A stretch of DNA of 63,415 bases, the filler included, from Stramenopiles sp. TOSAG23-6 (lineage: Eukaryota), in NCBI GenBank assembly GCA_900128565.1. It is 11 parts of 11 records of this genome, joined end to end, with 100 filler letters (N's around TTAATTAATTAA, not from the genome) between each part and the next. Parts side by side here need not be neighbours in the genome. Positions count along the whole stretch, not along the records: positions 1 to 10,900 come from LT636288.1; positions 11,001 to 21,853 come from LT636289.1; positions 21,954 to 32,790 come from LT636290.1; positions 32,891 to 43,697 come from LT636291.1; positions 43,798 to 54,565 come from LT636292.1; positions 54,666 to 56,042 come from LT639147.1; positions 56,143 to 57,518 come from LT639148.1; positions 57,619 to 58,993 come from LT639149.1; 3 more parts are not named here. The stretch is one strand, 5' to 3'. The notes beneath the pieces are model-generated. The model searched no databases, was not told the origin of the DNA, and saw only the letters and a program-made list of their open reading frames with translations. Numbering within the stretch: position 1 is the first letter of the stretch; the number at the start of each line of letters is the position of its first letter. This document shows positions 1-63,415 of this stretch, piece after piece. The position numbers and the translations under genes are program-made.

Positions 1-72
1 AAAAACTAAAATTTCTTAGGTACAAACTTTCGTACGAAAAAAAAAACGAATTTGAAAAAAAATAAAACATAC

Positions 73-384
73 ATGAAAACAACCCTTATAGTTCCCCCCC
101 TTGGATCTATGCAATAGTTTATTATTATTTGTTAGGTATCCATACCATTCATGTATTGTAGGAAATATGTATTTTGTTTTTCGTAAAAAAAAAAAAATTA
201 TTTTACGAAAAAAAAAAAAAAAAAGAAAATTGAAATTAAATGAAAATGTACTCCTCCATTTCCACCTCCAGGTCCAGTCCTTTCGCCCCCATCACAAAAG
301 TTTTCATATGCATAAGTATGAATACGTTTTAACCAATCCATCCATTTTAAATCTTTTGTTTTTGTGTATGCCATAGTTAAGGCA
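73..384 (-). CDS. N-acylglucosamine 2-epimerase (renin-binding protein family), C-terminal exons 384-252 and 150-73, partial
   Basis: Manual translation: ALTMAYTKTKDLKWMDWLKRIHTYAYENFCDGGERTGPGGGNGG|EWYGYLTNNNKLLHRSKGGNYKGCFH, matching the family C-terminal EW(F/Y)GYL...KGGxxKGCFH motif. Not in the ORF track. Confidence 0.8.
151..251 (-). other. Non-canonical GT-AT intron (family member)
   Basis: GGA|GTACATTTT...CAATACAT|GAA; removal joins NGG to EWYGYL in frame. Confidence 0.75.
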
Positions 385-455
385 ATGTAATGTGAAAAAA
401 AAAAAAAAAAAAAAAAAAGTTAGGGAAAAAATTTTTTTTTAAAAAAAAAAAAACC

Positions 456-487
<32 letters not shown>

Positions 488-584
488 ATTTTTTGACATG
501 TTCTTCTAATCACGTTTTTTAGCTACTGTACCACGAACCCTCAATTTTAGGCAACTAATGGAATAATTTCAGACATAATACATA

Positions 585-1865
585 ATGTCAAGAGATGGCC
601 TTGGTGGTTCCACAAAGGCGTCAAGTTATAGTTGGGAACAAGCAGAAGAAGCATCTTGGCGAAAGTTAAACCATGATGATGATGATGAGAACTTACACAT
701 GCCAGAGGCCGAATACCAGCGGGCACAAAAACAGAGACAGCAACCAGCAAAACCTTCGGTGCACCGTGGTATGATAAGGTATGTTGTTTTAGTGATAGAT
801 TTGTCGAAAGCGATGAAAGATAATGACATGAAGCCATCTCGAATTGAGGTAGCTCTTGCAGTAGTACGTGGTTTTTTAAGAGACTTTCTTGACCAAAATC
901 CATTGTGCAATGTGGCTTTAGTTGGAAGTCGTGATGCTCGGGCCGAACAGCTGACAGAGCTCTCCGGTGTAGCAAGCACACATATAGAAGCATCAAGATC
1001 AGGACTGATTCCAAGTGGAGAATTTTCATTACAAAACTCTCTTGAATTAGCTCTGAATCAATTGCGTCCACTTCCTTCTTATGGAAGTAAAGAAATCATT
1101 GTAGTACACGGGGCATTGGCGACAACTGATCCATCTGATATATTCTCAACCATTAAAAGTTTGAAGAAACATCGTGTACGCTGTAGTATAGTAAGCCTAG
1201 CTTCTGAAGTATACGCATTTAAGCAATGTGCTTTAATCACAAATGGGTTATATGGTGTTAGTTTAAACAAAACACATTTTAAAGAACTTTTAGGGGCACA
1301 CAATACACCACCTGCTTTGATTTTGGATTCTGTTGGGAGTGATGTCAATGCTGACACTGGGAAAGCTCATTTTATTCGTATGGGTTTCCCTGAACGTCGG
1401 GTGGATAACTATAAATCGCTTTGTATTTGCCATCAGGAATTTAAGTATGAAGGATATTTCTGTCCTAGATGCAGAACTAAAGTATGTGAATTACCAACAG
1501 AATGTCGATTATGTGGTCTGAATTTAGTATCTTCATCGCATTTAGCAAGATCATATCATCATCTATTTCCTGTAGAACCATTCAATGAAGTGAATTATCC
1601 TTCCTTACAATCCTCCATTGATCCAGACAATGCTAGTTCGAATAAATTAAAAATTAAAATTTCATTGAAAAAGAAAAAAGAAAAAAAGAGTAAAAATGAT
1701 AAAAATAACGACTTTGTACAGAAGCAATGTTTTTCGTGTCTGAAAATTCTTAATCCGAATGAAACGATACAATTACAATGTCCGGATTGTTTACATTTAT
1801 TTTGTTTTGATTGTGATCTATTTGTACATGAGTCACTACACAATTGTCCTGGGTGTATGTGTTAG
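585..1865 (+). CDS. GTF2H2: General transcription factor IIH subunit 2 (p44/Ssl1)
   Basis: YSWE N-terminus, vWA-like Ssl1 domain (RGMIRYVVLVIDLS, GEFSLQNSLE), C4 zinc finger (CPRC...CRLCGLNLVSSSHLARSYHHLFP), C-terminal CFDCDLFVHESLHNCPGC; intronless. Confidence 0.95.
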   Translation: MSRDGLGGSTKASSYSWEQAEEASWRKLNHDDDDENLHMPEAEYQRAQKQRQQPAKPSVHRGMIRYVVLVIDLSKAMKDNDMKPSRIEVALAVVRGFLRDFLDQNPLCNVALVGSRDARAEQLTELSGVASTHIEASRSGLIPSGEFSLQNSLELALNQLRPLPSYGSKEIIVVHGALATTDPSDIFSTIKSLKKHRVRCSIVSLASEVYAFKQCALITNGLYGVSLNKTHFKELLGAHNTPPALILDSVGSDVNADTGKAHFIRMGFPERRVDNYKSLCICHQEFKYEGYFCPRCRTKVCELPTECRLCGLNLVSSSHLARSYHHLFPVEPFNEVNYPSLQSSIDPDNASSNKLKIKISLKKKKEKKSKNDKNNDFVQKQCFSCLKILNPNETIQLQCPDCLHLFCFDCDLFVHESLHNCPGCMC

Positions 1866-1991
1866 TCAAAAATGAAATGCCTAGACTTTTTTGAATAAAT
1901 TTTTAAATGAACATTTGTAATATTTTGGTATTTTACTTTTATAATTGAAAATAATGTATACTATTGACAAAAATAATTCCACTGATTTCTT

Positions 1992-2801
1992 TTACAAATA
2001 AATAACTGATGTACAATTATCAAAGGCATCATCACCAATACTAGTTTTGCTATTTGGTATTGTTATAGATTTTAGTGATGTACAATTTTTGAAGGCATAA
2101 TCACCAATACTAGTTACACTATTTGGTATTGTTATTGTTTTNAGTGATATACAACCTGTGAAGGTATCATTACGAATAACAGTAATGCTATTTGGTATTG
2201 TTATTGTTTTTAGTGATGTGCAATTACCAAAGGCACGATAACCAATACTAGTTACACTATTTGGTATTGCTATTGTTTTTAGTGATGTACAATCTTGAAA
2301 GGCCCTATTACCAATACTAGTTACACTATTTGGTATTGCTATTGTTTCTAGATATATACAATTTCTGAAGGTCCAATTACCAATACTAGTTACGCTATTT
2401 GGTATTGTTATTGTTTTTAGTGATTTACAATCACCGAAGGCTTCAGTACCAATACTAGTGACACTATTTGGTAGTGTAATAGAAATTAGTGACATGGCTT
2501 GGAAGCAGAATTCTCCAATAATACTGACAACTGGAGGTAGAAATGTTTTGATATGACGCCAGACATCATCACCTCCAAACCAATACATGCGGTTCCTGGC
2601 TTCAGCATCTTTGAGAATTTGGTTTGTCACCAACTGATTTTTTGTGGTTTCATGATTATTTGTTTTTCCACGACAGCAGCAGAGTAGCATCCACATTTCT
2701 AGTCTTGGGTCTCTCACTACCAACGCTGTTCTCTGATGAAAAATATTTCTTCTTTGTTCATTATCCAACTGACCATTTTCTAATGAAACAAATATAGTCA
2801 T
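1992..2801 (-). CDS. BspA-like leucine-rich repeat protein (LRR_5)
   Basis: About seven 23-aa repeats of the type [23 protein letters not shown]. Confidence 0.85.
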
Positions 2802-3026
2802 CAGTGGCGTTATTTCTTACGTTTTCTTTTGGGGTATTAATACAATGATATTAAATTTTGTCAGTTCACGAAGTGTAGAGCTAGTTTAGCTCTTCATTTT
2901 GACACGTGTGCTTTTTCGACGGTTTCATTCAAACACTGAAGATATCGATAGTATCTCTCATTGCCATAGTATCTAATAATACCTAGTAGTAAAAGTATTG
3001 TGTTTACTATAAATAATTGACAGGAA

Positions 3027-4187
3027 TTGAAATACACACCATACGTATTCAGTAGATCAATGTCAGGGTATAATAATTCTGTTTTAAAAGCATGTGCAAT
3101 ATCAATGAAACTAACAGCTGAAGAACTTAGACAACTTCCCAAAGCTGAGCAACAAGCACATAAGGCTCTCAGAGAGCATCCAGACTTTGCAGATATACGT
3201 GCAGAGGTCGCTAAACAAGGCAAAACGATAATCAATGCTCCTCTCAGTAGGAATGTTTTGGACCGAGAAGCTGCTAAACTCGATCCCACTGGAAAATTTA
3301 AGTTAAAACCTCGCACAAAGGCTGAAGTTCGAGCTAGTGTTGAAGCTGCTTTAGAGCAACGTCGAAAAGAAGATGAGCGTAAAGAAAAACAAAGACAGAA
3401 AACAAGAGATGTATTCGAAACATTGAAAAGTGAGGATAGAGCAATGTGTAACAAGAACAAAATCATGCAAAAGTCAAAACAGAACGATGATGATTGGCTT
3501 GTCGTTGAAATGCCTACGGAAGTGATATCAGAAAAGAAGTCTCTAATGAATGACAAAAAGAAACTATCTCAACCTAATTGGGATGAACTAAGTTTTGCAA
3601 TTGATCAACTTGATACAAAAAATAATAAAAAGGATGAAGAAAAGGAATCAAATTCAGCAACAAACGTATCTGATACTACTATATCTCTACAAGACAGCTC
3701 TCAAAATAAAAAGTGTTTTGTACCAAATGTTGTACCTAAAAAAACTAAAAAAAATCGCTACCGAATGAACCAAAATAATATTCTTGAGATTAAGCCTGAG
3801 TATAGTGTACGATACAGAAAGAAACTTTGTGTAGGTACCAATGAAACTAACCAAAATGATTTGTTAGAGGTTGTCATTCATTTACCATTACTGGATAATA
3901 ATATAGGTATAGAAATTTTCACTGTAGAGAGCTCTACTGATACTTTGAGGTTAAACTCAACAACACAGTACTATAGTTCAAACCCTAACCCTAACAAAAC
4001 AAAATGTCTAAAAGTAATAAATGATTCAATGTCCCATGAAGAAAGTATAACAAGTAGTCAATTGGAAAAAGGATGGTTGTATAAACTAGAAATAAAATTA
4101 CCTTGCCAAGTAGATGAAAATGGATCTGTTGTCGCTTTATTTCGTAAAAAGAAGAAAGAATTGGTCATAAAATTGCCACTACAATAA
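3027..4187 (+). CDS. Protein with C-terminal PIH1/CS-like domain (first ATG at 3060)
   Basis: 386-aa ORF; C-terminus VVIHLPLL...YKLEIKLPCQVDENGSVVALFRKKKKELVIKLPL resembles the CS domain of PIH1/kintoun proteins. Confidence 0.55.
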   Translation: MKYTPYVFSRSMSGYNNSVLKACAISMKLTAEELRQLPKAEQQAHKALREHPDFADIRAEVAKQGKTIINAPLSRNVLDREAAKLDPTGKFKLKPRTKAEVRASVEAALEQRRKEDERKEKQRQKTRDVFETLKSEDRAMCNKNKIMQKSKQNDDDWLVVEMPTEVISEKKSLMNDKKKLSQPNWDELSFAIDQLDTKNNKKDEEKESNSATNVSDTTISLQDSSQNKKCFVPNVVPKKTKKNRYRMNQNNILEIKPEYSVRYRKKLCVGTNETNQNDLLEVVIHLPLLDNNIGIEIFTVESSTDTLRLNSTTQYYSSNPNPNKTKCLKVINDSMSHEESITSSQLEKGWLYKLEIKLPCQVDENGSVVALFRKKKKELVIKLPLQ

Positions 4188-4401
4188 AAAGAAGAAAGAA
4201 TTTCAACCACTACAATAAAACAAAGAAAGAATTTCAAGTTGGTAATAAAATTGTCACTACAATAATTATAATGTGTAAATAGCTAGTGAATATTATATAA
4301 AAATAATATATAATATTTTAAACTATTTGTAAATTATTTAATCATCATCAAAAATATATGTGATGAATTTTCTTCATAGTAATTTCATATACAATAGTGT
4401 A

Positions 4402-7400
4402 TCATACTGCATGACGCAATGCCCGAATTTCCTTTCGATAAATTTCCATTTTTTTTTCTAATTGATCAACTTTTCGTGTCATAAAAGCCATTTGAGTTCG
4501 AGCACCACTAGCCTTTTCTCTAACACGTAATGAATTCTGTACAGCCCAAAGTCTTGTCACTAAAACCATAATTATTGCCCACAAAGAAGCAACACTCAAA
4601 AGTGCGGATTGCAGGAAGTTTGTAAGTACATTTGTAGAAAAAAGATCTTTCAACGGAGTATACGCAGATGTGTCATACATAAATGGTCCACAAGCTAAGG
4701 AACAAACATGTTTTTTGAAAGCAATTTAAAAAAAAAATCGTTAGGTACAAAATTTGGTACATTTTTTTTTTTTAAATGAAAGTAGACAACGTACATATAA
4801 AGTAGAATCTGATATTTTTAAATCATCACTAAGGCCTAACAAATGTTTGAGAGCAACGACAATATTATTTTCAGATGTTAATGATGCATCAGGGTAAGTT
4901 GATTTCAACAATGCGTAACCATCCGCCTCACGATCACATTTTGAATTTGTAATACTTCCACCTGCTCCAACACCACTTCCGCTACATATCCAATAATTAC
5001 GTTCTTCAAAACTTTCATCCCATGACCATGATGATGCTTCATCTTTAAAGACTAAATCAGAAAAATCATCATATCCAGCATGAGTGATAGATACGCCACT
5101 TTTCAGTGATACACTTGATGAAGAACCAGATGTCGGGAGGGTTTCTGTTTTCCATGTTTTATATTGAGTTTCCGTACTTAAAATTGTATCTAGCGTTTGA
5201 CAGTTTTTTGCATTTGTTTCACTCCACAAAAAATTCATAAAAATTATACCAGATATAGCAACGATTACTATGTATAATTTGATGAAAAATACTCCCGCAT
5301 CTTTTGCTGACCATGGTTTGATTGGTTTCCGATAAAAATACTTTAATTGTGTTTCTTCCCAATAAAAGTCCATTATAAAGAATAATTCAGAAAATAATAC
5401 AGCAAAGGGAAAGAATGGAATCACAATGAGTGATAATTGCTGAAAGTATAGTAAAGTGACAATTTTTAAAGATACTAAAAATTCCAACTTTTTGAACTTT
5501 TTTCCTCGGACAACGCAGTAAAACTTCATAACAAATGTGAAGAAAAATGTACTTAATTTTGGTACAAAGAATTCCATAACTACTAAAGAAAACATATCCA
5601 TAGCTGTTTGGTCAAGTCGACACATTTTTGAACTTCCAACAGCAACAGGAGAAAATTCTGATTGTAGAGACCCTCTGGCTCTAGCCAATTCCTGAAGGAT
5701 TACATCTTGTGAAGCTTTGTAGCTTCGTATCAAATACGGATCTGCAAGCATTAATTTTCCTGTAATTGCTACAAACAAATTTACAGTCCTTGCAACATAT
5801 AAACCTACAAGCTTCATTTTAATGGCATCACCAGGATCATCCCATTTCATAAATTCAGTAATTCCAGAAATAAATGGTGGGAGAATTCCATTCATAATGG
5901 AAACAGAAGCTGGAACGATAAAGTCAGCAATGAATATCCACCACGCATTTCCATACTCTGTTTTCAAATATAAATTAATATCAGGATTGTATACATTCAG
6001 TATCACAATTGCAGTAGCACCTACAGCTTGTACAACAAAGTATAATAATGCTCCAACGACTTTTCTCAGGATATATATGTATCTCTCTCGATCAGTTCTT
6101 TGCGCTAATGCTTGCTGCGCTTCTGCTTCAAAAACCATATTGTAAAAACTTTCACCAAAAAAGAATTGTAAATCTTCAATATCATCAACATGCCATCGTG
6201 AATAGTCCCATCCACCTAATGCAATTTTAGCAAACTTAAAACGCGTACTTCCACTTTTATCTTGATGAATAAGATATTTCGTTTTTGTATCTTGTTGTAT
6301 CCAAGTCCTTAGTGAAATTACAACAAAAAATACTAGGCAAAGTAAAATAAATGCTGCATAATCGACTCTTTCACCATCAATACTAGATCCCAAAGGATAA
6401 TCAGGATGACCTGGATTAAATGAAGAGATAAATAACATTTTTGGATAGATAGATGTATTTTGGAAAAATATTTCAAATTTGTTTTTGTTAGGTACAAAAT
6501 TTCGTACGAAAAAAAAAAGTTGGAATTTGAAAAAAAATAAAACATACATCCTACAAATGCAGTCCAGTCTGCTGACGTCCAAGTATACGGAACAGAAATC
6601 GTAACTGTACTAGAGGTATGATCTAATGTACCAGATCCATCTGAAATAGTCCCAAGAGTGATTATATGTCTGATAAGAAATATTAAGGCTACTATAAAAA
6701 GAAATATATATACTTGAATCATCCATCTAGAAAAATCAAAAAATGATGCTACACTTTTTCCATATCGTGCTTCGAGTCTTTGGACGTTTCTCACAAACGG
6801 AGCATTTCTCTCGAAAAATAACCTAATCGTGTTATATAAACGCCAAACAAAATGTTGCATTTTTTCTTCACCATGGTGATGTGTCCCTGTCAATCCTTGT
6901 GATTGTTGTAAAAACTTTGTCGCTTCGGCATATTGTCTGGCGAATTCATCAGAATTTTCTTCTTTTTCGCCCGCTCGACCTTGACTTACAGCTGGAAGTG
7001 CCATTTGCATTGGACCTGCAGGTTTTCCCGAAATCATGGCTTGTTGATATGCTGCAGCGTACATGTATTGTGAAAAAAATGTTTTTAACTTTTAACTTTG
7101 TTAGGTACAAATATTTCACTAAAAACAACACATAAAAAAAATGAAATGCTTATTGAAAAAAGTACTTTCTTGCTGATTCTTCAGCAGCTTCTAAATTCAT
7201 TTTTAAATGACGGACTTTTTTATTCAAACGCTTTCTTTCCTTTCCTAATTTTTCTTCCGTCTCTTTATACTTTTTTCTATATTTTGCTCTCGAATTGGCT
7301 AAACCTGTGACAAGTTGTTTTAACTCAGGATCCATTCCTTCGCCAGCAACTTCCTCCAAAGTCTCTGCTTTTAACGTTTCCTCATCTACTACTACAATAA

Positions 7401-7545
7401 CCTGTTCTTTGGTTTCATTTTCATCTGCCTCATTTGATTTCCCCTCTGTTCCACTTGTTTTTTTCTCACCATCGATCATAAAGTCATCTCCAAACGCATT
7501 ATCGTCAAACGGATCGCTAAAAGGAACAACTTTAGAAGAAAACAT
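4402..7545 (-). CDS. TMC (transmembrane channel-like) protein, 4 exons, about 952 aa
   Basis: LEARYGKSVASFFDFSRW, multiple TM helices and a CGPF motif; removing 7063-7165, 6453-6547 and 4708-4794 gives 2859 nt in one frame. Confidence 0.8.
6453..6547 (-). other. Non-canonical GT-AT intron (family member, phase 1)
   Basis: GGA T|GTATGTTTT...TTTCGTACGAAATTTTGTACCTAAC...CCAAAATACAT|CT ATC joins two ORFs in frame. Confidence 0.8.
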
Positions 7546-8070
7546 ATTCTTTTGGTTCTATTGATTACAGCATTAATTGATTATAATACGGTAGAATACG
7601 GTAGAAGTGTACCTATACAAAAGAATGATTTATATATCGACCCAAGAATCCTGTAGGAAAGCTAATACATGTAATGTGCTAACTATATGCTACGGTCTAT
7701 CTACAGAAGTAGCCGACTATATTCTCTACCGTGCGCTAACTACTTGCACTCTATAAGTCCAAGGTAACGAGGTGTCAAAGCAAAGGGAGTAGCCAGTAAC
7801 CGCCATCCGTTTTTTATGTACGTTACGCTATTTCTAGCTACTGGTACTACCTTAGCTTATACTATTACTTTCGCTTTACTATTAGCTAACCTTGTGGCTT
7901 GTGGCTTTGACTACTATAAGAATATCAGTACATATATACTAATACGCAGGAGTAAATATTTCAGCGTCATTATATATTTGACTGTTATTGAACGTAGAGA
8001 CTACATTGTTTGTATGTCTTTTCTTTGAGAATTTTACCTAATTATATAGTGAGAAAACCACCTATTTACT

Positions 8071-8889
8071 ATGAGTTCTACTTCTAAAATTAGACCTCAA
8101 CCAGAAGACGTAAAACCTTTACGTTTTGCTTTGAAGTTTAGCCCACCTACAGTTCTCCTTGAATATTCATTGCAATCTAGTGGAAAAATATATCACTATT
8201 GCGTAAAACTTAATCGAATGGACTTTAATGGAGAAAATTCAGAAAATAAAGTCGTTGCAAAACTTCGTTCAAAATATGATCTTCTCGTAAAACCAGGTTT
8301 AATTTCCAACGAACAGCTTCGACGTCTAATTGAGCGTTTGTTTGCTGGTGTTCAATCATCAAATAGTTCTAATAACAATCAGCATGATGTATGTTTTATA
8401 TGAATTTCTAATTTAATTTTTTTTTCATACGAAATTTAGTACCTAACAAATTTTAGTTTTTTTTTTTNAAANTATTTTTTCACAATACTTGTACATTCAA
8501 AAAGTTCTTCAAACACGTCTTTCAGAGATACTGAAAAAAAACCAACAGTTGAAAATATTGACATGGTTTTGCCACCGACTCCACCTTCAACAAATCAATC
8601 CAAGAACTCCCAGAATTCTCAAAATGTTTTTGAAAAATATGCCGATGAAAGTATCAATTTGAACAAAATGAATAAACAAGAACTTGATTTAGTAAAGGCA
8701 GAAATGTCTGTAGAATTTGAAAAAAAACGTTTGAGACCAGGCGATGAAGGTTATAAATATGACGTTCAAGTGGATTTTGAAGAAGGAACTGAAGAAAATG
8801 ATTGGGATGATGATGAAAGTACAGATATTGAAGAAAACGAGGATGAAGAAGAATTTAATTTTGACTTTGTGAATGGTGATTCAATTTAG
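8071..8889 (+). CDS. CEP19: Centrosomal protein CEP19-like, 2 exons
   Basis: ALKFSPPTVLLEY and NLNKMNKQELDLVKAEMSVEFEKKRLRPGDEGYKYDVQVDF; intron 8389-8490 (GT...TT) restores the frame. Confidence 0.8.
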
Positions 8890-9010
8890 AGTAAAAGATT
8901 CAGTTTAGTAAAATTTGTTTCATTTTTGGAAGTTGTTATAATTTATTCAGAGATTAAGCCGGTATATACTTCAAAGAAATATAGCCAGCATGCGAACAAG
9001 AAGAATATGT

Positions 9011-9799
9011 TCAATTGACTTTGCTTTCTTTCCCCATTGTTTCATCATCCTCAACAGGAAGTTTCTTAGGGGGGAGCGCATCAATATTTTTTTCAACCTT
9101 TTTATCTTCATCCTTTGCAGGACTTCGAGATCGAGAACGGGAGTATGAACGACGAGGACTTCTTGAGCGGGAAGCTGAACGAGATCTGCTTCGAGATCTG
9201 CTTCGACTTCTGGAATGACGACGTCCTCGATCACGTCGTCCTCTAGATCGACTGCGACTGCGGCTTTGCTCCTTTCGACGTTCCTCCTGAAGGACAATTT
9301 TTGACCGATCTCCAGAGCGCGTCTCTAGCTCAGAACCATCTAAGCCACTTATTGCACGATGCAGATCATCTTTGGTCATGAAATCCATAACGGCAGTTGT
9401 ATCTCCAGTCATATTGGCGTAACCAATGCTTTGAACAACTGGCCTAACGTGGTCTTTCAAATCTTGCCAACTACAACCTCTTGGAAGGTTGCTCATTGTC
9501 ATTCGAAATCCACCACGTCTTGGTGGCGAATTCCTAGGACGACGTTGGGGACCTCGTCTATCCCCTCTAGGATCAGCGACCTCTACTCGGATACGGCGAC
9601 CAGCAAACTCATACCTATCACGGTAGTGGCGTGCATCATCTGCATCATCTCGATTCGAGAACTCAATAAAGGCAAAAGAGGGTCCGTTGCGTGAATCCTT
9701 GATGTTAATGTCCCTAATTCGTCCATATTTATCAAATAGTCTTTCTAATTCTGACTCGCGAACGTCACGTGGGAGACCACCAACAAATAAACGACTCAT
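9011..9799 (-). CDS. Serine/arginine-rich splicing factor (SRSF1-like: RRM, pseudo-RRM, RS domain)
   Basis: RLFVGGL, FAFIEF, SWQDLKD signature, RSRS repeats; intronless. Confidence 0.92.
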   Translation of the reverse strand: MSRLFVGGLPRDVRESELERLFDKYGRIRDINIKDSRNGPSFAFIEFSNRDDADDARHYRDRYEFAGRRIRVEVADPRGDRRGPQRRPRNSPPRRGGFRMTMSNLPRGCSWQDLKDHVRPVVQSIGYANMTGDTTAVMDFMTKDDLHRAISGLDGSELETRSGDRSKIVLQEERRKEQSRSRSRSRGRRDRGRRHSRSRSRSRSRSRSASRSRSPRRSYSRSRSRSPAKDEDKKVEKNIDALPPKKLPVEDDETMGKESKVN

Positions 9800-9902
9800 T
9801 TTAACTCAAATTCAAGCTGTCCCCTGTAGGTAAATTTAAAAGAGTAAGCACTACTCGTGACGCGAATTCGGATCCGATCTCAAATCATATCTGGATTCGC
9901 TG

Positions 9903-9937
9903 AACCCTAACCCTAACCCTAGGGTTAGGGTTTAGGG
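9903..9937. repeat. Head-to-head telomere-like repeats (AACCCT)3 followed by AGGGTT/TTAGGG units
   Basis: aaccctaaccctaaccctagggttagggtttaggg in the divergent intergenic region. Confidence 0.75.
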
Positions 9938-10037
9938 GGTCAAACTTTTGAATGTTTTGAACAGGAACAATCAAGTTGAATCAACCTAATCATTCATTAA
10001 TCAAAACTACCTACAACTGTATGAATATTCATTTTCA

Positions 10038-10846
10038 ATGGAATGTCAAACCTCAAAAGAATCTGCATTAACTGAGATGAATGTAGCAAACAAAGTTCTT
10101 AAAGAACTCTGTAATGTCTGGAGACGAGACTTGTTCTTAAATGTCATTCCCTTCTGGCTTGATCATTCTCTTGACACCAAGTGCGGTGGTTATTTTACTG
10201 CACTTGATGAAGATGGAAGTGTTTATGATGATAGAAAGTACATGTGGCTGAACGGCCGACAAGTGTACATGATGTCTCGTCTATGTGTGGAATTTCCTAG
10301 TGCTGATGTTTGCAAAATAAATCAGTGGAGAGCGGCTGCGAAGCTTGGTGCTGAGGTATTAGATCGAGCTTTCGATGAGAAAGGCAAGTTGTTTTTTTCT
10401 ACTACCCGAGAAGGCATTCGCTTGCACTTACAGCGCAAGCCTTATTCGGCTGTGTTTTATGTACAAGGTGTATTACAATATTCCATAATGCTTCGAAAGT
10501 CTAAAGAATTTCAAGAAGCTGATATTTATTTCAAAAAAGCAAAAATAATGTTTGGAAAATTACAAACCTGGATTCATGTACGTTTGATTTTTTTCAATTT
10601 CGAATTTATTTTTTTTTCGTACGAAATTTCGTACCTAACATATATCACAAAAAACTATATACTCCTTTATTACATAAACCAAGTCTTTGTGGACGTCCAG
10701 AACCACCTCCAAATTTTAAGCCTCCAGAGTGTTCTGTGTTAAGTGATATAATGTGCGTGGCATCATTGGCGCTTGATTTTCTCGATGCACTTGATGAAGA
10801 TTCCTCTGAACGATTTCAATATTTACAAATTATTCGTCAATGTTCT
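10038..10846 (+). CDS. N-acylglucosamine 2-epimerase, N-terminal part (runs into an intron and the contig end)
   Basis: VIPFWLDHSLDTKCGGYFTALDEDGSVYDDRKYMWLNGRQVY; intron 10578-10675 joins WIH|KPSLCGRP. Confidence 0.85.
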
Positions 10847-10900
10847 GTACGTTTTCATTTCAATTTCGAATTTATTTTTTTTTCGTACGAAATTTTGTAC

Positions 10901-11000
10901 NNNNNNNNNNNNNNNNNNNNNNNNNNNNNNNNNNNNNNNNNNNNTTAATTAATTAANNNNNNNNNNNNNNNNNNNNNNNNNNNNNNNNNNNNNNNNNNNN
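10901..11000. other. Artificial contig spacer N-TTAATTAATTAA-N (also 21854-21953, 32791-32890, 43698-43797, 54566-54665, 56043-56142, 57519-57618, 58994-59093, 60469-60568, 61944-62043)
   Basis: Identical 100-nt pattern with stops in six frames; contigs decrease in length. Confidence 0.95.
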
Positions 11001-11058
11001 ACAAAATTTCGTACGAAAAATAAATTCGATTTTTTTGTAAAAAAAAAATAAAACACAC

Positions 11059-13681
11059 ATCATGTATACCATCAACAATATTATCAATTGCTTTATACCC
11101 TTGAATCAATTCGGTAATTGCAGAAGTCCATATTTCATTATATATTCCTCTATCTTTCTGGCCATAATTCTTTCTTTTCCTTGACTTTCCCTTATTCTGA
11201 TGATTTTTCATTGACATTTGCGACACAAATTTATTCAAAACATAACCACAAGAAACGTTTTCTTTAATAGTATTTGTTTTTGTTAAGGGCGTACATTTCA
11301 AATTATGAATAGGATGCATCCATGTATTTTGGAAAAATATTTCAAAAAACAATTCGTTAGGTACAAAATGTTTTGAAAAAAATAAATTAGAAATTGAAAA
11401 GAAATAAAACATACATAAACCTAATAACCGACCAGAAATTGTTTCCGATTTTAACAAAATAGAATATTTTGAGTTTTCTACAATTTTATCACAAAACTCT
11501 CCAAGGTTTGGAACATGGCAGAGATTACTTATAGATAAGATACGCATACAACGTTCTTGGAGACGTATTAAAGCAGACAAAATTGAGTCATTGCAATATA
11601 TACCACCTCGATGATGTCTAAATGATTGATGGAGATCTTTTGCTGTTGTCCCAATTTGTTGTACGATCTTGGGCGATTCAAAAGGAACTCTTTTCGATAA
11701 AATTTCTAAAAGTTTGAGCCGCAGGTTCAAAGTTGTTTGATTTTGAATATTTTTATTCTTTTCACTGATTTCAGGACAGGTAATTGAACTTGGTCTGAAT
11801 GATGATGTAAGTGTACCTCGAAGCCAATGACTATAATCAAAACGAATATGTGAACTATGTATTCGTCGACTACTATCTCTATTAATACTTTTTTTATGTG
11901 TACGTTTTTTTCTACTTTTAACAGGAATCTCATTCGAATCATAAATATAGTTGGCTGCTGTAGATGCAAATTGAAGAACACACCCAAGAAAGCTAGAATC
12001 CGTTGTATCAATATACATCTGTGTAATTTGTTGTAGAATACTATCAATAGAAATATTGGCACGTGTCATTATATATAAAATATCATCAATAGAAATTTTC
12101 CTGATATCTAATTGAAGTTTTGTATCGGATTTGACTAGGTTATATTTCAACAGATCAATTAATGCATGTGACAGTACATCAGTAATACTTGCACGAGGAA
12201 GAATACGAATCATTTCTTCAACTGAGCGACAAATTTCTAATGAATTCACAGCATTACGTTTCACGCGAATATTTACATCCGTACCAAATTTTCTACATGA
12301 ATGTTTTGAATTGTCCCGGCTAGAAGACATTGAAGATTTTGCATTGTCCCGGCTAGAAGACATCGAAGATGATTTTGCATTGTCCCGGCTAGAAGACATC
12401 GAAGATGATAGAACAAATTTCATAACTGACAATACACACTCTAACAGTACGAGAAAATTATAATCCTTGGTATTATTTTCAGGTTTCCAATCTGGAGGAA
12501 AACGTATTGTAAAAAAATATTAAAAAAANTGTTTGTTAGGTACAAAATTTCGTTCGAAAAAATAAATACATTCGAAATTGAAATGAAAATGTACAAGAGT
12601 CAGAAATGCTCGAGATACCGCTAGAGGATTTAAATATGCAGCGTTTTCTATTATTTGCTTCAACATTTTAGTTGAGTCGTTTGGCATATAAAATTTCTCA
12701 TACGAATTATTCGGAAGTGTTTTTAAAATAGTTGTGAAAGTAGAGTATTTCATACGAAAAAATGATTCATTGGCATTCAAAATGCTTTTGATAGCACAAC
12801 AAATATTTTTCGGCGTTGTACCATTTACATACAAATTATTATTGATAATTGTTTGAATATAAGCCATCAACAATTGATATGAATTTGATACAAGAGTACT
12901 CAATGAAGTCTTAAAGATTTCATTATATAACAGAGAATTCTTCAATATTTTAAAATTAAATGGAGCGTCATTTTTTCTATTTTTTCTATAAATGCTATTT
13001 GATGAACATTCCATCGTTTTACCGATATTTTTTCTATAAATGCTATTTGATGAACATTCCATCGTTTTACCCATATTATNATTGCCAGTAAACGAAGATT
13101 TTGCGACTTCAGAAACCAAATAATTACATACTATTTGCATTTTTTTCTCAAAATATACATCTTGATTTAGCTTTGTTGTTGACGAATTGATTGTAGCAGT
13201 ACATAAAAATCTGAGATAATTTGCCTTTGCAATACACGAAATCTGAATGTCTTTCNCAAAACATTGAACAATATAAAGAAGAGAAAGATGCGTAGGAGAT
13301 GCTGAACTATTATATCTTGTACGTATAGAAGTGACAGGCCTTGAATGTATCATTTCACAAATGAAGTCATTCATGTTTTTTTAAAAAATATTTCAAAAAA
13401 AAATTTTAAAAAATTTGTTAGGTACAAAATTTCGTATGAAAAAATAATTTCGAAATTCAAATGAAAACGTACATATTTACTTTTTTATCATTTTGATTGT
13501 TTTGATTGTTTTGATTATAATCATACCATTTTTGGAATATCGCGGTTGCAGATTTCACCTCATCTATAGGAATTTTACTTATATCATTGTTTAGAATATT
13601 TTCTACGGAAACTTCGTCGGGGTCTACTTCAAATACTGCTTCCTCAAGATTCTCTGATGTTGAAAATTCAAAATGCAAAGC
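11059..13681 (-). CDS. Uncharacterized multi-exon protein, partial
   Basis: ORFs 13457-13678, 12520-13374 and 10945-12432 join in frame after removing 13373-13472, 12502-12594 and 11322-11414. Confidence 0.6.
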
Positions 13682-13776
13682 AAATTTTTTCTGAAAAATA
13701 TTTCAAATTTTTTTTCGTTAGGTACAAATTNTCGTACGAAAAATAAATTCGAAATTGAAAAAAAAATAAAACGTAC

Positions 13777-15409
13777 ATTATTAGGAGGTATGTGAAATTC
13801 AGTTTCAGTTGTTAATTCACCTTCTACTGTAACTGTTGAAGCACCATCACTACCATTTGCGGTAGATTTTGCTGGTGTGGGAGGAAAAAGATGATCATAA
13901 AATTGTCCACCTTCATGTATTTAAGAAAATATTTCAAAAAAAAATCGTTAGGTACAAAATTGCGTACGAAAAAAAAATCGAATTTCAAAAAAAATAAAAA
14001 CATACATCGTAGTTGAGTATAAATACTGTTTTTGAATACACATGTGCATTATCTGGATCACCCAAAACAGCTAAAATTCTGGCACTTAAATCTTCACCAT
14101 CTTGAGGGTGATTTGAAGCATGTTCACTAAGAGCTGTTGGACCAACAATCCAACTTACTTGTGGTAATTGATCAGAGGCTACATCATTTGCAAATTGATC
14201 TACAACATTGTTACTTTTATACATACCCTTATCCCACAAAGGATCTCCAGGTTTTACATTTTTAAATTTTCCAAACCATGCAAAAGCATTATCATCAAAA
14301 TTATCTTTTTCTTGGTAGACTTTCCATGAAATTCCATTTTTTTCTAGTGTCTCCGCCATTGTTTCCCATCGCATTTCGTTTGAATATTGTTCAGAATCAT
14401 CCAAAAGACATAAATTTGAATCTTTTGCTGAGAGTCCATTAGAACCTGTAAAAAGGTGTTGCCTGTTGGGATTTGTTGCAGTAAAAGTAGATTGAAAGTA
14501 TTGATCACTGAGAGTAAATTCATCAGCAAGTGAATAATAAAATGGCAAATCTGTTCTATTAAAATAAGCCATACCATAACCAGGCTTCCTTGCAGTATTC
14601 CATGCATCAGCCCAACCATTATTCCATATGTTAATATTAGATTCATAGGCCATCTCTGGTGCTGGCATACAAGTTGCTGCTGTGTCTCTGAAGTGTAAAG
14701 GAAAAGGAAGCATATATTGTGCATCACATTTTACACCAGGCTTCCAACAAAACGTATCAACACCAGAGCAATCTCCAGAAGCATCATCACAACATACCAT
14801 ATCGTTACCATCACTCCTATTACACACTTGATCCTTCACGGAACAGTGCCAACCAGCACAAGTGTTTACACGGGATGGTTCCGGGGCGAACAAGTCATCT
14901 GGTAGTTGGGGAATTTTGACACGTAGGTCAGAGGGGCAAATTGGAGCTTCAGTCAAAGAATCGCGTACATTCAAGTGCTCAATAGTCGTAGTATATAAAT
15001 CATTCATGAATTCTGTACATGTTTCATTCCTTGCAACGTGTATGGGAGGAGACGCGCTTTTCAGTACGTCTAAAAACTCAGAACAAGTTGAACCATCAAC
15101 AATTTCACGAATATCAGAAGCACCATCTTTCCACTTCATACTACATGCGCTACATCCACATCGCGAGGAAGAAGTTGGTGGTGAAGGCTGGGGTACAGGC
15201 TGATAGAACGGAGATAATCCTGAAGGTAGTATGGGAGCAGTTCTATCGTTAAATCCTCGCACCCCTTTGAGTGACCCATAGTAGTGGTCAAACGAGCGGT
15301 TCTCTTGCATAAAAATCACAATGTGTTCAACATCACGGATTGTACCAGTAGGCTTACTTTCTGCAACCAAGATGGATATGAAATAAATCAATGTACTTAC
15401 TCTCATCAT
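13777..15409 (-). CDS. Secreted phosphocholine-specific phospholipase C (phosphoesterase family, PlcH/PlcN type), C-terminus missing
   Basis: Signal peptide, DVEHIVIFMQENRSFDHYYG, TNPNR, LPQVSWIV, NYD|EGGQFYDH across intron 13915-14005. Confidence 0.9.
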
Positions 15410-15656
15410 CCTTTAGCTTTTTGCAAAGTAACCAGTTAGAAATTCAGAATAGAATAATAGAAGCTACGTACTGTTATATTTTTGTGGTGGGGAGAGGAAA
15501 GGAGACACGACAAACAAAGAAAATTCTGCAAAAAACAACCCGTTGGAAAACCGAAAAGAGGAGCGAGCATTTGATTTTGAAATTGATTTTCCAGCCAGGA
15601 TATTTTTCATGCTCCCAGAGAATAGATATAAGTACTGCTACTCTTATAAATTGATT

Positions 15657-16340
15657 ATGAAAGGAATCATTATCAGTTTACTATTGATAAATTTGCAATC
15701 GTCTAAAATTCATGGACTCAGCGTATTAAGCAACGTTAAAGGGGATGAAAAGAAAAGAGATGCCAAGAAAGATACTAAAAATGGAAAAAACAAATATGCA
15801 GAGTTCCTAGAATCCAGCAACGAGTCAGATGAAGACGATGAAATGTATGAAAAAAGTATTGGAAAAAAGAAGGAAGTCACAGCTTCTCCTTTAAACAATG
15901 AGGAAAATACAAATGGTTCAATAATGTCACGAAAAATCAAACAAGCTCTCGAAAGTATATTACGCTCAACAAATGCAACGAAAGAAGATCAAGAGCAATT
16001 ACACCGAAAATCAAAAAAATTACAAGAAACAATGGATAGCTTATTAAGATCCGAACCTCAAAATAATGAAAATGCACACCACGTGCTAAAGTTGGCATTT
16101 GTTGATGGCAATAGAAATTTATCGCCTGGAATTAGTTTCTATCGTCGACCTCTCATTCTTCACCATGAAGCAGGTGATGAGACAGATACTGTAAATCGCC
16201 ACACAAAGACAATCATAATAATTGTTGTTTTGTTCATAACAGCTTTTTTCCTCTTTGTAGTCTTTAAAAGTTCTATTTGTGCAAATTATTCTCGCAAAAG
16301 AGAAAGAAGCATTAACAGTAAAGAATACCATGATTTGTGA
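15657..16340 (+). CDS. Predicted single-pass membrane protein with signal peptide
   Basis: MKGIIISLLLINL N-terminus and C-terminal helix TIIIIVVLFITAFFLFVVF. Confidence 0.55.
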   Translation: MKGIIISLLLINLQSSKIHGLSVLSNVKGDEKKRDAKKDTKNGKNKYAEFLESSNESDEDDEMYEKSIGKKKEVTASPLNNEENTNGSIMSRKIKQALESILRSTNATKEDQEQLHRKSKKLQETMDSLLRSEPQNNENAHHVLKLAFVDGNRNLSPGISFYRRPLILHHEAGDETDTVNRHTKTIIIIVVLFITAFFLFVVFKSSICANYSRKRERSINSKEYHDL

Positions 16341-16422
16341 CAAGGGGGTTTTAAATTTAAAATATATATATATTTGTACGAAATTTTGTACCTAACGAAA
16401 TTTATATAAAAACAGAAAAAAA

Positions 16423-19400
16423 TTATTTTTTAAAATAAATTCCTCTCTCTATTGCTGCTAGTCTACCTGCTCTTTCTGCAGCAGCCAATATATCAGCCAA
16501 TTTATCTCCTGCCCCAAACACCACAGGCGGACAATTTTTACTACTGTTTTCTATAATTCCCATTTTTTTTGAACTATATTTTACATTACTTTTATCATCT
16601 GATTTCTTGGAAGGTTCAAAAGAAGATTCCAATTCTGACATGCTTTGTGTACTTTCTTCAAATTCATCGCTATCACTAGCATAAATGTCATCAACACTCG
16701 TACGTAATTTGCAGTTAACATCGACAGTATTAAGAATGCTATTATGTTTGTTAGTTGTATTCTCACATGTTGTTTTTGTGTTGTATGCGTTTGAGAACAC
16801 CTTACTACTTGTATATTTTTTGGAAAATTCTTTTCGTCTATATTTGGGGATCACGGTTGCAGCGTATTTTTGAGACCAGTTTTTTGCATAATACTTTGTA
16901 TTATATGGATTCAGTTTTTCTGTATATTGTTCTGCATCATTATTACTACATTTACTATCATGTTTCGTAAAACTATTTGTTGAATCAGCACATTCAATAC
17001 CTTTCATTTGCTTACTTTTTTCTTTAATTGAAATTCTAGCATGGGTGTCACTTTGCCTCAAAGATTTTTTGCTTTCTTTTTGATTTAAATTCCTATACTT
17101 TGAAGTGTAATTGTGATTCTTTCTTTGCAATTTTCTAGAAGATTTTTTACCTGTTGTAAGGATTGCAGCTGGCGCCGCAGCAAAAATATAGTTTTTCGTA
17201 GATTTTGATACACTTGAAGTGATTTCTTTACTAGAAGTATGCTTATTTTTTTGTTTAGGTGTTAGTCTGAAACCAACGAGACCTAAGCCAAGACTAAATT
17301 CTCTTTCTTGTTTTTCTCGAAGTGAAACAAATGGTTTCCTATTATTAACATTTTCAGGATGATGGGCTGATTTATCCAGATTCGGTTTTCTATGTAATCC
17401 TTTATTCTTTTCGTGGTTATTCCTACGAGAATTTTGAGAATGTCTGTAGAGAACAGGGTTACATCGCATGAAAGTTCTGGAAGATACACGAAGTGTGTCT
17501 GAGAGCTTCATACTTAATCCTCGGGCAGATTTTGGTCTATTATATAAATGCCTTTGTGCAGACCTCTTTATGTGTCCTGATTTTGCACGTCTCTTTATTT
17601 TATTTTTCACAGTTTTTACATTTTTCACGTTTTTTATGTTTTGTATGTTTTTTATGGTAGACACACAAGAAAAATTGTCTGAATAACCGCTTCCTTTTTG
17701 GTGTATACCAATTTCAGCAACTAAATCATCATTTTTTATTTCATCTTTAAGTATATTTAATGTCTCTATATTTGATGATATTGTTCGTTCATCGTTACAT
17801 TTATTTGTTGAATCTTCTGAAAGTTCCGAACATGGCAAAGGAAAATTCGAATCCACTATATCCTGTACCAAATTAGTACATAGTTCATTTGAGGAGGATT
17901 GATTAACTACTATTGATTCTTCTTGCATACAAAACTTGATTTGTTTTGCTTCGGCAATCAATAACTTTTTCCACATGGTCAATGTAAGGTCATTAACGCC
18001 ATCATCAAATCGAAATTTTGTGTACTTATCCGAATCTTTTAATGAATTTTGTGTATTTTGTGTACAATGAAAGATATTGATTTTACCAGGGACTAATGTT
18101 TCTACATCGGAATTTTTGTCATGCATATCTTCCATACTTGAGTGTTGAAGGCATTCATTGGCAGACATTCTATTCTGTGGATTAAATGCTAACAAATTTT
18201 TTATAAGTTCTAACAATGTTGAAGTTAGAGTTGGACTTTTCCTTGTACATAAAAACTCTTCTAAAGTTGTTCTTTCTAAATTATTGTCAAGATTTATGCT
18301 ATATTCTTCCGTCTTGGTCTCTTTTTCATTAACTATTTCATGTTGTTTTTCATAATCTTCATCAAATTTTTCTACCTGAATACTTCTATCATTTGAACAA
18401 GTACCAAACTTCGTACTTAACGAATTTTGTACTTGCTGGGTTTCGGTCACAGTAGTCTTATTTTCAAGAAGAAACTTGATGGCAGCTCTATTCGTTATAG
18501 CATCCAAATCTGATTCACATGGATACCCAATCATATTAAAAATAGTTTGCAATTGATGAATGTAACTTTTTCCAGGGAATAGAGCAGTTCGAGCAATCAT
18601 TTCCCCAATAATACAGCCAGTCGCCCACATATCAATAGAATTCGTATAGTTCCTACAATTTAGTAATAATTCTGGTGCTCTGTACCAACGTGTAACGACG
18701 TACTCCGTCAAATCACCCGCTGATCGATGCTGTTCTGTTATGTCCCGAGACATACCAAAGTCACAAAGTTTTAACTCACAATTTGCATTCAGTAATATAT
18801 TGGATGGTTTCAAATCATGTATTGTGAAGTAATATATTACATTCGAAATTCATTAGGNACGGAATTTTCATAGTAAAAAAAATAAATTTGAAATCGTAAA
18901 GTAAATGTACACGATGTGTTACACTCGCTAGATGAATATGCTTCAGTGCACATAATAACTGATAAGTGATAAATATTATATGAAGTTCGCTTAATACAGT
19001 AGTTGACTGAATAACTCTATCTAAATCAGTTTCCATTAGGTCCGTGACTATATACATACTTGAGAGGTGTCCAGATTGACAACTAAATTTTTCAGGTCGT
19101 GAACTATCGCTATTTTCTAGGGAATCGATGGATTCATCCGAAGTATCTGCGTCATCAAAAATCTTTCCAGCACCGTGTATAATGATATCAAGTATACCAA
19201 GAATATTAGGGTGACAGAAATGTTCTAATAAACGGATTTCTCGTAGAGCTCGCCTAGCTTGCTCAGCAGTGTCACACACTACTCTTTTACAGGCGACATT
19301 GTGTTGAAAAAATGGATGTGAGGCTGCCCAAACGACACCGAACCGACCACTTCCGATCACATTCTTTGGAATGTATCCATGTCGCAGAAGAGTTCGTCTC

Positions 19401-19441
19401 ATACCTCTCTTTGAAGGTATATCTTCCTCTGAAGATTCCAT
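16423..19441 (-). CDS. MAP kinase (TEY type) with long C-terminal extension, 2 exons, about 974 aa
   Basis: IGSGRFGVV, HR|DLKPSNILL, CDFGMSR, LTEYVVTRWYRAPE. Confidence 0.9.
18817..18910 (-). other. Non-canonical GT-AT intron splitting the kinase HRD motif
   Basis: CAT CGT|GTACATTT...CACAATACAT|GAT TTG AAA; no AG near the 3' junction. Confidence 0.9.
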
Positions 19442-19609
19442 TTTTTTGTAAAATTGTAGAGACTTTGTAGAAGTGTATAAGACACAGTATAAGTACTGTG
19501 CCTCAAAACTAGCAGTTACTAGAACACGAAATCCGGCCGAAAACTCAAAAATAAAATATTCATCATTTGCTTGAAAAAAATTTAATTTCATTTATTTTTC
19601 TTTTCTCAA

Positions 19610-20843
19610 CTAGAACAATACACTCTTTATCCAACGCCGAAAAGTTCCAATATAAATACATATTTCTGTATTATAGTCTGAATTACTATTCTCATTCGGT
19701 TTATAATATACACCCCAATATATTTTAACTTTCTTTTTAGCTGTAAGTATTTTGGAAAAATATTTCAAAAAAAAAAACTTAAATTTGTTAGGTACAAAAT
19801 TTACTATAAAAAAAAAATAAATTCGAAATTGAAAAAAAAAACATACAAGCACTTTTTTACGACATTTTTCTATAATTGAATTTTCACTGTCTTTAACAAT
19901 ATTTACATTCCAACCATGAGCTTTAATAAATTCAAGCAAAGAAGGATTATTCTTTTCTAAAGGTGGAATGTATTTTGGAAAAATATTTCAAAAAATAATC
20001 GTTAGGTACAAAATTTCGTACAAAAAAAAATTCGATTTTTTTGTAAAAAAAAAATAAAAAATACATATAAATCCGTTTGAATTTCCGAGTCCACCAATTT
20101 TGACGTAATACAACCAAATTTGATGATTTCGTTTGAGTGTCACTTTCATCTTTTTTGGTATTAGAGTTAGGGTTAGATGTAAAAAATAATTTTGGTAAAG
20201 GCAGTAATAAGGCTTCTGGGACTTTTTTATTCCAAGTTGTGTCATACCTACTAAAATCATATGTAAACAATCTAGCTCGTATGAAATTTGGTGATATCTT
20301 TATATTTCGCTTTGTATCAAGTAAATCAAGAACATCTGAAGTGCCGTGGTGAATTTTATGTATCAAATGGAGAAGCCAGGGAGCACTTTGATGTATTTTG
20401 GAAAAATATTTTCAAAAAAAAATCGTTAGGTACACAATTTCGTAAGAAACAAAATTCGATTTTTTTGTTAAAAAAAAAAATAAAACATACATAATTGCTC
20501 AATGCGGCAAACCACATTTGCCAATCAAGACGAGGTTGATAAGGTGCAACCCACGGCGGAGATTGTGTGGGGTCACCAGGTTTGTACCTGAAATGTATTT
20601 CTTCCCATGTGTTCCCATCGTCACTCCATTCAAGAATAATTTCAGGTCTTTCTACATTTGACACGTGTCGACCATTTTCATCAAATGTATCCGGACCTAC
20701 TCCAGTCATTGAACGAAATAAACCATAAGAAGATGAAATTGATGCAGTATTGAGCTGTTGTGTTTTTAATTTTACAATATACGGTATAAATTGAAGTGTT
20801 TTTGGTGACAAGATTTGAATAAGAATAACAGATGAGCCAATAC
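19610..20843 (-). CDS. Lipase maturation factor family protein, C-terminal part
   Basis: [54 protein letters not shown]; three family introns. Confidence 0.88.
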
Positions 20844-20941
20844 ATGTATTTTGGAAAAATATTTCAAAAAAAACATCGTTAGGTACAAAATTTCGTACGA
20901 AAAAAAAATTCGATTTTTTTGTAAAAAAAAATAAAACATAC

Positions 20942-21535
20942 ATACCGATAAACACCGACTAAAAACAAACGATCTTCAGATGGAATAAATTGAAGCCTTA
21001 ATAATTTTGAACGTAGTGAAAGTCTCTTATGAATACTATTTGTATTGTTTGTATTGTTTGTATTATTTGTATTATTTGTATAGTTTGTATTATTTGTATT
21101 ATTTGTATTGTTTGTATTGTTTGTATCTTCAAAAATACATAATTTTCTTCTTTTGGATTGGGTTCCATTTGAAATTTTTGTATAACTTTTTAGTTTAAAG
21201 TTTTTGTGATTTATTATTTGATTACAAATTGAATCTTTTGTTGGTTGTAATTGATTATTCATTTGTATTATATTTTCAGTATTTTTATTTTCATCATTTT
21301 TATTTTCATCATTTTTATTTTCAGTATTTTCAGTATTTTCAGTATTTTCAGAATATTTAGAATATTTAGAATATTTTGGATTTTCTATATTTTTCATTTG
21401 ATTCATAAAAATCAAATTTTTATATTCATCTTCAAAACGAAACTGCTGAGGCGCAAACCTGGCATCCATGTATTGTGAAAAAATATTGTAGAAAAAAATT
21501 CGTTAGGTACAGAATTTCGTATGAAACCAAAAAAC

Positions 21536-21568
<33 letters not shown>

Positions 21569-21798
21569 AAATGTATCATGGAAACAAACATCCAACCTTT
21601 AGCATTGTCATTATTAGTACTATTTTGATTATTTTGATTATTATGTTGATTATTTTGATTATTTGAAGAAACTATAGAATTAAATACAGATAAAGTAGCG
21701 ACGCTTCTATTCGAAAGAATCTGGCCAAAGTGAGAAGAATTATCTACAGAACTTTGATATGATTTAAAATATGATTCAAAATAATCTGAACTATGTAC
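20942..21798 (-). CDS. Uncharacterized Asn-rich protein fragment
   Basis: Two open exons separated by element 21468-21577; NNT and ENT microsatellite-derived repeats. Confidence 0.45.
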
Positions 21799-21953
21799 AT
21801 GTATTTTGGAAAAATATTTCAAAATTTACTAAAAAAAAAATTTGTTAGGTACANNNNNNNNNNNNNNNNNNNNNNNNNNNNNNNNNNNNNNNNNNNNTTA
21901 ATTAATTAANNNNNNNNNNNNNNNNNNNNNNNNNNNNNNNNNNNNNNNNNNNN

Positions 21954-22443
21954 ATATTGAGTTATGCTAAAATGTTTACGTACAAATATCTGAGTTCAGG
22001 AAGTGCTGATGGTAATCCATTGAAGCTACTAATTTGATTTTGTTCGAGATACCTATATTTGTAGTGATATAAAAACATTGTCATATTGAGTTATTGAAAA
22101 TATTGAATATAACACATTGTTGACTATATTGAGTTATGCTTAAATTGTTACGTACAAACTATGCAGATTCGGAAGCTCAATTAATCCATGAAAGGATGTA
22201 ATTTGATTATCTGAGAAATTCCTATATTTGTTGTGATATGAAAAACATCGTAATATTGAGTCATTGAAATATATTGCATATGAAATTTTGTTGATGATAT
22301 TGAATTATGCTGAAATTTTACATACAACCTCTCCAGTAAAGGAAGTTTGGGTAATCCATGAATACTTGTAATTTGATTACTGGTGAGATACCTATATTTG
22401 TAGTGATATAAAAAATATTTAAAGATTAAGTTATTGAAAAATG
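21954..22443. repeat. Diverged ~170-bp tandem repeat, about 3 units
   Basis: ATATTGA(G/A)TTATGCT at 21954, 22126, 22297; CCTATATTTG at 22052, 22221, 22391. Confidence 0.8.
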
Positions 22444-22493
22444 TTAAATGTAAAATGTCTTATACGAATAGGCGAAATAATTGATACTGTAAC

Positions 22494-23798
22494 TTACAGT
22501 TCTGTTAAATGCAAAAGACCTGATAGAAGAGCAAGTTCGTTAAAATCTGAACTCGCAATATAAATCTCATCACTCGATATAGAATCTTCATCGCATAACG
22601 ATTGATAAAACACTGTTGACTCCATATGCGTAAAGTAAGGCTGTACTTGCGCAATAATTTTTTCCGACAAAGCAATCTCTCTTTTCAGGGTTGCACCCAT
22701 AGCAGTTACAAAGTTGTCAATTATGAGTAATGGTTCAAGATATTTTTTTAATGGACTAGGTTCTCCGGAGTTGGGTACATAAGGTTCGGCGTTAGCATTT
22801 TCTGAAAACATTTTTAGAATTAGTTTTATCGAAATGTCAGTGAACACATCGAAGTTTTGTAACTCATTTGAAGCACGAAACAGTTGTTTTGAGTCCAATT
22901 GCCACACGAGAAAGTTAAATAAGTCACCGGTTGGAAAGGCGTGCGCAAATGCAATAATTTGTGCTTGTTGCAAACTGTCAAAGTGCTGGAAGTCGCGTTT
23001 TATAGTGTTGACATCAACGGGAGTCAAATTTGTTGTATCACTTGCTTCTTGCAGAAAATTACACTTCTCATGATCATACAATTGAATCTCCCATGAAAAC
23101 GCAGTTTTAGCATACATCGTATTTTTAATAAGAGCGAGGGCAAGGTAAAAATATTCTTTATAAGACGGAGTTGTTTCTTCCTTAAAGCCAATATGTTCCA
23201 GTAAATTATTAGCACGTTTTGTATCATCTTCTGATATCAGTGTTTTTCTCTTGTCACAGTCATAACTGAGATATATTTTACGAATTAACATGGATTCAAT
23301 TACGTCAGTTGGTTCTTTAACTTCATTATATAAAAGAAACAGGTTTCTAGGAGTATAATCCATTTCGGCAATAACTTGTACAATTTCGTTGGTAGCCTCA
23401 TTCATTCCTAGAAAAATAGCAGCATTTAAAAGTTGTGGTAACCCTAAATCACCCCTCTTAATGACTTCGCGTGCGGCAGCACGGGAACCCGTGGCGGTAG
23501 GATTCTTTTCTTCATTTAGGTTTTGCTGAATTTCAAAAAAAAGAGTTTTAATTTGATCAGTTGATAAAGATAAAGGGATAATGGTTTCATAATCTTCAGT
23601 ATCTTCAATCATTTGGGTCATTGTTACACTCTTTACAGTTAAAGATTGAGGGACTTCGATGACTTCTTCACCCTCACTAGATCGAACCGTAACACAATGT
23701 TCCTTCTCAGTTCTTAGTCTTTTTAGAGGACGTGTTGCACCCATTCCACCCATTACATACAAAATAGATAGAATAATTAGTAACATAATCTTGACCAT
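22494..23798 (-). CDS. Skp1/BTB-like domain protein with N-terminal signal-like segment
   Basis: MVKIMLLIILSILYVMGG, then VTVRSSEGEEVIEV...KSVTMTQMIED...LLNAAIFLGM (Skp1-like). Confidence 0.55.
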   Translation of the reverse strand: MVKIMLLIILSILYVMGGMGATRPLKRLRTEKEHCVTVRSSEGEEVIEVPQSLTVKSVTMTQMIEDTEDYETIIPLSLSTDQIKTLFFEIQQNLNEEKNPTATGSRAAAREVIKRGDLGLPQLLNAAIFLGMNEATNEIVQVIAEMDYTPRNLFLLYNEVKEPTDVIESMLIRKIYLSYDCDKRKTLISEDDTKRANNLLEHIGFKEETTPSYKEYFYLALALIKNTMYAKTAFSWEIQLYDHEKCNFLQEASDTTNLTPVDVNTIKRDFQHFDSLQQAQIIAFAHAFPTGDLFNFLVWQLDSKQLFRASNELQNFDVFTDISIKLILKMFSENANAEPYVPNSGEPSPLKKYLEPLLIIDNFVTAMGATLKREIALSEKIIAQVQPYFTHMESTVFYQSLCDEDSISSDEIYIASSDFNELALLSGLLHLTEL

Positions 23799-24021
23799 GT
23801 TGTGAGATTTATTGTTGTACGGGTGTGTACCGTATAAAACTACTACTGCGATACCCATACCCATGAGCAATTGACCAGTAACTGAAGCTGACTCGATTTC
23901 CAGAATTTCGAATTTCGAATTTCTGTTTTCGAAAAAAACTCAAAAGGATGGCCCAAAGAATCTGATGGATTAAATTTTTGATTTTCTCTTCTTCTTTCTT
24001 TATAAACTTTATGATTGAAAG

Positions 24022-25791
24022 ATGACTGTCGATATTTCGGCTGCCTTAATTACAGCGCTCAATTTAATTGATGGAATCCTTGAAGATGATAATTCTTTAA
24101 TACCTCATAACTTACCAAATTTCAAAAGAGATGTGAAAGTATTCGTTTCAACTTTGATGCCACCAAATTCTGTTGCTGTTCCACAACGTAAGAATAAACG
24201 CCCAAAACTTAGTCAACAACCATATCGTGTCACTTCACGTTTATTAGCCATTCCCGAAGATATGATTATACATATAATTTCATTTATCAGCTGCAAAGGA
24301 CTTGGTGTAATGGAACTCATTTCAAGGCGTTTTTACGGTGGACAAATTGTTGGAGGAAATGTTACCAAGGGACTTGTCCAGTTGTCAGCTGAGTTCCGTG
24401 TCAAGTCCGTTATATCAACAGTTCACCCATTGAATCGATTAACTCTCACGAGAACGTACCGAAAAGGCTGGGGGGAGTGGCTGAATAGTGCCTTGCTTAT
24501 TTCTAATCTACAAAAACATAAATATTGGAAAAGTATGTGTGTTTGGCTGTTCAAACCTGATGATCTCTATATTGATAATTTAGATTATTGTTATCAAAAC
24601 ATATTGACGACCATTGCGATTGTGGATAAAAACACAGTTCGTGTGAATGAGAAGTGTTTAGATCTTTGCCATGTTGATTATTGTCGTTATGAGGGAGCGA
24701 ATGAATTAGATTTAGTGACTGGACGAGCCTCAAAGAGTAAAACATTTCGGATACCAAATGTTATACAAGTTGGAGCTGTTTGGAAGCAATATATGGCACT
24801 GACATCGGATGGCATTGTGTACTCCTGGGGGGGTAGTACGAAGTCGTGGCAAAACGATTCTCTTGGTCATCCAAATAAGGAGATTTTATATCCAAAGCCC
24901 AAACTAGTTGAGGCTCTTCGGGGCAAGAAAGTGATTAAAATTTTGATAAATAGCGAAGAGGAGGTTTTGTATCACTCATATGCTATGGCTCTTACAGATG
25001 ATGGAGAAGTCTATGTGTGGGGAGGATTTAGCGCAGATGAAATGAGACTTGAAAACAATGTTTCTCATGATGTTGTAGAACCTACATTAATGGAAGCCTT
25101 AAAAGGAGTGCATATTGTAGATATTGTATCTGATGTAGGTGACGGTAGCATTCGTGCTATTACTATGGAGGGAGAACTATATGATTGGCATTTTTACCCT
25201 GATATAGACAATATAGACAGTGACGTTCATGACGGTCATGTTAAAAAAATGAAAATTTCTTTTGAAGGAAAGCCGTTGAAAGTTGACAAAATATTCAGCT
25301 ATTCGTACTTCACCTCAAAAAGTGGGGAACTTTATGTTGTTTCCAGAGATGGAGTGGATCGAATTGAAGTGGATCGAATTGACGGGATATCTGGCGAGAG
25401 TATCGTGCAAGTATGTCTCAATTCTGATTATGGTACACTTATAGCTACAGCATCAGGACAAGTATACTACATCATAGAATCAGAAAATAATTCTAGAAGA
25501 GCAAGAAAATGGGGGGGTCGTCTTTCAACAAAACACATTGTAGAAATTCATGCTTGTTCTTATAGGGATAATTGTCGCATGGATTTGCATGGTGGAGGCA
25601 TCGAAAAAAGAAAATTACTGGTGGAGAATTGTACTCATGGGTACTATTCGGAGCTTTCTCGTGAAGAAAATAACCCACATCAGAGTATTCTTCTGTTTCG
25701 TACAATAACAGGTGAGACATTTGTTTGTCATGATAAAAATTCTAGAGATTATTTATTTGATGGAGATGAAATTGTTCGACAGATTTTTTGA
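24022..25791 (+). CDS. F-box and RCC1-repeat protein
   Basis: LLAIPEDMIIHIISFI...ISRRF (F-box-like); ALTSDGIVYSWG, ALTDDGEVYVWG and PKLVEALRGKKV (RCC1 repeats). Confidence 0.7.
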   Translation: MTVDISAALITALNLIDGILEDDNSLIPHNLPNFKRDVKVFVSTLMPPNSVAVPQRKNKRPKLSQQPYRVTSRLLAIPEDMIIHIISFISCKGLGVMELISRRFYGGQIVGGNVTKGLVQLSAEFRVKSVISTVHPLNRLTLTRTYRKGWGEWLNSALLISNLQKHKYWKSMCVWLFKPDDLYIDNLDYCYQNILTTIAIVDKNTVRVNEKCLDLCHVDYCRYEGANELDLVTGRASKSKTFRIPNVIQVGAVWKQYMALTSDGIVYSWGGSTKSWQNDSLGHPNKEILYPKPKLVEALRGKKVIKILINSEEEVLYHSYAMALTDDGEVYVWGGFSADEMRLENNVSHDVVEPTLMEALKGVHIVDIVSDVGDGSIRAITMEGELYDWHFYPDIDNIDSDVHDGHVKKMKISFEGKPLKVDKIFSYSYFTSKSGELYVVSRDGVDRIEVDRIDGISGESIVQVCLNSDYGTLIATASGQVYYIIESENNSRRARKWGGRLSTKHIVEIHACSYRDNCRMDLHGGGIEKRKLLVENCTHGYYSELSREENNPHQSILLFRTITGETFVCHDKNSRDYLFDGDEIVRQIF

Positions 25792-26233
25792 ACTCAGGAG
25801 TAAATAAAGGGATGCAACTGATTATTTTTTTCATATATGATTCAGTTATTTAGAGATATAAGATGCTTTCGAGCATCTGAGTTGTTTTTTGATTTTAATG
25901 ATTTTATAATATTTATAATCTTACCATAACTTCAATCTTCGATTAGGGTTAGGGTTAGCCTAACTTTTTAACCGAAACACGAAATAACGTAAAAAACAGC
26001 ATGCGCAGAGATTTTTGGATTCGTTCCGCACAACAACGTAAAATCTATTGAATTTTAACCTCCCAAGGGATATAATAAAAAAGGTAATTAGGCAGTGTAA
26101 TTAAGTCTTAACATATTGACGAATTGACACGTTGTAATTCATAGTTACCTATTAAGATATCAGTATAGATTTCATTAGTGTAACGCGAACGAATAGAGTT
26201 ATTAGAGTCGAGGTATTTCAGTAGAGTGAGGAA

Positions 26234-28562
26234 ATGGCAAGCTTCGTTCCTGGACAGGGTTTGGTCCGACCTGCTGTTTCCCAAAGCTCAACGAGTCTAT
26301 CGGGACCCAATAGAAACAGTTTGCAAAAGACTCCGAAATTGAAATTTAGTAGTAGTGCGAGTGCATATTGGTCACCAAATACTGCAGGCTCAGCATCTGC
26401 AATGCCAACGTCCTCTCCCCCTTTACGTCCTGCTACGGGGGGACCAAATATGGCACAAACTTCAAAATCATTTATACCTAAAAGCCAAGGATATGTACCA
26501 CCGGCTCCTTTTACTCCTAGCGCCAAGGAATTTGTTCCAGGGGGTGTCAAAGAGTTTGTTCCTTCGGATGCCAAAGAGTTTGTTCCAGGGGGTGCCAAAG
26601 AGTTTGTTCCAACTGGTGCGAAACCTAACGCGACTTTCACGGCAAATTCTGGTGTATTTGTCCCTGTTACTACTAAAAATCCATCGAGCAGTTCTTTACG
26701 TAGTTCATCCGAAGCATCGGAGTTTATACCTGGGAATAGTGCACGTATAAATAAACCTGGGAAGAATGTAAATTCTGTCCCAGTCTTTGTACCTGGAAAT
26801 AATGTACCTGTGAATAAGCTTCCTGGAAATTACGTTCCTGGAAATTACGTAGATTCTCAACCTGTCTTTGAACCGAATGAAACTCCACGTGATTTTTTCG
26901 AATTACCACCATCTGTGCCTGCTATTCAGCCTCGTGTGATTAATTCGCTTTATATGCCTGATCATTTTAGGGATTATTTTGCTCACCAGTCAATGCATTT
27001 ACATGCCCAAGTTTCCGCTGGAGATGCTCGTTTAAAGATGATTCCTAAAGGATATGATTGTATACTCCCCCTTGACATACCAAGAGAAACAGGTGGTAGC
27101 TCGATAAATCCGCTTCCATATCCATCGTCCATCTTTAAGGTTGTTCGATGGAGTGATGTATGTTTTCATGATTATTTTCTATCAAACTTTTGTCTTCATA
27201 CGAAATTTTGTNCCNAANAAAAAAAANAAATTTTCGACATTTTGTTCAAAATACATGGGAGCGTGCTTGCCTTGCGGCGTGTCGATAAGTTGAGAACAAC
27301 GAACGAGATCCTTACTATAGTATCTAAGGCTTGGAAGCGTGTGCAGCACCCATGTGTTGTCTCGCTACAAGGCTCATTTATTGCAACAAATGGAATTTTT
27401 TTCTTACATGAATATTATCCTGGAGCTCAATCTCTCCTACAAAGATTCTTCACTCAACACCCTCAAAGTACTAGAGATATGATTCCGGAACCCTTGCTTT
27501 GGCGTATTGGTTGTGCCCTTGCCTCAGGTTTAAGAGCCATTCATGGAAATGGTTTATCGTCTAGATGTTTAAATCTAACACGAGTAATTATTTCAGGTCA
27601 TGGACGTGCCAGATTAGCAAATTGTGGCATAATGGATGTTTTAGAATTTGAATCAAGAAAAAGTCTTCAGCAGCTTCAAGAAGAGGACATTTTAGGTTTG
27701 GGTAAGGTACTTTTACAACTTTCTCTCCGAAGTCTCACTGCAGATCAAAATTTACAAAAGTCAATGTACGGTTTCATCATGCACTGTATATCCATTCTAC
27801 ATTTTGTAATTTCAAAACTAACAAATTTCAAATTTCTGAGATATTTTTTCAAAATAAAGGGATGCAGTATCACAAAGGTATTCGAAAGAATTAACATCTA
27901 TCATTGGAACATTAGTCTTAAAACGAGCTTCTATCTTTGACGTCGCGACATTGATGATGCAACATGCAGGTATGGCTTTGACTGAGAGTTTATATCAACA
28001 TACTGATTCATGTGAACGTCTTCTTCACAGAGAGCTAGAGAATGGTCGTCTTTTGTTGCTCATGTTAAAATTGGGCACTTTAAATGAACGACCTGCCAAT
28101 CCCAATTCAAGTAATGATAAAAATTCTTGGTCTGAAACTGGAAATCGGTACATGTTAAAATTGTTTAGAGATTATATTTTTCATCAACTAGATGCTAATG
28201 GTCGTCCTGTTGTCAATTGGGGTCATATTGTATCTTGTCTGAATAAATTAGACGCAGGAAGTTCTGAGAAAATTGTATTGATGTCACGGGATGAAAAATC
28301 TTTAATGGTGGTCTCTTTTGCAGATGTTCGTCGGGTGATTTCGGAAACGTTTGCAGAATTAACTCAACCAGCTTCACAAGAATACTATGACTTTAAACGG
28401 CGCGGTCATCATGGACGGGATGGAAGTATGCATAGATCCAGGTCAAATCGTATGGATCATGGGAGAAGAGCGTCGGGGATAAATACGAGAATGACAAGTA
28501 TGAACTTGAATGGTGGATATAATCGTAGTCGACGAGGTTCCAGTGGACGAGGTAGGTACTAA
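26234..28562 (+). CDS. PAN3: PAN2-PAN3 deadenylase subunit PAN3, 3 exons, about 711 aa
   Basis: PAM2-like AKEFVP repeats, pseudokinase, RELENGRLL...WSETGNRYMLKLFRDYIFHQ...HIVSCLNKLDAG; introns 27158-27256 and 27766-27859. Confidence 0.93.
27766..27859 (+). other. Canonical GT-AG intron with family-like 3' region
   Basis: AT|GTACGG...AACTAAC...ATATTTTTTCAAAATAAAG|G GAT gives QKSMDAVSQRYS. Confidence 0.8.
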
Positions 28563-28870
28563 TCATATACTAGTGATATATTGGATCACCCTCAACTTGG
28601 TGATGATAAATATATATATTGTTGTGTATAATATAGTTTACATTTCTATAAAAAAGAATAATACAATTTTTGGTGTTTTTTGGTATTTGATACCTTTTTG
28701 TAATATGTAAGCATTATTGATATACACAAAAAACAAACACAATTTAGATTTAGCTGTGTCCTTTTTGGCACATATTTATTATTTCCAAAATAACCCACGA
28801 AGAAAAGAAATTTAACTATTATCTATACGTATCTATTACAATAATTACAAATAGTTACAAAATGTTAGCT

Positions 28871-30460
28871 TTACCCCTGTCGTTGCTGTGGTGCACATTT
28901 GATAATATCATCTACACGTAAAATCATTTCTGCCGCTTCAGCAGCTGATAGCAATACTTGCTCCTTCAATTTCAAAGGTTCACGAACACCAATTTCTGAC
29001 ATACAACCAATAGACCCTTTGGCCATATCTAGACCAGCAGTCGTTTTACCGTTGAAATGAGCATTACGCAATTGAGTGACGAGTTCAGCACTGTCGAAAC
29101 CAGCATTATCAGCAATTGTTGCCGGCATCTGACGAAGTGCACGAGCAAATGCTTCGATAGCAAGTGACTTCTTACCAGCAACCTTTGGTACCAATTCATC
29201 ACAGGCTTTTGCCATCAAAGTTTCTGCACAACCACCACCATATGTCACTCGCGGTTCTTTTACAGTTGCGAGAAGTACACACAATGCATCATGTAAAGAT
29301 CTTTCAGCCTCATCAAGTAAATGTTTACTTGCACCACGGAGAACAATACTACATGCAGAACCAGATTTACAACCAGAAAAACGAATACATTTGTCCTCAC
29401 CAATCATAATCTCTTCAATCAGATCACACGTACCTAAACTGACAAGCTCTGGATGTTCAAACGTAGAACATATTTCTGCACCAGTGACTGCAGCTAAGCG
29501 TTCAATACCATCAAAGTCTGCGTGTTCAATCGACATAACACCAGCATCAGCAAACAACTGCTCAGGCCAGTTATATATGAGCTGTCGATTGATAAATACG
29601 TTTACTCCATGTTTTACAATTTTGTCGACTTTACCTTTCATTTTCTTCTTTTCTGCTTCTTCAATTAATGCAACGCTTTCCATATCTTTGACGCGTACAC
29701 GAGCTCCATATATCTTGATTTTATCAGTGTCCATTGATGTGTTTGCAATCATAATTTTTGCGTTCTCGATACGTTTCGGACATCCTACGCCAATTTTTTT
29801 AGACATGACAAATCCATTATCAAGATAAGACTCCTCTAGTCGGCCCCCAGGTTTTTTAATGATCTGAATGTTATCCAAATTATTAGATCCTTTTAATCGT
29901 AGGATTGCTTCAACAGCAAGGTTAGCAAAATGGTCCTTTTCGTGGGTTAAAAGTTTAGAGGAGAGGGTAGTCAAGGCTATTTGAGTCAAATCCTTTCGAA
30001 AATTAGCAGAATTTTCACTGTTATCAACTGACGATTCTCGCAGAGCTGTGCGAGCGGCCTTGGTAGCCATGCGAAATCCATCAATAATTGTCATAGGATG
30101 GATACGTTGCTGAACAAGTTTCTCTGCTTCACGCAAAAATTCACCTGCTAGAACGACAACACTGGTAGTCCCATCACCAACTTCACTATCCTGATTCTTA
30201 GAAATATCAACAAGTACTTTAGCCGCGGCGTTATCAATGTGAATCGAACGCAAAATAGTAGCGCCATCATTAGTTACAGTCACTGGTCCAGATCCGGCAT
30301 CGGGGTTTCCTACAGATTGAAGGATCTTATCCATGCCTTTTGGACCAAGTGTCGTACGGACTAGGTCCGCAATGGCGATGGCCCCGACAAACGATGCGAG
30401 ACGGGCATTCTCACCTTTATCGACCTGTGTACCACCTGCTAATACTGCTGCTTCTGCCAT
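28871..30460 (-). CDS. CCT2: T-complex protein 1 subunit beta
   Basis: [57 protein letters not shown]; intronless CDS. Confidence 0.97.
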
Positions 30461-30996
30461 TCTTTCATGTGATTAATATAAAAAAGTGTTTTCATTGATA
30501 AATACACGTAAAGTAAGTCAAAAACAAGTGCGCGAAAAATACTATGATGGACACATATACAAGAACATCAGTTAAGAGTTGATGTTGACGTTAGTAACAT
30601 AAACAAGGATTCGAAAAAAGGGAGACAGTCCATATATAAATGGTACAAACACAAATACAAGGGAAACATGATAATAAATAACATCAATGTGCATTTTGCA
30701 TATGATAACACAACGTACTTTAGTATTGGGTTTTCGTCTCACACTCTGCGCATACGAATTGTAGAAGTCTTGATCATTTGGTGGCCATTGACCTGGGATT
30801 GGCCAAAATTCGTTAAACGTCCATGATTTCAAGATTTCGTGTTACTACTACGTATACTCAGGCTTATATTTATTTCAGGGTAAAAAAAACAAGGGTATAA
30901 TACAGAAAAGATAATAATAGAGTCATTTAATGATGATATAATGTAAGATGTATCAGTATTGGTATTATTTTTATTATTTATAAGAGTAAAAGTGTC

Positions 30997-31353
30997 TCAA
31001 TCTGAATTTTTTTCCCATTGGTAATGCGTCACTCGTTCTGCACCGTAGTCAATTCCATCACTAATACTTCTTTTTGTTTCAAATGTAAATCGAATTGGAC
31101 GGGCATTCGGTTTGCAGATAATTTCAAGCACCGAATCAGCACACAAATGCCTCACTGATACTCCATCTAGAGATACTACTCGATCGCCAACACTGACGAG
31201 TCCTCCCAATTCCGCCGGACCAGGAGGGGCAGTGAAGGCAGTCACGTAAACGCCATTACTAAATTCATTACTTTCGAGCTGCATTCCTAAACGACACTCC
31301 CTAAAAGTTACCTCATATTGTCTGATACTTCTATTTGCTAGCTGTTGATGTTT

Positions 31354-31388
<35 letters not shown>

Positions 31389-31971
31389 GAAACATTTTTC
31401 GCAACTGGTTTACGTCAATCCCCGAAGGAATTTTCGCAGAAATATCAGGACCTTCGTCAGAAGTATATTTCACTCTAGTGTGGCATAAATAAAGATCTTT
31501 CTCACCATTTGGGTTATCTTTTGTTATATTATCTGTCAGGCACAATATACCAAATGGAGTTTCCTCGCAATCACAGCAAGTTATGTACTTGAACGTGGAC
31601 TTGGTGCTTTCAGCTCTGCAAACGCCTAAGTTGTCAAAGTCTGTGGTGCGCTTGATATGCCACCACCATCTAGGGTGGTCAAATAGAATACGGGAACTAT
31701 TTGGCTTTGCACTATTTGGATCGTCATTTTTTGGTGCTAGTTGAGTACGCGGAAGACGCAAATCCAAATTTTCAGTGAGGGTTCCTAACCCTGGGGAAAT
31801 TATGCGGCAATTACATAATCGACAACAAATGACTTTTGTGTTACACCCATCAACAGATACTAGTTCCGTTGACGGTGGTAGTTGGTCTTTTTGAGGACCT
31901 AAAATAGAATCTATTGGGCGAGGTAATAATTTTGTTTCATTTTTAATTACTGATTGCTCACGCGTTGACAT
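30997..31971 (-). CDS. Mss4/RABIF-like domain plus polyQ plus PDZ domain protein
   Basis: CRLCNCRI...WWHIKRTTDFDNLG...KYITCCDCEETPFG (Mss4); RLGMQL...GVYVTAF...GPAELGGLVSVGDRVVSLDG (PDZ). Confidence 0.75.
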
Positions 31972-32157
31972 TGTTTGAAGTTTATATAAAATAGGTGTGA
32001 GTGAGAGAGAAGACTTAGTGCTGTTGTGACTGACGAAATATGTGCGTTACCGGGTAGCGTAAAAATATATATCCGAAAATAAATTTTGGTGCCAACACAA
32101 TTACACAACTAATATATTGGTACTTTAGCTCACTTTAGCTGTATCCCAAAGTAGATA

Positions 32158-32693
32158 ATGATATACCAGATTGTAGCATTTGGCATCATTATTTGTCTCT
32201 CTCAAGTATATGGTAGATATGGTATGATAATTAAGCGGACAAATCAGAGAAATAATTCTGTCTTACCAATTGATGATAACGAACCATATGGAACTGCAGG
32301 AGATTATGATTTACTTCTTTTTGCACGTTTTTGGCAAGGAGAGCCAGAAAATGAAGTTTTTTGTGGTTCATTTGCAGCCTCAAATCTAACAATTCATGGG
32401 ATATGGCCACAATATAGAAAAATGGATAAAAATTCCCGTCTTTGGCCTCAATTTTGTAATACTACTTCGTCTGTGTCTTCAGTCCTACACCCTGTGGAAA
32501 AACATTTTTTACCAGAATGGTACAAATATGCTCGTTCATATCCTAGTGATACAAACTTGACATATAGTGGATTAGCGCAACACGAATGGTCTAGACACGG
32601 TTCCTGTTGGTCATCGGATATTGACCATATTCCTTCTGTTGGGACAGAACCCTTAGTATTATCCCTTCAGGAAAAGTTTTTTTCAGCTTCCCT
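32158..32693 (+). CDS. Ribonuclease T2 family protein, partial
   Basis: Signal peptide, LTIHGIWP (CAS I) and QHEWSRHGSC (CAS II); enters an element at 32694. Confidence 0.88.
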
Positions 32694-33278
32694 GTACTTT
32701 TTCATCATTAATTTTTTTTTATACGAAATTTTGTACCTAAACAAAAAAACAAAAAAAAAAAAAAAAAAGATTTTTTTTTTTTTTTTTTTTNNNNNNNNNN
32801 NNNNNNNNNNNNNNNNNNNNNNNNNNNNNNNNNNTTAATTAATTAANNNNNNNNNNNNNNNNNNNNNNNNNNNNNNNNNNNNNNNNNNNNGTTATTTTGA
32901 TACTGGAGTGAAAACTGGGAAAATTATTTAAATTTGGTTATTTTGATACTGGAGTGAAAACTGGGAAAATTATTTAAAATGTTTTAATAAATTTAAATTT
33001 GGTGTCTTTATACAATCAATTCACATAATTTTTTTTTTTTATGTATATCCAATCTATATTAGAAAATATAATTTGTCATTATTTATTCGTCACTTTATAT
33101 AGATATACAATACTATATTGTGTTATAACATATAGTATATATATACATTACAAACAATACTATATAGTATACCATATTTATATATATAATCAATTAAAAC
33201 TACTTTTACTGTTACTATAAACTAGACACATCATTATTATTACATATATATAATCAATTAAAACTACTTTTACTTTTA

Positions 33279-36200
33279 CTATAAACTAGAAACATCATTA
33301 TTATTACCCTTTGTTGAAGGAGTATTAAATAAAATATGTGATAAAGAACGTATGCCATCTAATGAGGCTTCAAGTTGAACACGACATGTTTCTCTTTCTT
33401 TTTCATTTTGTTTTATTCGTAATCCTTCCGAAGACAGACTCTTTACTAATTTATCTTTACGGTATAACAAAACTTTCTTAGCATTATCATCCAGACTCTC
33501 ATCTTTAAGCTTTTCATTCAAGTGTAGTATTCGTCTTTTGAGGTCACGTTTTGTTCTTTGTAATTCACTATTTGTCTTATTTAGCTTTGATTCATTTCTG
33601 GCATGCATTGCTACATTTGCTAAATGCATATATTGCTTATTTGGATTAGGATTACCTTGCTTAATGTTAGCTTTCAGTTCATTATATAAATCCGTTGCGT
33701 TTGCTTTTATAGATAATATTTCATCAACTTTTCTTTTAAGAATTATAAAACGAGCTTTGGCTTCTTCTAACATTGCAATCTGACTTCTCCAACATCTTCC
33801 CTGGTAAGCGACTTGACTACTCAGTTGCTGCCATTTGGATAATTCTATTGGTGTCATATGTATTTTGGAAAAATATTTCAAAAAAAAATCGTTAGGTACA
33901 AAATTTTTCTAAAAAAAAAAATTACAAAAAAAAAATTGAAAAAAAATAAAACATGCATCATTAGGATAGACTTTTGCTTTCTTATTATTACTCAACCCAA
34001 ACCCTAACTCTAACCCTTGTTGCACAGACACTTTCTTTTTTGACAAATGTAAATTTTTCCCTTTTATATTTTCTTCTGAGATTTTATTAATTGTATTACT
34101 TTTGGTGTATTTGAGAAGTAAATCAGTCACTGTAGCCAACAATGGGTGAATGAACGTATTTCCTTTTATCAATAAAAGATTTGGAATTATGTTTGAAAAT
34201 GGGACAAGTAAAGCTTTCTTTGCTCTTGAATGTGATTTGGACGTTTTCAATGATGATTCAAGATCATCTTGTACAGTAATGATTCCATGTATTTTGGAAA
34301 AATATTTAAAAAAAAAAAACTAAAATTCGTTAGGTACAAAATTTCGTACGAAAAAAAAATTCGATTTTTTTGTTAAAAAAAAAAAAAACGTACATGTGTA
34401 CTAATAAAATTTCTATCGCACTCGCTAGACGCATCATTACATAATTGTGTTGTATGTTTTTGTATCAAGCTACAATTATACCGTAACGCACTTTGAACTA
34501 AATGTATTTTGGAAAATTTTTTTTTTTTGTAAAATATGTTAGGTACAACATTTCGTACGAAAAAAAAATCGATTTTTTTGTTTAAAAAAAAAATAAAACA
34601 TACATCTATCACACCCTCCATAGTCTTCTCTGCTGATTTTCTTTCCAGTTGTACATGATCATACTTTATTTCTAATTTTTTATGTATTCTACGTAAACGT
34701 TGTTGCTCTACAATGGCAGCATCAAGTTTTCTCTGCTCACGTTGTATATGTATATTTGTTGTTTGTACCGTCTTTTCAAATGAATGTACTACCGATTTTG
34801 TATATGGTATTCCTAATTTAGTGCATGTGGCTTTATTCAGCGATTCTTGAAGTAAAGTGTAATTTTTTGAGCTTATTAAATGAGTTGCTTTACGTGTATT
34901 TTCAGAAATTCTGATTTTTATAAGATTATGAAATTGTTCCTTTAACTCTGATTCTATATCATCATCCATAATGAATGTACTAATCTGATCACGTACCGCA
35001 GAACATGTATTGCGAAAGAAAGAAAAATTCAAAAATTTGTTAGATATAAAATTTTGTATCAAAAATAAAAATAAAAATATTGAAAAAAATAAAAAAAAAA
35101 TAAAACAAAATAAAAAATAGTGAAAAAAATAAAAATAATGAAAAAAACGTACGTGCACATTTCACAACATTATCAGATAATACAGACGTATTAAATAAAT
35201 TTCTAATAAAAGACACACAATTTTGCATTGTGGATAAACGACTTTGATTTGTTGAATGCAAAGATTTGCTTTTTGTGTTTTTTGTGCTTGAAAAGTAGCT
35301 ATTTGAACAAATTTTTGTTTCAATTTCCGATGCATACTTTGGAAACCAATTTCGAGTTTTAACCAAATCTTTTAAGGCCGAGTTTGTAATTCCTCTCAGT
35401 CGAATACTGGTTGATTTAATACTTGACAGTGTTGACATTATTAGTTGTTGTTGTTTTGAATTACATTGAGTAGAATGAGAGTCTAACATTTCTAAACCAG
35501 TAAACACGCCAAGATTTTTGCTTTTTTTCTTTCTTATTTTGTTTGTGTTGGTTTGAGGCATTTTGTGCCATTCAAGATTGATTGAATAGTTACTTTTTCC
35601 AGTTGATGTAATCAATTTACATTTCTTTTGAGATATGTTTTTATGATGTTTAGAATTAGGTTCTAGGAATACAACTGCCTCTCCCAGATTATCATGAATA
35701 TCACCACCTACAGTATCCATGTATTTTGGAAAAATATTTCAAAAAAAATCTAAAAAAAATTGTTAGGTACAAAATTCCATACGAAAAAAAAATAAATTCG
35801 ATTTTTTTGTTTTAAAAAAAAAATATAAACATACATTCGCACCTCATCCATTGATGTCGCAATAACTCGAATATGTAACGCTGGTCGTTTCATTTGCACA
35901 GTCTTTTTTACATAATTTGTTGAATGTACATCATGGATGTATTTTGGAAAAATATTTCAAATTATTTTTTGTTAGGTACAAAATTTTTATAAAAAAAAAA
36001 TCATACANAAAAAAAAAAAAAACATACACAAATTTCGACATTTTTGATGTAAACCAAAAGACTTGATTCCAACAATTTGATAATGTCCAGAGTGACTTTG
36101 AAATTAATGCATTTTCTTCGAAATCTCCTTCACAACGAATAGCATATATTTTGGAAAAATATTTCAAAAAAAAATCTAAAAAAAATTGTTAGGTATAAAA

Positions 36201-39200
36201 TTTTCAAAAAAAAAAAAAAAACTAAATTCGAAATTGAAAAAAAATAAAACATATATGATCAAACCTTCTTTTGAAAACATCGGATGTAGAATGACACTGA
36301 TCCGATTCTTCTTCTTTAGATGCCGAGTCAAATAGTATTAATACAACATAAGTTTCTTTACCATTTAGATCAAATCTAACTTCGCCTGAGGGATCTTTCA
36401 TGTCTTGTTTTGTTTCTTTTGTTTCTTCTAATACATTTTTAATGTCTTGTTTTGTTTCTTTTGTTTCTTCTGATACATTTTTAATGTCGTTTTTACTTTC
36501 TTTTGACAAATTTTCAATAATTACCTTTATATCAAAATCAGGTAAAGATAATGAAACATCTTCATTTTGTATAATTACGTTTTCTTTTTTAGTGGATCCA
36601 ATATGTTTTTTATGCGGTGTAAAACGAATTGTATCTATCGTTGTTGATGTATTTGCTGTTTGAAAATGTTCAGCTTGAAGTATTGTGAAAAATATTTTTT
36701 TTTTTTTGAAAAAAATTGTTAGGTACAAAATTTCGTACGAAAAAAAAACATTGTAGGTAAAAAAATTCAAATTTTGAAAACGTACAACATCTTCTCCTCC
36801 AAGACTTTTTACCTCTTCTAATGTCGGTTTCGCATACAACATATATTTCATAACTATTCTATCATGTTCTGTAGCTGCATCAAGTATTTGGTCAACAGAA
36901 GATTTTGCTGTAGCTGTCAAATATGTACCATGTTTTTTCCAAACATCTTCAGCGAGAGCATATATTTTGGAAAAATATTTCAAAAAAAATCTAAAAAAAT
37001 TTGTTAGGTACAAAATTTACTATAAAAAATAAATTCGAATTTTTTTGTAAAAAAAAAATAAAACATACATCAGTCAATTCCTGGATAAGTTGATGTTCTA
37101 CAAGTTTGACTTTTTCTAAATGCAAAAGCTTTTGTTTTGTATTACGTTTAAAACAGTTTCGAAGTGAAGTTTTTATATCCAATGTTTCATCCACTTCAAT
37201 ACTGGAACTACTATTCTTCATGATATCATTGTTATTATCATTGTCATCTTGCACATTACTATTCGATGATGATTGAATGCCATCTTCAGTATTTCGAAGT
37301 TCATGTTCTTTTTTCCATAATGTTTTTTCCAATGATTTCACTGCGTTTCTTTGCACTTCTCTCACAGATGATAAATCAACTTTTTTGACTGTTGAAAATT
37401 TTGCTTTATTCTGGGTTTTCTGGGTTTTCTGGGTTTTCTTAGCTGCAAGTAAAAGATCTTTTTCTATTTGCTCTAAAAGCTCAGATTTCATTCTACTTAC
37501 TGAGACTATTTCATTCTTTTCATCTATTTCATCATTTATATCATATACATTTGCTTCATCAGTAATAAGTAGTTTATTCAATTCAAATCTGTTTTTACTA
37601 ATATCTTTAGAAAATGATGATACTGTATTTTCATGTATTTTGGAAAAATATTTCAAAAAAAATTGTAAAATTGTTAGGTACAACATTTCGTACGAAAAAA
37701 AAATTCGATTTTTTTGTTAAAAAAAAAATAAAACATACATACAATTTGCGAGATTTACATAAATGCATAGCTAAAGCAAGTGCAATAATAATTTTCTCCT
37801 GAAGTAGTGGTAGAATACTTTCTATTAAATGAAGATCAAAATTTGAAATACTGAGAGAATTGTGTTCAGTATCTGCATGTATTTTGGAAAAATATTTAAA
37901 AAAAAAATTTGAAAATTTGTTAGGTACAAAATTTTCAAAAAAAAAAACATTCGATTTTTTTGTAAAAAAAAAAATAAAACATACATTCATGTCATCTTTT
38001 GATTTTCTATTGAAATGTTTCATACCTTCCATTGATTTAATTACAGATTGTCTTAAACTCTCAATGTCTTCATTAATAATTAAATTATTTGAACATATTT
38101 TTTCGTGGTCAAGAAATCGTAAAGTTTTCATTGCAAATTCTTCAATTGCTTTTACAACAGATAAACACTCAATTCTGACAGCTTCACGAATTGGTTTTAT
38201 CAATTTTTCTGTTTCTTCAGATGCTCTTTTCCATAGGGTTTTTCGTAATTCTATTCCTTTATTTTTAATAATTTCTATTGTACATTGCTTGATTTCATCT
38301 AACACAAGTATATTTTCTTTATGTGTGGCATCCATCTTGTTTAATTTTGCGTTTTCATTATCTACCTCTTCTTGATTACACAAACCTGCTAGCTTCTCTT
38401 CTGCTTCTTTACGAGTTTCAACATTATTTTCAAGCCAAATTTTACTTTCATCTGCTTCTTGTAAAAGATCAATTACAGATTCACGAATTTCAATAGACTT
38501 TGTAGAAAATTCTGAAGCTTTTTTCTGCATCGTATTAAATTCCTCTTGACATGCATCAATAATTTGATTTTGATTATTTATTTGATTGTTAATATCATTT
38601 AACTTTTGTTCTTGTGATAAATTATCGGAAGTAACATTCTTTTTTGTAGTATTTAATGATGTAAGTTCTTTTTCCAATAGACCTGCTTTCTTTAATGCAC
38701 CATATCTTTTGGAAAAATATTTCAAAAAAAATTCTAAAAAATTTGTTAGGTACAAAATTTCGTATAAAAACCAAAAAAAAAAAAAAATTCGTTTTTTTTT
38801 TTACCGAAAAAAAAAAAATAAAACGTACAGGACTTGGATCACCATTTATTTTCCGTAGTTTTGCACTATCCAATTCAATCCGAAGTGACTTAATTTTATG
38901 ATTTAAATCTTTCATTTGTTTTACTAAAGTTTTCTTTTCATTCAAATCTGTTGATTCTTCATTTTCTGCTGTTTGTTCTGCTTCTTCAAGTTGGTCTCGT
39001 GCAAAATTCTTTGCATCGTTTATGTGATCAACACTACCCTCAGATATTTCTCTAATTTTATCTTGTAAACGATTTCTCCCCTCAGTTTCATTTTTTAACT
39101 GTTGGTTCAACATTTGTCTCAATGTATTTTAGAAAAATATTTAAAAAAAAAATTGAAAAAATTGTTAGGTACAAAATTTACTATAAAAAAAAATTCATAC

Positions 39201-40768
39201 AAAAAAAAAACATAAAACATACATGTATTAACTTTTGTTTCTTCTTTTGGTATATCCTGTTGTAGTTTTTCAAGTGATTTTTTCAATGTTATAATTTCTT
39301 CTTGAACGATTTTCAATTGATCTTTGGCACCTCTTGTCTTAAAACCACCATGTAATAGTAGAAAAAATATTTCAAAAAAAATACCAACTTGTTAGGTACA
39401 TTTTGTTTTTCATGAAAAAAAAAACGTTAGGTACAAAATTCCGTAAGAAAAAAAACAAACTCGATTCAAAGCAGCAGAAGCAGCGACTGAATCACTTTGA
39501 TCAGTCATTCGACATTGTTGTTCAATTTCACGAAATTTCGTGTCATAGCCGACTGAGACTTTTTCTAGACCAGCGATTGCTTTTTCAAGTTCAAGTTTTA
39601 ATTTTTTATTGTTTTGTCGTTTTTTCATTTGTCTTTCTTTTTCAGATTTTAACATGACGGAAACTTTCACAATTTTATTTCTTTTTTCTTCTATTTCAGA
39701 TTCTAATTTTGCAATCATGTATTTTGGAAAAATATTTCAAAAAAATTTCAAAAAAATTGTTAGGTACAAAATTTTTTTACCAAAAAAAAAAAAAATAAAA
39801 TAAATTCGATTTTTTTGTAAAAAAACAAAATAAAACATTCATAAGATTACAACCTTTGACAGTATCAATCGATTGAGGTTTTAGACTTTTTGCCTTTGCT
39901 GCGGAACGAAGTTCAGAACATATATTGTGAAAAATATTTTTTTTTTTACCGAAAAAAAAAATCGTTAGGTACAAAAGTTCGTACGAAAAAACAAATAAAT
40001 TCGAAATTTAATTTTGAAAACGGACGCGCCGCTTCAATTTCATTACGCATATAATTAAATGCTACAATTTGTGCATTCATGTAATTTTGGAGAAATATTT
40101 TTTTTGTAGTACAAATGTTTTGTTAGGGTCCTAGGTATGAAATTTTTATATAATTTTTTTTTTTTGAAATTTTTTTTTTCTTTGAAAGTAATGATAAAAA
40201 CATACATATTTTTTCGTATTCGTGTTATTTGTTCGGTATTTCGTGCAACTCGACTTCTTTCCAATTTTTCAAATCGCTCAAAAGCATTGTCTAAGAATGT
40301 AGTACTTTCAGCTGATAACTTTTCCGCAAGATCAAGAGAAATTGATGTTGGTGTTCCTTCATCTTCTTCATTTGTCGATTCTACAAATTTAGACAAGTTG
40401 GTTAGTTTTTTAAATGAAGATGACAAATCTCTCATGGATTTTAATTTCTTTTCCCCTATTTTTTCAAAATCTTGTAGCATATACTTTGTTGTATCTTTCC
40501 TATCCTCTATTTCACGAGACATTGTACCCAACGTCGCTTCTTGTGCATCAGCATAACCATATTCTAGATCCCATTTTTCGGTCGTGGTGTCAACACGTTT
40601 TTGAATTGAATCTTTGGAGTCTCGCATGTCCATTGCGACCCTTGCTAGTTGTATATACCTTTCTTCGGCTTCCTTTGGTGGTAAAAGACGAAAACGTTTG
40701 AACATGTTTGTATCGTCATCTTCTTCAGTGGTTTTTATATTACTAATAGTAACACTTTTCTTCTTCAT
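33279..40768 (-). CDS. Large coiled-coil protein, 18 exons, about 1862 aa
   Basis: Removing 17 family introns (1901 nt) from 7490 nt leaves 5589 nt, with phases matching at every junction; E/K-rich helical sequence. Confidence 0.75.
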
Positions 40769-41217
40769 TGTAAAAACGGAGCCAATGAGTAAAAACACAA
40801 AATAAGTAGACAAATTAAGGAGTGTAGTTTTGAAATTAAGTTATAAAATTGCAGTGTAAACACTCAACCTTTAAATGTGTGCTTTATAAATATCTTTTGA
40901 GATTGTTTTTATATGGTAACTGCATCATGCTTTTTAAGTGTATCCAATTGTCCACTACTACTTACTACTAAAACTAAAAATAGAAAGGTTTTTACAGTTT
41001 CATCATTCGCAGAGTAGTCAATTACCGGGTAACCTACTTTCAAAATTATTTTTTTTGTGTTTGATGTCAATGAGTCAGTGACTCAACACAAAACACATCA
41101 ATCACGTGATCATTTGCTATTTTTCTGCTACCATAGGACCTACGCAACTCCTTTGCAACAATTTAAATTGCTTTGTTCAATACTATTAATACTATTAATA
41201 CTATTAAGATATTTACA

Positions 41218-41841
41218 ATGTTTCTCATATTGCCAATATTGATCCTTCTTTTGAACAATGACAATCTCGCAAGTGCATCCCTAGTATCTCGACTAGGTCC
41301 GGTCTTTCGAACTGCTCGTATTCCAGCGAATACAGCTTTACGACAAACAGGAGTCCAAAGAGGTTTGAAGATCAACGTTAGTGTCGATACAGCACCGGTA
41401 GCTTCCGTAACTAACAGAAAAAATACTCCTACTGTAGCCCCAGTCAAGAGCCGAAGTGGAATGTACGAACATCATACGCAATGGGCGGTTCGACCAAAGC
41501 AATATGAAAAAAAAGATCTTCCTACTGTAGCACCAGTCAAGAGCCGAAGTGGAATGTACGAACATCATACGCAATGGGCAGTTCGACCAAAGCAACATGA
41601 AAACATAAAATCTGATGAATTGCCAGTCTTTTACAGTCGCAGTGGTATGCATAAGCACCATACTGCATGGGCTGTTAGACCAAAACGACACTTTTTGCAA
41701 TCTATAAGTCCTCCCGCAGCAAAGGATCTTGTAGATTCAGAACGACAAGGATTGGTTAACAAAATTTCATCACTCATGTCTAAAACTGATACTGTTTCAA
41801 AAGATGAACTACGTCAAATTCTTGACAGTCTTTCAAAATAA
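41218..41841 (+). CDS. Small protein with targeting-peptide-like N-terminus and three SRSGMxxHHTxWAVRPK repeats
   Basis: MFLILPILILLL; 93-nt tandem repeat at 41428 and 41521 plus a third partial copy. Confidence 0.6.
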   Translation: MFLILPILILLLNNDNLASASLVSRLGPVFRTARIPANTALRQTGVQRGLKINVSVDTAPVASVTNRKNTPTVAPVKSRSGMYEHHTQWAVRPKQYEKKDLPTVAPVKSRSGMYEHHTQWAVRPKQHENIKSDELPVFYSRSGMHKHHTAWAVRPKRHFLQSISPPAAKDLVDSERQGLVNKISSLMSKTDTVSKDELRQILDSLSK

Positions 41842-42000
41842 AAGATGATCAATACAATTGAACAACTTTCAATGTTACAAAATAAAATATGGTACACATT
41901 GTCGTTGTATTTATCAAATGATTAAAATATTTTAGTTTTTTTACGAATATTTTGTTTTATAAAACAAAAATAATAATCAAAATTGATTTTTTTTTATACA

Positions 42001-43130
42001 TCAATTCAAATAGTTCAATGGTAACCATCCAGAATTTTTAGTTCTTTTATTTCTTCCTTTACACCATCCATCTTTTCGATACTCAATAATTTCAATTGTA
42101 TCACCAGCTTTAATTGCCAACTCATATAGTATTAAAAAAAATTCAAAAATGTTTTACTATTAGGTACAAAATTTTGTACGAAAAAAAAAAAAATCGAAAT
42201 TGGTTTAAAATTTTTTTTTTTCGTTAGGTACAAAATTTACTATGAAAAAAAAAATATGTTGATAAAAAATTGAAAAAAAAAAAAAAAAAAGTACATCTTC
42301 TCTCTGAGGTTTATATTCCCATTGTGCTTCTTTTATATCATGACCAAATTTTGATTTTGACTTTTCTGAATCTCCTTTGGTTTTGACTTTTTTGGCCTTT
42401 TTGGGATTCCGAATTTCGGATGTTTTCCCAGTCGATTTGTCTGCATTTTCAAGTTGACTTTCAATTGTTTCCGTTTCATCAATTTCTTTCTTTTCTCTAC
42501 GCTTTTTTTTAGTACGTTTTGATGATTTGCTGGAATTTGTATTTGTACCAGCAGATGCTCTACCAATCATATACATGCTAAAAGAGATAAATAATTGGAT
42601 AGTTAATAGAATGAGACACAAATAGCTATATAACCCTAACCCAATTGAATTTGTTGCCATTTTCATAATGGTACTAATGCATAGTAATATCCATAAAACC
42701 AAATCAATAAAGACAAAAACCTTTCGAGCAATTGTAGATTCAGAGAATTTTTCCCAATCTTTTTTACAGTAACAATTTATTGGATACTTTCCTTTTGTGC
42801 AACCTTTCACTAGGAGTACATTAATGGCTACAACATTCCATAACAAACAAAAGTACTGTGAAAAAATATTTAAGATTCATTTGGTTTTGTTAGGTACAAA
42901 ATTTTCATTTTTTTTTTGGTAGGTACAAAAGTTTCATAATAAAATAAAACATACAAAAGTGAAACTACAAAAGACCACATCAACCAAGACCGGAGACCTT
43001 GGTTACTATCATTGAGCCTTGCCATTAAAAATATTGAATAAATAATAACCAAAACACGAACTGTACAATGAATAGAGAAAAGTAAAGGTGTAGCATTACG
43101 AGTTTCAGTGTCAATAATCTTTTCATGAGT
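42001..43130 (-). CDS. Four-TM protein with C-terminal SH3 domain
   Basis: Four hydrophobic helices; AQWEYKPQRED|ELAIKAGDTIEIIEYRKDGWCKGRNKRTKNSGWLPLNYL across intron 42124-42294. Confidence 0.7.
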
Positions 43131-43237
43131 ATGTATTTTGGAAAAATATTTGAAAAAAATCTTTAAAAATTTGTTAGGTACNAAANTTACTATNAAAAAA
43201 AAANTTCGATTTGTTTGTAAAAAAAAATAAAACATAC

Positions 43238-43626
43238 ATGCATTCCTCTCCGTATAATAAATGCTACAATTCCAATGATAACTAATACCATAAATATTCC
43301 AAGTACAAAAAACCCTACTAAAAACAATGCCAAATTAGGAAATAATTCCGCTGTTTTCTCAAAATTTCCACTTACTACTAAAGCAAATGGTTGTATATTT
43401 CCAACAACAACTGAAGTACCTACCACTTCAACAACCCAATCACCACTTGCAATATCTTTTGGTACAACAACTTTTTCGGATGTATTTACAGAATCAACAG
43501 CAGGTCCATTCACTCCAATAGGTACAAAACATTCCGGTGGTGAACATTGGCCACCTCCAGATGCTGGGTTACCTTTTTTGAAAACACGTAGGTCAAGATT
43601 ATTGACTAATGCTGTGTCTGTCGCAG
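43238..43626 (-). CDS. C-terminal region of a membrane-anchored subtilisin-like protease (fragment)
   Basis: LVNNLDLRV...NTSEKVVV...GDWVVEVVG...QPFALVVSG followed by a TM helix. Confidence 0.55.
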
Positions 43627-43797
43627 ATGAAATTTGGAAAAATATTTCAAAAAAAAAAAAAAAATGTTAGGTACAAAATTTCGTACGAAAAAAAAAANNN
43701 NNNNNNNNNNNNNNNNNNNNNNNNNNNNNNNNNNNNNNNNNTTAATTAATTAANNNNNNNNNNNNNNNNNNNNNNNNNNNNNNNNNNNNNNNNNNNN

Positions 43798-46700
43798 TTA
43801 TTTCCAGCGCCTACGGTGATACTAATACTACCTGCAGCACCAAGAGTTGCAGAACCAGTTCGCAAAGTAAGCATACCACTGCTAGCACCGGAAGTGTTAC
43901 CAGTTGTAAGTGTCATTGAACCTGTTACCCCACTTGCATTTCCTGTTCGAATACTAAACGACCCACTTGAAGAGGAAGAACTATAACCTGTAATCATAGA
44001 TACAGACCCTCCTGTCAAATCAGAACTTTCACCTGCATTTATTGTTACTCGCCCTCCACTACTTTCGTTTCCTGTGCCCACAATAATACTGATACTCCCA
44101 CCTGTGCCAAGCGTTGCAAATCCAGTACGTAATACNATTTCCCCACTATTACCTTTACTAGTAGTTCCTGATGTAAAAGACAACGATCCAGAAGTTCCGT
44201 CACTTCCTGCATCTGCAGTTCGTATACTAAANGAACCACTCGATGTGCTTTTTCCATATCCAGAAATCATGGAGAATGCACCACCAGTTTTGTCTGTGCT
44301 TTCTCCCGCTGNCATAACAATACGCCCTCCNGATGACNTATTNCCNGCNCCTACNGTGATACTNATACTACCTGCAGCACCAAGAGTTGCAGCACCAGTA
44401 CGAAAAGCAATCATTCCACTACTACCTTCACTAGTATTGCCCGAAGTAAAGGAAATTATCCCAGACACACCATCAGCCCCTGCATTTGATGTGCGGATAC
44501 TAAATGAACCGCTAGATGTTGCAGATCCATAACCTGTTGTCATCGATACGGCTCCACCAGTTGATGTTGTACTTTCACCAGCATTGATTGTGATACGCCC
44601 TCCTGTTGCTTTATTACCACTTCCAACAATTACACTCACGCTACCACCAGCACCTGACGTGGCCGAACCCGTTCGAAGAGTTATCGAACCACTGCTTCCT
44701 TTGCTAGTTTTACCTGAGGTGATTGATAATGAACCAGACACACCACCAGTCCCCGCATTGGCAGTTTTAATACTAAATGAACCACTTGAAGATGCTCTAC
44801 CATAACCAGAGACCAGTGATAAAGAACCACCAGTTGCATCCGTACTCTCACCAGCAGACATAACTATACGACCCCCAGTAGCTTTAGTACCACTACCAAC
44901 AGATATACTAATGCTTCCACCAGCACCTGATGTTGCATTTCCAGTGCGTAATGATATCACACCACTACTTCCTTTACTAGTCGTACCAGTTGAGAAAGAT
45001 ATAGATCCAGAAACACCATTTGTGCCACTATTTGAAGTGCGAATACTAAACGTGCCACTGGATGTTGCAGATCCATAACCTGTTGTCATAGATACAGCAC
45101 CACCAGTTGAATCTGTACTTTCACCGGCACTCAAAGTAATTCGGCCACCAGTTGATTTGTTTCCACTTCCAACTGTAATACTTATACTACCTGATGTACC
45201 TTTCGACGCAGCTCCAGTACGAAGTGTAATTGCACCACTACTGCCATTACTTGTTGTTCCAGATACAATCGAAAGCGAACCCGATACACCAGTAGTTCCA
45301 GCATTTGATGTTTTAATACTGAATGAACCACTGGATGTAGTGCTACCATAACCAGATATCATTGAGATAGAACCACCAGTTTTATCTGTACTTTTACCTG
45401 CCGACATTACAATACGACCACCAGTGGCTTTATTACCACTACCAACAGAAATAGTGATACTTCCACTAGCACCTAATGTTGCATTTCCAGTGCGTAATGA
45501 TATCATTCCACTACTTCCTTCACCAGATGTACCAGTAGATAGTGATAAAGAGCCAGACACACCTGAAGTTCCACTATTTGCAGTGCGAATACTAAACGTG
45601 CCACTGGAATTTGCAGATGCATAACCTGTTGTCATAGATACAGCACCACCAGTTGAATCTGTACTTTCACCGGCACTCAAAGTAATTCGGCCACCAGTTG
45701 ATTTGTTTCCACTTCCAACAACTACACTTATACTACCACCTGTACCTGAAGTGGCCGAACCAGTTCGAAGAGTTATCGAACCACTGGTTCCTTTGCTAGT
45801 TGTACCCGAGGTGAATGATAATGAACCAGACACACCATCAGTTCCCCCATTTGCAGTTTTGACACTAAATGACCCACTAGATGATACACGACCGTAACCG
45901 CTTGCAAGCGATACAGACCCACCCGTCCCAGCTTCGAAATGCGTACTTTGTCCAGCTGTTATAACAATCCTGCCTCCATTAGACAATGTACCACTACCTA
46001 CAACTGCACTTATGCTTCCACCTACACCTGATATTGCGGATCCTGTACGAAGAACAACTGTACCACTGCTTCCTGAACTAGTAGTTCCAGTCGTGAATGA
46101 AATACTTCCGCTAATTCCCGATGCACCTGCATCAGCACTTCGTACACTAAAAGCCCCACTGGATGAAGCACGACCATACCCAGTTACAAGAGACACAGAA
46201 CCACCAGTAAGTGATCCACTTGCACCAGATGTAATTACAATTTGACCACCACTGGAAAGCGTACCTGAACCAACAACTACACTGACACCTCCTGCGGCAC
46301 CAAGTGTAGCAGAGCCTGTGCGCATTATTATCATTCCACTGTTTCCTCTACTTGTCGTTCCTGTTGAGAACGATAAAGAACCGCTAATGCCATCTGCCCC
46401 CGCATTTGCACTACGGACGCTAAATGAACCGCTTGAACTAATCCGGCCATATCCTGTGGCAAGGGATACAGAACCACCTGTTCTATCAGTACTTTCACCA
46501 GCAGCGATAACTATCCGACCACCTGATCCTTTATTTCCGCTACCAACTACAAGACTAATGCTACCACCTCCACCCAATGTCGCAGAACCAGTTCTAAGGA
46601 TAAGTGCCCCACTGCTACCACCACTTGTAGTGCCTGTACTGAATGCAAGGATTCCAGAAACACCCGTTGTACCAGTAGCCGCAGTTCTAATGCTGAACGA

Positions 46701-49700
46701 CCCACTAGAAGCTGCACTACCAGAACCAGACACAAGAGACACAGAACCCCCGGTAAGAGTTTGACTTTCACCACCACTAATGGTGACACGACCACCAACA
46801 CCACCAGAACCAGTACCGACTATGAGACTAATACTCCCCCCCCCCCCATTATTTGCTGATCCTGTCCGGATTGTCACTTGTCCACTGCTCCCATTAGAAG
46901 TCGTTCCAGTTGCAAATGATAGTGATGCCGAAACACCACTTGAGCCTGCATCAGCTGTTTTTATACTAAATGAACCACTAGATGTATTCCGCCCATAACC
47001 AGCCACAATACATACACTGCCTCCGGTAACAATAGTACTTTGACCAGCACTGATAGCTATACGACCTCCGGGTGCTGTATTACCATTGCCTATGACGACG
47101 CTAATACTTCCGCCGGCACCAAGTGTCGCAGATCCAGTACGGAATGTTATCATCCCACTACTACCAGCCGAGGTTGTCCCGGTAGAAAACGTAAGTGATC
47201 CACTAACACCTGTATTACCAGCGGGTGCGGATTGAACAGTGAAAGCTCCACTTGAGCTGATACTCCCGTAGCCACTGGTAAGAGAAACTGATCCCCCAGT
47301 CGAAGTTGTGCTCTGACCAGCGTTCAAGGTTAGGCGACCCCCGGCAGCCGAATTACCACTTCCAACAACGATACTTATACCACCTCCAGCGCCAAGTGTT
47401 GCTGCACCTGTGCGCATTACAATTGTGCCACTATTTCCTCCGCTAGTTGTACCAGTACTGATTTTAAGAGAGCCCGATACGCCAGAATATCCCGCATTTC
47501 CTGTACGAATACTAAATCCCCCACTTGATGTCAATGAGCCATATCCAGAAACAAAAGACACTGCCCCACCTGTCTTTGCTATACTTTTGCCACCAGATAT
47601 CGAAATACGACCTCCAGGGCCATATTTTCCAGTACCCAATACGATGCTTACACTACCTGATGCACCTGAAGTAGCTGCCCCAGTTCTAATAAGAACAGCC
47701 CCACTACTACCTGCTGATGTTGTCCCACTACTGAAAGATACCATACTACTCACACCAGTATGACCAGAATCAGCACTACGAAGGCTGAAAGCACCGCTTG
47801 AGGTTGCAGTTCCATATCCCGAAACTAGAGATATTACACCACCAGTTTTAGATACACTCTGACCACCAGCTGCAGAGAGGCGACCACCAGTACCAGATTT
47901 CCCACTACCAACAACAATACTTATGCTACCAGCCGCACCAAGGGTAGCTGAACCAGTTCTCATTACGAGAGCACCACTAGTACCAGTACTTGTTGTACCG
48001 GTTGTAAAAGAAATTGAACCACTGACACCACTTGTTCCCGCATTTGCAGTCTTGATAGTAAATCCACCACTTGATGCGTCAGTACCAAAACCACTTATTA
48101 AAGAAATTGCCCCTCCCGTTGCACCTGTACTTTCTCCTGCGGCAATAGATATGCGACCCCCAGATGACACAGCTCCGCGACCAAGGATGACACTAATACT
48201 ACCACTAGCACCAGATGTGGCAGATCCTGTTCGTAGAACAACGAAGCCACTACTCCCATTGGATGTAGTTCCCGACGACAGTGAAACACTACCACTGACT
48301 CCATCATTACCGGCAGACGCAGATCGAATGCTAAATGACCCACTGGATGTTGCTCCACCAAAACCACTTACAAGTGAAACCGAACCACCAGTCGCGGTAG
48401 CACTCTGTCCAGCGGTTATTGTAACGCGCCCACCAACTGAAGCATTCCCACTACCCACAACAAGACGTATACTTCCTGCCATTCCAAGTGTTGCAGCACC
48501 AGTGCGAAGTGTCATAGACCCACTGCTTCCAACAGATGTCGTCCCTGAAGAAAATGTTAAAGCCCCGCTAACACCAGAATCTCCGGCATTTGCAGATCGT
48601 ATACTGAAAGCCCCACTAGATGTACCACTTCCAAATCCAGAGGATAGGGAAATAGATCCACCGGTGGCTGTTGTACTCTGACCACCAACTAGAGTAATTC
48701 GTCCCCCAGAAGCAATATTTCCATTACCAACAACTACGTGGATACCTCCGCCTGCTCCACTGGTTGCATCACCAGAGCGAACAGTTATTGTACCTGAAAC
48801 TCCACTCGAAGTTGTTCCTGTAGAAAATGTCATAGCACCACTTACACCACTGTCTCCTGCATTTGCAGATTTAATACTAAAAGATCCACTCGAGCTTATA
48901 CTTCCATACCCACTAATAAGCGATACTGCCCCACCTGTAAGTAACTCAGAATTTCCCGAGCTTAATGTTATACGACCACCAGTACCAAAATCCCCGCTTC
49001 CAACAATCACACTGATACTACCACCAGTACCCGAAGTTGCGCGCCCGGTGCGAATCATTACATGACCACTACTCCCCCCAGATGAGGTGCCAGTGGAGAA
49101 AGATATGGGACCACTGACTCCGCCAGTTCCTCCGTCGGCAGACTTAATACTGAATGAACCACTTGAACCGATAGTACCGCTACCACTAATTAGAGAAACA
49201 GAACCACCAGTTGCTACAGTGCTTTCACCCGCATTCACAGTGAATCTTCCCCCGCTTCCTATTTTTCCACTACCAATTATGACACTAATACTTCCACCAG
49301 TTCCAGATGTTGCAGAACCTGTTCGAATTACGAGTGCACCGCTACTGCCTCCAATAGTTGTGCCTGATGTAAACGACAGAGACCCACTGACACCAGTTCG
49401 ACCAGCATTTGCCGAGCGAATACTAAAAGATCCACTAGAACTAAAAGTTCCGTATCCCGATGCCATCGATACTGAACCACCAGTTTTATACGAACTAGAT
49501 CCACCAGAAACTACCAGGCGGCCACCGACTCCGGCATCGCCATTACCTACAGTCAGACTAATACTACCACCTGCACCTAAAGTTGCGGTACCTGAACGAA
49601 CAATAATCGAACCACTTGTACCCCCGGTACTTGAACCACTTGTGAAAGTCAATGAACCACTAATTCCTGTGCTGCCAGAATTTGCAGTTTGTACACTGAA

Positions 49701-52700
49701 AGCACCACTTGACGAGGTCGCGCCATACCCAGTAGCAAGCGAAACAGATCCCCCAGTAGCACCCGTACTCTCTCCAGCATTTACTGTAATACGACCACCA
49801 ACAGAAGAATCACCGCTACCAACTATAAGGCTTATGCTACCCCCAGCTCCTAAATTAGCCGACCCGGTTCGAAAAATGAGAGCACCACTGCTACCCAACG
49901 ACGTAGTACCAGTTTTAAAGGAGATTGCTCCACTCACACCACTTGCTCCTGCATTGGTTGTTTTAATATTGAACGCACCACTCGAAGACGCTCGACCTAA
50001 ACCTGAAACTACCGAAATGCCACCTCCTGTTGCGTCAATACTTTCACCAGATGTCATTGTAATTCGGCCACCAGAGGTAAGTTTGCCAGCGCCCACCATA
50101 ACAATGATACTACCTGCAGCACCACCGTTGGCCGAGCCTGTTCTAATTACAATTGCCCCACTGCCCCCAGCTGAAGTTGTACCAGTAGTAAAAGAAACCG
50201 CACCACTAACACCATTGTCTCCTGCATTAGATGTTCGAATACTAAAGGCACCTGATGACGTAGTTTGACCAGACCCAGTACTAACTGAAAGAGACCCTCC
50301 AGTCAATTGTGTGCTTTCACCTGCAATCATTACAACTCGACCACCAGCGGCGGATGATCCACTTCCAACAACTATACTTACCCCCCCGCCAGCTCCTAAT
50401 GTTGCAGATCCAGTTCTCATAACTAACGCACCACTAGCCCCTGCACTCGTAGTTCCTGATGAGATTGAAAGCTTACCACTAACCCCGACATCTCCCGCAT
50501 TTGCAGATTTAATACTAAAAGCCCCACTCGAGGTGGCTGTGCCCAATCCCGTGACCATTGAAACAGAACCACCTGTTGCTGACGAACTAGCACCAGCAGC
50601 AATTTCAATTGCCCCACCAACACCTTGTCGCCCAGTACCAACCTGAATGTATATATTACCACCTGCGCCGCCCCAAGCTTCACCAGTACCCAAAGCAACC
50701 ATACCGGTATTACCAGAGCTAGCTGTTCCAGATAAAAATTGTAAAGCGCCACTTACACCAAGGGTGCCAGCATTAGCAGTTTTGACAAGAACTTGACCAC
50801 TTGAAGTAGCTATGCCATTTCCAGACATTAACGAAACAGCCCCACCTGTATAACCATATCCATCACCACCACTAAGGGTTACCGAACCACCACCACCAGT
50901 AATTTGATTAGTCCCGCTTCCTCCAGAGACGCGAACTTCGCCTCCTTTACTTATTGCAGCAGCTGTATTTCCACCTGACATACTTAACATACCACCTTTG
51001 CCAGTGTCAGAACTTCCAATTGTTACCGAAATAGCTCCACTGGCACCACCTGTAGCCTCACCAGTCGTCATATTAATCACCCCAGTGGCCCCGGAAGATG
51101 AAGTCCCAGTTGAGAGCTGAACACTGCCACTTGACCCAGCAGCACCAGCATTTAAACTTGCGATTGTAACCGCCCCTGATGAAGTCATATAACCTGCTCC
51201 GCCTTGAAGAACCAAACGACCACCTATCATTCCACGACCTGCAGTGATATTCACAGACCCGCCTTCAGCATCAAGACTTTCACTTGACCCACCTACGACA
51301 TTTACCCAGCCTCCCGACGCATCTGAACTATTTCCAGCTACCATAGAAATATCCCCACCAATGTCAGAATTGGAATTGCCAACCAGAAGGCGCACACTAC
51401 CTCCTGCGCCATACGATGTTGCACCAGTTTCAAAGAGAATTGTCCCGCTGTCTCCTAATTGAGATTCCCCAGTTGTAAAAGCTAGATTCCCACTCGATCC
51501 CTGGTGCCCTGCCTTTGCAGTACCAATAAAAATATCTCCACTTGAAATACTTTCCCCCATACTAGATTCTAACGTGACAGTGCCACCAGATGCTCCGTCT
51601 CCACCACTGATTAAAACATCTCCGCCTTTTTTGTAGGAAGTAGTACTGCCTCCCTTGATCATGATAGATCCACCAATATCAGTATCACTGTTGCCAGCAC
51701 TGATTTTAACAGCACCAGCAATGTGACTATCACCCATACCCACAAGTAGGTTAATGTCTCCACCTGANCCTGATGTTGCATTACCTGTACTTATCGCAAT
51801 GGCTCCTGAACTACTATCATCATTGCTTGTTCCCGTTATTAGGGATATGATTCCACTCTTCCCTTCAAGACCAGAATTCATCGTGCGAACTTCAATTGAC
51901 CCACTAGAAGTTTCAACACCCCTACCACTCTTGATACTGATAGATCCACCAGTTGACAATGCGCTCCCACCGGTACCAATTTCGATATCCCCGGCAGAAA
52001 AATCTGAAGACCCACTTCGAATCAAGATATTACCAGATAATGTCGCTGATTCCCCTGAAGTAATATGAAGTTCACCAGAATTATTACGAGTAGATGTACC
52101 CGTGGCTACCCTTATTGTCCCAGTATATCCTTGGGATGTTGCATTCGCTGTACTCATAAATATCGACCCACTTACACCACCAATTAGAGACCCCCCGGAA
52201 CGAATAGCAACAGATCCACCGTCACCAGATCTTCCGTGAGCGTCCCCGCCAAGCAATTCAAGGGACCCGCCTCTTGTATCTTTTGCATTCATCCCCATAC
52301 CTGCATGTAAACGAATGCTTCCACCAACACCGTTAAACAAAGAAGTTTTCCCAGCATGAATATCAATTGCCCCACCTTCTTCTGTTTTACCCTCACCTAT
52401 TGACAGAGCAATTGACCCCCCTGCACCAAACGTAGAAGCACCAGTTGCAATATTGATAATACCCGAATTTCCGTTTGGTGAATCTCCAGTATGAACAGTG
52501 ATATCGGATGACACACCTTCATCGCCACCATCAGCTGATAACAAATAAAGAGCACCACTTGAATGAGATTTACTGCTGCCACTTGAGACAATAACATCCC
52601 CACCAGAAGCCTCTTCATTACTATTAACTGCATCACCTCCATAAATACTGATATTTCCACCATTACCAGTACCACTATTTCCACCCAAAACTTCTATAAA

Positions 52701-54565
52701 ACCACCATCACCACTAGCGGAGTTACCACCTTGAAATTGGACTTGGCCACTTGATCCATTTGTTGAGTTACCTGTACCTAGAAATATCGAACCAGTATCA
52801 CCCATAGGACCGTCAGCTGAAGAAACCATTACATCTCCTGAAATGCTATCCATATCAGTAGCCCCACTTTGAATAATAACACCTCCAGCTATCCCAGAAT
52901 TCTCTTTATGCTTTGATCCACCAACAAGTATGATATCCCCACCATGGGTTCGCCCAGCACCTGCGCCAAGGGAAATTTCGCCACCTTTTCCATTATTGGC
53001 ATTCCCAGACGAAATATTTATGTTCCCAGATGACTTGGTCGCTGATCCAGTTTTCAATGACAAATTTCCAGATTTCTGTGTCGAATTTGCTGTATTAATT
53101 TGAATGCCGCCGCTTATGCGCGGTTGCATCTGAGTATTTGTTGAATCAGTGCCAGTACTACCACTTGATATCTTCACAACCCCACCAGTATTTTCTGACT
53201 CACCAGGAGAGATAAATATCGATCCAGATACTCCATTTTGTGTGTCTCCACTCAAAAGTTTGATATCTCCGCTTTTCCCCTTGGTAACTATGCCAGTTTG
53301 AAGTCGAATGGAGCCGCTTATTCCATTCTGCGATGTAGTAACTGCACCAGATGTCACACTAATATCACCACTGACTTTTCCGTTGCCTGATACAATGACA
53401 ACGCGCCCAGAAGTATCTTTGTGTGACTGGCCAGTTGAAAGAGAAAGGGTGCCCGAATCCTTGTCACTACTTGCAGTACTAACAATAGTTGACCCACTTT
53501 TTCCAAGCTTACTTTTTCCACTTTCAATCAGAATTGACCCCCCAGAATTTGACGGTGTGTCTCCAAGCACAGAGCCAGCAGAAAGTTTGATGTCTCCGCC
53601 ATCCCCTTCATTACTCCCACCAACTTCGAGAGCAATAGATCCGGCAGACCCTTCAGATACTCCTGATACAATAGAAATAAACCCTGAACTAGCCATTGAC
53701 TTTCCACTCCCAATAACAATCTGACCACTGTTACCAGTTGTGGCATTGCCCGATGCAATCGAAACAAACCCCGTATCTCCATCGATTTTCTGGGCACTTT
53801 TAATTGTTACTGTTCCAGTTGTTGATTGGATACTTTTACCCGATTCTATATTTACCGATCCGCCATGACTAGCTGTTCCCTTAGAACTTCCACCCTTAAG
53901 AATTATGCCACCACCATCTACACCGTTTCCACCAGAAAGAAACACGGAGCCACTACTTTCTTCGGAACTTGAACCACTTATTACCTTCACACTACCAGTT
54001 TCAGCAGTTGCATTACCGGATCCAAATATAACACTCCCACTGTGCTCATCTTGATGGAGATATGATGTTATAACAATTTTACCGTTGTTTGTACTGCCGT
54101 TTCCCGACTTCATTAATAAGTTCCCGCCTGCAGACATTTCTAGATTTCCACCGTCATTTGACGAACTTGACCCAACATTGAGTAAAATCCCACCGGATAT
54201 GTCACCACTACCGGAAGAAATAGATATATCTCCCGAGGAACCCATTGCTGCAGTACCTGTAGATAATAACATGTTACCACTGCGTAAATGTTCAGTCAAA
54301 GTATTTGATGTTGATACTTTCACAGATCCGCTCGAATGCGCACCCTTGCCACTCAAAACATTTATATCGCCACCATAGGAATCTGATTGCTCTGAATTGC
54401 CAGCAGAAATTCTGACAGACCCTCCTGGTCCAAAAGTGCTTCCTCCACCAGTAATTGAAACACTGCCAGCACTCTTACCTGTACTTTTTCCAGATGCAAG
54501 GGTCACATTGCCAGAATCTCCAGCCGACGAACCACTTGTAATCAATAAAGATCCACTCGCGCCAT
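43798..54565 (-). CDS. Giant Gly/Ser/Thr-rich repeat protein (>3580 aa, both ends missing)
   Basis: One frame open across the whole contig; ~15-aa units GGxIxIxSG grouped in a 91-aa super-repeat. Confidence 0.85.
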
Positions 54566-54665
54566 NNNNNNNNNNNNNNNNNNNNNNNNNNNNNNNNNNN
54601 NNNNNNNNNTTAATTAATTAANNNNNNNNNNNNNNNNNNNNNNNNNNNNNNNNNNNNNNNNNNNN

Positions 54666-54930
54666 TTATTTCTTCCATAGATGAAAGACGTAGCTGGGAA
54701 ACACGGTCAAGTCGACGCTCTAATTGTTGATGAAGCTTCTCACGTATTGTATCGACTTCAATATCAAGTTTTGCACATGCAGATTCATGCCCCTCGCGGA
54801 TTTGAGTTTGAGAGTTATACACATGATTCTGTTTTTCTAATAATGTAGACTTCCATTCTGATAACTGCTTTATTGAAGCCTGTGCGTCAGCAACGCGGCG
54901 GCGGTATAGGTTTGTGGCTGCGTTAGACAT
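54666..54930 (-). CDS. Coiled-coil protein fragment
   Basis: Open frame to contig end, helical composition. Confidence 0.4.
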
Positions 54931-55341
54931 TTCGGGGTCAGCATCCAAATAAAAACTTATACTCCAAATATACCAACAAGAATATGTTAAATTAATTTAA
55001 TTGCATTTTTAAATCGTTTCCATTGGTCGCATTTTCCAAAGAGAGAAGGAGTACGAGTACGCAAGTTTTAAAAAATAAAATAAATAGTCAAAAATAAAGA
55101 AAAAACCGCGAAAAAGAGCGAAAGAATTTGAAACAGGTTTGTTCAAGCGCAAGGGCAAAAAGGAGAAATTTTTCTTAATGGTAGTATATAGTACTCGTAC
55201 TAGGGTTAGGGTTATTTTGTGATGGTCATTTAATTTTATTGGCCATTCTCTTTCGAACGAAGTCTTTCAAGTTACAACACTGTATTATTATACACGTCGT
55301 AGTAATACTNNNNCCATTGTAAGTGGCTCAATACTGTAATT

Positions 55342-56009
55342 ATGTGGAAACATTCAGTATTATTGCTTTGTTCTGTACTAGTTGTAAATGTCCTAGCGGA
55401 AGATTCTACACTCCCAAATATCAGAAATTTAAAAGTTGTGCGTAATGTGGATGCTACGACAAATGTTGTAAAGGTGCGCACGGAGATAAAATTGAAAGTG
55501 AGCGATTTGACAAAAGATGATACTTATGAGTTTTGTATGACTGCTGTTGAACGTGCTTCATTATCATATTTAGACGTAACAGATTCTGCATTAAATGAAA
55601 TGAAAACTGAACAAGCAGACGGAAATTGTTACTCCATTAGTCTTAGAACAGACATAAATGTTCANNNNNNNNNNNNNNNNNNNNNNNNNNNNNCCATACC
55701 CAATCGAGATTACTCAAGGTGAACCACAATTGGTTCTTCTTGAGATCGATGCGTACTTTAATTCACCATACCCAACAAAAAAAAATGAAAACGACTGTAA
55801 AACTTTTTTCAACTGCAGTAGAGAGTTGGACTCGTCACAGTCCGTCCAAACGAAGCGACAATATCATAAAATATGGGCCATACAAAAATGTCCCAGCGAA
55901 TCCAGAACAGTCTGTTCTTATTCACTTCCAAAATGATGCACCTTTTATTACTTTTACTAATGTAGATAAGGAAATTGAGGTCTCGCACTGGGGTAATGTT
56001 GTAGGGTAG
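55342..56009 (+). CDS. RPN1: Ribophorin I (OST subunit 1), N-terminal part; gap and homopolymer frameshift
   Basis: Signal peptide; PYPIEITQGEPQLV, YFNSPYPT, IKYGPY, KEIEVSHWGNV. Confidence 0.85.
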
Positions 56010-56142
56010 GGAGTATTATTAATATGGGTGCCGTTGTCTCTANNNNNNNNNNNNNNNNNNNNNNNNNNNNNNNNNNNNNNNNNNNNTTAATTAATTAANN
56101 NNNNNNNNNNNNNNNNNNNNNNNNNNNNNNNNNNNNNNNNNN

Positions 56143-57432
56143 CTGTTAAATGTTGTTCATGCTCAATGTTATGTCCAATTGTTAAAGCTGATTCCATTGC
56201 AATACTTCTGCGTTGATTAAGATACTCCAAGGATTCTTTTTGATTTTTATCTGTCATATCTGCAACTAAAACACCGACTGAATCCTTATACATTTGAAAA
56301 TCAGGATGCTCCGTCGAAATTCGTGTTTTCTCCATTGAAATTAACATTGTAACCAAATCTTTTGTTTTGCCTAATGATTTCTGAATAAATGCTTTTGTTA
56401 AATTAATAATTTCGTCTCGTAATGAATCAAAAACAACCATACCAGACACTGAAATAGACTCCGCAATATTATTAAGTTCCGTATAACAATCATCTACACA
56501 TGTATTTTGGAAAAATATTTCAAAAAAATCTAAGTTATTCACAAGTGACATGTCATTAGGAAAACTGACTAAAAATATTTCATTAAGACGTGCTCCACCT
56601 ATCACATCATCTCCAGAAAATGTATTGTGAATTTATATAAAAAAGAAAACAAATATCAGGTACAATTGTTTTTGAAAAAAATTGAAAAAAAATTGAAAAA
56701 AAATTAAAAAAAAATTGAAATTGAAATTGAAAAAAAATTGAAATTCAAGAGTAAGAAAGACACAAAACAATTAGGTACAAGATTTTGTACTAAAAAAAAA
56801 CATACCATCTTCTCCAGTCCCGTATATAATTTCTTGTAACTTTTTGTGATAGACGTATTGTGAAAAAATATTTTTTTTTTGATTTTTTTTGTTAGGTACA
56901 AAATTTCGTATGAAAAAAAAAATAGACAAAAAAATGAAAAAAACATACACACATGCCGTATCGATGACATGTCTCTGTTTCTCATCTTGACTTTCTAGCT
57001 TTGGTATAGAATCCAAGTCCTGTTGTTTCTGGAAGATGAATTTTTTCACTTTTTGTTCAATTTCTGGTAAACATGAAAAAATATGCTTTTTTAATACAGA
57101 ACTCAATTTTGTTACTAAAACTTCTGTACCCCCTCCAGGTTTTGGCAAATTAGAATATATTGTGAAACATTATTTCAAAACAACATTCTTTAGATTTGGA
57201 TTATTTTTTTTGAAAGAAAAATAAATTTTAAAAAAAATAGTTAGGTACAAAATTTTGTATGAAACAAAATAAATCTGAAATTCATGATTAGATTCGAGAG
57301 TAAAGCATACATATTGAGGATGATTTGCAAAATATGCTTTTTCTGATTCCCATTGCTTATTGATAGCTTTATCATTTTTGATATCTTTTTGACTTCGATT
57401 TACCACAGGAATCCAACCCAATTTCAACGGGA
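56143..57432 (-). CDS. Dynamin-related GTPase fragment (end of GTPase domain and middle domain)
   Basis: PLKLGWIPVVNRSQKDI, YFANHPQY|SNL, LKKHIFSCLPEI, IGGARL, ISTEHPDF; several family introns. Confidence 0.8.
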
Positions 57433-57618
57433 ATGTAAAGTAAAAAAAAATGTTTCAAGTCTAAAATTCGTTAGTTACCTACCTATAGGATTTTCTACCA
57501 AAAAAAAAAAAAAAAAAANNNNNNNNNNNNNNNNNNNNNNNNNNNNNNNNNNNNNNNNNNNNTTAATTAATTAANNNNNNNNNNNNNNNNNNNNNNNNNN
57601 NNNNNNNNNNNNNNNNNN

Positions 57619-58369
57619 AACTTTATCCAAAAATGATAATATAGCTAAAACAAATCAATTAAAGGGTTCAAAAAGTAAAAAAAATACAATTTTAAAAAGA
57701 GGCCGGAGTAGATATAAAACTGAACCAATAAGAAATTCTTTTAAAGGAAAAAATCGAATAAAACATGAACAGCTCGTTGATGCTCAAGATGTAAATACTA
57801 ATTTATCAAATGCTTTAACTATTGGGAGTCATAACAGTAACAATAATGTTAATCTTCGTGATACTAATAATGGAGCTACAGTATATCTTGAAAATAAAAC
57901 ATTTGCTTTTGATAATAGAAATATAAAGATTGGTCGGGGAAGAGGTCGAGGAGCTCAATTGAATACGCACAACATAGAAAAAGCAACAGTTAAGCAAAAG
58001 TCACAAAATATAGAAAATATTTCAAAGCTAAACTCAAGAAAAATAACAGAAGAAGAAAAAGAGAAATGTGCAACTCGGCTGCAAGCTATACAAAGAGGTT
58101 ATAATGTCCGAAAGAAGGTTGTCAAGCTGAATGAAGATAAAAATAATGGAAATAACGAGGAACAAGAAGATAGTAATGATTCAAGTTTTACTTTTGAAAA
58201 TGAAACCTTTGAAAATGACTATTCCAATTCACCAAGTATTACCCGTAATAACGATAGTGGTGGTGATAATAATGATAGTAGTACCGACACTGATGGTGAT
58301 AATAAGGATAGTAGTACCGACACTGATGAAGATTTTGAAAGTAGCGACGAAGACTTTGAAAGTGATTAG
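57619..58369 (+). CDS. IQ-motif protein fragment with acidic tail
   Basis: ATRLQAIQRGYNVRKK. Confidence 0.5.
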
Positions 58370-59151
58370 AGTTAATATTTGTTATCGCTATTATTATTCG
58401 TTCCTAAAATAAAGAAACATCTAAAAGAGTGATATACAGATCTGCTACATAATATTTACAAGAACACATGTATTTCCTTTGACAAATTTCCACCGTTGAA
58501 AAGATGACATTGTGAAGAAAAACACGTAAACTGACCGCTAACCACTATTAGGCTATATATATGATCTGTGTAGTATACCGGCAAGGACTCTATCCTGAAT
58601 AAAATAATACATGATGTTTGTTTTTAATAGAATTTTCACTTCGCGGTAGTCAATTCAATCACTATTTTTTATGTTTATCTGCGTCGTCACCCTGTATCAA
58701 CTCTAGTGAAAAAAAATACGAATTCATACATTAGTTGTGGNNNNNNNNNNNNNNNNNNNNNNNNNNNNNNNNNNNCCACTTGACTGCAACTGGTAATAAA
58801 ATATTATTCTTAACTACCTTCACCTGATGTTTCAATCTACCTGCTTACATGATCACCATTTTCTTGGCAGAATACGGCAAATCATAAATTACTTGCTGAT
58901 AACATGAAAAGTTTTAAACATACAGTTTTCAGAATATGGACAAAATATAAATCGCCTGAAAATCGTTTGTACTGGCTAATTGTCTTCGATTTTNNNNNNN
59001 NNNNNNNNNNNNNNNNNNNNNNNNNNNNNNNNNNNNNTTAATTAATTAANNNNNNNNNNNNNNNNNNNNNNNNNNNNNNNNNNNNNNNNNNNNTTAGGTA
59101 CAAAATTTCGTACGAAAAAATATTTCGAATTTGAAAAAAAATAAAACACGC

Positions 59152-59440
59152 ATTGTATTTGATCATAAAATGGCGGCGGTATTTTAATCCTATTCATTCT
59201 ATGTTTAACCTCAATGACAATTTGTTGCAATGTAAACTGTTCATCATCAATGTTTTGATCATTATCATTATTTTCCTTTGGATTTTTCTGTATTTGTTCA
59301 TTATCATTATTTTCCTTTGGATTTTTCTGTATTTGTTCATTATCACTATTTTCCTTTGGATTTTTCTGTATTTGTTCATTATCACTATGAAATTGAATCT
59401 GTATCTGATTTCGTACCAAACGAATGTACGTGCGTGTCAT
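59152..59440 (-). CDS. Uncharacterized protein fragment with 39-nt repeats (DNEQIQKNPKEN x3)
   Basis: Open frame ending at a GC-donor element at 59151. Confidence 0.4.
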
Positions 59441-61114
59441 CTAGATAATTGAAAGTCTCTTTTTTTTGCCTCTTTGAAGCATTCAGATGTAGTATAGGTT
59501 CTTCACTTGAACAACTGGTCATCAAAGATATCCCTGCAGTGAGGGATTCCTCAATATCATGCTTTCTTTTAGTATTCGACCTTACGGGGGCTTTACTCGA
59601 ATTATTCTTTTTGCATTTCACGGGAAATGCAAGTGTATAATACTCATCATTACTCCCATATACTTCACACCCATATCGATTCTCATATTCAAATTAAGAC
59701 TTCCATTTCGCACCGCAGGTAACATTATTTCGTTGCCTCTATCACTAAGTCACTAATTTATGCGTATAAGAAATACTGCAAATCGCGTGATCACTTAGAT
59801 ATTTTTGTGTAAGTGTGTTCTTTTTTTAAGTAACGTACACAGGAAAGAAAACTAAAAACCCTAACCCTAACTTAATCCTAAACCAGCGNNNNNNNNNNNN
59901 NNNNNNNNNNNNNNNNNNNNNNNNNNNNNNNNNNNNNNNNNNNNNNNNNNNNNNNNNNNNNNNNNNNNNNNNNNNNNNNNNNNNNNNNNNNNNNNNNNNN
60001 NNNNNNNNNNNNNNNNNNNNNNNNNNNNNNNNNNNNNTTTCTCGATTCTCAGGTTTTGCACGTAGTGCTTTGCACACCCATTCCCGCAACCAGTCATCAG
60101 TGACTGTGGGCCAAATTTGCCGAACAGTTCGTGGGAAAGTTGCTGGGGAAGAAGGTGCAGTAGCCTTAGACAACATCATGCGTGATATTGCTCCTTCAAT
60201 GGAGAAAGTGCCTGGGTATGTTCGAACGACTCGCAAGTACGTGATAAATAAAGCTTTTTCTATGCGTAGTGCTTTGCACACCCATTCCCGCAACCAGTCA
60301 TCAGTGACTGTGGGCCAAATTTGCCGAACAGTTCGTGGGAAAGTTGCTGGGGAAGAAGGTGCAGTAGCCTTAGACAACATCATGCGTGATATTGCTCCTT
60401 CAATGGAGAAAGTGCCTGGGTATGTTCGAACGACTCGCAAGTACGTGATAAATAAAGCTTTTTCTATGNNNNNNNNNNNNNNNNNNNNNNNNNNNNNNNN
60501 NNNNNNNNNNNNTTAATTAATTAANNNNNNNNNNNNNNNNNNNNNNNNNNNNNNNNNNNNNNNNNNNNACAATTGGAGGAAAAAGTTGTTGATATCCACG
60601 GAGATGAGGTATTATCACAGATTCCAAAGGCGGAGCATCTTGATAGCACAGACGCCCATCTGAAGCGTGCAAAAAAGCACCTCAAAGCAGGTCGTCTTAT
60701 ACATGCTGGTGTTGATTTTGCACGTGCTGAAGATCACGATGCTGTTTTAGGACTGGGTAGAGCTTCAATTGAATGGAAAAAGATTAATGATTTACTGGCA
60801 AATAAGGAATATGTCTTGGCTAATGAAGCTATTGAAAAAGTAGAAAAANNNNNNNNNNNNNNNNNNNNNNNNNNNNNNNNNNNNNNNNNNNNNNNNNNNN
60901 NNNNNNNNNNNNNNNNNNNNNNNNNNNNNNNNNNNNNNNNNNNNNNNNNNNNNNNNNNNNNNNNNNNNNNNNNNNNNNNNNNNNNNNNNNNNNNNNNNNN
61001 NNNNNNNNNNNNNNNNNNNNNNNNNNNNNNNNNNNNNNNNNNNNNNNNNNNNNNNNNNNNNNNNNNNNNNNNNNNNNNNNNNNNNNNNNNNNNNNNNNNN
61101 NNNNNNNNNNNNNN

Positions 61115-61890
61115 ACAATTGGAGGAAAAAGTTGTTGATATCCACGGAGATGAGGTATTATCACAGATTCCAAAGGCGGAGCATCTTGATAGCACAGACG
61201 CCCATCTGAAGCGTGCAAAAAAGCACCTCAAAGCAGGTCGTCTTATACATGCTGGTGTTGATTTTGCACGTGCTGAAGATCACGATGCTGTTTTAGGACT
61301 GGGTAGAGCTTCAATTGAATGGAAAAAGATTAATGATTTACTGGCAAATAAGGAATATGTCTTGGCTAATGAAGCTATTGAAAAAGTAGAAAAAAATGAC
61401 GTCAATAATGCTAAAAAGCACTATTCTATTGCATTACGTGCGGATCCTGACGCATCGGTTAAGTCAGAATTTAAGATAGTTCAAACACTAGCAAAACTAA
61501 TTAAAAACACAAACAAGTGGTTAGATAAATCGTATAATCATCGAGCATTGAAATTAATCATTGAAATTGAAGAAATATTGAAAAATCTAAATATTAAAAC
61601 TCATCGAATTAACGCAAAGGTTTCATTGTTAGCATGTCGTGGAGAATCTGCTGTTAAACATCATGAAATAGCAATTACTCGTTGCGAAAATGCTTTGCGT
61701 TATTTCGAAGAAAAAATTCCTGGACTTCATGTTGATCCGTTCCAAATCATTTTAGCTAGAAAAACTCTAGCTAAAGCTCATATGAATGACTTTAATTTTG
61801 ATGAAGCTGTTGTTGAGTTCAGGAAAGCATTAACACTGTTAGAAGAAAATAATGCTAGTAATGAAGAAAAGAATGAAATGAGGCATAGTT
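61115..61890 (+). CDS. TPR protein, DNAJC3/P58IPK-like fragment
   Basis: TPR-like helices (AKKHYSIALRADPD, FDEAVVEFRKAL); first 280 nt duplicated at 60569-60848. Confidence 0.5.
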
Positions 61891-62096
61891 GTATGTTTTA
61901 TATGAATTTCTAATTTAATTTTTTTTTCATACGAAATTTCGTANNNNNNNNNNNNNNNNNNNNNNNNNNNNNNNNNNNNNNNNNNNNTTAATTAATTAAN
62001 NNNNNNNNNNNNNNNNNNNNNNNNNNNNNNNNNNNNNNNNNNNTTGTACCTAACAAAAATTAATTTTTTTTTTTGAAATATTTTTCCAAAATACAT

Positions 62097-62246
62097 GTGT
62101 GTCTCAGACGATATGAAAAGGAATTATGGTCACCTTTGGCGTATAAAACTTTGATTCGCCGATTAGGATTAACCCTGACACCACCACAAGAACGTGTTTT
62201 TGCTGCTGTATATAATTGGAGAGATGAAATTGCTCGTCGTGAAGAT
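62097..62246 (+). CDS. EXOSC10: Exosome component 10 (Rrp6) exon at the start of the HRDC domain
   Basis: VCLRRYEK...QERVFAAVYNWRDEIARRED. Confidence 0.7.
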
Positions 62247-62352
62247 GTATGTTTTATTTTTTTTTCAACAAAAAAATCGAATTTATTTTTCATACGAAAT
62301 TTTGTACCTAACGATTTTTTTTTTTTTTTTTAAATATTTTTCCATAAAACAT

Positions 62353-63324
62353 GTTTTGGGGACTCTTAGAGATCAAGTTTGTTATCCTGAATCTACAGAA
62401 ATTGCTAGGCAAATGTCTGAAGATGAATTAAGATCTTTACTTCGTGAAGTCGATTTAGAATATATTATGAACCAAAGAACACCAAAACAAAAATCAATAA
62501 TGTATAAAAATGATGTTGATGATGAGATTGTGGATTGGGAAATGAGATTATCTATGGGAGAACAACAACGATTAGCATATGTTTTCATTATTTTTTGTTT
62601 AAATGTTTTTTTGTAGTTAATTTTGTACCTAACAAAAAAATATAAAATTTGAAAAAACATATTTTTTCACTATATACGATGGCACGTCTTTTTTATCATC
62701 ATAGTAAAAAACAAAAAACGACATTGGATGGTACCCCTAACCCTATAATACATGCGAAATTTGCAATTTTAGATGAATGTACGTCGGGGGTGAGTGCGGC
62801 AATGGAAAGACGTTTATATAATATATGTGCTAAGCGCAATATTACATGTATAACAATATCACACCGACCAGCGTTGGCCAAATTTCATGATGTTGTACTT
62901 AATATTTTAAAAGATGGAAAAGGCGGATGGACCTGGACAAAAACGAATTCGTTGAGACAAAATAATGATAACCCTAATCCTAAAGACATCAAAAGCTCTT
63001 CAATTATTGTCGAACAACCTCATTCTCAAGGAAAACATTCTCAAGGGGATGATGATACGGATAGTGCAGGTAATGCTTTAGCTGAAAGAAAATGTTTGCA
63101 AGAAAGAAGTCAAGTATACATGGATGCATGGGAAGAACGACAAAGTTCTAATGATAAAAAAAACATAGAAAATCAGAGAGGGTTTTTATACGGAAAATCT
63201 CTAACTCATGTAGGCATTACAAAGAGAATCTATGATGTATTATCAAAGTTTTGTCCGAATGGCTTTGATCTGCATGACAGTGAAGTGAGGAGAGTTTTAT
63301 TACTGATTGGTCTTGTTGTGTCAA
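62353..63324 (+). CDS. Peroxisomal ABC transporter subfamily D fragment
   Basis: VLGTLRDQVCYP, LSMGEQQRLA|MARLFYH, FAILDECTS, CITISHRPAL. Confidence 0.9.
62577..62677 (+). other. AT-AC member of the intron family
   Basis: TTA GC|ATATGTTTT...TTTTGTACCTAAC...CACTATATAC|G ATG GCA restores QQRLAMARLFYH. Confidence 0.75.
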
Positions 63325-63415
63325 GTATGTTTTAGTTTTTTTTCAATTTTGAATTTATTTTTCGTACGAAATTTTGTACCTAACGATTTTTTTTTGAAAT
63401 ATTTTCCAAAATACA

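What the first reader, a model, noticed from the sequence alone, without database searches (positions are those of the whole stretch)
1..63415. Abundant intron family that lacks the 3' AG: GT...AT introns dominate this window
Seen: about 57 copies of a ~90-130 nt element interrupt CDSs on nearly every contig, always sense to the gene. Each has GTA(T/C)GTTTT at the 5' end, usually a branch-like TACCTAAC about 33-45 nt from the end, and AAAATACAT at the 3' end. Removal restores conserved motifs: MAPK HR|DLKP (18817-18910), PLC NYD|EGG (13915-14005), LMF NY|QSAPW (20391-20490), PAN3 WSD|GSVLALRR (27158-27256), SH3 RED|ELAI. No AG is available at these junctions. GT...AT is the only register shared by these copies: exon A precedes GT at 251 and 7165, exon C or A follows at 6453, 20391 and 10675, and a -2 shift would turn HRD into HHD. 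Established: U2 spliceosomal introns end almost invariably in AG, read by U2AF35 and paired with the first G. Mass non-canonical introns are known in a few lineages (euglenids, Fritillaria, Amoebophrya) with other end rules. Inference: this organism has a modified, AG-independent splicing system serving a recently expanded intron family.
Basis: partly seen in the sequence, partly recalled or inferred. Interest (0 to 1): 0.95.

Follow-up and report, generated by a model that had tools for sequence, protein, structure and literature searches.

The report
Transposon-like introns lacking 3' AG
An uncultured marine stramenopile carries a high-copy, transposon-like family of ~100-base introns that are cut precisely out of its messenger RNA although they end in AT (sometimes TT or GT) instead of the near-universal AG.

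Summary
A profile of the element finds 56 loci in 63 kb. All 42 introns I could resolve lie sense to the local reading frame. Removing 36 curated copies in the GT...NT register joins the longest flanking frames in 33 of 36 (chance 12) and yields ORFs up to 1559 codons. Forty-one of 42 have no AG at the junction. A poly(A) metatranscriptome contig joins the PLC exons exactly across the 91-nt copy, bypassing an AG 4 nt downstream, while an independent seawater DNA metagenome keeps the elements.

New points: the last two intron bases repeat the last two exon bases in 27 of 36 copies (AT/AT 23, TT/TT 3, GT/GT 1; permutation p=0.0003). This indicates a 2-bp target-site duplication around a GTAT...ATAC element, that is, an introner. 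AT...AC is therefore an equivalent register in 21 of 36 copies. MAPK (HR|D) excludes AT...AC at that copy. One relative uses GT...AG, and one copy starting with A fits AT...AC.

An altered spliceosome is inferred, not shown, because no snRNA or splicing-factor genes were available. I rate this a new variant of a known kind. The host is a stramenopile.

The parts
13915..14005 (-). Element/intron in the PLC (phosphoesterase) gene, GT..AT, flank AT. Removal is seen in RNA.
   Evidence: poly(A) RNA contig X11 record 1 lies on 14229..14005 and then directly on 13913..13777, with 0 other letters. Frame test.
18817..18910 (-). Diverged element/intron in the MAPK gene between HR and DLKP. Flank is GT, end is AT.
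   Evidence: ERK2 residues 146|147. (registers TG..CA, GT..AT and TA..TG only). DNA contigs X3 records 12 and 13 carry the element.
20391..20490 (-). Element/intron in the LMF gene (NY|QSAPW), GT..AT, flank AT.
   Evidence: LMF1_C profile 9-68 then 71-124.. X3 records 14 and 15 carry exon plus element ends.
27158..27256 (+). Element/intron in PAN3, GT..AT, flank AT.
   Evidence: After removal there is a 714-codon ORF.
27766..27859 (+). Diverged relative in PAN3 with a canonical GT..AG end (..CAAAATAAAG|G).
   Evidence: weak hit, E 0.13.. Junction KSM|DAV aligns to PDB 4bwp residues 278|279.
62577..62677 (+). Copy in an ABC-D transporter gene that starts with A (ATATGTTTTC). Only a 101-nt removal fits. 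AT..AC or the neighbouring TA..CG or CA..TA fit; family register 0 is out of frame.
167..251 (-). Copy, GT..AT, flank GA. The frame test failed; flanks are short, next to the contig end.
4708..4794 (-). Copy, GT..AT, flank AT.
6453..6547 (-). Copy, GT..AT, flank AT.
7063..7165 (-). Copy, GT..AT, flank AA.
8389..8490 (+). Copy, GT..TT, flank AT. An alternative in-frame ..ACAT end lies 6 nt further on.
10578..10675 (+). Copy, GT..AT, flank AT.
11322..11414 (-). Copy, GT..AT, flank AT.
12502..12594 (-). Copy, GT..GT, flank TT.
13373..13472 (-). Copy, GT..AT, flank AT.
13689..13776 (-). Copy whose 5' border (AAT|GTACG) is respected by RNA. Its 3' side does not lead to the PLC's next exon, so the contig is probably mis-joined inside the repeat.
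   Evidence: X11 record 1 and X6 record 16 stop at 13777 with unlaid letters beyond. (those 12 letters are absent from the window).
19745..19846 (-). Copy, GT..TT, flank TT. An AG 4 nt downstream also keeps a frame open (38 codons), so this one is ambiguous.
19968..20064 (-). Copy, GT..AT (GTATTT), flank AT.
20844..20941 (-). Copy, GT..AT, flank AT. The frame test failed.
33858..33956 (-). Copy, GC..AT, flank AT.
34287..34393 (-). Copy, GT..AT, flank AT.
34502..34603 (-). Copy, GT..AT, flank AT.
35005..35152 (-). Copy, GT..AT, flank AC.
35719..35834 (-). Copy, GT..AT, flank AT.
35937..36027 (-). Copy, GT..AT, flank GT.
36144..36254 (-). Copy, AT..AT (first base A, and T instead of C at -3), flank AT.
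36678..36785 (-). Copy, GT..TT, flank TT.
36960..37068 (-). Copy, GT..AT, flank AT.
37633..37738 (-). Copy, GT..AT, flank AT. Best profile hit.
37877..37984 (-). Copy, GT..AT, flank AT.
38702..38828 (-). Copy, GT..AT, flank CT.
39122..39222 (-). Copy, GT..AT, flank AT.
39350..39460 (-). Copy with a duplicated core, GT..AT, flank GA.
39717..39840 (-). Copy, GA..AT in register 0 (T2 changed to A). The AT..AC register is also open.
39920..40025 (-). Copy, GT..AT (GTCCGT), flank GC.
40079..40205 (-). Copy, GT..AT, flank AT.
42124..42294 (-). Copy with two cores in an SH3-domain gene (RED|ELAI), GT..AT, flank AT, 171 nt.
   Evidence: read by eye.
42851..42954 (-). Copy, GT..TT, flank TT. Frame-consistent. 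The AG at -5 is out of frame.
43131..43237 (-). Copy, GT..AT, flank AT.
56620..56805 (-). Long copy in a dynamin gene, GT..AT, flank TG. Register 0 is the only register.
56853..56948 (-). Copy in the dynamin gene, GT..GT, flank GT. It is followed by a 47-nt exon.
57155..57310 (-). Intron in the dynamin gene, GT..AT, flank AT.
62247..62352 (+). Copy, GT..AT, flank AT.
7..72 (-). 5' part of a copy, cut by the contig start.
10847..10900 (+). 5' part of a copy, cut by the contig end.
11001..11058 (-). 5' part of a copy (GTGTGT), cut by the contig start.
21468..21532 (-). 3' part of a copy (..CACAATACAT|). The 5' end is unresolved.
21799..21853 (-). 3' part of a copy, cut by the contig end.
43633..43697 (-). 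3' part of a copy, cut by the contig end.
57431..57518 (-). 3' part of an intron ending ..CTTTACAT| before dynamin PLKLGWIPVVNRSQ. Its branch-like box is TAACTAAC.
   Evidence: read by eye.
59094..59148 (-). 5' part of a copy (GCGTGT), cut by the contig start.
61891..61943 (+). 5' part of a copy, cut by the contig end.
62044..62096 (+). 3' part of a copy, cut by the contig start.
63325..63415 (+). Copy cut 1 nt before its end by the window end; flank AA.

Best explanation
The elements are an introner family: short, non-autonomous, MITE-like DNA insertions that act as spliceosomal introns.

The mobile unit is GTAT(G)TTTT...CMAAATAC, which has 4-8 bp inverted termini. It inserts into a dinucleotide, usually AT, and duplicates it.

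The unit itself supplies a strong U2-type 5' splice site (GTAYGT), a TACTAAC-like branch box (GTACCTAAC) and a U-rich tract.

The 3' cut falls two bases beyond the element's terminal C, that is, after the duplicated dinucleotide. Splicing therefore removes the element plus one copy of the duplication and restores the original mRNA exactly. As a result the introns read GT...AT, or less often GT...TT or GT...GT, and carry no AG.

Shown: the family, its strand bias, frame restoration, the flank/end repeat, precise removal in RNA at one junction, and retention in DNA.

Inferred: transposition as the way the family spreads; the spliceosome as the machine that removes it; GT...NT rather than AT...AC as the chemical register for most copies; and some relaxation or change of second-step 3' site recognition in this stramenopile.
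For: Family and copy number:
- 56 loci in 63 kb.
- About 10 of 22 contig ends fall inside a copy.
- In an independent metagenome, summed word depth is thousands in bins holding elements and 3-7 in unique exons. The tool warns that this figure is not a copy number.

Intron behaviour:
- 36 of 36 curated copies are sense to the ORF.
- 33 of 36 join the longest flanking frames.
- After removal, ORFs of 1559, 1024, 956, 805 and 714 codons appear.
- The junctions HR|DLKP, LMF1_C 68|71 and PAN3 278|279 are supported by alignment.

Splice-like signals:
- +1 G in 35 of 36, +2 T in 34 of 36, +3 A in 36 of 36, +5 G in 31 of 36, +6 T in 36 of 36.
- TACCTAA is found in 33 of 36 copies, with its A 33-52 nt from the 3' end in 32 of those 33.

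No AG:
- 0 of 36 have AG at the junction.
- 2 of 36 have an AG in the last 25 intron bases, and both are out of frame.

RNA:
- Poly(A) contig X11 record 1 (374 nt, 0 other letters) bridges 14005|13913, with 225 and 137 letters on the two sides. It includes the GAAG that holds the nearest downstream AG.
- X6 records 16 and 17, from another study, stop at the same borders with unlaid letters beyond them.

DNA: X3 records 12-15 carry exon plus element at the MAPK and LMF loci, at the same depth as the exons.

Target duplication:
- The exon's last 2 nt equal the intron's last 2 nt in 27 of 36 copies.
- This includes 4 of the 6 copies that do not end in AT.
- Permutation p is 0.0003 overall and 0.00065 for the non-AT ends.

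Register:
- MAPK allows only TG..CA, GT..AT or TA..TG.
- The GT..AG relative has its AG at the position homologous to the family's AT.
Against: - Direct RNA proof covers one junction (PLC), and there AT..AC, TG..CA, GT..AT and TA..TG all give the same mRNA.
- No RNA contig across MAPK was shown or found.
- The RNA contig could in principle come from a strain whose gene lacks the two introns.
- 9 of 36 copies have unequal flank and end, so the duplication is inferred statistically and not from an empty site.
- The inverted termini are very short, and no transposase partner or empty site was found.
- One copy (62577-62677) does not fit the family register.
- 3 of 36 failed the frame test as run.
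- At least one contig appears mis-joined inside a repeat, so some flank pairs may not belong together.
- The spliceosome's role rests on motif resemblance only.
Confidence: 0.7

Rival explanations
1. This rival keeps the same introner but uses the other register. The duplicated AT upstream is the 5' end and the element's own terminal AC is the 3' end, so most copies are AT...AC introns. That terminal pair is already known to be compatible with splicing. The minority with unequal flanks would then use GT...AT or be poorly spliced.
For: - The AT..AC register is open in 21 of 36 copies, and NT..AC in 25 of 36.
- C at -3 is found in 33 of 36 and A at -4 in 36 of 36.
- The ABC-D copy that starts with A fits AT..AC and not the family's register 0.
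- This reading matches the published rule that an introner brings one splice site and the duplication supplies the other. I saw that rule as passages in the review PMC11282704.
Against: - MAPK would become HHD instead of HRD.
- 9 of 36 copies lack this register.
- TT..AC (3 copies) and GT..AC (1 copy) would need yet other 5' ends.
- ATGTATGT is neither a U12-type 5' site (RTATCCTT) nor a good U1/U6 match, whereas GTAYGT two bases further in is a textbook site.
- The intron-side copy of the dinucleotide is better kept (T in 36 of 36) than the exon-side copy (T in 32 of 36).
Confidence: 0.12
2. The elements are removed from RNA by a route other than the spliceosome, as proposed for euglenid nonconventional introns. 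In that case the ends would be brought together by pairing and the excised product would be a circle.
For: - The ends are non-canonical.
- There are short inverted termini and a TSD-like repeat at the borders, as described for euglenids and hemistasiid diplonemids. I saw this as section 6 of PMC11282704 and as the abstract and passages of PMC12621601.
- MFE folds pair GUAU with AUAC and leave the last 2 nt free in 5 of 6 copies folded.
Against: - The terminal helix is only 3-4 bp.
- The folds are no more stable than shuffles: z is -0.94, 0.07, 0.09, -0.27, -2.02 and -0.23.
- The copies have a strong GTAYGT site, a TACTAAC-like box and a U-rich tract, which nonconventional introns are said to lack.
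- A GT..AG relative shares the same architecture.
Confidence: 0.08
3. The elements are not spliced. They are cut out of DNA in an expressed nucleus, as with IESs, or the RNA contigs come from strains or alleles that never had the insertions.
For: - Exact removal of element plus one copy of a 2-bp repeat is also what precise DNA excision would leave.
- Metatranscriptome contigs cannot be tied to one cell.
- The RNA libraries may contain DNA (warning).
Against: - All 36 copies are sense to their genes, which DNA excision does not require.
- DNA contigs of an independent metagenome carry the elements at the depth of the neighbouring exons: X3 records 12 and 13 at depth 6 and 5.97.
- No ~90-100-nt skip was listed for the DNA run, although 479 joints were not shown.
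- The RNA contig is identical to the window over 362 nt and lacks two neighbouring elements at once.
- An RNA-library contig (X8 record 31) runs 22 nt into an element, as an unspliced precursor would.
Confidence: 0.05
4. The pattern is an artefact: a repeat collapsed into coding sequence by a poor single-cell assembly, or the genes are pseudogenes.
For: - Many single Ns are present.
- Contigs end in the repeat.
- At least one join is probably wrong.
Against: - Independent metagenome contigs reproduce the exon-element borders.
- Frames are restored in 33 of 36.
- Catalytic motifs are intact: HRDLKPSN, DFG and TEY in MAPK.
- RNA of the spliced form exists.
Confidence: 0.02

Closest known systems
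Introner elements of Micromonas pusilla and the stramenopile Aureococcus anophagefferens (MITE-like DNA transposons that create introns)
   Same: - Many near-identical short copies sit in unrelated genes, all sense to the gene.
- They have inverted termini and a short target duplication.
- The element brings one splice site and the duplication lies at the other border, so the mRNA is restored exactly. The rule is taken from review PMC11282704, seen as passages and section 6.
   Different: - Those families give canonical GT-AG introns. Here the duplicated dinucleotide is AT (or TT, GT), so the 3' end is not AG.
- The duplication is 2 bp here, against 3 nt stated for Micromonas.
- No autonomous partner is known here.
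Non-canonical, MITE-derived introns of the tunicate Fritillaria borealis
   Same: - Abundant, species-specific introns of transposon origin with TIRs and TSDs.
- They are spliced although their ends are not GT-AG, which implies a tolerant U2 spliceosome (review text).
   Different: - There the prevalent ends are AG-AC and AG-AT, with an exonic TAC before the intron, and the 5' end is non-canonical.
- Here the 5' end is a textbook GTAYGT and only the 3' end departs.
- The host here is a protist, not an animal.
Introners with non-canonical ends in Amoebophrya and Polarella/Symbiodinium (dinoflagellates)
   Same: Marine protists in which invasive repeated introns with TSDs and TIRs go with unusual borders (listing of PMC7789003).
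   Different: - In Amoebophrya the TSDs are 3-5 nt and variable, the borders are highly diverse, and U1 is reported missing.
- In Polarella the borders are mainly GC-AG.
- Here there is one dominant family with uniform GT...AT ends and a 5' site that looks U1-compatible.
U12-type (minor) introns with non-canonical termini, e.g. in Physarum polycephalum
   Same: - GT-AT is a recorded minor-spliceosome boundary: 17% of 1,014 non-canonical U12-type introns in Physarum.
- A transposon origin with a TA duplication was proposed there (preprint 10.1101/2020.10.12.336362, passages seen).
   Different: - The 5' site here is GTAYGTTTT, not RTATCCTT.
- The branch-like box lies 33-52 nt from the 3' end, not 10-12 nt.
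Nonconventional introns of euglenids and hemistasiid diplonemids
   Same: Non-GT-AG borders, end complementarity, TSD-like repeats, and a suspected MITE origin.
   Different: - Those have extensive end pairing, no polypyrimidine tract and variable borders.
- Here pairing is 4 bp, the folding is not significant, and canonical 5' and branch signals are present.
- The host is a stramenopile: the best named hits for CCT-beta are stramenopiles.

Membership tests
Introner / MITE-derived intron | Many similar copies interrupting unrelated genes | tested here: met
   56 loci in genes for MAPK, PLC, LMF, PAN3, dynamin, an ABC-D transporter, an SH3 protein, a TMC-domain protein and others.
Introner / MITE-derived intron | Removed from RNA so that the host frame is restored | tested here: met
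   Frames are restored in 33 of 36. There is one direct RNA bridge, and borders are shared by RNA contigs of two studies.
Introner / MITE-derived intron | Target-site duplication at the borders | tested here: met
   The exon's last 2 nt equal the intron's last 2 nt in 27 of 36 copies, including TT/TT in 3 and GT/GT in 1. Permutation p=0.0003. No empty site was seen.
Introner / MITE-derived intron | Terminal inverted repeats | tested here: inconclusive
   GTAT(G)TTTT against the reverse complement of AAAATAC gives 4 perfect bp, or about 7 bp with one bulge. This was read from the consensus. It is short and AT-rich.
Introner / MITE-derived intron | Autonomous element or transposase with the same termini | not testable with these tools
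   No genome is held. None is in the window. Scans of metagenome and viral contigs with the 20-nt core gave 0 hits.
U2-type GT-AG spliceosomal intron | 5' GTRAGT/GTAYGT and a branch box upstream of the 3' end | tested here: met
   Position counts.
U2-type GT-AG spliceosomal intron | 3' terminal AG | tested here: not met
   0 of 36 curated copies and 1 of 42 resolved introns (27766-27859).
U12-type intron | 5' RTATCCTT | tested here: not met
   +5 is G in 31 of 36 and +6 is T in 36 of 36.
U12-type intron | Branch site about 10-15 nt from the 3' end | tested here: not met
   33-52 nt in 32 of 33 copies.
U12-type intron | U11/U12/U4atac/U6atac present in the genome | not testable with these tools
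   No genome is held. Rfam finds nothing in the window.
Euglenid-type nonconventional intron | Stable pairing of the intron ends; no canonical 5' or branch signals | tested here: not met
   z-scores range from -2.02 to +0.09 in the 6 copies folded. The terminal helix is 4 bp in four copies, 3 bp in one, and one copy folds otherwise. Canonical signals are present.
Ciliate-type internal eliminated sequence (DNA excision) | Element absent from the bulk DNA of the expressed nucleus; no strand preference | tested here: not met
   Metagenome DNA contigs carry the elements at exon depth. 36 of 36 copies are sense. The listing of DNA joints was truncated, so absence of an excised form is not proven.

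The most novel reading that the evidence does not exclude
A stramenopile with an otherwise textbook U2-type 5' site and branch box ligates exons at a 3' site that is not AG. The site is defined by position, two bases past a conserved CMAAATAC motif and 33-45 nt after the branch. On this reading the first and last intron bases form G...U where other eukaryotes have G...G. The single copy that starts with A and fits AT...AC would then be the isosteric A...C partner of a G-U wobble. This would point to a re-tuned second catalytic step (Prp8, Prp22, Slu7 or Prp18). That re-tuning would have let a transposon with an AT target duplication spread through genes as harmless introns.
Probability: 0.4. 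Interest if true: 0.88.

Novelty: new variant of a known kind. Interest (0 to 1): 0.72.

Why it matters
The 3' AG is among the most invariant signals in eukaryotic gene expression. It is read in the second catalytic step through contacts with the first intron base and the branch adenosine.

Known mass departures from GT-AG mostly alter the 5' end or both ends, and they occur in lineages whose splicing signals are odd in other respects. Examples are Fritillaria, Amoebophrya, euglenids and diplonemids.

Here the 5' site and branch box look ordinary and only the last base pair of the intron departs. The departure seems to come straight from the target duplication of a mobile element. This gives a clean natural experiment on three questions:
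- How the 3' site is chosen.
- How far spliceosome fidelity can relax.
- How such relaxation opens genes to introner invasion.

There is also a practical consequence. Gene finders and introner surveys that accept only AG or AC acceptors will mis-annotate this lineage's genes. Curation of this kind is described in PMC12130899 (passages seen). The lineage is detectable in seawater metagenomes and metatranscriptomes of several studies.

Tried and rejected
- The whole genome is not held. I could therefore not search for snRNAs, U2AF35, Prp8 and similar genes, nor take a genome-wide intron census.

Searches with no result:
- Rfam on the window gave 0 matches.
- ARAGORN reported one tRNA-Thr, inside the giant open frame. 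It is probably spurious.
- The search for related loci with the MAPK upstream exon in metagenome contigs matched 121 pattern stretches, none of them a relative.
- The 20-nt element core gave 0 hits in metagenome contigs and 0 in viral contigs. So I have no empty sites, no sister copies and no autonomous partner.
- A protein search for fragments spanning the MAPK junction (55-175 aa) returned no candidate. The MAPK exon's best relatives are only 54-62% identical.
- The PAN3 upstream exon had no PDB match, so that junction rests on frame alone.

Limits of the read-laying output:
- The joints table was swamped by repeat-induced joints (479 not shown), so junctions other than PLC could not be read from it.
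- Parts of the contig without RNA cover are not evidence either way.

Ideas I considered and dropped:
- A diplonemid host, which I considered because the literature describes non-canonical introns in marine diplonemids. I rejected it because the named CCT-beta hits at 70-71% are mostly stramenopiles, alongside a few plants and other eukaryotes at 56-68%.
- A U12-type identity, rejected on the 5' motif and the branch distance.
- A TA (Tc1/mariner-like) duplication, rejected because no TA...TA parsing restores the frames.
- The lone 3' end at 56500-56531 as a 70-nt intron. It is out of frame and remains unresolved.

Literature searches (one search was a syntax error):
- None found a paper describing a GT-AT introner family in a stramenopile.
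- Supplements were not consulted and might hold such a case.

Full report
**What the window is.** The 63,415 bases are 11 contigs joined by artificial N44-TTAATTAATTAA-N44 spacers. Most contigs have 26-39% G+C. No whole genome is held. A 10-kb stretch is held almost completely by two small DNA runs of a coded 'organism A'. It is held in part by seawater metagenomes, and by 13 seawater metatranscriptome runs from several studies. A CCT-beta gene in the window (28874-30472, minus strand) has unnamed environmental relatives at 89%, 83% and 77% identity. Its named hits at 70-71% are mostly stramenopiles (Triparma, Phytophthora, Tribonema, Thraustotheca, Aplanochytrium, diatoms, brown algae), alongside a few plants and other eukaryotes at 56-68%. 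The host is therefore an uncultured marine stramenopile. It is not a diplonemid or an animal.

**The observation.** The two end motifs are strongly over-represented.
- GTAYGTTTT occurs 34 times against 2.6 expected.
- AAAATACAT occurs 22 times against 3.06 expected.
- In neither case does any of 100 shuffles reach the observed count.

A profile built from 15 clear copies gives 63 hits, which merge into 56 loci. Of these, 51 have E<=0.01. About 10 of the 22 contig ends lie inside a copy, as expected if the assembler breaks at a high-copy repeat.

I fixed both ends of 36 copies by homology to the family. All 36 lie on the coding strand of the surrounding ORF.

**Frame test.** I took the longest open frame ending at the 5' border and, independently, the longest open frame starting at the 3' border.
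- Among the 23 copies whose length is not a multiple of three, 21 connect.
- One of the three misses (56948) is explained by a 47-nt exon lying between two introns.
- The other two (251 and 20941) remain unexplained.
- 22 of 36 copies carry in-frame stops.
- After removal, ORFs of 1559, 1024, 956, 805 and 714 codons appear.

**Further introns.** Six more introns were resolved, giving 42 in all.
- Three further GT...AT introns came.
- One came from reading (SH3, RED|ELAI).
- One is a GT...AG relative.
- One is an AT...AC-type copy.

**Conserved junctions.**
- MAPK: the upstream exon ends ...ASVTHR, aligned to ERK2 residue 146. The downstream exon starts DLKPSNILLN at residue 147.
- LMF: the two exons match Pfam LMF1_C positions 9-68 and 71-124.
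- PLC: the Phosphoesterase match runs to the last residue of the exon.
- PAN3, second intron: the two sides align to PDB 4bwp residues 278 and 279.
- PAN3, first intron: only the downstream side has a PDB match.

**No AG.** None of the 36 copies has AG at the junction. Only two have any AG in their last 25 bases, and both are out of frame. Only five have an in-frame AG within 30 nt downstream.

**RNA and DNA evidence.** I laid contigs of three metatranscriptome runs from three studies, plus one independent seawater DNA run, on contig 11001-21853.

A 374-nt contig of a poly(A) library (X11 record 1, depth 5, no differing letters) lies on 14229..14005 and continues directly at 13913..13777. The 91-nt PLC copy is therefore absent and the message reads ...NYD|EGG.... 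The contig contains the GAAG that holds the nearest downstream AG, so that AG is not used.

The contig's last 12 letters do not continue into the next copy (13689-13776). They are found nowhere in the window. I read them as a codon string for PIGL, which fits my recollection of the continuation of this enzyme family. That family motif is recalled, not tested. So a second copy is also removed, and the window's contig is probably mis-joined inside that repeat.

Contigs of a second study (X6 records 16 and 17) stop at the same two borders, with unlaid letters beyond them.

The DNA run carries exon plus element at MAPK (records 12 and 13) and at LMF (records 14 and 15), at the same depth as neighbouring exons.

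One contig of a non-poly(A) RNA library (X8 record 31) runs 22 nt into a copy, as an unspliced precursor or DNA carry-over would.

Only a fraction of the laid records and joints was listed, so other junctions could not be read.

**What the ends really are.** The 5' end is a textbook U2-type site: G 35/36, T 34/36, A 36/36, Y 36/36, G 31/36, T 36/36. A box GTACCTAAC is found in 33 of 36 copies. It is one C longer than the yeast TACTAAC, which I cite from memory. Its A lies 33-52 nt from the 3' end in 32 of those 33 copies (median 41).

The 3' end reads ...TTTYCMAAATAC, followed by two more bases. In register 0 these two bases are AT in 30 copies, TT in 4 and GT in 2.

They equal the last two bases of the upstream exon in 27 of 36 copies: AT/AT 23, TT/TT 3, GT/GT 1. 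Four of the six non-AT ends match their flank. Shuffling the flanks gives p=0.0003 overall and 0.00065 for the non-AT ends. The third base does not share this repeat; I judged that by eye.

The simplest reading is a 2-bp target-site duplication around a mobile unit GTAT(G)TTTT...AAAATAC with short inverted termini. That makes the family an introner of the MITE kind. It brings its own 5' site and branch box, and its 3' border falls at the end of the duplicated dinucleotide. This is the arrangement described for Micromonas and Aureococcus introners in review PMC11282704 (passages and section 6). The difference here is that the duplication is not AG.

**Which register is cut.** Because of the duplication, AT...AC, TG...CA and GT...AT give the same mRNA in 21 of 36 copies, including the RNA-proven PLC copy.

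Four points favour GT...NT:
- MAPK, whose flank is CGT, admits only TG..CA, GT..AT or TA..TG, because AT..AC would give HHD.
- GTAYGT is an excellent 5' site, whereas ATGTATGT matches no known class.
- The intron-side copy of the dinucleotide is better kept than the exon-side copy (T in 36/36 against 32/36).
- The diverged PAN3 relative has its AG at the position homologous to the family's AT..CAAAATAAAG| against ..CAAAATACAT|.

At MAPK the R codon is constrained, so a pure duplication would have left GT at the intron end. The end is in fact AT. This suggests AT is itself preferred and is not merely a relic.

One observation points the other way. The ABC-D copy begins with A (ATATGTTTTC). The family register is out of frame there. 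Only a 101-nt removal joins ...LSMGEQQRLA to MARLFYHH...AKFAILDECTS. That removal is AT..AC, or the neighbouring TA..CG or CA..TA. The identity of the residues just after the junction rests partly on my recollection of the ABC-D signature.

That is one case, but it is what the classical first-base/last-base rule (A with C) would predict. It hints that terminal-base pairing still matters.

**How it probably works.** The most likely picture (0.7) has these steps:
- The element inserts into coding DNA, mostly at AT followed by G. Phase 0 holds in about 21 of 36 copies.
- The transcript is recognised through GTAYGT and the branch box.
- Exon ligation occurs two bases past the terminal C, 33-45 nt after the branch, with T as the last intron base in every family copy.
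- AG is accepted too, in one relative.

The host's second-step recognition or proofreading is presumably relaxed or re-tuned. That is inference; no splicing gene or snRNA could be examined.

**Rivals.**
- Pairing of the intron ends is minimal. It is a 4-bp GUAU/AUAC helix in four of six folded copies, 3 bp in one, and another fold in the sixth. Folds are not more stable than shuffles, with z from -2.02 to +0.09. A euglenid-like structure-driven excision is therefore unlikely.
- U12-type identity fails on both the 5' motif and the branch distance. GT-AT is, however, a recorded minor-spliceosome boundary in Physarum (preprint 10.1101/2020.10.12.336362; passages).
- DNA-level excision is disfavoured by the absolute strand bias and by the element-bearing metagenome DNA.

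**Novelty.** Transposon-derived introns and mass non-canonical introns are known in Fritillaria (AG-AC, AG-AT), Amoebophrya, Polarella, euglenids and hemistasiid diplonemids. A family with canonical 5' and branch signals and a uniform non-AG 3' end created by its own target duplication, in a stramenopile, was not found in six full-text searches. Supplements were not available. Large introner surveys state that they accept AG and AC acceptors and discard families with unfamiliar sites that lack RNA support (PMC12130899; passage). They depend on annotated genomes, so such a family would be missed. I rate the finding a new variant of a known kind.

**Limits.**
- There is one directly bridged junction.
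- Metatranscriptome contigs cannot be tied to one strain.
- The assembly is of single-cell quality and has at least one probable mis-join.
- No empty site, no transposase, no snRNAs and no lariat data are available.

Noticed in passing
window 43798-54565: The whole contig is one open frame of 3588 codons on the minus strand, running off both ends. G+C is 0.44-0.48 against 0.26-0.39 elsewhere, the GC skew is strong, and the opposite strand shows ~90-codon periodic ORFs. It holds no element copy. It is either a giant repetitive (Gly/Ser/Thr-rich) protein or DNA of another organism in the assembly. The tRNA-Thr that ARAGORN calls at 46726-46813 lies inside this frame and is probably spurious.
   Followed up: no
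window 13689-13776 and downstream: RNA contigs continue after exon 13777 with letters that occur nowhere in the window. The window instead continues into a different ORF (13702..11002). The contig is probably mis-joined inside the repeat, so flank pairs in this assembly need care.
   Followed up: partly
window, contig ends (e.g. 7-72, 10847-10900, 11001-11058, 21799-21853, 43633-43697, 59094-59148, 61891-61943, 62044-62096, 63325-63415): About 10 of 22 contig ends fall inside an element copy, so the repeat limits the assembly. Several single Ns lie inside copies.
   Followed up: partly
element core, e.g. window 20878-20905 (-): The most conserved part of the element is ..TTTCGTACGAAATTTTGTACCTAAC. 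It contains a perfect 12-nt palindrome, TTTCGTACGAAA, next to the branch-like box. The 20-nt core is exact in 12 places and survives even in diverged copies. Its role is unknown; it could be a protein-binding site, a hairpin, or extended U2 pairing.
   Followed up: no
window 56500-56531 (-): A lone 3' end of the element (..GAAATATTTTTCCAAAATACAT) lies in frame inside the dynamin ORF. By recollection of dynamin sequences, roughly 100 residues seem to be missing there. This may be an exonised fragment or an assembly collapse between two introns.
   Followed up: partly
window 42124-42294, 39350-39460, 42851-42954 (-): Some copies carry two branch-like cores in tandem, an internal duplication, which makes for longer introns.
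   Followed up: no
window 3714-3742 (+), 16373-16402 (+), 32710-32740 (+): These are core-only hits. The first lies in frame in ORF 3021-4184 and may be a decayed or exonised copy. The second lies between the convergent ends of two genes. The third is followed by long A/T runs at a contig end. None was resolved.
   Followed up: no
window 36144-36254 (-) and 39717-39840 (-): Two copies have a damaged GT. One reads ATATGT..ATATAT, with G1 changed to A together with C(-3) changed to T, which keeps end complementarity. The other reads GAATGT. They could be spliced in the AT.. register, be poorly spliced, or be sequencing errors.
   Followed up: no
window 60216 and 60420 (+): A direct repeat of about 60 nt (both copies start GAAAGTGCCTGGGTATGTTCG...) lies in a contig with long N runs. 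It is unrelated to the element family.
   Followed up: no
window genes: Intron load is very uneven. CCT-beta (28874-30472), TFIIH Ssl1 (579-1862), an RCC1-repeat gene (24019-25788) and an Mss4/PDZ gene (31000-32046) have none. One coiled-coil-like gene on 33282-43666 has about 25.
   Followed up: partly

Follow-up and report, generated by a model that had tools for sequence, protein, structure and literature searches.

The window considered here, a stretch of 63,415 nucleotides (filler included) joined from 11 records of Stramenopiles sp. TOSAG23-6 (GCA_900128565.1), contains genes interrupted by copies of a short intron, many of which begin with GT and end with CAT. On the minus strand, such GT...CAT copies lie at 6453..6547, where the two ends pair in the predicted fold, and at 7063..7165. 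The copy at 8389..8490 (plus strand) is a GT...CTT intron that follows an exon ending in AT, and across it the open reading frames 8053-8403 and 8440-8889 join in frame, and a degenerate copy at 10578..10675 (plus), with neither AATA box nor U-tract, still has its CAT end in frame. Five copies occupy 11322..14005 (minus), namely 11322-11414, 12502-12594 (with a CGT end), 13373-13472, 13682-13776 (end uncertain, a probable mis-join) and 13915-14005. At 18817..18910 (minus), a GT...CAT intron that follows an exon ending in GT interrupts the catalytic motif of a MAP kinase (HR|D) and fixes the register. One gene at 19745..21589 (minus), which we assume to resemble a lipase maturation factor, holds five copies, including 19745-19846, with a CTT end and a TT duplication, and one at 21468 whose donor is uncertain. 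On the plus strand, a GT...CAT copy lies at 27158..27256 in a presumably PAN3-like gene, and a degenerate copy at 27766..27859 ends, as judged from the frames, in AAG, its acceptor being a normal AG with an A in position -3. A large gene at 33279..40765 (minus) is split by 17 copies, with GC, GA and AT donors among them and, at 36678-36785, a CTT acceptor with a TT duplication. Three copies lie in 42124..43237 (minus), at 42124-42294, 42851-42954 (CAGTA-CTT, with a TT duplication) and 43131-43237, and a GT...CGT copy with a GT duplication at 56853..56948 (minus). Finally, on the plus strand, the copy at 62247..62352 links a presumably Rrp6-like exon to a presumably ABCD-type one and is probably an assembly chimera, and an AT...AC copy at 62577..62677 interrupts the QQRLA|MARL motif of an ABCD-type transporter.

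A sequence-only reading of this DNA had claimed that frame-restoring junctions fall three bases after an AATA box and had proposed that the box, or pairing between the intron ends, positions the acceptor; the observation proved largely real, whereas the mechanisms are unsupported as stated. All six types of junction that it gave as examples are present behind branch-point motifs: AAAATA-CAT many times, CAATA-CTT at 8483-8490 (plus) and 36685 (minus), CAATA-CGT at 12509 and 56860 (both minus), AAAATA-TAT at 36152 and 36968 (both minus), AAAATA-AAG at 27851-27859 (plus) and CTATA-TAC at 62670-62677 (plus), and the box variants AAAGA, CAGTA and CATTA occur as well. The junctions are also frame-restoring, with the site three bases after the box opening the frame in 226 of 271 testable copies, compared with 39 and 38 for shifts of +1 and +2. 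Splicing and its precision are judged here from reading frames and proteins. The copies sit on the sense strand of conserved genes, intron removal restores conserved proteins, and alignments to PDB entries pin two junctions to the residue (MAPK R138|D139 and RecQ A350|F351). Five seawater metatranscriptome runs contain 6-12% of the words of positions 33000-42999 of the window, an overlap that speaks neither for nor against splicing.

The core of the intron has 4342 exact matches in the genome (duplicated contigs included) against 0 in the control, and the host genes are unrelated to one another, so that similar introns are found at unrelated sites. All copies are homologous and constitute one introner-like family; those interrupting genes of this marine protist number thousands, most of them with an AT end and not AG. 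The donor consensus is GTAYGTTTT, and the ends carry a short and imperfect terminal inverted repeat (GTAT(G)TTTT versus AAAATAC). Where the exon flank is not AT, the same dinucleotide is repeated at the intron end in 29 of 95 copies, as against a mean of 4.6 and a maximum of 12 in 5000 shuffles, and this identity drops with copy divergence (9/21, 6/19 and 3/24); no empty target site was seen. Neither the 2-nt duplication nor the branch point GTACCTAAC had figured in the sequence-only reading. The element would span GTA(T/C)GTTTT to (A/C)AATAC and lie between the two copies of a 2-nt target duplication, in most cases AT; the gene would be restored by an intron that runs from the first base of the element through the second of these copies. 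Since the duplication is mostly AT in this family, the acceptor is not AG. At the DNA level, and presuming transposition, this geometry alone would yield both the fixed 3-nt spacing and the complementarity of the 5' and 3' ends; a fixed spacing is indeed expected from the common descent of homologous copies in which the target duplication, by its second copy, supplies the acceptor dinucleotide. The box, its spacing and the end complementarity are consistent with a terminal inverted repeat and a 2-nt target duplication from which the acceptor arises, and the spacing looks like an inherited transposon trace and not a new positioning signal. The copies are probably U2-type spliceosomal introns generated by a MITE-like introner. 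No transposase with matching ends was found, the PF13359 search giving five matches and neither of the two distinct loci inspected having these ends. ISL2EU transposons duplicate AT within an A|AT|T target (PMC4482050); the present family does not show this target, since AT, though preferred, is followed by G in 55-62% and preceded by various bases. A metagenome scan for the core gave three matches, none with the donor, which were taken as chance.

Compared with the Rfam consensus, the only U1 found in the genome has other bases at positions 2, 5 and 9 of its 5' end, which face intron +7 (T), intron +4 (C/T) and exon -1 (T), respectively. Pairing at these positions amounts to 0.97, 0.97 and 0.88, compared with 0.02-0.03 for canonical U1; against CAT|GTAYGTTT, the genome's U1 forms a mean of 10.0 of 11 pairs and canonical U1 7.3, with median duplexes of -11.0 and -1.9 kcal/mol. 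A canonical U1 was also sought, and none of 24 genomic matches to ACTTACCTGG lies within a U1. U1 pairing fixes the donor at GT, and this complementarity suggests that the donor would be read by a U1 with three 5'-end changes; such a U1, matched to CAT|GTAYGTTT, is new here.

For the 3' end, the main set comprised 192 frame-defined copies, whose ends were assigned by a motif model trained on those very copies, so that conservation is inflated, and among which several assignments are visibly wrong or chimeric. Allowing one mismatch, the end lies three nucleotides after the AATA box in 162/192 copies (127 exact, 35 with one mismatch); the rule is not universal, as the remaining 30 have two or more mismatches. 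The stretch AAATATTTTT(T/C)C, said to precede the box, is found in 92/192 and is missing from the rest. The claim that no dinucleotide sets the site holds insofar as AG is not the acceptor signal: these are not YAG acceptors, with AG terminal in only 7/192, an AG that lies past the branch point but before the junction goes unused in 54/192 (in 8 of these a CAG 5 nt upstream), and the first downstream AG has no in-frame enrichment (52 in frame versus 61 and 45). The end is not sequence-free, however, since the terminal dinucleotide is AT in 150/192 and position -3 is C or T in 192/192, the exceptions to the latter lying beyond these 192 (the copy with AAG at 27859, and 2 of 47 copies starting with A). 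The first exon base is G in 120/192.

A YAT upstream of the used site is bypassed in 180/192, so that something upstream helps acceptor choice, as had been proposed. Used sites and upstream YAT decoys differ in the U-tract (172/192 versus 98/228) and in a following G (120/192 versus 8/228). Among the 55 copies without an exact box, CAT falls in the open frame in 41 and in the other frames in 9 and 11. Because box and U-tract are inherited together (box in 162/192, U-tract in 172/192, neither in 6/192), their effects are hard to separate; box positions are 80-95% conserved in the most diverged third of copies, which, as far as sequence goes, would leave room for selection on the box. Several other possibilities were rejected: scanning for the first YAT, given the decoys in 180/192; masking of decoys by local structure, since decoys are more open, so that the bypass of a TAT 13 nt upstream is not accounted for; a ruler from the branch point, whose distance is bimodal over 31-46 nt; a strict rule linking first and last base, since A-start copies favour C at -1 (5/47 versus 4/184, p=0.019) and yet most end in T; and base-pairing between an snRNA and the 3' end, for which the best match lies inside U1 stem I and the rest reach -6 kcal/mol or weaker.

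The U2 GUAGUA, U5 loop 1 and U6 ACAGAGA motifs are canonical, and the branch point TACCTAAC, with which the unchanged U2 would pair, is 95-100% conserved per position, a circular figure among copies found by the same motif. It lies 31-46 nt from the junction in 184/192, and the U-run ends 9-12 nt upstream in 166/192. The alpha-finger of Prp8 is unchanged, and its glutamine may read the pyrimidine at -3; Prp8 departs at 20 well-conserved columns, but 4 of 120 homologues reach this level too, and no single change can therefore be held responsible. U2AF35 was not among 17 CCCH matches, with no match to a motif taken as typical of it, and Prp18 gave no candidate in a search without any control match; the assembly is incomplete, and absence is implied for neither.

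The narrower idea that the box or end pairing acts as a ruler would be more exotic and is weakly supported. A protein could bind the U-tract and CA(A/C)AATA as one element and direct the cut 3 nt downstream at any dinucleotide, a candidate being the divergent U2AF65-like factor, which contains two domains of RRM1 type and is 26% identical to an animal U2AF65. Consistent with this are the box within one mismatch in 162/192, the A at -9, -7 and -4 kept at 91-95% in diverged copies, the TT, GT, AA, AC and CT ends that restore the frame behind intact boxes, and the bypassed YAT decoys. However, the 30 copies without a box include an ABCB junction required by homology, an exact AAATA or CAATA lies upstream yet unused in 137/192, so that the rule is not specific, box and AT show no sign of compensation (Fisher p=0.36), and the two-RRM1 architecture occurs in six unrelated environmental proteins too. 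The AATA box alone as setter of the acceptor is thus unsupported, and we consider such a ruler unlikely. Less probable still is pairing of AAAATAC with GTATGTTTT that brings the ends together, as in euglenid nonconventional introns. The predicted fold does pair the ends in 4 of the 6 copies folded from the window, z falling below -2.9 for two of them, and pairing probability exceeds 0.5 in 42 of 267 copies, but its median is 0.001. The covariation check that the sequence-only reading had called for revealed no compensatory changes: with C at +4 the partner is still A in 94 of 101 copies and G in 4, T at -3 accompanies A at +1 in 13/47 and G at +1 in 38/184 (p=0.33), and cognate ends reach -3.73 kcal/mol, no better than shuffled partners (-3.62 +/- 0.07). 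When every 5' position was scanned against every 3' position, the strong signals came from subfamily linkage (+10/+11 with -8/-11) and from the duplication rather than from bases that would pair. Moreover, the same bases are bound far better by U1, and in established spliceosome structures the branch and U6 hold +1 to +6 at the second step. A structure-defined intron of the euglenid type was likewise rejected, as no conserved, covarying end-to-end stem was seen.

Two further explanations are less credible again. Removal from DNA or by another enzyme, or an origin largely in assembly artefact, is highly improbable: some joins through copies are chimeric (62247) and inverted contig duplications exist, but sense-strand copies in conserved genes carry a branch point and a U-tract as well as a donor to which U1 is matched, and removal restores conserved proteins. 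The least plausible is that both cuts are slid 2 nt upstream to a fixed AC acceptor, perhaps of U12 type. Both registers give identical mRNA where both flanks are AT, and the element ends in TAC; however, among 58 copies with unequal flanks no favouring case was recognised, and the slide breaks a Walker A GKST and the kinase HRD and creates two stop codons. It also alters motifs that we take to be those of SET, photolyase and ABCD proteins, and the donor is set at GT by U1 pairing. The 47 A-start copies mostly end in AT (32, versus 5 in AC), and the U12-type class (RTATCCTT donor, with AT-AC or GT-AG ends) was rejected on the donor GTAYGTTTT.

We therefore favour, as the probable account, a U2 spliceosome of ordinary type in which U1 has co-evolved and the check for AG is relaxed, and which chooses YAT|G after a U-tract. 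The acceptor signal would be composite, comprising a branch point 31-46 nt before the junction, a U-tract that stops 9-12 nt short of it and a pyrimidine at -3, with a preferred AT and following G as further cues and the spliceosome presumably no longer requiring G at -1. The AATA box may contribute, being neither necessary nor sufficient, and end-to-end pairing would be dispensable. More tentatively, and with the odds somewhat against so full a scenario, invasion by introners with AT target sites may have shifted the splicing code of the lineage from AG|GT...AG to AT|GT...AT, with U1 rewritten for AT-ending exons, loss or disabling of the AG check (U2AF35, Prp18), and an acceptor determined mainly by where it lies behind the U-tract. 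If so, AG would be bypassed and most dinucleotides after a pyrimidine accepted, and a transposon would, in a natural genome, have rewritten both a core snRNA and the fidelity of the 3' splice site. The terminal AG of introns has been explained by the pairs that it forms with the intron's first base and with the branch adenosine (10.1101/212811); YAT acceptors with normal GT donors offer a natural test of chemistry versus proofreading in this requirement. With its matched U1, the genome also joins the few cases of snRNA co-evolution, here at an exon-pairing position and apparently driven by a transposon target site. In practice, a gene finder that insists on AG will produce wrong models for most of the organism's intron-containing genes.

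In the literature searched, mostly outside subscription journals, no paper on GT-AT introns in a stramenopile was found. The introners of Micromonas (IE1) and Aureococcus comprise thousands of similar short introns with terminal inverted repeats, the donor lying within the element and the acceptor coming from the target duplication (PMC11282704). The present family shares all these features, and differs in its 2-nt, mostly AT duplication and in that the PF13359 search found no partner transposase. In Fritillaria borealis and F. pellucida, non-canonical U2 introns are transposon-derived and AT is the commonest 3' acceptor (34% and 44%), with non-GT donors (AG-AC, AG-AT), a strictly conserved U1 5' end and a duplicated U2AF (PMC13326754; 10.1101/2025.08.15.670264). 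Transposon origin, AT as commonest acceptor, its derivation from a duplicated exon end and conserved U2, U5 and U6 motifs are common to both systems; in contrast, GT donors, a strong branch point and an alteration of the U1 5' end itself are found here. Co-evolved U1 is known from Entamoeba (AACAAAC) and Mastigamoeba (ACGUAC), the accessible part of that work reporting neither an exon-facing U1 change nor a non-AG acceptor (10.1101/2022.06.08.495308). As there, the recognition arm is altered to complement an atypical donor, with the ACGUAC core of the Mastigamoeba variant and an A facing +7 as in Entamoeba; here the base facing the last exon nucleotide is altered as well (C9 to A), matching the AT duplication. 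In yeast without Prp18, CAU and UAU are the best non-G acceptors, aided by upstream poly(U) (PMC10711555). Similar acceptors lie behind a U-rich stretch here, although in the yeast mutant they are a minor error class and here apparently the main acceptor of the genome. Finally, euglenid nonconventional introns have inverted repeats at their ends and duplicated flanks, are without a pyrimidine tract and retain a conserved structure (PMC11282704); the present copies share the repeats and duplicated flanks, but carry full U2-type signals and show no covariation.

The window is made of chained contigs of an AT-rich eukaryote, and the host is a deep stramenopile, because the best named matches of its CCT-beta, at ~70%, lie among stramenopiles (Triparma, Phytophthora, Tribonema and Aplanochytrium). 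Host genes are split by ~100-nt copies of a single element, which runs from GTA(T/C)GTTTT through a T-rich interior and TTTGTACCTAAC to GAAATATTTTT(C/T)CA(A/C)AATA(C/T)NN. Across the 21-Mb assembly the core pattern matches exactly 4342 times, a count inflated by duplicated contigs, and the reversed control pattern does not match at all. About 0.95 Mb were analysed, comprising the window and further loci, with the first 20 regions picked partly for copy density. Many copies carry a palindrome, TTTCGTACGAAA, 10–20 nt 5' of the branch point, and 50 of 192 contain its core. Close to the ends of genes, incomplete or degraded copies that lack a clear donor lie at 392–480 (−), 4700–4830 (−) and 16340–16430 (+) of the window.

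The sequence-only reading had placed the 3' cut three bases after an (A/C)AATA box, without regard to any dinucleotide. All of its example junction types were found, and among 271 testable copies (344 branch-anchored candidates, 279 of them with good donor and 3' scores) 226 had an open frame after a cut at this distance, whereas the two shifted cuts opened one in 39 and 38; for ends that are neither AT nor AG, a class that includes mis-assigned ends, the corresponding figures are 38, 16 and 6 of 60. Two junctions are fixed exactly by matches to protein structures: a MAP kinase intron separates R138, the last residue of one exon, from D139, the first of the next (ERK2 chain numbering), and in RecQ A350 is followed by F351. 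Since the nearest AG beyond the MAP kinase junction lies 40 nt downstream, AG cannot serve as the acceptor.

Ends were also defined independently of the box: 194 of 300 well-formed copies, with a single open frame class, were kept, and a motif model choosing among in-frame positions gave a confident assignment in 192, although these copies were also its training set and a few of the assignments are wrong or chimeric. The box is exact in 127 of the 192, has one mismatch in 35 and at least two in 30, and 24 of these 30 end in AT. Of 55 copies whose box is not exact or is missing, 41 have CAT in the open frame, compared with 9 and 11 in the other frames. Moreover, an unused exact AAATA lies upstream in 137 of the 192, mostly as GAAATA-TTT, a TTT end that the proposed rule permits. 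Because of these three observations, the box is neither necessary nor sufficient, and the notion that it sets the 3' end alone is not supported; frame restoration three bases after it holds for most copies and fails as a universal rule, given the 30 copies lacking a recognizable box. The denial of a dinucleotide is right insofar as AG ends only 7 of 192 copies, but the ends have their own consensus, with a pyrimidine at −3 in all 192, AT in 150 and G as the next base in 120. An upstream contribution to the choice is nevertheless real, and the box may have a role in it, because box positions are 80–95% conserved even among the most diverged copies, 180 of the 192 pass over an upstream YAT, and the U-tract is inherited together with the box. 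The observation behind the sequence-only reading is partly confirmed, and its interpretation partly supported.

Pairing of AAAATAC with the intron's 5' end had been offered as another ruler. Predicted folds of the naked RNA do pair both ends in 4 of 6 copies, and the end-pairing probability exceeds 0.5 in 42 of 267. However, no covariation between the ends was found among 275 copies; where +4 is C, its partner remains A in 94 of 101; T at −3 is not enriched in the 47 scorable members of a set of 50 A-start copies (13/47 versus 38/184, p=0.33); and shuffling the partners hardly changes the pairing energy (−3.73 kcal/mol for cognate ends, −3.62 ± 0.07 for shuffled ones). End pairing is therefore rejected as the ruler, the lack of covariation having been named beforehand as evidence against it.

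The constant distance of the acceptor from the element end would be a product of descent, via target duplication. The intron's final two bases duplicate the final two of the upstream exon: where the exon does not end in AT, 29 of 95 copies are identical on both sides (GT/GT, TT/TT, AA/AA and others), compared with a shuffle mean of 4.6 and maximum of 12, and this share drops with divergence, from 9/21 through 6/19 to 3/24. A 2-nt target duplication thus surrounds an element with short inverted ends, and the intron register is GT...NN. An AT...AC register was rejected: in the 58 copies whose flanks differ, sliding both cuts by 2 nt breaks a Walker A motif, makes two stops and alters three further motifs (SET, photolyase and ABCD), and no copy favouring this register was recognised. 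Elsewhere in the genome (L201, ~1050–2920), a shortened copy of the element lies between a PIF/Harbinger-type transposase gene and a convergent second ORF.

The family, its duplication and inverted ends, the frame restoration, the complementarity to U1 and the lack of covariation are established at the level of sequence, and the copies are probably removed by the spliceosome. The acceptor would be chosen by the branch point, the U-tract, the pyrimidine at −3, a preferred AT and the following G, with a relaxed check of G at −1; a TAT 13 nt upstream of the used end is skipped, for which the proposed mechanism gives no account. In yeast lacking Prp18, CAU and UAU acceptors are used behind poly(U) tracts, so the U2 active site can dock such acceptors (PMC10711555).

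One cluster of ~640 bases (L054, 9–645, on contig G000:C1146) holds the U5, U2, U1 and U4 genes head to tail, with U6 located elsewhere. U2 (branch-recognition sequence), U5 (loop 1) and U6 (ACAGAGA) all keep their canonical motifs. U1, by contrast, differs from the Rfam consensus at positions 2, 5 and 9 of its 5' end, which face the donor's departures from CAG/GTAAGT (T at +7, C/T at +4, T at exon −1), and its mean pairing with donors is 10.0 of 11, compared with 7.3 for canonical U1. This U1 scores below the family cut-off (54.1 versus 69.5 bits, E 8e-12), and the search, which scored 41 of 253 candidates, gave two matches that are one locus on two duplicate contigs. All 24 genomic matches to the canonical U1 core were checked and none lies within a U1, in an assembly that may miss a copy.

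The Prp8 alpha-finger is unchanged and retains the glutamine by which the −3 pyrimidine is read (human Q1522), which fits the near-invariance of that base; the yeast residue is Q1594 (10.1101/212811 and PMC12262433), and we infer the offset between the two numberings. In near-invariant columns, Prp8 (L115) has MTAGQATF for MASGSTTF (human ~1250–1254), two substitutions close to the RNase H hairpin (E1795D, K1801R), and PFL for KGM at 1866–1868, adjoining ambiguous bases. U2AF35 and Prp18 were not found, which in an incomplete assembly is no more than a lead. The genome does encode a divergent U2AF65-like protein, at L195, 1105–3069, in which two RRM1-type domains are followed by the UHM, a layout common to six environmental proteins.

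The copies behave as introners, and their acceptor, derived from duplication and hence at a constant distance from the element end, resembles that of Micromonas introners, which likewise derives from target duplication (PMC11282704). Non-canonical U2 introns of Fritillaria work similarly, but here GT donors go with a changed U1, whereas that of Fritillaria is unchanged (PMC13326754 and preprint 10.1101/2025.08.15.670264). Co-evolution of U1 is known in Entamoeba and Mastigamoeba (10.1101/2022.06.08.495308). A literature search found no paper on this stramenopile GT-AT system.

Many contigs terminate within an intron copy, and contig G000:C4 consists of an inverted self-duplication. Copies join exons of unrelated genes at 62247–62352 and 13682–13776 of the window and at 6523–6601 of L058, another locus of this genome, which points to assembly chimeras across the repeat. 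On the minus strand of a further locus (L049, ~1500–3900), copies in a presumably GPAA1-like gene have GTAAGT, GTAGGT or GTATAT donors; several end in AG, two as AG/GT...AG, and this set may represent introns of greater age or elements that inserted at AG targets. A 3600-aa Gly/Ser/Thr repeat ORF without introns occupies 43746–54617 (−) of the window. Telomere-like CCCTAA/TTAGGG arrays occur at 9901–9940 and scattered through intergenic sequence, ORFs and some introns.

Follow-up and report, generated by a model that had tools for sequence, protein, structure and literature searches.

Predicted introns ending mostly in AT belong to one introner-like repeat family in a 63-kb window of a stramenopile genome

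Introners in which the element carries one splice site and duplication of its target provides the other have already been described in several systems. For marine algae (Micromonas pusilla, Aureococcus, and Chrysochromulina), the available excerpts of two reports describe introners with short inverted ends and target-site duplications of 3-9 bp that supply a canonical AG; the Chrysochromulina introner supplies the 5' site, the other site falls in the duplication, and mRNA length is restored (PMC11282704, PMC9860276). In the tunicate Fritillaria borealis most introns are non-canonical; they are MITE-derived, with termini mainly AG-AC and AG-AT and TIR and TSD marks, and their removal by an adapted U2 spliceosome has been reported (Henriet et al. 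2019, as cited in the excerpt of PMC11282704). In the introner elements of Amoebophrya no single dinucleotide pair dominates; the direct repeats are 3-5 nt long, and the inverted repeats, of 8-20 nt, fold into hairpins (PMC7789003, excerpt). Euglenid non-conventional introns have neither GT nor branch signals and depend on stable terminal structure; their borders are non-canonical, with TSD-like repeats at the junctions and ends able to pair (PMC11282704, excerpt). MAST-3, the marine stramenopile lineage to which the label of an identical EukProt protein points, finds no mention in the introner texts searched.

The window analysed here is a stretch of 63,415 nucleotides made of contigs of Stramenopiles sp. 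TOSAG23-6 joined by N linkers, in which nhmmer found 55 copies of one intron family. The family has the form (AT)^GTATGTTTT..TCGTACGAAATTTTGTACCTAAC..ATATTTTTCCAAAATAC-AT^G, where ^ marks the cuts. Forty-one introns could be delimited, and all of them, including two GT..AG members, are of this one type rather than a rare minority class. Nearly every predicted intron in the window is a copy of one repeat of about 100 bases with a normal GT start and usually an AT end. Family introns occupy unrelated genes, yet they have in common blocks for which no splicing role is known, among them AAAAAAATCGAATTT and a palindrome, TTCGTACGAA; their pairwise identity has a median of 0.67 (range 0.45-0.91). 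Relative to the strand of the flanking ORF, 36 of the 55 copies lie in the same orientation, none in the opposite one, and 19 are unclear; none of the full copies seen in the window was antisense or clearly intergenic.

As far as those excerpts go, the family resembles algal introners in its many similar short introns in unrelated genes, its short inverted ends, an element-borne 5' site with the other site in a putative target duplication, and removal that would restore the original mRNA length, but differs in that this putative duplication is of 2 bp, usually AT, giving a non-AG 3' end, and in that all delimited introns in the window fall in one family. With Fritillaria it shares mostly non-canonical introns bearing TIR/TSD-type marks; there the 5' end is non-canonical too, whereas here GTATGT is kept and the departure is confined to the 3' dinucleotide. 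Like Amoebophrya, it combines repeated non-canonical introns with border-overlapping direct repeats and terminal inverted repeats, but it has a dominant GT..AT pair, a strong 5' and branch consensus, inverted ends of 4 nt, and no significant hairpin.

Table 1. Delimited family introns and truncated copies in the window, with the evidence for each (frame: open frame restored on removal; pre-donor: exon dinucleotide before the intron).
Position	Strand	Termini	Details	Basis
8..78	-		truncated at contig end	nhmmer, linkers
4708..4794	-	GT..AT		frame
6453..6547	-	GT..AT	TMC-like gene	frame
7063..7165	-	GT..AT	GTACTTTTT; pre-donor AA	frame
8389..8490	+	GT..TT	CEP19-like gene; pre-donor AT differs from last two bases	frame
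10578..10675	+	GT..AT	GTACGTTTG..TTATTACAT	frame
10845..10900	+		truncated at contig end	nhmmer, linker positions
11001..11064	-		truncated at contig end	nhmmer, linkers
11322..11414	-	GT..AT		frame
12502..12594	-	GT..GT	GTACATTTT..TACAATACGT; pre-donor TT	frame
13373..13472	-	GT..AT		frame
13691..13776	-	GT..AG (apparent CAG end)	phosphoesterase gene, 86 nt	in frame; 3' end putative
13915..14005	-	GT..AT	phosphoesterase domain	Pfam profile continuity
18817..18910	-	GT..AT	MAP kinase gene, 94 nt, GTACATTTAC..CACAATACAT	homology (MAPK1)
19745..19846	-	GT..TT	pre-donor TT (locus-specific repeat)	frame
19968..20064	-	GT..AT	GTATTTTTT	frame
20391..20490	-	GT..AT	LMF1 C-terminal domain	frame
20844..20941	-		LMF1; 1 nt out of frame under family rule; 97 or 100 nt needed	
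21468..21577	-	GATACATTTT..ACAT (first-pass annotation)	LMF1	frame
21796..21853	-		truncated at contig end	nhmmer, linkers
27158..27256	+	GT..AT	PAN3; N bases inside	frame
27766..27859	+	GT..AG	PAN3, diverged family member, GTACGGTTTC..AAAATAAAG	homology (human PAN3)
32690..32740	+		truncated at contig end	nhmmer, linkers
33858..33956	-	GC..AT	GCATGTTTT	frame
34287..34393	-	GT..AT		frame
34502..34603	-	GT..AT		frame
35005..35152	-	GT..AT	148 nt; branch ATATCTAAC; pre-donor AC	frame
35719..35834	-	GT..AT		frame
35937..36027	-	GT..AT	pre-donor GT	frame
36144..36254	-	AT..AT	ATATGTTTT..AAAATATAT; A at +1 with T at -3	frame
36678..36785	-	GT..TT	pre-donor TT (locus-specific repeat)	frame
36960..37068	-	GT..AT	end AAAATATAT	frame
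37633..37738	-	GT..AT		frame
37877..37984	-	GT..AT	near family consensus	frame
38702..38828	-	GT..AT	end AAAAGATAT; pre-donor CT	frame
39122..39222	-	GT..AT		frame
39350..39460	-	GTTTGTTTT..CTATTACAT	two branch motifs; pre-donor GA	frame
39717..39840	-	GA..AT	GAATGTTTT; in-frame GT and GC both absent within 30 nt	frame
39920..40025	-	GTCCGTTTT..CACAATATAT	pre-donor GC	frame
40079..40205	-	GT..AT	diverged branch region (GACCCTAAC)	frame
42124..42294	-	GT..AT	171 nt; tandem duplicate of branch block	frame
42851..42954	-	GT..TT	pre-donor TT (locus-specific repeat)	frame
43131..43237	-	GT..AT		frame
43632..43696	-		truncated at contig end	nhmmer, linkers
56853..56948	-	GT..GT	pre-donor GT (locus-specific repeat)	flank repeat
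59094..59154	-		5' part of copy, donor GCGTGTTTT (59151); 3' part lost at contig gap	
61885..61943	+		truncated at contig end	nhmmer, linkers
62044..62101	+		truncated at contig end	nhmmer, linkers
62247..62352	+	GT..AT	ABCD gene	frame
62577..62677	+	AT..AC	ABCD-type ABC transporter, 101 nt, ATATGTTTTC..CACTATATAC	homology
63321..63415	+		truncated at contig end	nhmmer, linkers

The delimited copies behave as introns (Table 1). We excised each at the boundaries given by the first-pass annotation and required the frame to stay open through the 90 nt flanking it on either side; removal restored the frame in 39 of 41, and reading through meets a stop in 33 of 41. The exceptions are 20941-20844, which is 1 nt out, and 56948-56853, where the following exon of 47 nt leaves the frame unjudgeable. 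With an AT repeat flanking 25 of the 41, GT..AT and AT..AC are indistinguishable there by DNA alone; protein homology fixes the junctions of three introns. In the MAP kinase gene, a GT..AT intron (18910-18817) splits the invariant HR^D, its junction CGT^GAT giving R^D of HRDLKPSN; the upstream exon aligns with MAPK1 chains up to residue 146 and the downstream exon from 147, and the pre-donor GT makes the register unambiguous against AT..AC. The ABC signature holds the AT..AC intron, whose split codon GC^G encodes the Ala of GEQQRL-A-MARLFYH, a residue that homologues P0127 and P0132 also have. In PAN3, the Met at the junction of the GT..AG intron is conserved in the human protein (..NLQKAM660^E661). 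A Pfam phosphoesterase profile also continues across 14005-13915, ending at 288 in the upstream ORF and resuming at 289 with residue 1 of the next exon.

The splice signals are strongly enriched: RYATGTTTT occurs 37 times in the window against 8.7 expected, a count attained in 0 of 100 shuffles, and there are 65 occurrences of GTACCTAAC with at most one mismatch where 8.2 would be expected. Intron starts are GT (36 of 41), AT (2), GA (2), and GC (1); ends are AT (32), TT (4), AG (2), GT (2), and AC (1). G stands at +5 in 35/40 introns, and a CTAAC or CTAAT branch is present in 39/40, the fortieth being masked by N; the CTAAC-core motif is separated from the 3' end by 27-45 nt (median 39). The exon dinucleotide before the donor equals the intron's last dinucleotide in 29/41 introns (permutation p about 0.0004-0.0005): 25 of these matches are AT/AT, three TT/TT, and one GT/GT, and the other 12/41 introns are unmatched. 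Among non-AT ends the match holds in 4/9 (p 0.0006), and the TT and GT ends copy the upstream exon bases in 4/6. AT precedes and G follows the intron in 25/41. Neither the membership of the introns in one repeat family nor the copying of the upstream exon's last two bases had been remarked in the first-pass annotation.

The reading we favor, with moderate confidence, is that these are spliceosomal introns of one repeated introner family, that a small non-autonomous DNA element is the likeliest cause of their spread, and that the last two bases are probably the footprint of its insertion. The element would supply its own yeast-like 5' splice site, GTATGT then TTT, and its own branch site, GTACCTAAC with core CTAAC, and would terminate in ..AAAATAC or ..CACAATAC. 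Its target would be AT in most cases and TT or GT in some, and insertion would duplicate these two bases. The 5' cut would fall immediately ahead of the G in GTATG, the 3' cut two bases past the terminal ATAC, set by position beside this conserved tail and not by AG; because the 3' cut would lie at the end of the 2-bp target duplication, AT would be the usual intron end, with TT or GT in its place at sites that had a different target. Splicing would then remove the element with one duplicated dinucleotide and restore the original coding sequence. From the sequence, we infer a transposition origin, a 2-bp duplication, and processing by a major (U2-type) spliceosome that is tolerant at the 3' site. 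Short inverted ends and the covariation of +1 with -3 speak for such an element. The truncation of 10/55 copies at contig ends is as expected of a high-copy repeat. Several observations weigh against this reading. The repeat is only 2 nt, and the 25/29 AT/AT matches could equally reflect an insertion-site or an exon-end preference; locus-specific flank matches number just four, more than a quarter of the introns are unmatched, and the inverted ends, GTAT..ATAC, are 4 nt only. Two introns do not restore frame. The window showed no transposase, an Rfam search of it gave no match, and the family appeared in no other collection searched (0 loci in viral contigs; 75 in metagenomes, all single chance matches).

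The near-invariance of the 5' site and branch motif would also suit old, vertically inherited introns that are not mobile, with strict signals as in hemiascomycete yeasts, both ATs then being recognition signals of a changed spliceosome, comparable to AG^GT..AG^G. The preponderance of AT/AT among flank matches, the sense orientation of every oriented copy, and a gradation that runs from members near the consensus to diverged ones such as 27766, 40205, and 35152 are consistent with this. We nevertheless consider it unlikely, since the introns of unrelated genes share non-splicing blocks, 10 copies coincide with assembly breaks as a high-copy repeat would, and the TT/TT and GT/GT matches are locus-specific.

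The 36:0 sense bias would be unusual for a DNA transposon, and spread through RNA would fit it too: excised introns might enter other transcripts at AT^G sites by reverse splicing and then be copied back into DNA, as fungal introners have been interpreted in the excerpt of PMC9860276. The genic location and the AT-before, G-after junction context agree with such a route. Reverse splicing, which makes no duplication, would leave the locus-specific TT/TT and GT/GT repeats unexplained, however, and the covariation of +1 with -3 (T stands at -3 in both introns that have A at +1; p 0.018, Fisher) is compatible with inverted ends as well. We regard this route as quite improbable.

The first-pass annotation had seen hybrid U2/U12 signals, pointing to a divergent minor spliceosome or a remodelled major one. 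U12-type introns, including AT-AC introns, tolerate variable 3' ends, and their 5' consensus is RTATCCTT, with a branch about 10-26 nt from the 3' end. The family is like them in its A or G at +1 (with AT..AC at 62577 and AT..AT at 36254), its extended 5' motif of RTATG and a T-rich stretch, its conserved branch, and its several tolerated 3' dinucleotides. Unlike them, it has RTATGTTTT at the 5' end, TCCTT at +4..+8 in 0/40 introns, and a GTACCTAAC branch with core CTAAC, not TTAAC, too far from the 3' end; it is also the only type seen in the window, not a rare class. GTATGT and CTAAC are classical U2-type signals, and the predicted signals here, from the GT starts to the +5 G and the branch, are of that type. 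The variable last dinucleotide repeats the upstream exon's last two bases, which explains the 3' variation without U12. A U12-like system turned main spliceosome is thus very unlikely; the U12 half of the earlier reading finds no support, a remodelled major spliceosome is a fair description of what would be required, and with no U12 hallmark present a tolerant major spliceosome would be the likelier machinery.

To the extent that DNA and protein homology can tell, the relaxed termini reported in that annotation are genuine. Its donors lie at or adjoining the positions it gave (GCATGTTTT at 33956, GCGTGTTTT at 59151, GAATGTTTT at 39840, ATATGTTTT at 36254 and 62577, GTCCGTTTT at 40025, and GTTTGTTTT at 39460), as do the acceptors ..CTT (8490, 19745, 36678, 42851), ..CGT (12502, 56853), ..TAC (62677), and ..AAG (27859). 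The donor GATACATTTT at 21577 is less secure: its frame is open, but 12 nt upstream, at 21589, stands a GT donor that is also in frame and likewise preceded by AT. Scattered N bases and many gaps in this assembly, and the occurrence of each odd donor type only once or twice, would fit assembly or amplification errors of a single-cell style assembly behind the rare termini (GA, GC, and AT donors; AC, GT, and TT acceptors), with GT..AT as the real rule. This is very improbable indeed: the conserved Ala is obtained only with exact AT..AC ends, TT and GT ends recur and mostly copy exon bases, unlike random errors, and both A+1 introns carry T at -3.

Least probable, and to us barely credible, is non-spliceosomal excision, whether structure-guided as in euglenids or by DNA elimination at a 2-bp repeat as in ciliates: the ends other than AG, the retained copy of a TSD-like 2-nt direct repeat, and GTAT/ATAC ends pairable with a 2-nt 3' overhang (in 2/6 MFE folds) recall it, but the folds are no better than shuffled sequence (z -1.4 to +0.45, 6/6 introns), and the strong GTATG and CTAAC signals and strict sense orientation, unlike the euglenid case as excerpted, are needs of a spliceosome that DNA excision would not have. 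A public model of the ABCD gene, P0121, misses the intron at 62577-62677 and reads through the one at 62247..62352.

The window does not represent one chromosome stretch but 11 contigs, the first five about 10.8 kb each, joined by N44-TTAATTAATTAA-N44 linkers that place a stop in all six frames; blocks that adjoin here may lie apart in the genome. The GC content is 25–39% across the window except in one GC-richer giant open reading frame (ORF). The genes are eukaryotic: TFIIH Ssl1, a PIH1 CS-like domain, a TMC-domain protein, a phosphoesterase, a protein kinase, an RCC1-like protein, CCT-beta, Mss4 plus PDZ and LMF1, as well as PAN3, a CEP19-like protein and an ABCD-type transporter. For CCT-beta, the best named matches near the query length are stramenopiles at ~70–71% identity; a metatranscriptome protein without a name is closer, at 89%. 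The EukProt label 'GSMAST32...' belongs to a protein that matches an exon of the ABCD-type transporter at 100% identity. From these two sets of matches, the organism is taken to be a marine stramenopile of the MAST-3 group. In a word search, parts of 33300–43200 were present in 5 RNA and 7 DNA sequencing runs; several seawater metatranscriptomes contain 7–12% of the sampled words, and the best DNA runs are small.

Introns of a single family, a repeat of about 100 bases, interrupt unrelated genes in the window. An nhmmer profile of the delimited introns located 55 family copies in the window, whose host genes include those for MAPK, PAN3, ABCD, LMF1, phosphoesterase, TMC-like and CEP19-like proteins and a large coiled-coil gene. 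On the minus strand at 33700–40300, a near-identical element parts exons about every 100–700 nt. All 41 delimited introns of the window (86–171 nt) are of this one type, two GT..AG members included, with a median pairwise identity of 0.67 and a maximum of 0.91. The donor side of the family reads GUAUGUUUU and the branch side GUACCUAAC. In the window, RYATGTTTT has 37 occurrences where 8.7 are expected, and the branch motif GTACCTAAC, with at most one mismatch, has 65 where 8.2 are expected; no shuffle attains either count. Family introns also have in common blocks without a known splicing role, such as AAAAAAATCGAATTT and the perfect palindrome TTCGTACGAA. In many copies this 10-nt palindrome immediately precedes the branch motif, and near the 5′ end of the consensus there is a T-run/A-run pair, TTTTTTTTTACAAAAAAA, likewise without a known splicing role. 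In two introns the branch block (..AAATTTTGTACCTAAC/T) is present as a tandem pair, and this doubling accounts for the length of the 171-nt intron.

Relative to the flanking ORF, 36 copies have the same orientation, none the opposite one, and 19 are unclear. Contig ends truncate 10 of the 55 copies, in line with what a high-copy repeat, which breaks assemblies, would produce. Four copies are partial or diverged (table); the one at 16373 is flanked by two convergent ORFs and is possibly a fragment or else an intron of an untranslated region. A 23-nt family core was found at 0 loci in viral contigs. The gapped intron pattern matched 75 metagenome loci, once per locus (contigs were scanned with one pattern); with at most two branch motifs and one tail motif per locus, these were taken as chance matches rather than family members.

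Coordinates of linkers, family introns and copies, and ORFs along the window (minus-strand introns mostly written high to low)
Feature	Coordinates	Strand	Remark
Linker positions	10945, 21898, 32835, 43742, 54610, 56087, 57563, 59038, 60513, 61988
Linker spans	10901-11000, 21854-21953, 32791-32890, 43698-43797		six more places
MAP kinase intron	18910-18817	−	register fixed
ABCD intron	62577-62677		register fixed
PAN3 intron	27766-27859		register fixed
Phosphoesterase intron	14005-13915	−
LMF1 intron	20941-20844	−	out of frame
Intron before short exon	56948-56853	−
Intron with palindrome	34287-34393	−	example
Intron with doubled branch block	42124-42294	−	171 nt
Intron with doubled branch block	39350-39460	−
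Partial or diverged copy	16373-16406	+	5′ or 3′ end unplaced
Partial or diverged copy	56497-56531	−	5′ or 3′ end unplaced
Partial or diverged copy	56771-56805	−	5′ or 3′ end unplaced
Partial or diverged copy	57208-57314	−	5′ or 3′ end unplaced
Gene model P0121	62247-63324	+	ABCD-type transporter
Intron read through by P0121	62247-62352
TFIIH Ssl1	579-1865	+	one ORF
RCC1-like	24019-25791	+	one ORF
CCT-beta	28871-30472	−	one ORF
Coiled-coil gene	~33300-40300
Giant ORF	43746-54617	−	3,623 codons
tRNA call (Thr agt)	46726-46813		inside giant ORF

To judge from DNA and protein homology, the intron termini are relaxed, as the first-pass annotation had proposed, and every donor and acceptor it listed was recovered in the sequence. 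Among the 41 introns, the first two bases are GT in 36, AT in 2, GA in 2 and GC in 1 (a further GC donor, at 59151, belongs to a copy cut off by a gap), and the last two are AT in 32, TT in 4, AG in 2, GT in 2 and AC in 1. Intron removal keeps the frame open over 90 nt on each side in 39/41, and read-through would bring in a stop at 33/41. One of the two failures precedes an exon too short for the test. The other lies in LMF1; no other family member with good flanks breaks the frame when the family rule is applied. The rule gives 98 nt where the frame requires 97 (..ATACA) or 100 (..ACATGT), and either displacement of the 3′ site or an indel in the assembly may lie behind this offset. AG appears to be still accepted as a 3′ end, since two family members (27859 and 13691) have AG at or near the position two bases after ATAC.

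Because the exon mostly ends in AT and the intron does too, GT..AT and AT..AC are indistinguishable from DNA in 25/41 introns. The register, that is, the choice between the two, was settled at three introns that lack this AT symmetry and lie inside conserved motifs. The MAP kinase intron (GTACATTTAC..CACAATACAT, with GT as the last two exon bases) divides ..HLASVTHR from DLKPSNILLN..; MAPK1 chains align to residue 146 in the upstream exon and from 147 in the downstream exon, and MAPK7 has ..VIHR at the matching place. Removal of the ABCD intron (ATATGTTTTC..TATATAC) gives GEQQRL-A-MARLFYH, the same as in P0127 and P0132, two homologues of the transporter. In PAN3, at a diverged family member with canonical GT..AG ends, the junction Met aligns with human PAN3 Met660 (..NLQKAM|E..). 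In addition, the Pfam phosphoesterase profile runs from 288 to 289 across the intron in that gene. An AT..AC register for the whole family (AT+GTATG..ATAC), equivalent in 25/41, was rejected, as it would yield HHD, not HRD, in the MAP kinase and Arg, not the conserved Met, in PAN3; likewise, the alternative register at the ABCD intron would yield Thr, not Ala, in the ABC signature. Thus, the homology-fixed junctions in the MAP kinase, ABCD and PAN3 genes place the 5′ cut directly before [G/A]TAYG, in agreement with the position assumed in the first-pass annotation. As judged from genomic sequence and homology, GT..AT is a real intron type here, and a one-base slide of the cut is formally possible wherever the adjoining bases are identical. 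Pfam searches on exons beside the other mismatching introns returned no domain across the junctions, so the registers of those introns are assigned by analogy.

The odd GA, GC and AT donors, each type present once or twice, could be assembly errors. Against this, the AT..AC intron is supported by homology, and TT and GT ends are seen repeatedly, together with exon bases that match them. At the 'GATACATTTT' donor at 21577, an alternative in-frame GTTTGTTTC donor, likewise preceded by AT, lies 12 nt upstream; no comparable site exists within 30 nt of the GA donor at 39840.

In 29/41 introns, the final dinucleotide of the preceding exon is identical to that of the intron (permutation p 0.0004); in 12/41 the two differ. 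Ends other than AT still match, with TT/TT at 19846, 36785 and 42954 and GT/GT at 56948 (p 0.0006). These 29 matches, four of them specific to their locus, fit a target-site duplication, with the limits of a repeat of just 2 nt and a small count. The non-AT ends are concentrated in a sub-family with a ..TTCACAATAC tail (6/11 vs 3/30; Fisher p 0.006). The intron ends, GTAT..ATAC, could represent a short terminal inverted repeat, consistent over only these 4 nt, and both A-start introns have T at −3 (p 0.018; n = 2). A 3-bp duplication of ATG was rejected: the +1 G does not change with the base that opens the next exon, which is itself G in only 25/41. The earlier description of a family with variable termini was correct as to the variation; it had missed that the introns are one repeat family, that their ends match the flanks and that the ends are inverted.

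This anatomy is most likely that of introners. A small mobile element would bring the 5′ splice site and the branch site, its insertion would duplicate the target, and splicing would take out the element together with one duplicate copy, thereby restoring the mRNA. Here, the duplication would be 2 bp, usually AT, leaving a 3′ end that is not AG, and the 3′ cut would then be set by position, two bases past the conserved ATAC. Between the branch A and the 3′ end lie 27 to 45 nt (median 39), so that the cut would not be measured from the branch. The family, the restored frame, the match at the flanks and three junctions are directly observed; we infer the transposition, the duplication and the identity of the machinery. 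Spread of the family via RNA, or a set of old introns under very strict signal constraint, is also possible, because the window holds no antisense or clearly intergenic full family copy and no transposase. PMC11282704 and PMC9860276 describe such architectures, among them families in which the element brings the 5′ site and the duplication supplies the 3′ site; what is special in the present family is a 2-bp duplication that would give a non-AG end. We file the finding as introners, a known kind, here with non-canonical ends.

With respect to the splicing machinery, the first-pass annotation had suggested hybrid U2/U12-like signals and a divergent minor or remodelled major spliceosome; the U2-type 5′ and branch signals are borne out, and the U12 features are not. 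At the 5′ site, GTATGT or GTACGT leads into T's, with GTATGTTTT or GTACGTTTT in 25 of the 40 introns scored for motifs; +5 is G in 35/40 and +6 is T in 38/40. GTACCTAAC is present in 34/40, and the branch core is CTAAC in 38/40 and CTAAT in 1/40, the 40th being N-masked. T-rich tracts are seen in the intron alignment. U2-type introns are matched at the 5′ end (GT 36 plus GC 1 of 41) and at the branch (CTRAY or TACTAAC type upstream of a T-rich tract), but not at the 3′ end, where AG is found in only 2/41. U12-type introns generally have the 5′ consensus RTATCCTT and a branch motif TCCTTAAC roughly 10–26 nt from the 3′ end. The family differs from these general values at both sites, with U12-like TCCTT at +4..+8 in 0/40 and a more distant CTAAC branch. 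Excision guided by a hairpin, with a stable structure joining the ends as in euglenids, is unsupported: for six of six introns, folding did not surpass that of shuffled sequence (z −1.4 to +0.45), with the intron ends pairing in 2/6 MFE structures, by 3–4 bp only. A search for snRNAs gave no Rfam match in the window, at the gathering score or at E up to 1. Altogether, these signals make a major-type spliceosome that tolerates varied 3′ ends likelier than a minor one.

We consider it possible, if on balance unlikely, that another rule has taken the place of AG at the 3′ splice site of this MAST-3 lineage, such that the default intron is GU..AU with orthodox 5′ and branch sites and a ruler-type second-step cut. 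The cut would then fall two nt past a conserved AAUAC tail rather than follow the identity of the last dinucleotide; the tail could pair with the 5′ GUAU (G1 with C-3, or A1 with U-3), and any dinucleotide copied from the insertion target could serve. If true, this would account for a transposon with a 2-bp footprint colonising coding sequence harmlessly. 

If RNA data confirm the GT..AT introns, a main intron class ending in U, not G, would be a natural test of 3′ site choice in the second step. For intron origin, a heterotrophic marine stramenopile would with this family join the lineages whose introns mostly came from mobile elements, with the insertion footprint still legible in the last two intron bases.

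P0121, a EukProt model of the ABCD-type transporter gene, is the sole public gene model met for a gene in the window. It reads through one family intron and skips the exon bearing the ABC signature, which indicates that standard annotation misses these introns; the only database entry identical to the ABCD exon is this faulty model. Gene finders trained on GT..AG would break most multi-exon genes of the lineage, and its gene counts and completeness scores would come out too low. Exon 37985–38701 had no protein match at E up to 1e-5 (526 candidates), and exon 11416–12501 had 0 matches among 1.84 billion representatives. The literature searched contained nothing joining GT-AT with introners: the papers listed for GT-AT or GU-AU introns concern, by their titles, Drosophila, bamboo, wheat, shark and benchmarking, and those for MAST-3 with intron and splice are unrelated. 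Of two papers on MAST single-cell genomes, the available text of PMC5778133 lacks 'splice' and has 'intron' twice, neither on splice sites, and that of PMC8163842 lacks 'intron'. The main text of PMC9860276 is without 'stramenopile' or 'MAST'; its supplementary tables list introner species and might bear on the question.

The giant ORF has a GC content of 0.44–0.48 and a strongly negative GC skew, with no Pfam match and no family intron. The sole ARAGORN tRNA call, which falls within this ORF, is probably spurious. Introns are distributed very unevenly among the genes: the coiled-coil gene holds 17 family introns, and CCT-beta, TFIIH Ssl1 and the RCC1-like gene are each uninterrupted.

What the first reader, a model, noticed from the sequence alone, without database searches (positions are those of the whole stretch)
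33279..40768. One gene with 17 consecutive family introns, all frame-consistent
Seen: introns at 33858-33956, 34287-34393, 34502-34603, 35005-35152, 35719-35834, 35937-36027, 36144-36254, 36678-36785, 36960-37068, 37633-37738, 37877-37984, 38702-38828, 39122-39222, 39350-39460, 39717-39840, 39920-40025 and 40079-40205. Applying the motif-defined boundaries gives matching phases (0, 1 and 2 all occur) at every junction and a 5589-nt ORF. None ends in AG. Inference: strong internal validation that the elements are removed precisely and are not gene-killing insertions. Standard predictors would fragment such genes.
Basis: seen in the sequence. Interest (0 to 1): 0.8.

Follow-up and report, generated by a model that had tools for sequence, protein, structure and literature searches.

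The report
Transposon-like introns ending in AT
A long gene of an uncultured marine protist is interrupted 17 times by copies of one small transposon-like element that looks like a normal intron at its start and branch site but ends in AT instead of the near-universal AG, and cutting the copies out exactly restores the reading frame.

Summary
Observation confirmed. Removing the 17 listed intervals from the minus strand of 33279-40768 gives 5589 nt, 1862 codons and only the terminal stop, against about 160 stops expected. The 17 are copies of one ~100-nt family, GTATGTTTT...GTACCTAAC...CCAAAATAC+2 nt. It has 49 profile hits across the window's contigs and up to 96% pairwise identity. In 39 curated copies the 5' end is GT in 36. 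The last base is T in all 39 (AT 33, TT 4, GT 2) and none ends in AG. The last two intron bases repeat the last two exon bases in 30 of 39, as a 2-bp target-site duplication would. Exact removal is backed by two conserved genes in the window: a MAP kinase intron restores HR|D (Pfam 122|123, ERK2 146|147), and a phospholipase C intron restores YD|EGGQFYDH. Best reading: MITE-like introners spliced with a non-AG 3' site. No homolog spans the target's exons. The host is not a tunicate; its CCT-beta falls in an unnamed environmental clade, and the nearest named sequences are stramenopiles. The closest parallel is the Fritillaria non-canonical introns.

The parts
33279..40768 (-). Protein-coding gene, 18 exons, 1862 codons plus TAG. 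The product is rich in E/K/Q/R/L over most of its length, has no Pfam domain and no homolog spanning exons.
   Evidence: open frame; no Pfam; no homolog beyond one weak hit inside the last exon
40079..40205 (-). Intron 1, 127 nt, GT...CAT, most diverged copy (branch motif CCCTAAC)
   Evidence: not re-found by the family profile
39920..40025 (-). Intron 2, 106 nt, GTCCGT...TAT; exon end gc does not repeat the intron end
39717..39840 (-). Intron 3, 124 nt, GAATGT...CAT (5' GA)
39350..39460 (-). Intron 4, 111 nt, GTTTGT...CAT, with two branch-motif copies (partial internal duplication)
39122..39222 (-). Intron 5, 101 nt, GTATGT...CAT
38702..38828 (-). Intron 6, 127 nt, GTACGT...TAT
37877..37984 (-). 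Intron 7, 108 nt, GTATGT...CAT
37633..37738 (-). Intron 8, 106 nt, GTATGT...CAT, best match to the family profile
36960..37068 (-). Intron 9, 109 nt, GTATGT...TAT; holds an unused AG 14 nt after the branch A
36678..36785 (-). Intron 10, 108 nt, GTACGT...CTT; the exon also ends in tt (direct repeat)
36144..36254 (-). Intron 11, 111 nt, ATATGT...TAT (5' AT)
35937..36027 (-). Intron 12, 91 nt, GTATGT...CAT (one N inside)
35719..35834 (-). Intron 13, 116 nt, GTATGT...CAT
35005..35152 (-). Intron 14, 148 nt, GTACGT...CAT, diverged 5' half
34502..34603 (-). Intron 15, 102 nt, GTATGT...CAT
34287..34393 (-). Intron 16, 107 nt, GTACGT...CAT; 92% identical to a copy on another contig (62247-62352)
33858..33956 (-). 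Intron 17, 99 nt, GCATGT...CAT (5' GC)
18817..18910 (-). Family-type intron in a MAP kinase gene on another contig. Its removal as GT...AT joins ...ASVTHR to DLKPSN... and fixes the boundary reading.
13915..14005 (-). Family intron in a phospholipase C (PF04185) gene. Its removal restores ...FILNYD|EGGQFYDH... without a gap against 9 homologs.

Best explanation
The region is one minus-strand gene (1862 codons) split by 17 sense-oriented copies of a ~90-150-nt, 16%-GC, MITE-like 'introner' family that is the common intron type of this genome. Each copy brings its own splicing signals. These are a yeast-like 5' splice site (GTATGTTTT), a branch-site motif (TACCTAAC; compare yeast TACTAAC, recalled) and a U-rich tract. 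The copy ends in ...CCAAAATAC, 33-44 nt after the branch A. Insertion duplicates a 2-bp target, mostly AT. The intron that is removed is the element plus the downstream copy of that duplication (GT......ATAC+NN), which restores the original exon sequence exactly. The intron therefore ends in whatever the duplication was (AT, rarely TT or GT, always T last) and never in AG. I infer removal by a U2-type spliceosome with relaxed 3' splice-site choice. The site seems to be set by its position after the element's end, or by the final U, rather than by an AG. Canonical GT...AG introns exist beside these in the same assembly. Shown here: the family, its orientation, the exact boundaries needed for an open frame and for conserved motifs, and the direct repeats. 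Inferred: transposition as the origin, RNA-level spliceosomal removal, and how the 3' site is chosen.
For: The open frame appears only after exact removal: 0 internal stops against about 160 expected. The family is real: 49 profile hits on nearly all contigs, and identity up to 0.96 that extends over segments which are not splicing signals. All 39 curated copies lie in the sense orientation of the flanking long frames. Phase is consistent for 17 of 17 copies in the gene and 18 of 22 outside it. The 5' end is GT in 36 of 39. The branch motif lies 35-46 nt from the 3' end in the 17. The last two intron bases equal the last two exon bases in 30 of 39, against a background AT frequency of 0.10. 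Of the 6 copies that do not end in AT, 4 repeat the exon end (TT/TT x3, GT/GT x1), which a palindromic terminal repeat cannot explain. In the MAPK intron 18817-18910 the exon ends in cgt and the intron in AT. Pfam Pkinase positions run 4-122 | 123-261 and ERK2 (3o71_A) residues 96-146 | 147-264. Sliding the boundaries by 2 (an AT...AC reading) would turn HRD into HHD. The PLC junction is gap-free against 9 homologs. AG acceptors cannot rescue the frame in 11 of the 17, and 5 introns skip an AG 11-14 nt after the branch A. The DNA runs of the source organism hold 0.93 of the locus's sampled words, so the elements are present in the sequenced DNA.
Against: The protein libraries hold no same-species transcript product; the best CCT-beta hit is 89% identical. 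No homolog covers two exons of the target gene. Four of 22 outside copies did not join the longest frames in phase. One family copy (13691-13776) keeps the frame only if it ends at an AG, and it sits where the phospholipase C homology stops. Contigs may therefore be mis-joined at these repeats. The terminal inverted repeat is short (GTAT/ATAC plus a few A/T). No transposase was found in the window. The fold is no more stable than that of shuffled sequence. The boundary reading rests on one decisive junction; a 1-nt slide (TG...CA) cannot be excluded by sequence.
Confidence: 0.75

Rival explanations
1. The elements are cut out of the DNA (programmed elimination, as with the TA-bounded internal eliminated sequences of ciliates) and not out of the RNA.
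For: They are short and AT-rich, bounded by a 2-bp direct repeat and short inverted ends, interrupt coding sequence in all phases and need exact excision. These traits are shared with Paramecium eliminated sequences (recalled).
Against: All 39 copies are in the sense orientation and carry a 5' splice site and a branch-site motif. DNA excision needs neither. The repeat is AT/TT/GT, not TA. The DNA runs of the organism hold the unexcised form (0.93 of sampled words). The frame has no TAA or TAG read-through codons of the kind usual in ciliates. The CCT-beta tree does not place the host among named alveolates, although none was in the 27 rows used.
Confidence: 0.05
2. They are spliceosomal introns whose true ends are slid by two bases, NN+GTATG...ATAC. 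That is an AT...AC-type intron with a constant 3' AC.
For: In 30 of 39 copies the two readings give the same mRNA. The 3' ...ATAC is more constant than the last two bases. A at +1 with C at -1 is a pairing the spliceosome is known to accept (recalled).
Against: The MAPK junction gives HRD only with GT...AT and gives HHD with the slid reading. The 5' motif GTATGT matches U1/U6-type recognition from G+1. The U12 signals are absent, with no ATATCCTT and a branch-to-end distance of 35-46 nt rather than 10-26 (U12 figures recalled). This rests on one informative junction only.
Confidence: 0.08
3. Part of the 17-intron gene is an assembly artefact: exons of different genes were joined through the repeated intron.
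For: Many contigs begin or end inside a family copy. On contig 11001-21853 the phospholipase C homology stops at a family copy and an unrelated open frame follows. The assembly is a draft with single Ns and a largest contig of 10.9 kb.
Against: Seventeen joins all in phase have a chance of (1/3)^17, and one or two false joins would still each need a 1-in-3 coincidence. This rival does not touch the nature of the introns.
Confidence: 0.12
4. The copies look alike only because this organism demands long, fixed splicing signals, as intron-poor yeasts and Trichomonas do, and not because they spread as a mobile element.
For: The best-conserved blocks are the 5' site, the branch motif and the 3' block.
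Against: Similarity also covers spacer segments (AAAAAAATCGAATTT, TTTCGTACGAAA), with up to 0.92-0.96 identity between copies in different genes and contigs. The exon/intron direct repeats include TT and GT. Canonical GT...AG introns without these blocks exist in the LRR gene at 21954-22500.
Confidence: 0.05

Closest known systems
Non-canonical, MITE-derived introns of the larvacean tunicates Fritillaria borealis and F. pellucida (Henriet et al. 2019, not read; Soo et al. 2026, PMC13326754, sections 4 and 21 read; review PMC11282704, passages)
   Same: Both are abundant non-AG introns thought to come from small inverted-repeat transposons. In both a short exon-end triplet is repeated at the intron's 3' end (YAY upstream of the 5' site and as the last three bases). 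3' AT is the commonest end in Fritillaria (44% in F. pellucida, 34% in F. borealis), and a U-rich tract is kept. Here the last three bases are CAT or TAT in 33 of 39 copies.
   Different: The host is not a tunicate: the opisthokont rows split from the window's side with 96/98 support. The 5' end here is the canonical GTATGT, not AG. The repeat is 2 nt rather than 3; 3-nt matches occur in only 6 of 39. A strong TACCTAAC branch motif is carried by the element. The U2AF duplication and snRNA changes reported for Fritillaria could not be looked for, because no genome is held.
Introner elements of Micromonas pusilla and Aureococcus anophagefferens (Huff et al. 2016, recalled, and as described in PMC11282704 and PMC7789003 passages)
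   Same: Both are a short non-autonomous element with terminal inverted repeats and a target-site duplication. The element supplies one splice site, and the intron equals the element plus one copy of the duplication. Both have many near-identical copies in unrelated genes, in sense orientation.
   Different: In those algae the splice sites stay canonical, with the AG supplied by the element or the duplication. Here the duplication is AT/TT/GT and the intron ends in it, so the 3' site is not AG.
Introners and non-canonical introns of the parasitic dinoflagellate Amoebophrya (Farhat et al. 2021, PMC7789003, passages read)
   Same: Repeated introns with direct repeats overlapping the exon/intron borders and inverted repeats at the ends, with non-GT-AG borders on a genomic scale.
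   Different: Amoebophrya shows no preferred terminal dinucleotides, 8-20-nt inverted repeats that form hairpins, 3-5-nt direct repeats and no U1 snRNA. Here the 5' GT and the final T are nearly fixed, the inverted repeat is about 4-9 nt, and no stable hairpin is predicted (z from -2.0 to +1.1).
U12-type (AT-AC) introns
   Same: A non-AG 3' end is tolerated, and the branch motif CCTAAC resembles TCCTTAAC.
   Different: There is no ATATCCTT/GTATCCTT 5' site. The branch motif lies 35-46 nt from the 3' end rather than close to it. The slid AT...AC reading fails at the MAPK junction.
Internal eliminated sequences of ciliates
   Same: Short AT-rich inserts in coding sequence, bounded by a 2-bp repeat, transposon-derived and removed exactly.
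   Different: Those are removed from DNA, are bounded by TA and have no strand preference. Here the copies are strictly sense-oriented and carry splicing signals.

Membership tests
Introner (transposon-derived spliceosomal intron family) | Many near-identical copies inside unrelated genes | tested here: met
   49 profile hits on nearly all contigs; genes include a MAPK, a phospholipase C, a TMC-domain protein and unknowns; identity up to 0.96
Introner (transposon-derived spliceosomal intron family) | Removal of each copy restores the reading frame or protein | tested here: met
   17 of 17 in the gene; 18 of 22 elsewhere; two conserved-motif junctions
Introner (transposon-derived spliceosomal intron family) | Target-site duplication and terminal inverted repeats | tested here: met
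   2-nt direct repeat in 30 of 39, including TT/TT x3 and GT/GT x1. The inverted ends GTAT...ATAC pair in all 5 folds, but they are short.
Introner (transposon-derived spliceosomal intron family) | Spliced out of RNA | not testable with these tools
Introner (transposon-derived spliceosomal intron family) | Cognate autonomous element or transposase | tested here: inconclusive
   No transposase domain among the 29 reading frames scanned in the window (10, 4 and 9 frames; for the target's exons are not counted here). Only 63 kb were available.
Fritillaria-type non-canonical introns | YAY as the last three intron bases | tested here: met
   CAT 28 + TAT 5 of 39; the rest are CTT 4 and CGT 2
Fritillaria-type non-canonical introns | YAY immediately upstream of the 5' splice site | tested here: inconclusive
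   7 of the 17 in the gene (read from the flanks printed); NAT in 11 of 17
Fritillaria-type non-canonical introns | Non-GT 5' end (AG/AC and AG/AT as main classes) in a larvacean host | tested here: not met
   5' GT in 36 of 39; host outside the opisthokonts in the CCT-beta tree
U12-type intron | 5' [AG]TATCCTT and a branch site close to the 3' end | tested here: not met
   5' GTATGTTTT; branch motif 35-46 nt from the 3' end
Ciliate-type internal eliminated sequence | TA-bounded, orientation-free, absent from somatic DNA | tested here: not met
   Repeat is AT/TT/GT; 39 of 39 in sense orientation. Absence from somatic DNA could not be tested directly; the DNA runs hold the unexcised form.

The most novel reading that the evidence does not exclude
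An uncultured marine protist lineage, known only from environmental sequences, has independently of Fritillaria and Amoebophrya let a small DNA transposon fill its genes with introns whose 3' splice site is not an AG. The site is instead the end of the 2-bp target-site duplication, always with a final U. The spliceosome would then place the second cut by distance or context from the element's ATAC end, or through a G+1/U-1 contact, while the 5' site and branch site stay textbook. This would be a natural, cleanly separable experiment on what the 3' AG is needed for.
Probability: 0.5. Interest if true: 0.8.

Novelty: new variant of a known kind. Interest (0 to 1): 0.68.

Why it matters
Nearly all eukaryotic introns end in AG. 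The known large-scale exceptions (Fritillaria, Amoebophrya, euglenids, diplonemids) also have altered 5' ends, or no fixed ends at all, which makes the cause hard to isolate. Here the 5' site and the branch site are close to the yeast consensus and only the 3' end departs. It departs in a way that follows the transposon's target-site duplication. If RNA data confirm this, it is a further independent case of transposons creating introns on a genomic scale. It would also show that such spread need not wait for a duplication that happens to supply an AG. The system would allow 3' splice-site choice to be studied almost in isolation. On the practical side, GT-AG-based gene finders would break or miss most genes of this lineage, which bears on single-cell and metagenome-derived protist gene catalogues.

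Tried and rejected
1. Tunicate origin. The YAY / 3'-AT rule of Fritillaria (PMC13326754) fitted so well that I first took the window for a fritillariid. This was rejected by the CCT-beta hits (the named best hits are all stramenopiles at 69-71%; no tunicate in the 120 listed) and by the tree.

2. Reads.

4. Homologs of the target protein. There is no Pfam family in 17 exon pieces. Exon 7 found nothing at E <= 0.001 among proteins of 131-419 aa. The Atlas gave at best 0.84 for exon 7. The exhaustive HMMER scan with the last exon gave one hit at E 1.1e-4, which maps inside that exon.

5. Family in other collections. Two exact-pattern scans of the JGI metagenome contigs found nothing.

6. Other checks. 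Rfam at gathering thresholds gave nothing in the window. RNA structure gave z-scores of 0.07, 0.09, 1.07, -0.94 and -2.02 for five copies, so there is no structured-RNA explanation. My first regular-expression scan for 3' ends picked an internal AATAT and was discarded. A phospholipase C model through 5 introns is open for 1297 codons only if one copy ends at AG, but homology stops there, so I treat that join as suspect and dropped that copy (13684/13691-13776) from the 39.

7. Literature. Searches found no description of such introns in a stramenopile-like protist. Passages of PMC5778133 and of the preprint 10.64898/2026.04.17.719054 mention introns only in passing. Supplements were not seen, and Supplementary Fig. 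S1 of PMC13326754 (the border rules) may bear on the comparison.
Full report
WHAT IS THERE

The gene lies on the minus strand, from ATG at 40768 to TAG at 33279-33281. These translate to 1862 residues with one terminal stop. From the base composition of this sequence about 160 stops would be expected. The other two frames hold 142 and 231 stops, and the unspliced region holds 116-188 per frame. Exons measure 53-717 nt. Intron phases are 0 x10, 1 x3 and 2 x4. Introns are 91-148 nt long and 16% G+C, against 31% for the coding sequence. Nine of the 17 would give an in-frame stop if retained.

The window is not one stretch of a chromosome. It is a chain of contigs joined by N44-TTAATTAATTAA-N44 linkers. 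The gene lies inside the contig 32891-43697.

THE FAMILY

Read in the sense of the gene, the 17 align over their whole length. The shared order is:
- GTATGTTTT, followed by a T-run;
- (A)ACAAAAAAATCGAATTT;
- TTTTCGTACGAAATTTTGTACCTAACAA;
- a T-rich spacer;
- GAAATATTTTTCCAAAATACAT.

The motif GTACCTAACRA occurs 51 times in the window against 1.7 expected. A profile built from the 17 finds 49 hits. Seventeen of these are in the gene and cover 16 of its introns; the diverged copy 40079-40205 is not re-found. The other 32 lie on nearly every other contig except the G+C-rich one.

Several contigs begin or end inside a copy, which fits an assembly that breaks at a repeat. Pairwise identity among 39 curated copies has a median of 0.70 and a maximum of 0.96, against 0.58 and 0.67 for shuffled controls. 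Copies on different contigs reach 0.92.

The 39 curated copies are the 17 plus 22 others whose ends I set by likeness to the family ends before any frame test. One copy was dropped, as explained under the assembly caution below.

ENDS AND REPEATS

In the 39 copies:
- the 5' dinucleotide is GT in 36, and GC, GA and AT once each;
- the 3' dinucleotide is AT in 33, TT in 4 and GT in 2;
- the last base is T in all 39, and none ends in AG;
- the last two bases of the upstream exon equal the last two of the intron in 30 of 39, while AT makes up 10% of dinucleotides in the coding sequence.

AT is its own reverse complement, so these cases could be part of the inverted ends. The copies that do not end in AT decide the matter. 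Four of the 6 repeat the exon end directly (TT/TT at 36678, 19745 and 42851; GT/GT at 56853). That is what a 2-bp target-site duplication gives and what an inverted repeat does not.

The element proper is thus GTAT......ATAC, and the intron is the element plus the downstream copy of the duplication. Three-base matches are rare (6 of 39). The next exon starts with G in 23 of 39.

IS THE REMOVAL EXACT? TESTS OUTSIDE THE GENE

Of 22 complete copies elsewhere in the window, 18 join the longest flanking open frames in phase, where chance is one in three. The four that do not are 13684-13776, 20844-20941, 42149-42294 and 56853-56948.

Two copies sit in conserved domains.

(a) A MAP kinase (TEY type).
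- The exon 19441-18911 ends ...HLASVTHR.
- The 94-nt intron 18817-18910 runs GTACATTT...CACAATACAT.
- The next exon starts DLKPSNILLN.
- Pfam Pkinase matches profile positions 4-122 up to the last residue of the first exon, and 123-261 from the first residue of the second.
- Against ERK2 (chain 3o71_A) the two pieces cover residues 96-146 and 147-264.
- Here the exon ends in cgt and the intron in AT, so the boundary is informative. Sliding both ends by two bases (NN+GT...AC) would give HHD in place of the invariant HRD. A one-base slide gives the same mRNA.

(b) A phospholipase C of the PF04185 family.
- Removing 13915-14005 joins ...VFILNYD to EGGQFYDH...
- Nine homologs read ...NYD|EGGQFYDH... 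(eight of them; one bacterial row reads EQGGFFDH) without any gap. These nine were the seven best plus two named rows of the 120 listed.

COULD AN AG BE THE REAL ACCEPTOR?

For each of the 17 I tried every AG from the branch motif to 46 nt into the next exon. Only 6 introns have any AG that keeps the frame open, and 11 have none. Five introns pass over an AG that lies 11-14 nt after the branch A. The distance from the branch A to the cut is 35-46 nt.

Canonical introns do exist in the same assembly. The LRR gene at 21954-22500 (minus strand) has three complete GTAAGT/GTATGT/GTACGT...ATATAG introns of 103-106 nt between exons of 66, 66 and 69 nt (read by eye).

HOW IT MOST LIKELY WORKS

The strict sense orientation, a 5' GTATGT, a TACCTAAC branch motif and a U-rich tract all point to removal from RNA by a U2-type spliceosome. 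The first step would be conventional. The second step would cut two bases past the element's ATAC, wherever the duplication ends. The constant features at that end are the upstream block (TTTTTCCAAAATAC), the distance from the branch site and the final U.

A contact between G+1 and U-1 in place of the usual G+1/G-1 is a possible reading. It rests on recalled structural work and was not tested here. The five copies folded are no more stable than shuffles (z 0.07, 0.09, 1.07, -0.94, -2.02). In each of them GUAU pairs with AUAC and leaves the last two bases free.

The steps stand as follows.
- Shown: the family, its orientation, the repeats, and the exact boundaries required.
- Inferred: transposition, RNA-level removal, and the rule for the 3' cut.

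RIVALS

- DNA elimination shares the short size, the 2-bp repeat and the need for exact excision. It explains neither the orientation nor the splicing signals, and the organism's DNA runs hold the unexcised form.
- The AT...AC reading fails at the one informative conserved junction.
- 'Long fixed signals only' does not explain the spacer identity or the TT and GT repeats.
- Mis-assembly is a real risk for single joins, but not for the pattern as a whole.

ASSEMBLY CAUTION

On contig 11001-21853 the phospholipase C homology ends after exon 2. Homologs go on with PIGLGFRVP..., and tblastn finds no such exon anywhere in the window. What follows the next family copy is a different open frame of about 780 codons, itself split by three in-phase family introns. 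That copy (13684/13691-13776) keeps the frame only if it ends at an AG.

I read this as a probable false join inside a repeated intron, and I left the copy out of the counts. For the target gene, 17 of 17 joins in phase make wholesale chimerism very unlikely. One or two false joins cannot be ruled out without long reads.

WHOSE GENOME

The neighbouring genes are ordinary eukaryotic ones: CCT-beta, TFIIH Ssl1, PIH1, an RRM protein, Mss4/PDZ, RCC1 repeats, a TMC-domain protein and BspA-type LRR.

CCT-beta (28874-30472, no intron) has its best hits in unnamed environmental proteins, at 89, 83, 77, 77 and 75% identity. Every named hit at 69-71% is a stramenopile, and no tunicate appears in the 120 listed.

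In a tree of the window plus 27 of those hits, the window sits in a clade of six environmental rows (99/98). That clade is in an unresolved fork with ochrophytes plus oomycetes, labyrinthulids and plants. The two opisthokont rows split off with 96/98 support.

The host is therefore an uncultured marine protist, possibly a deep stramenopile, and not a larvacean.

COMPARISON WITH WHAT IS KNOWN

- Transposon-made introns are known from Micromonas and Aureococcus, where the ends stay canonical.
- They are also known from Fritillaria and Amoebophrya, where the ends are non-canonical (PMC11282704, PMC7789003 and PMC13326754; passages and sections as listed elsewhere in this report).
- The closest likeness is to the Fritillaria introns: a short exon-end repeat that becomes the 3' end, YAY as the last three bases, and 3' AT as the commonest end.
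- The differences are the canonical 5' GT, the strong element-borne branch motif, the 2-nt repeat and the unrelated host.
- Five literature searches found no account of such introns in a stramenopile-like protist. The library lacks most subscription journals, Henriet et al. 2019 could not be read, and supplements were closed.

VERDICT

- The thing itself is a new variant of a known kind: an introner family with a textbook 5' half and a non-AG 3' end set by the target-site duplication, in an undescribed lineage.
- The main gap is the lack of RNA evidence.

Noticed in passing
window 10901-11000, 21854-21953, 32791-32890, 43698-43797, 54566-54665 and five more: The window is a chain of separate contigs joined by N44-TTAATTAATTAA-N44 linkers: five of about 10.8 kb, then pieces of about 1.4 kb. 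Distances and neighbourhoods across the linkers mean nothing.
   Followed up: yes
window 43798-54565, minus strand: A whole contig of 44-48% G+C with strong GC skew is one open frame of 3623 codons, without family introns and without a Pfam match. An 800-residue part scores 0.96-0.97 in the Atlas against clusters named 'Peptidase S74 domain (fragment)' and viral hypothetical proteins. It may be a fibre-like Gly/Ser-rich repeat protein of foreign or viral origin, or a contaminant contig.
   Followed up: partly
window 21954-22500, minus strand: An LRR gene has three complete canonical introns (GTAAGT/GTATGT/GTACGT...ACAAATATAG, 103-106 nt) that separate single-repeat exons of 66, 66 and 69 nt. 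AG-ending introns therefore coexist with the AT-ending family.
   Followed up: partly
window 13684-13776 and downstream to 11059, minus strand: The phospholipase C homology stops after exon 2 at a family copy, and a different long open frame follows. This is probably an assembly mis-join inside the repeated intron, or else a truncated or fused gene.
   Followed up: partly
window 33170-33306: A tandem duplication of about 66 nt (...atatatataatcaattaaaactacttttac...) overlaps the stop codon and 3' end of the target gene.
   Followed up: no
several contigs, for example upstream of the CCT-beta and RCC1 genes (about 23.9-24.0 kb and 30.5-31 kb) and near 55.3 kb and 59.8 kb: Short telomere-like CCCTAA/TTAGGG runs of 2-3 units lie in intergenic stretches near gene starts. 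They may be a promoter motif. They were seen only by eye in printed sequence.
   Followed up: no
window 16372-16402, plus strand: A 31-nt fragment of the family core (branch-motif region) lies between two convergent genes, outside any long open frame. Not every copy is a coding-sequence intron.
   Followed up: no
window 39350-39460 and 42149-42294, minus strand: Two introns carry two branch-motif blocks each. These are composite or partly duplicated copies, still removed as one unit in the target gene (39350-39460).
   Followed up: partly
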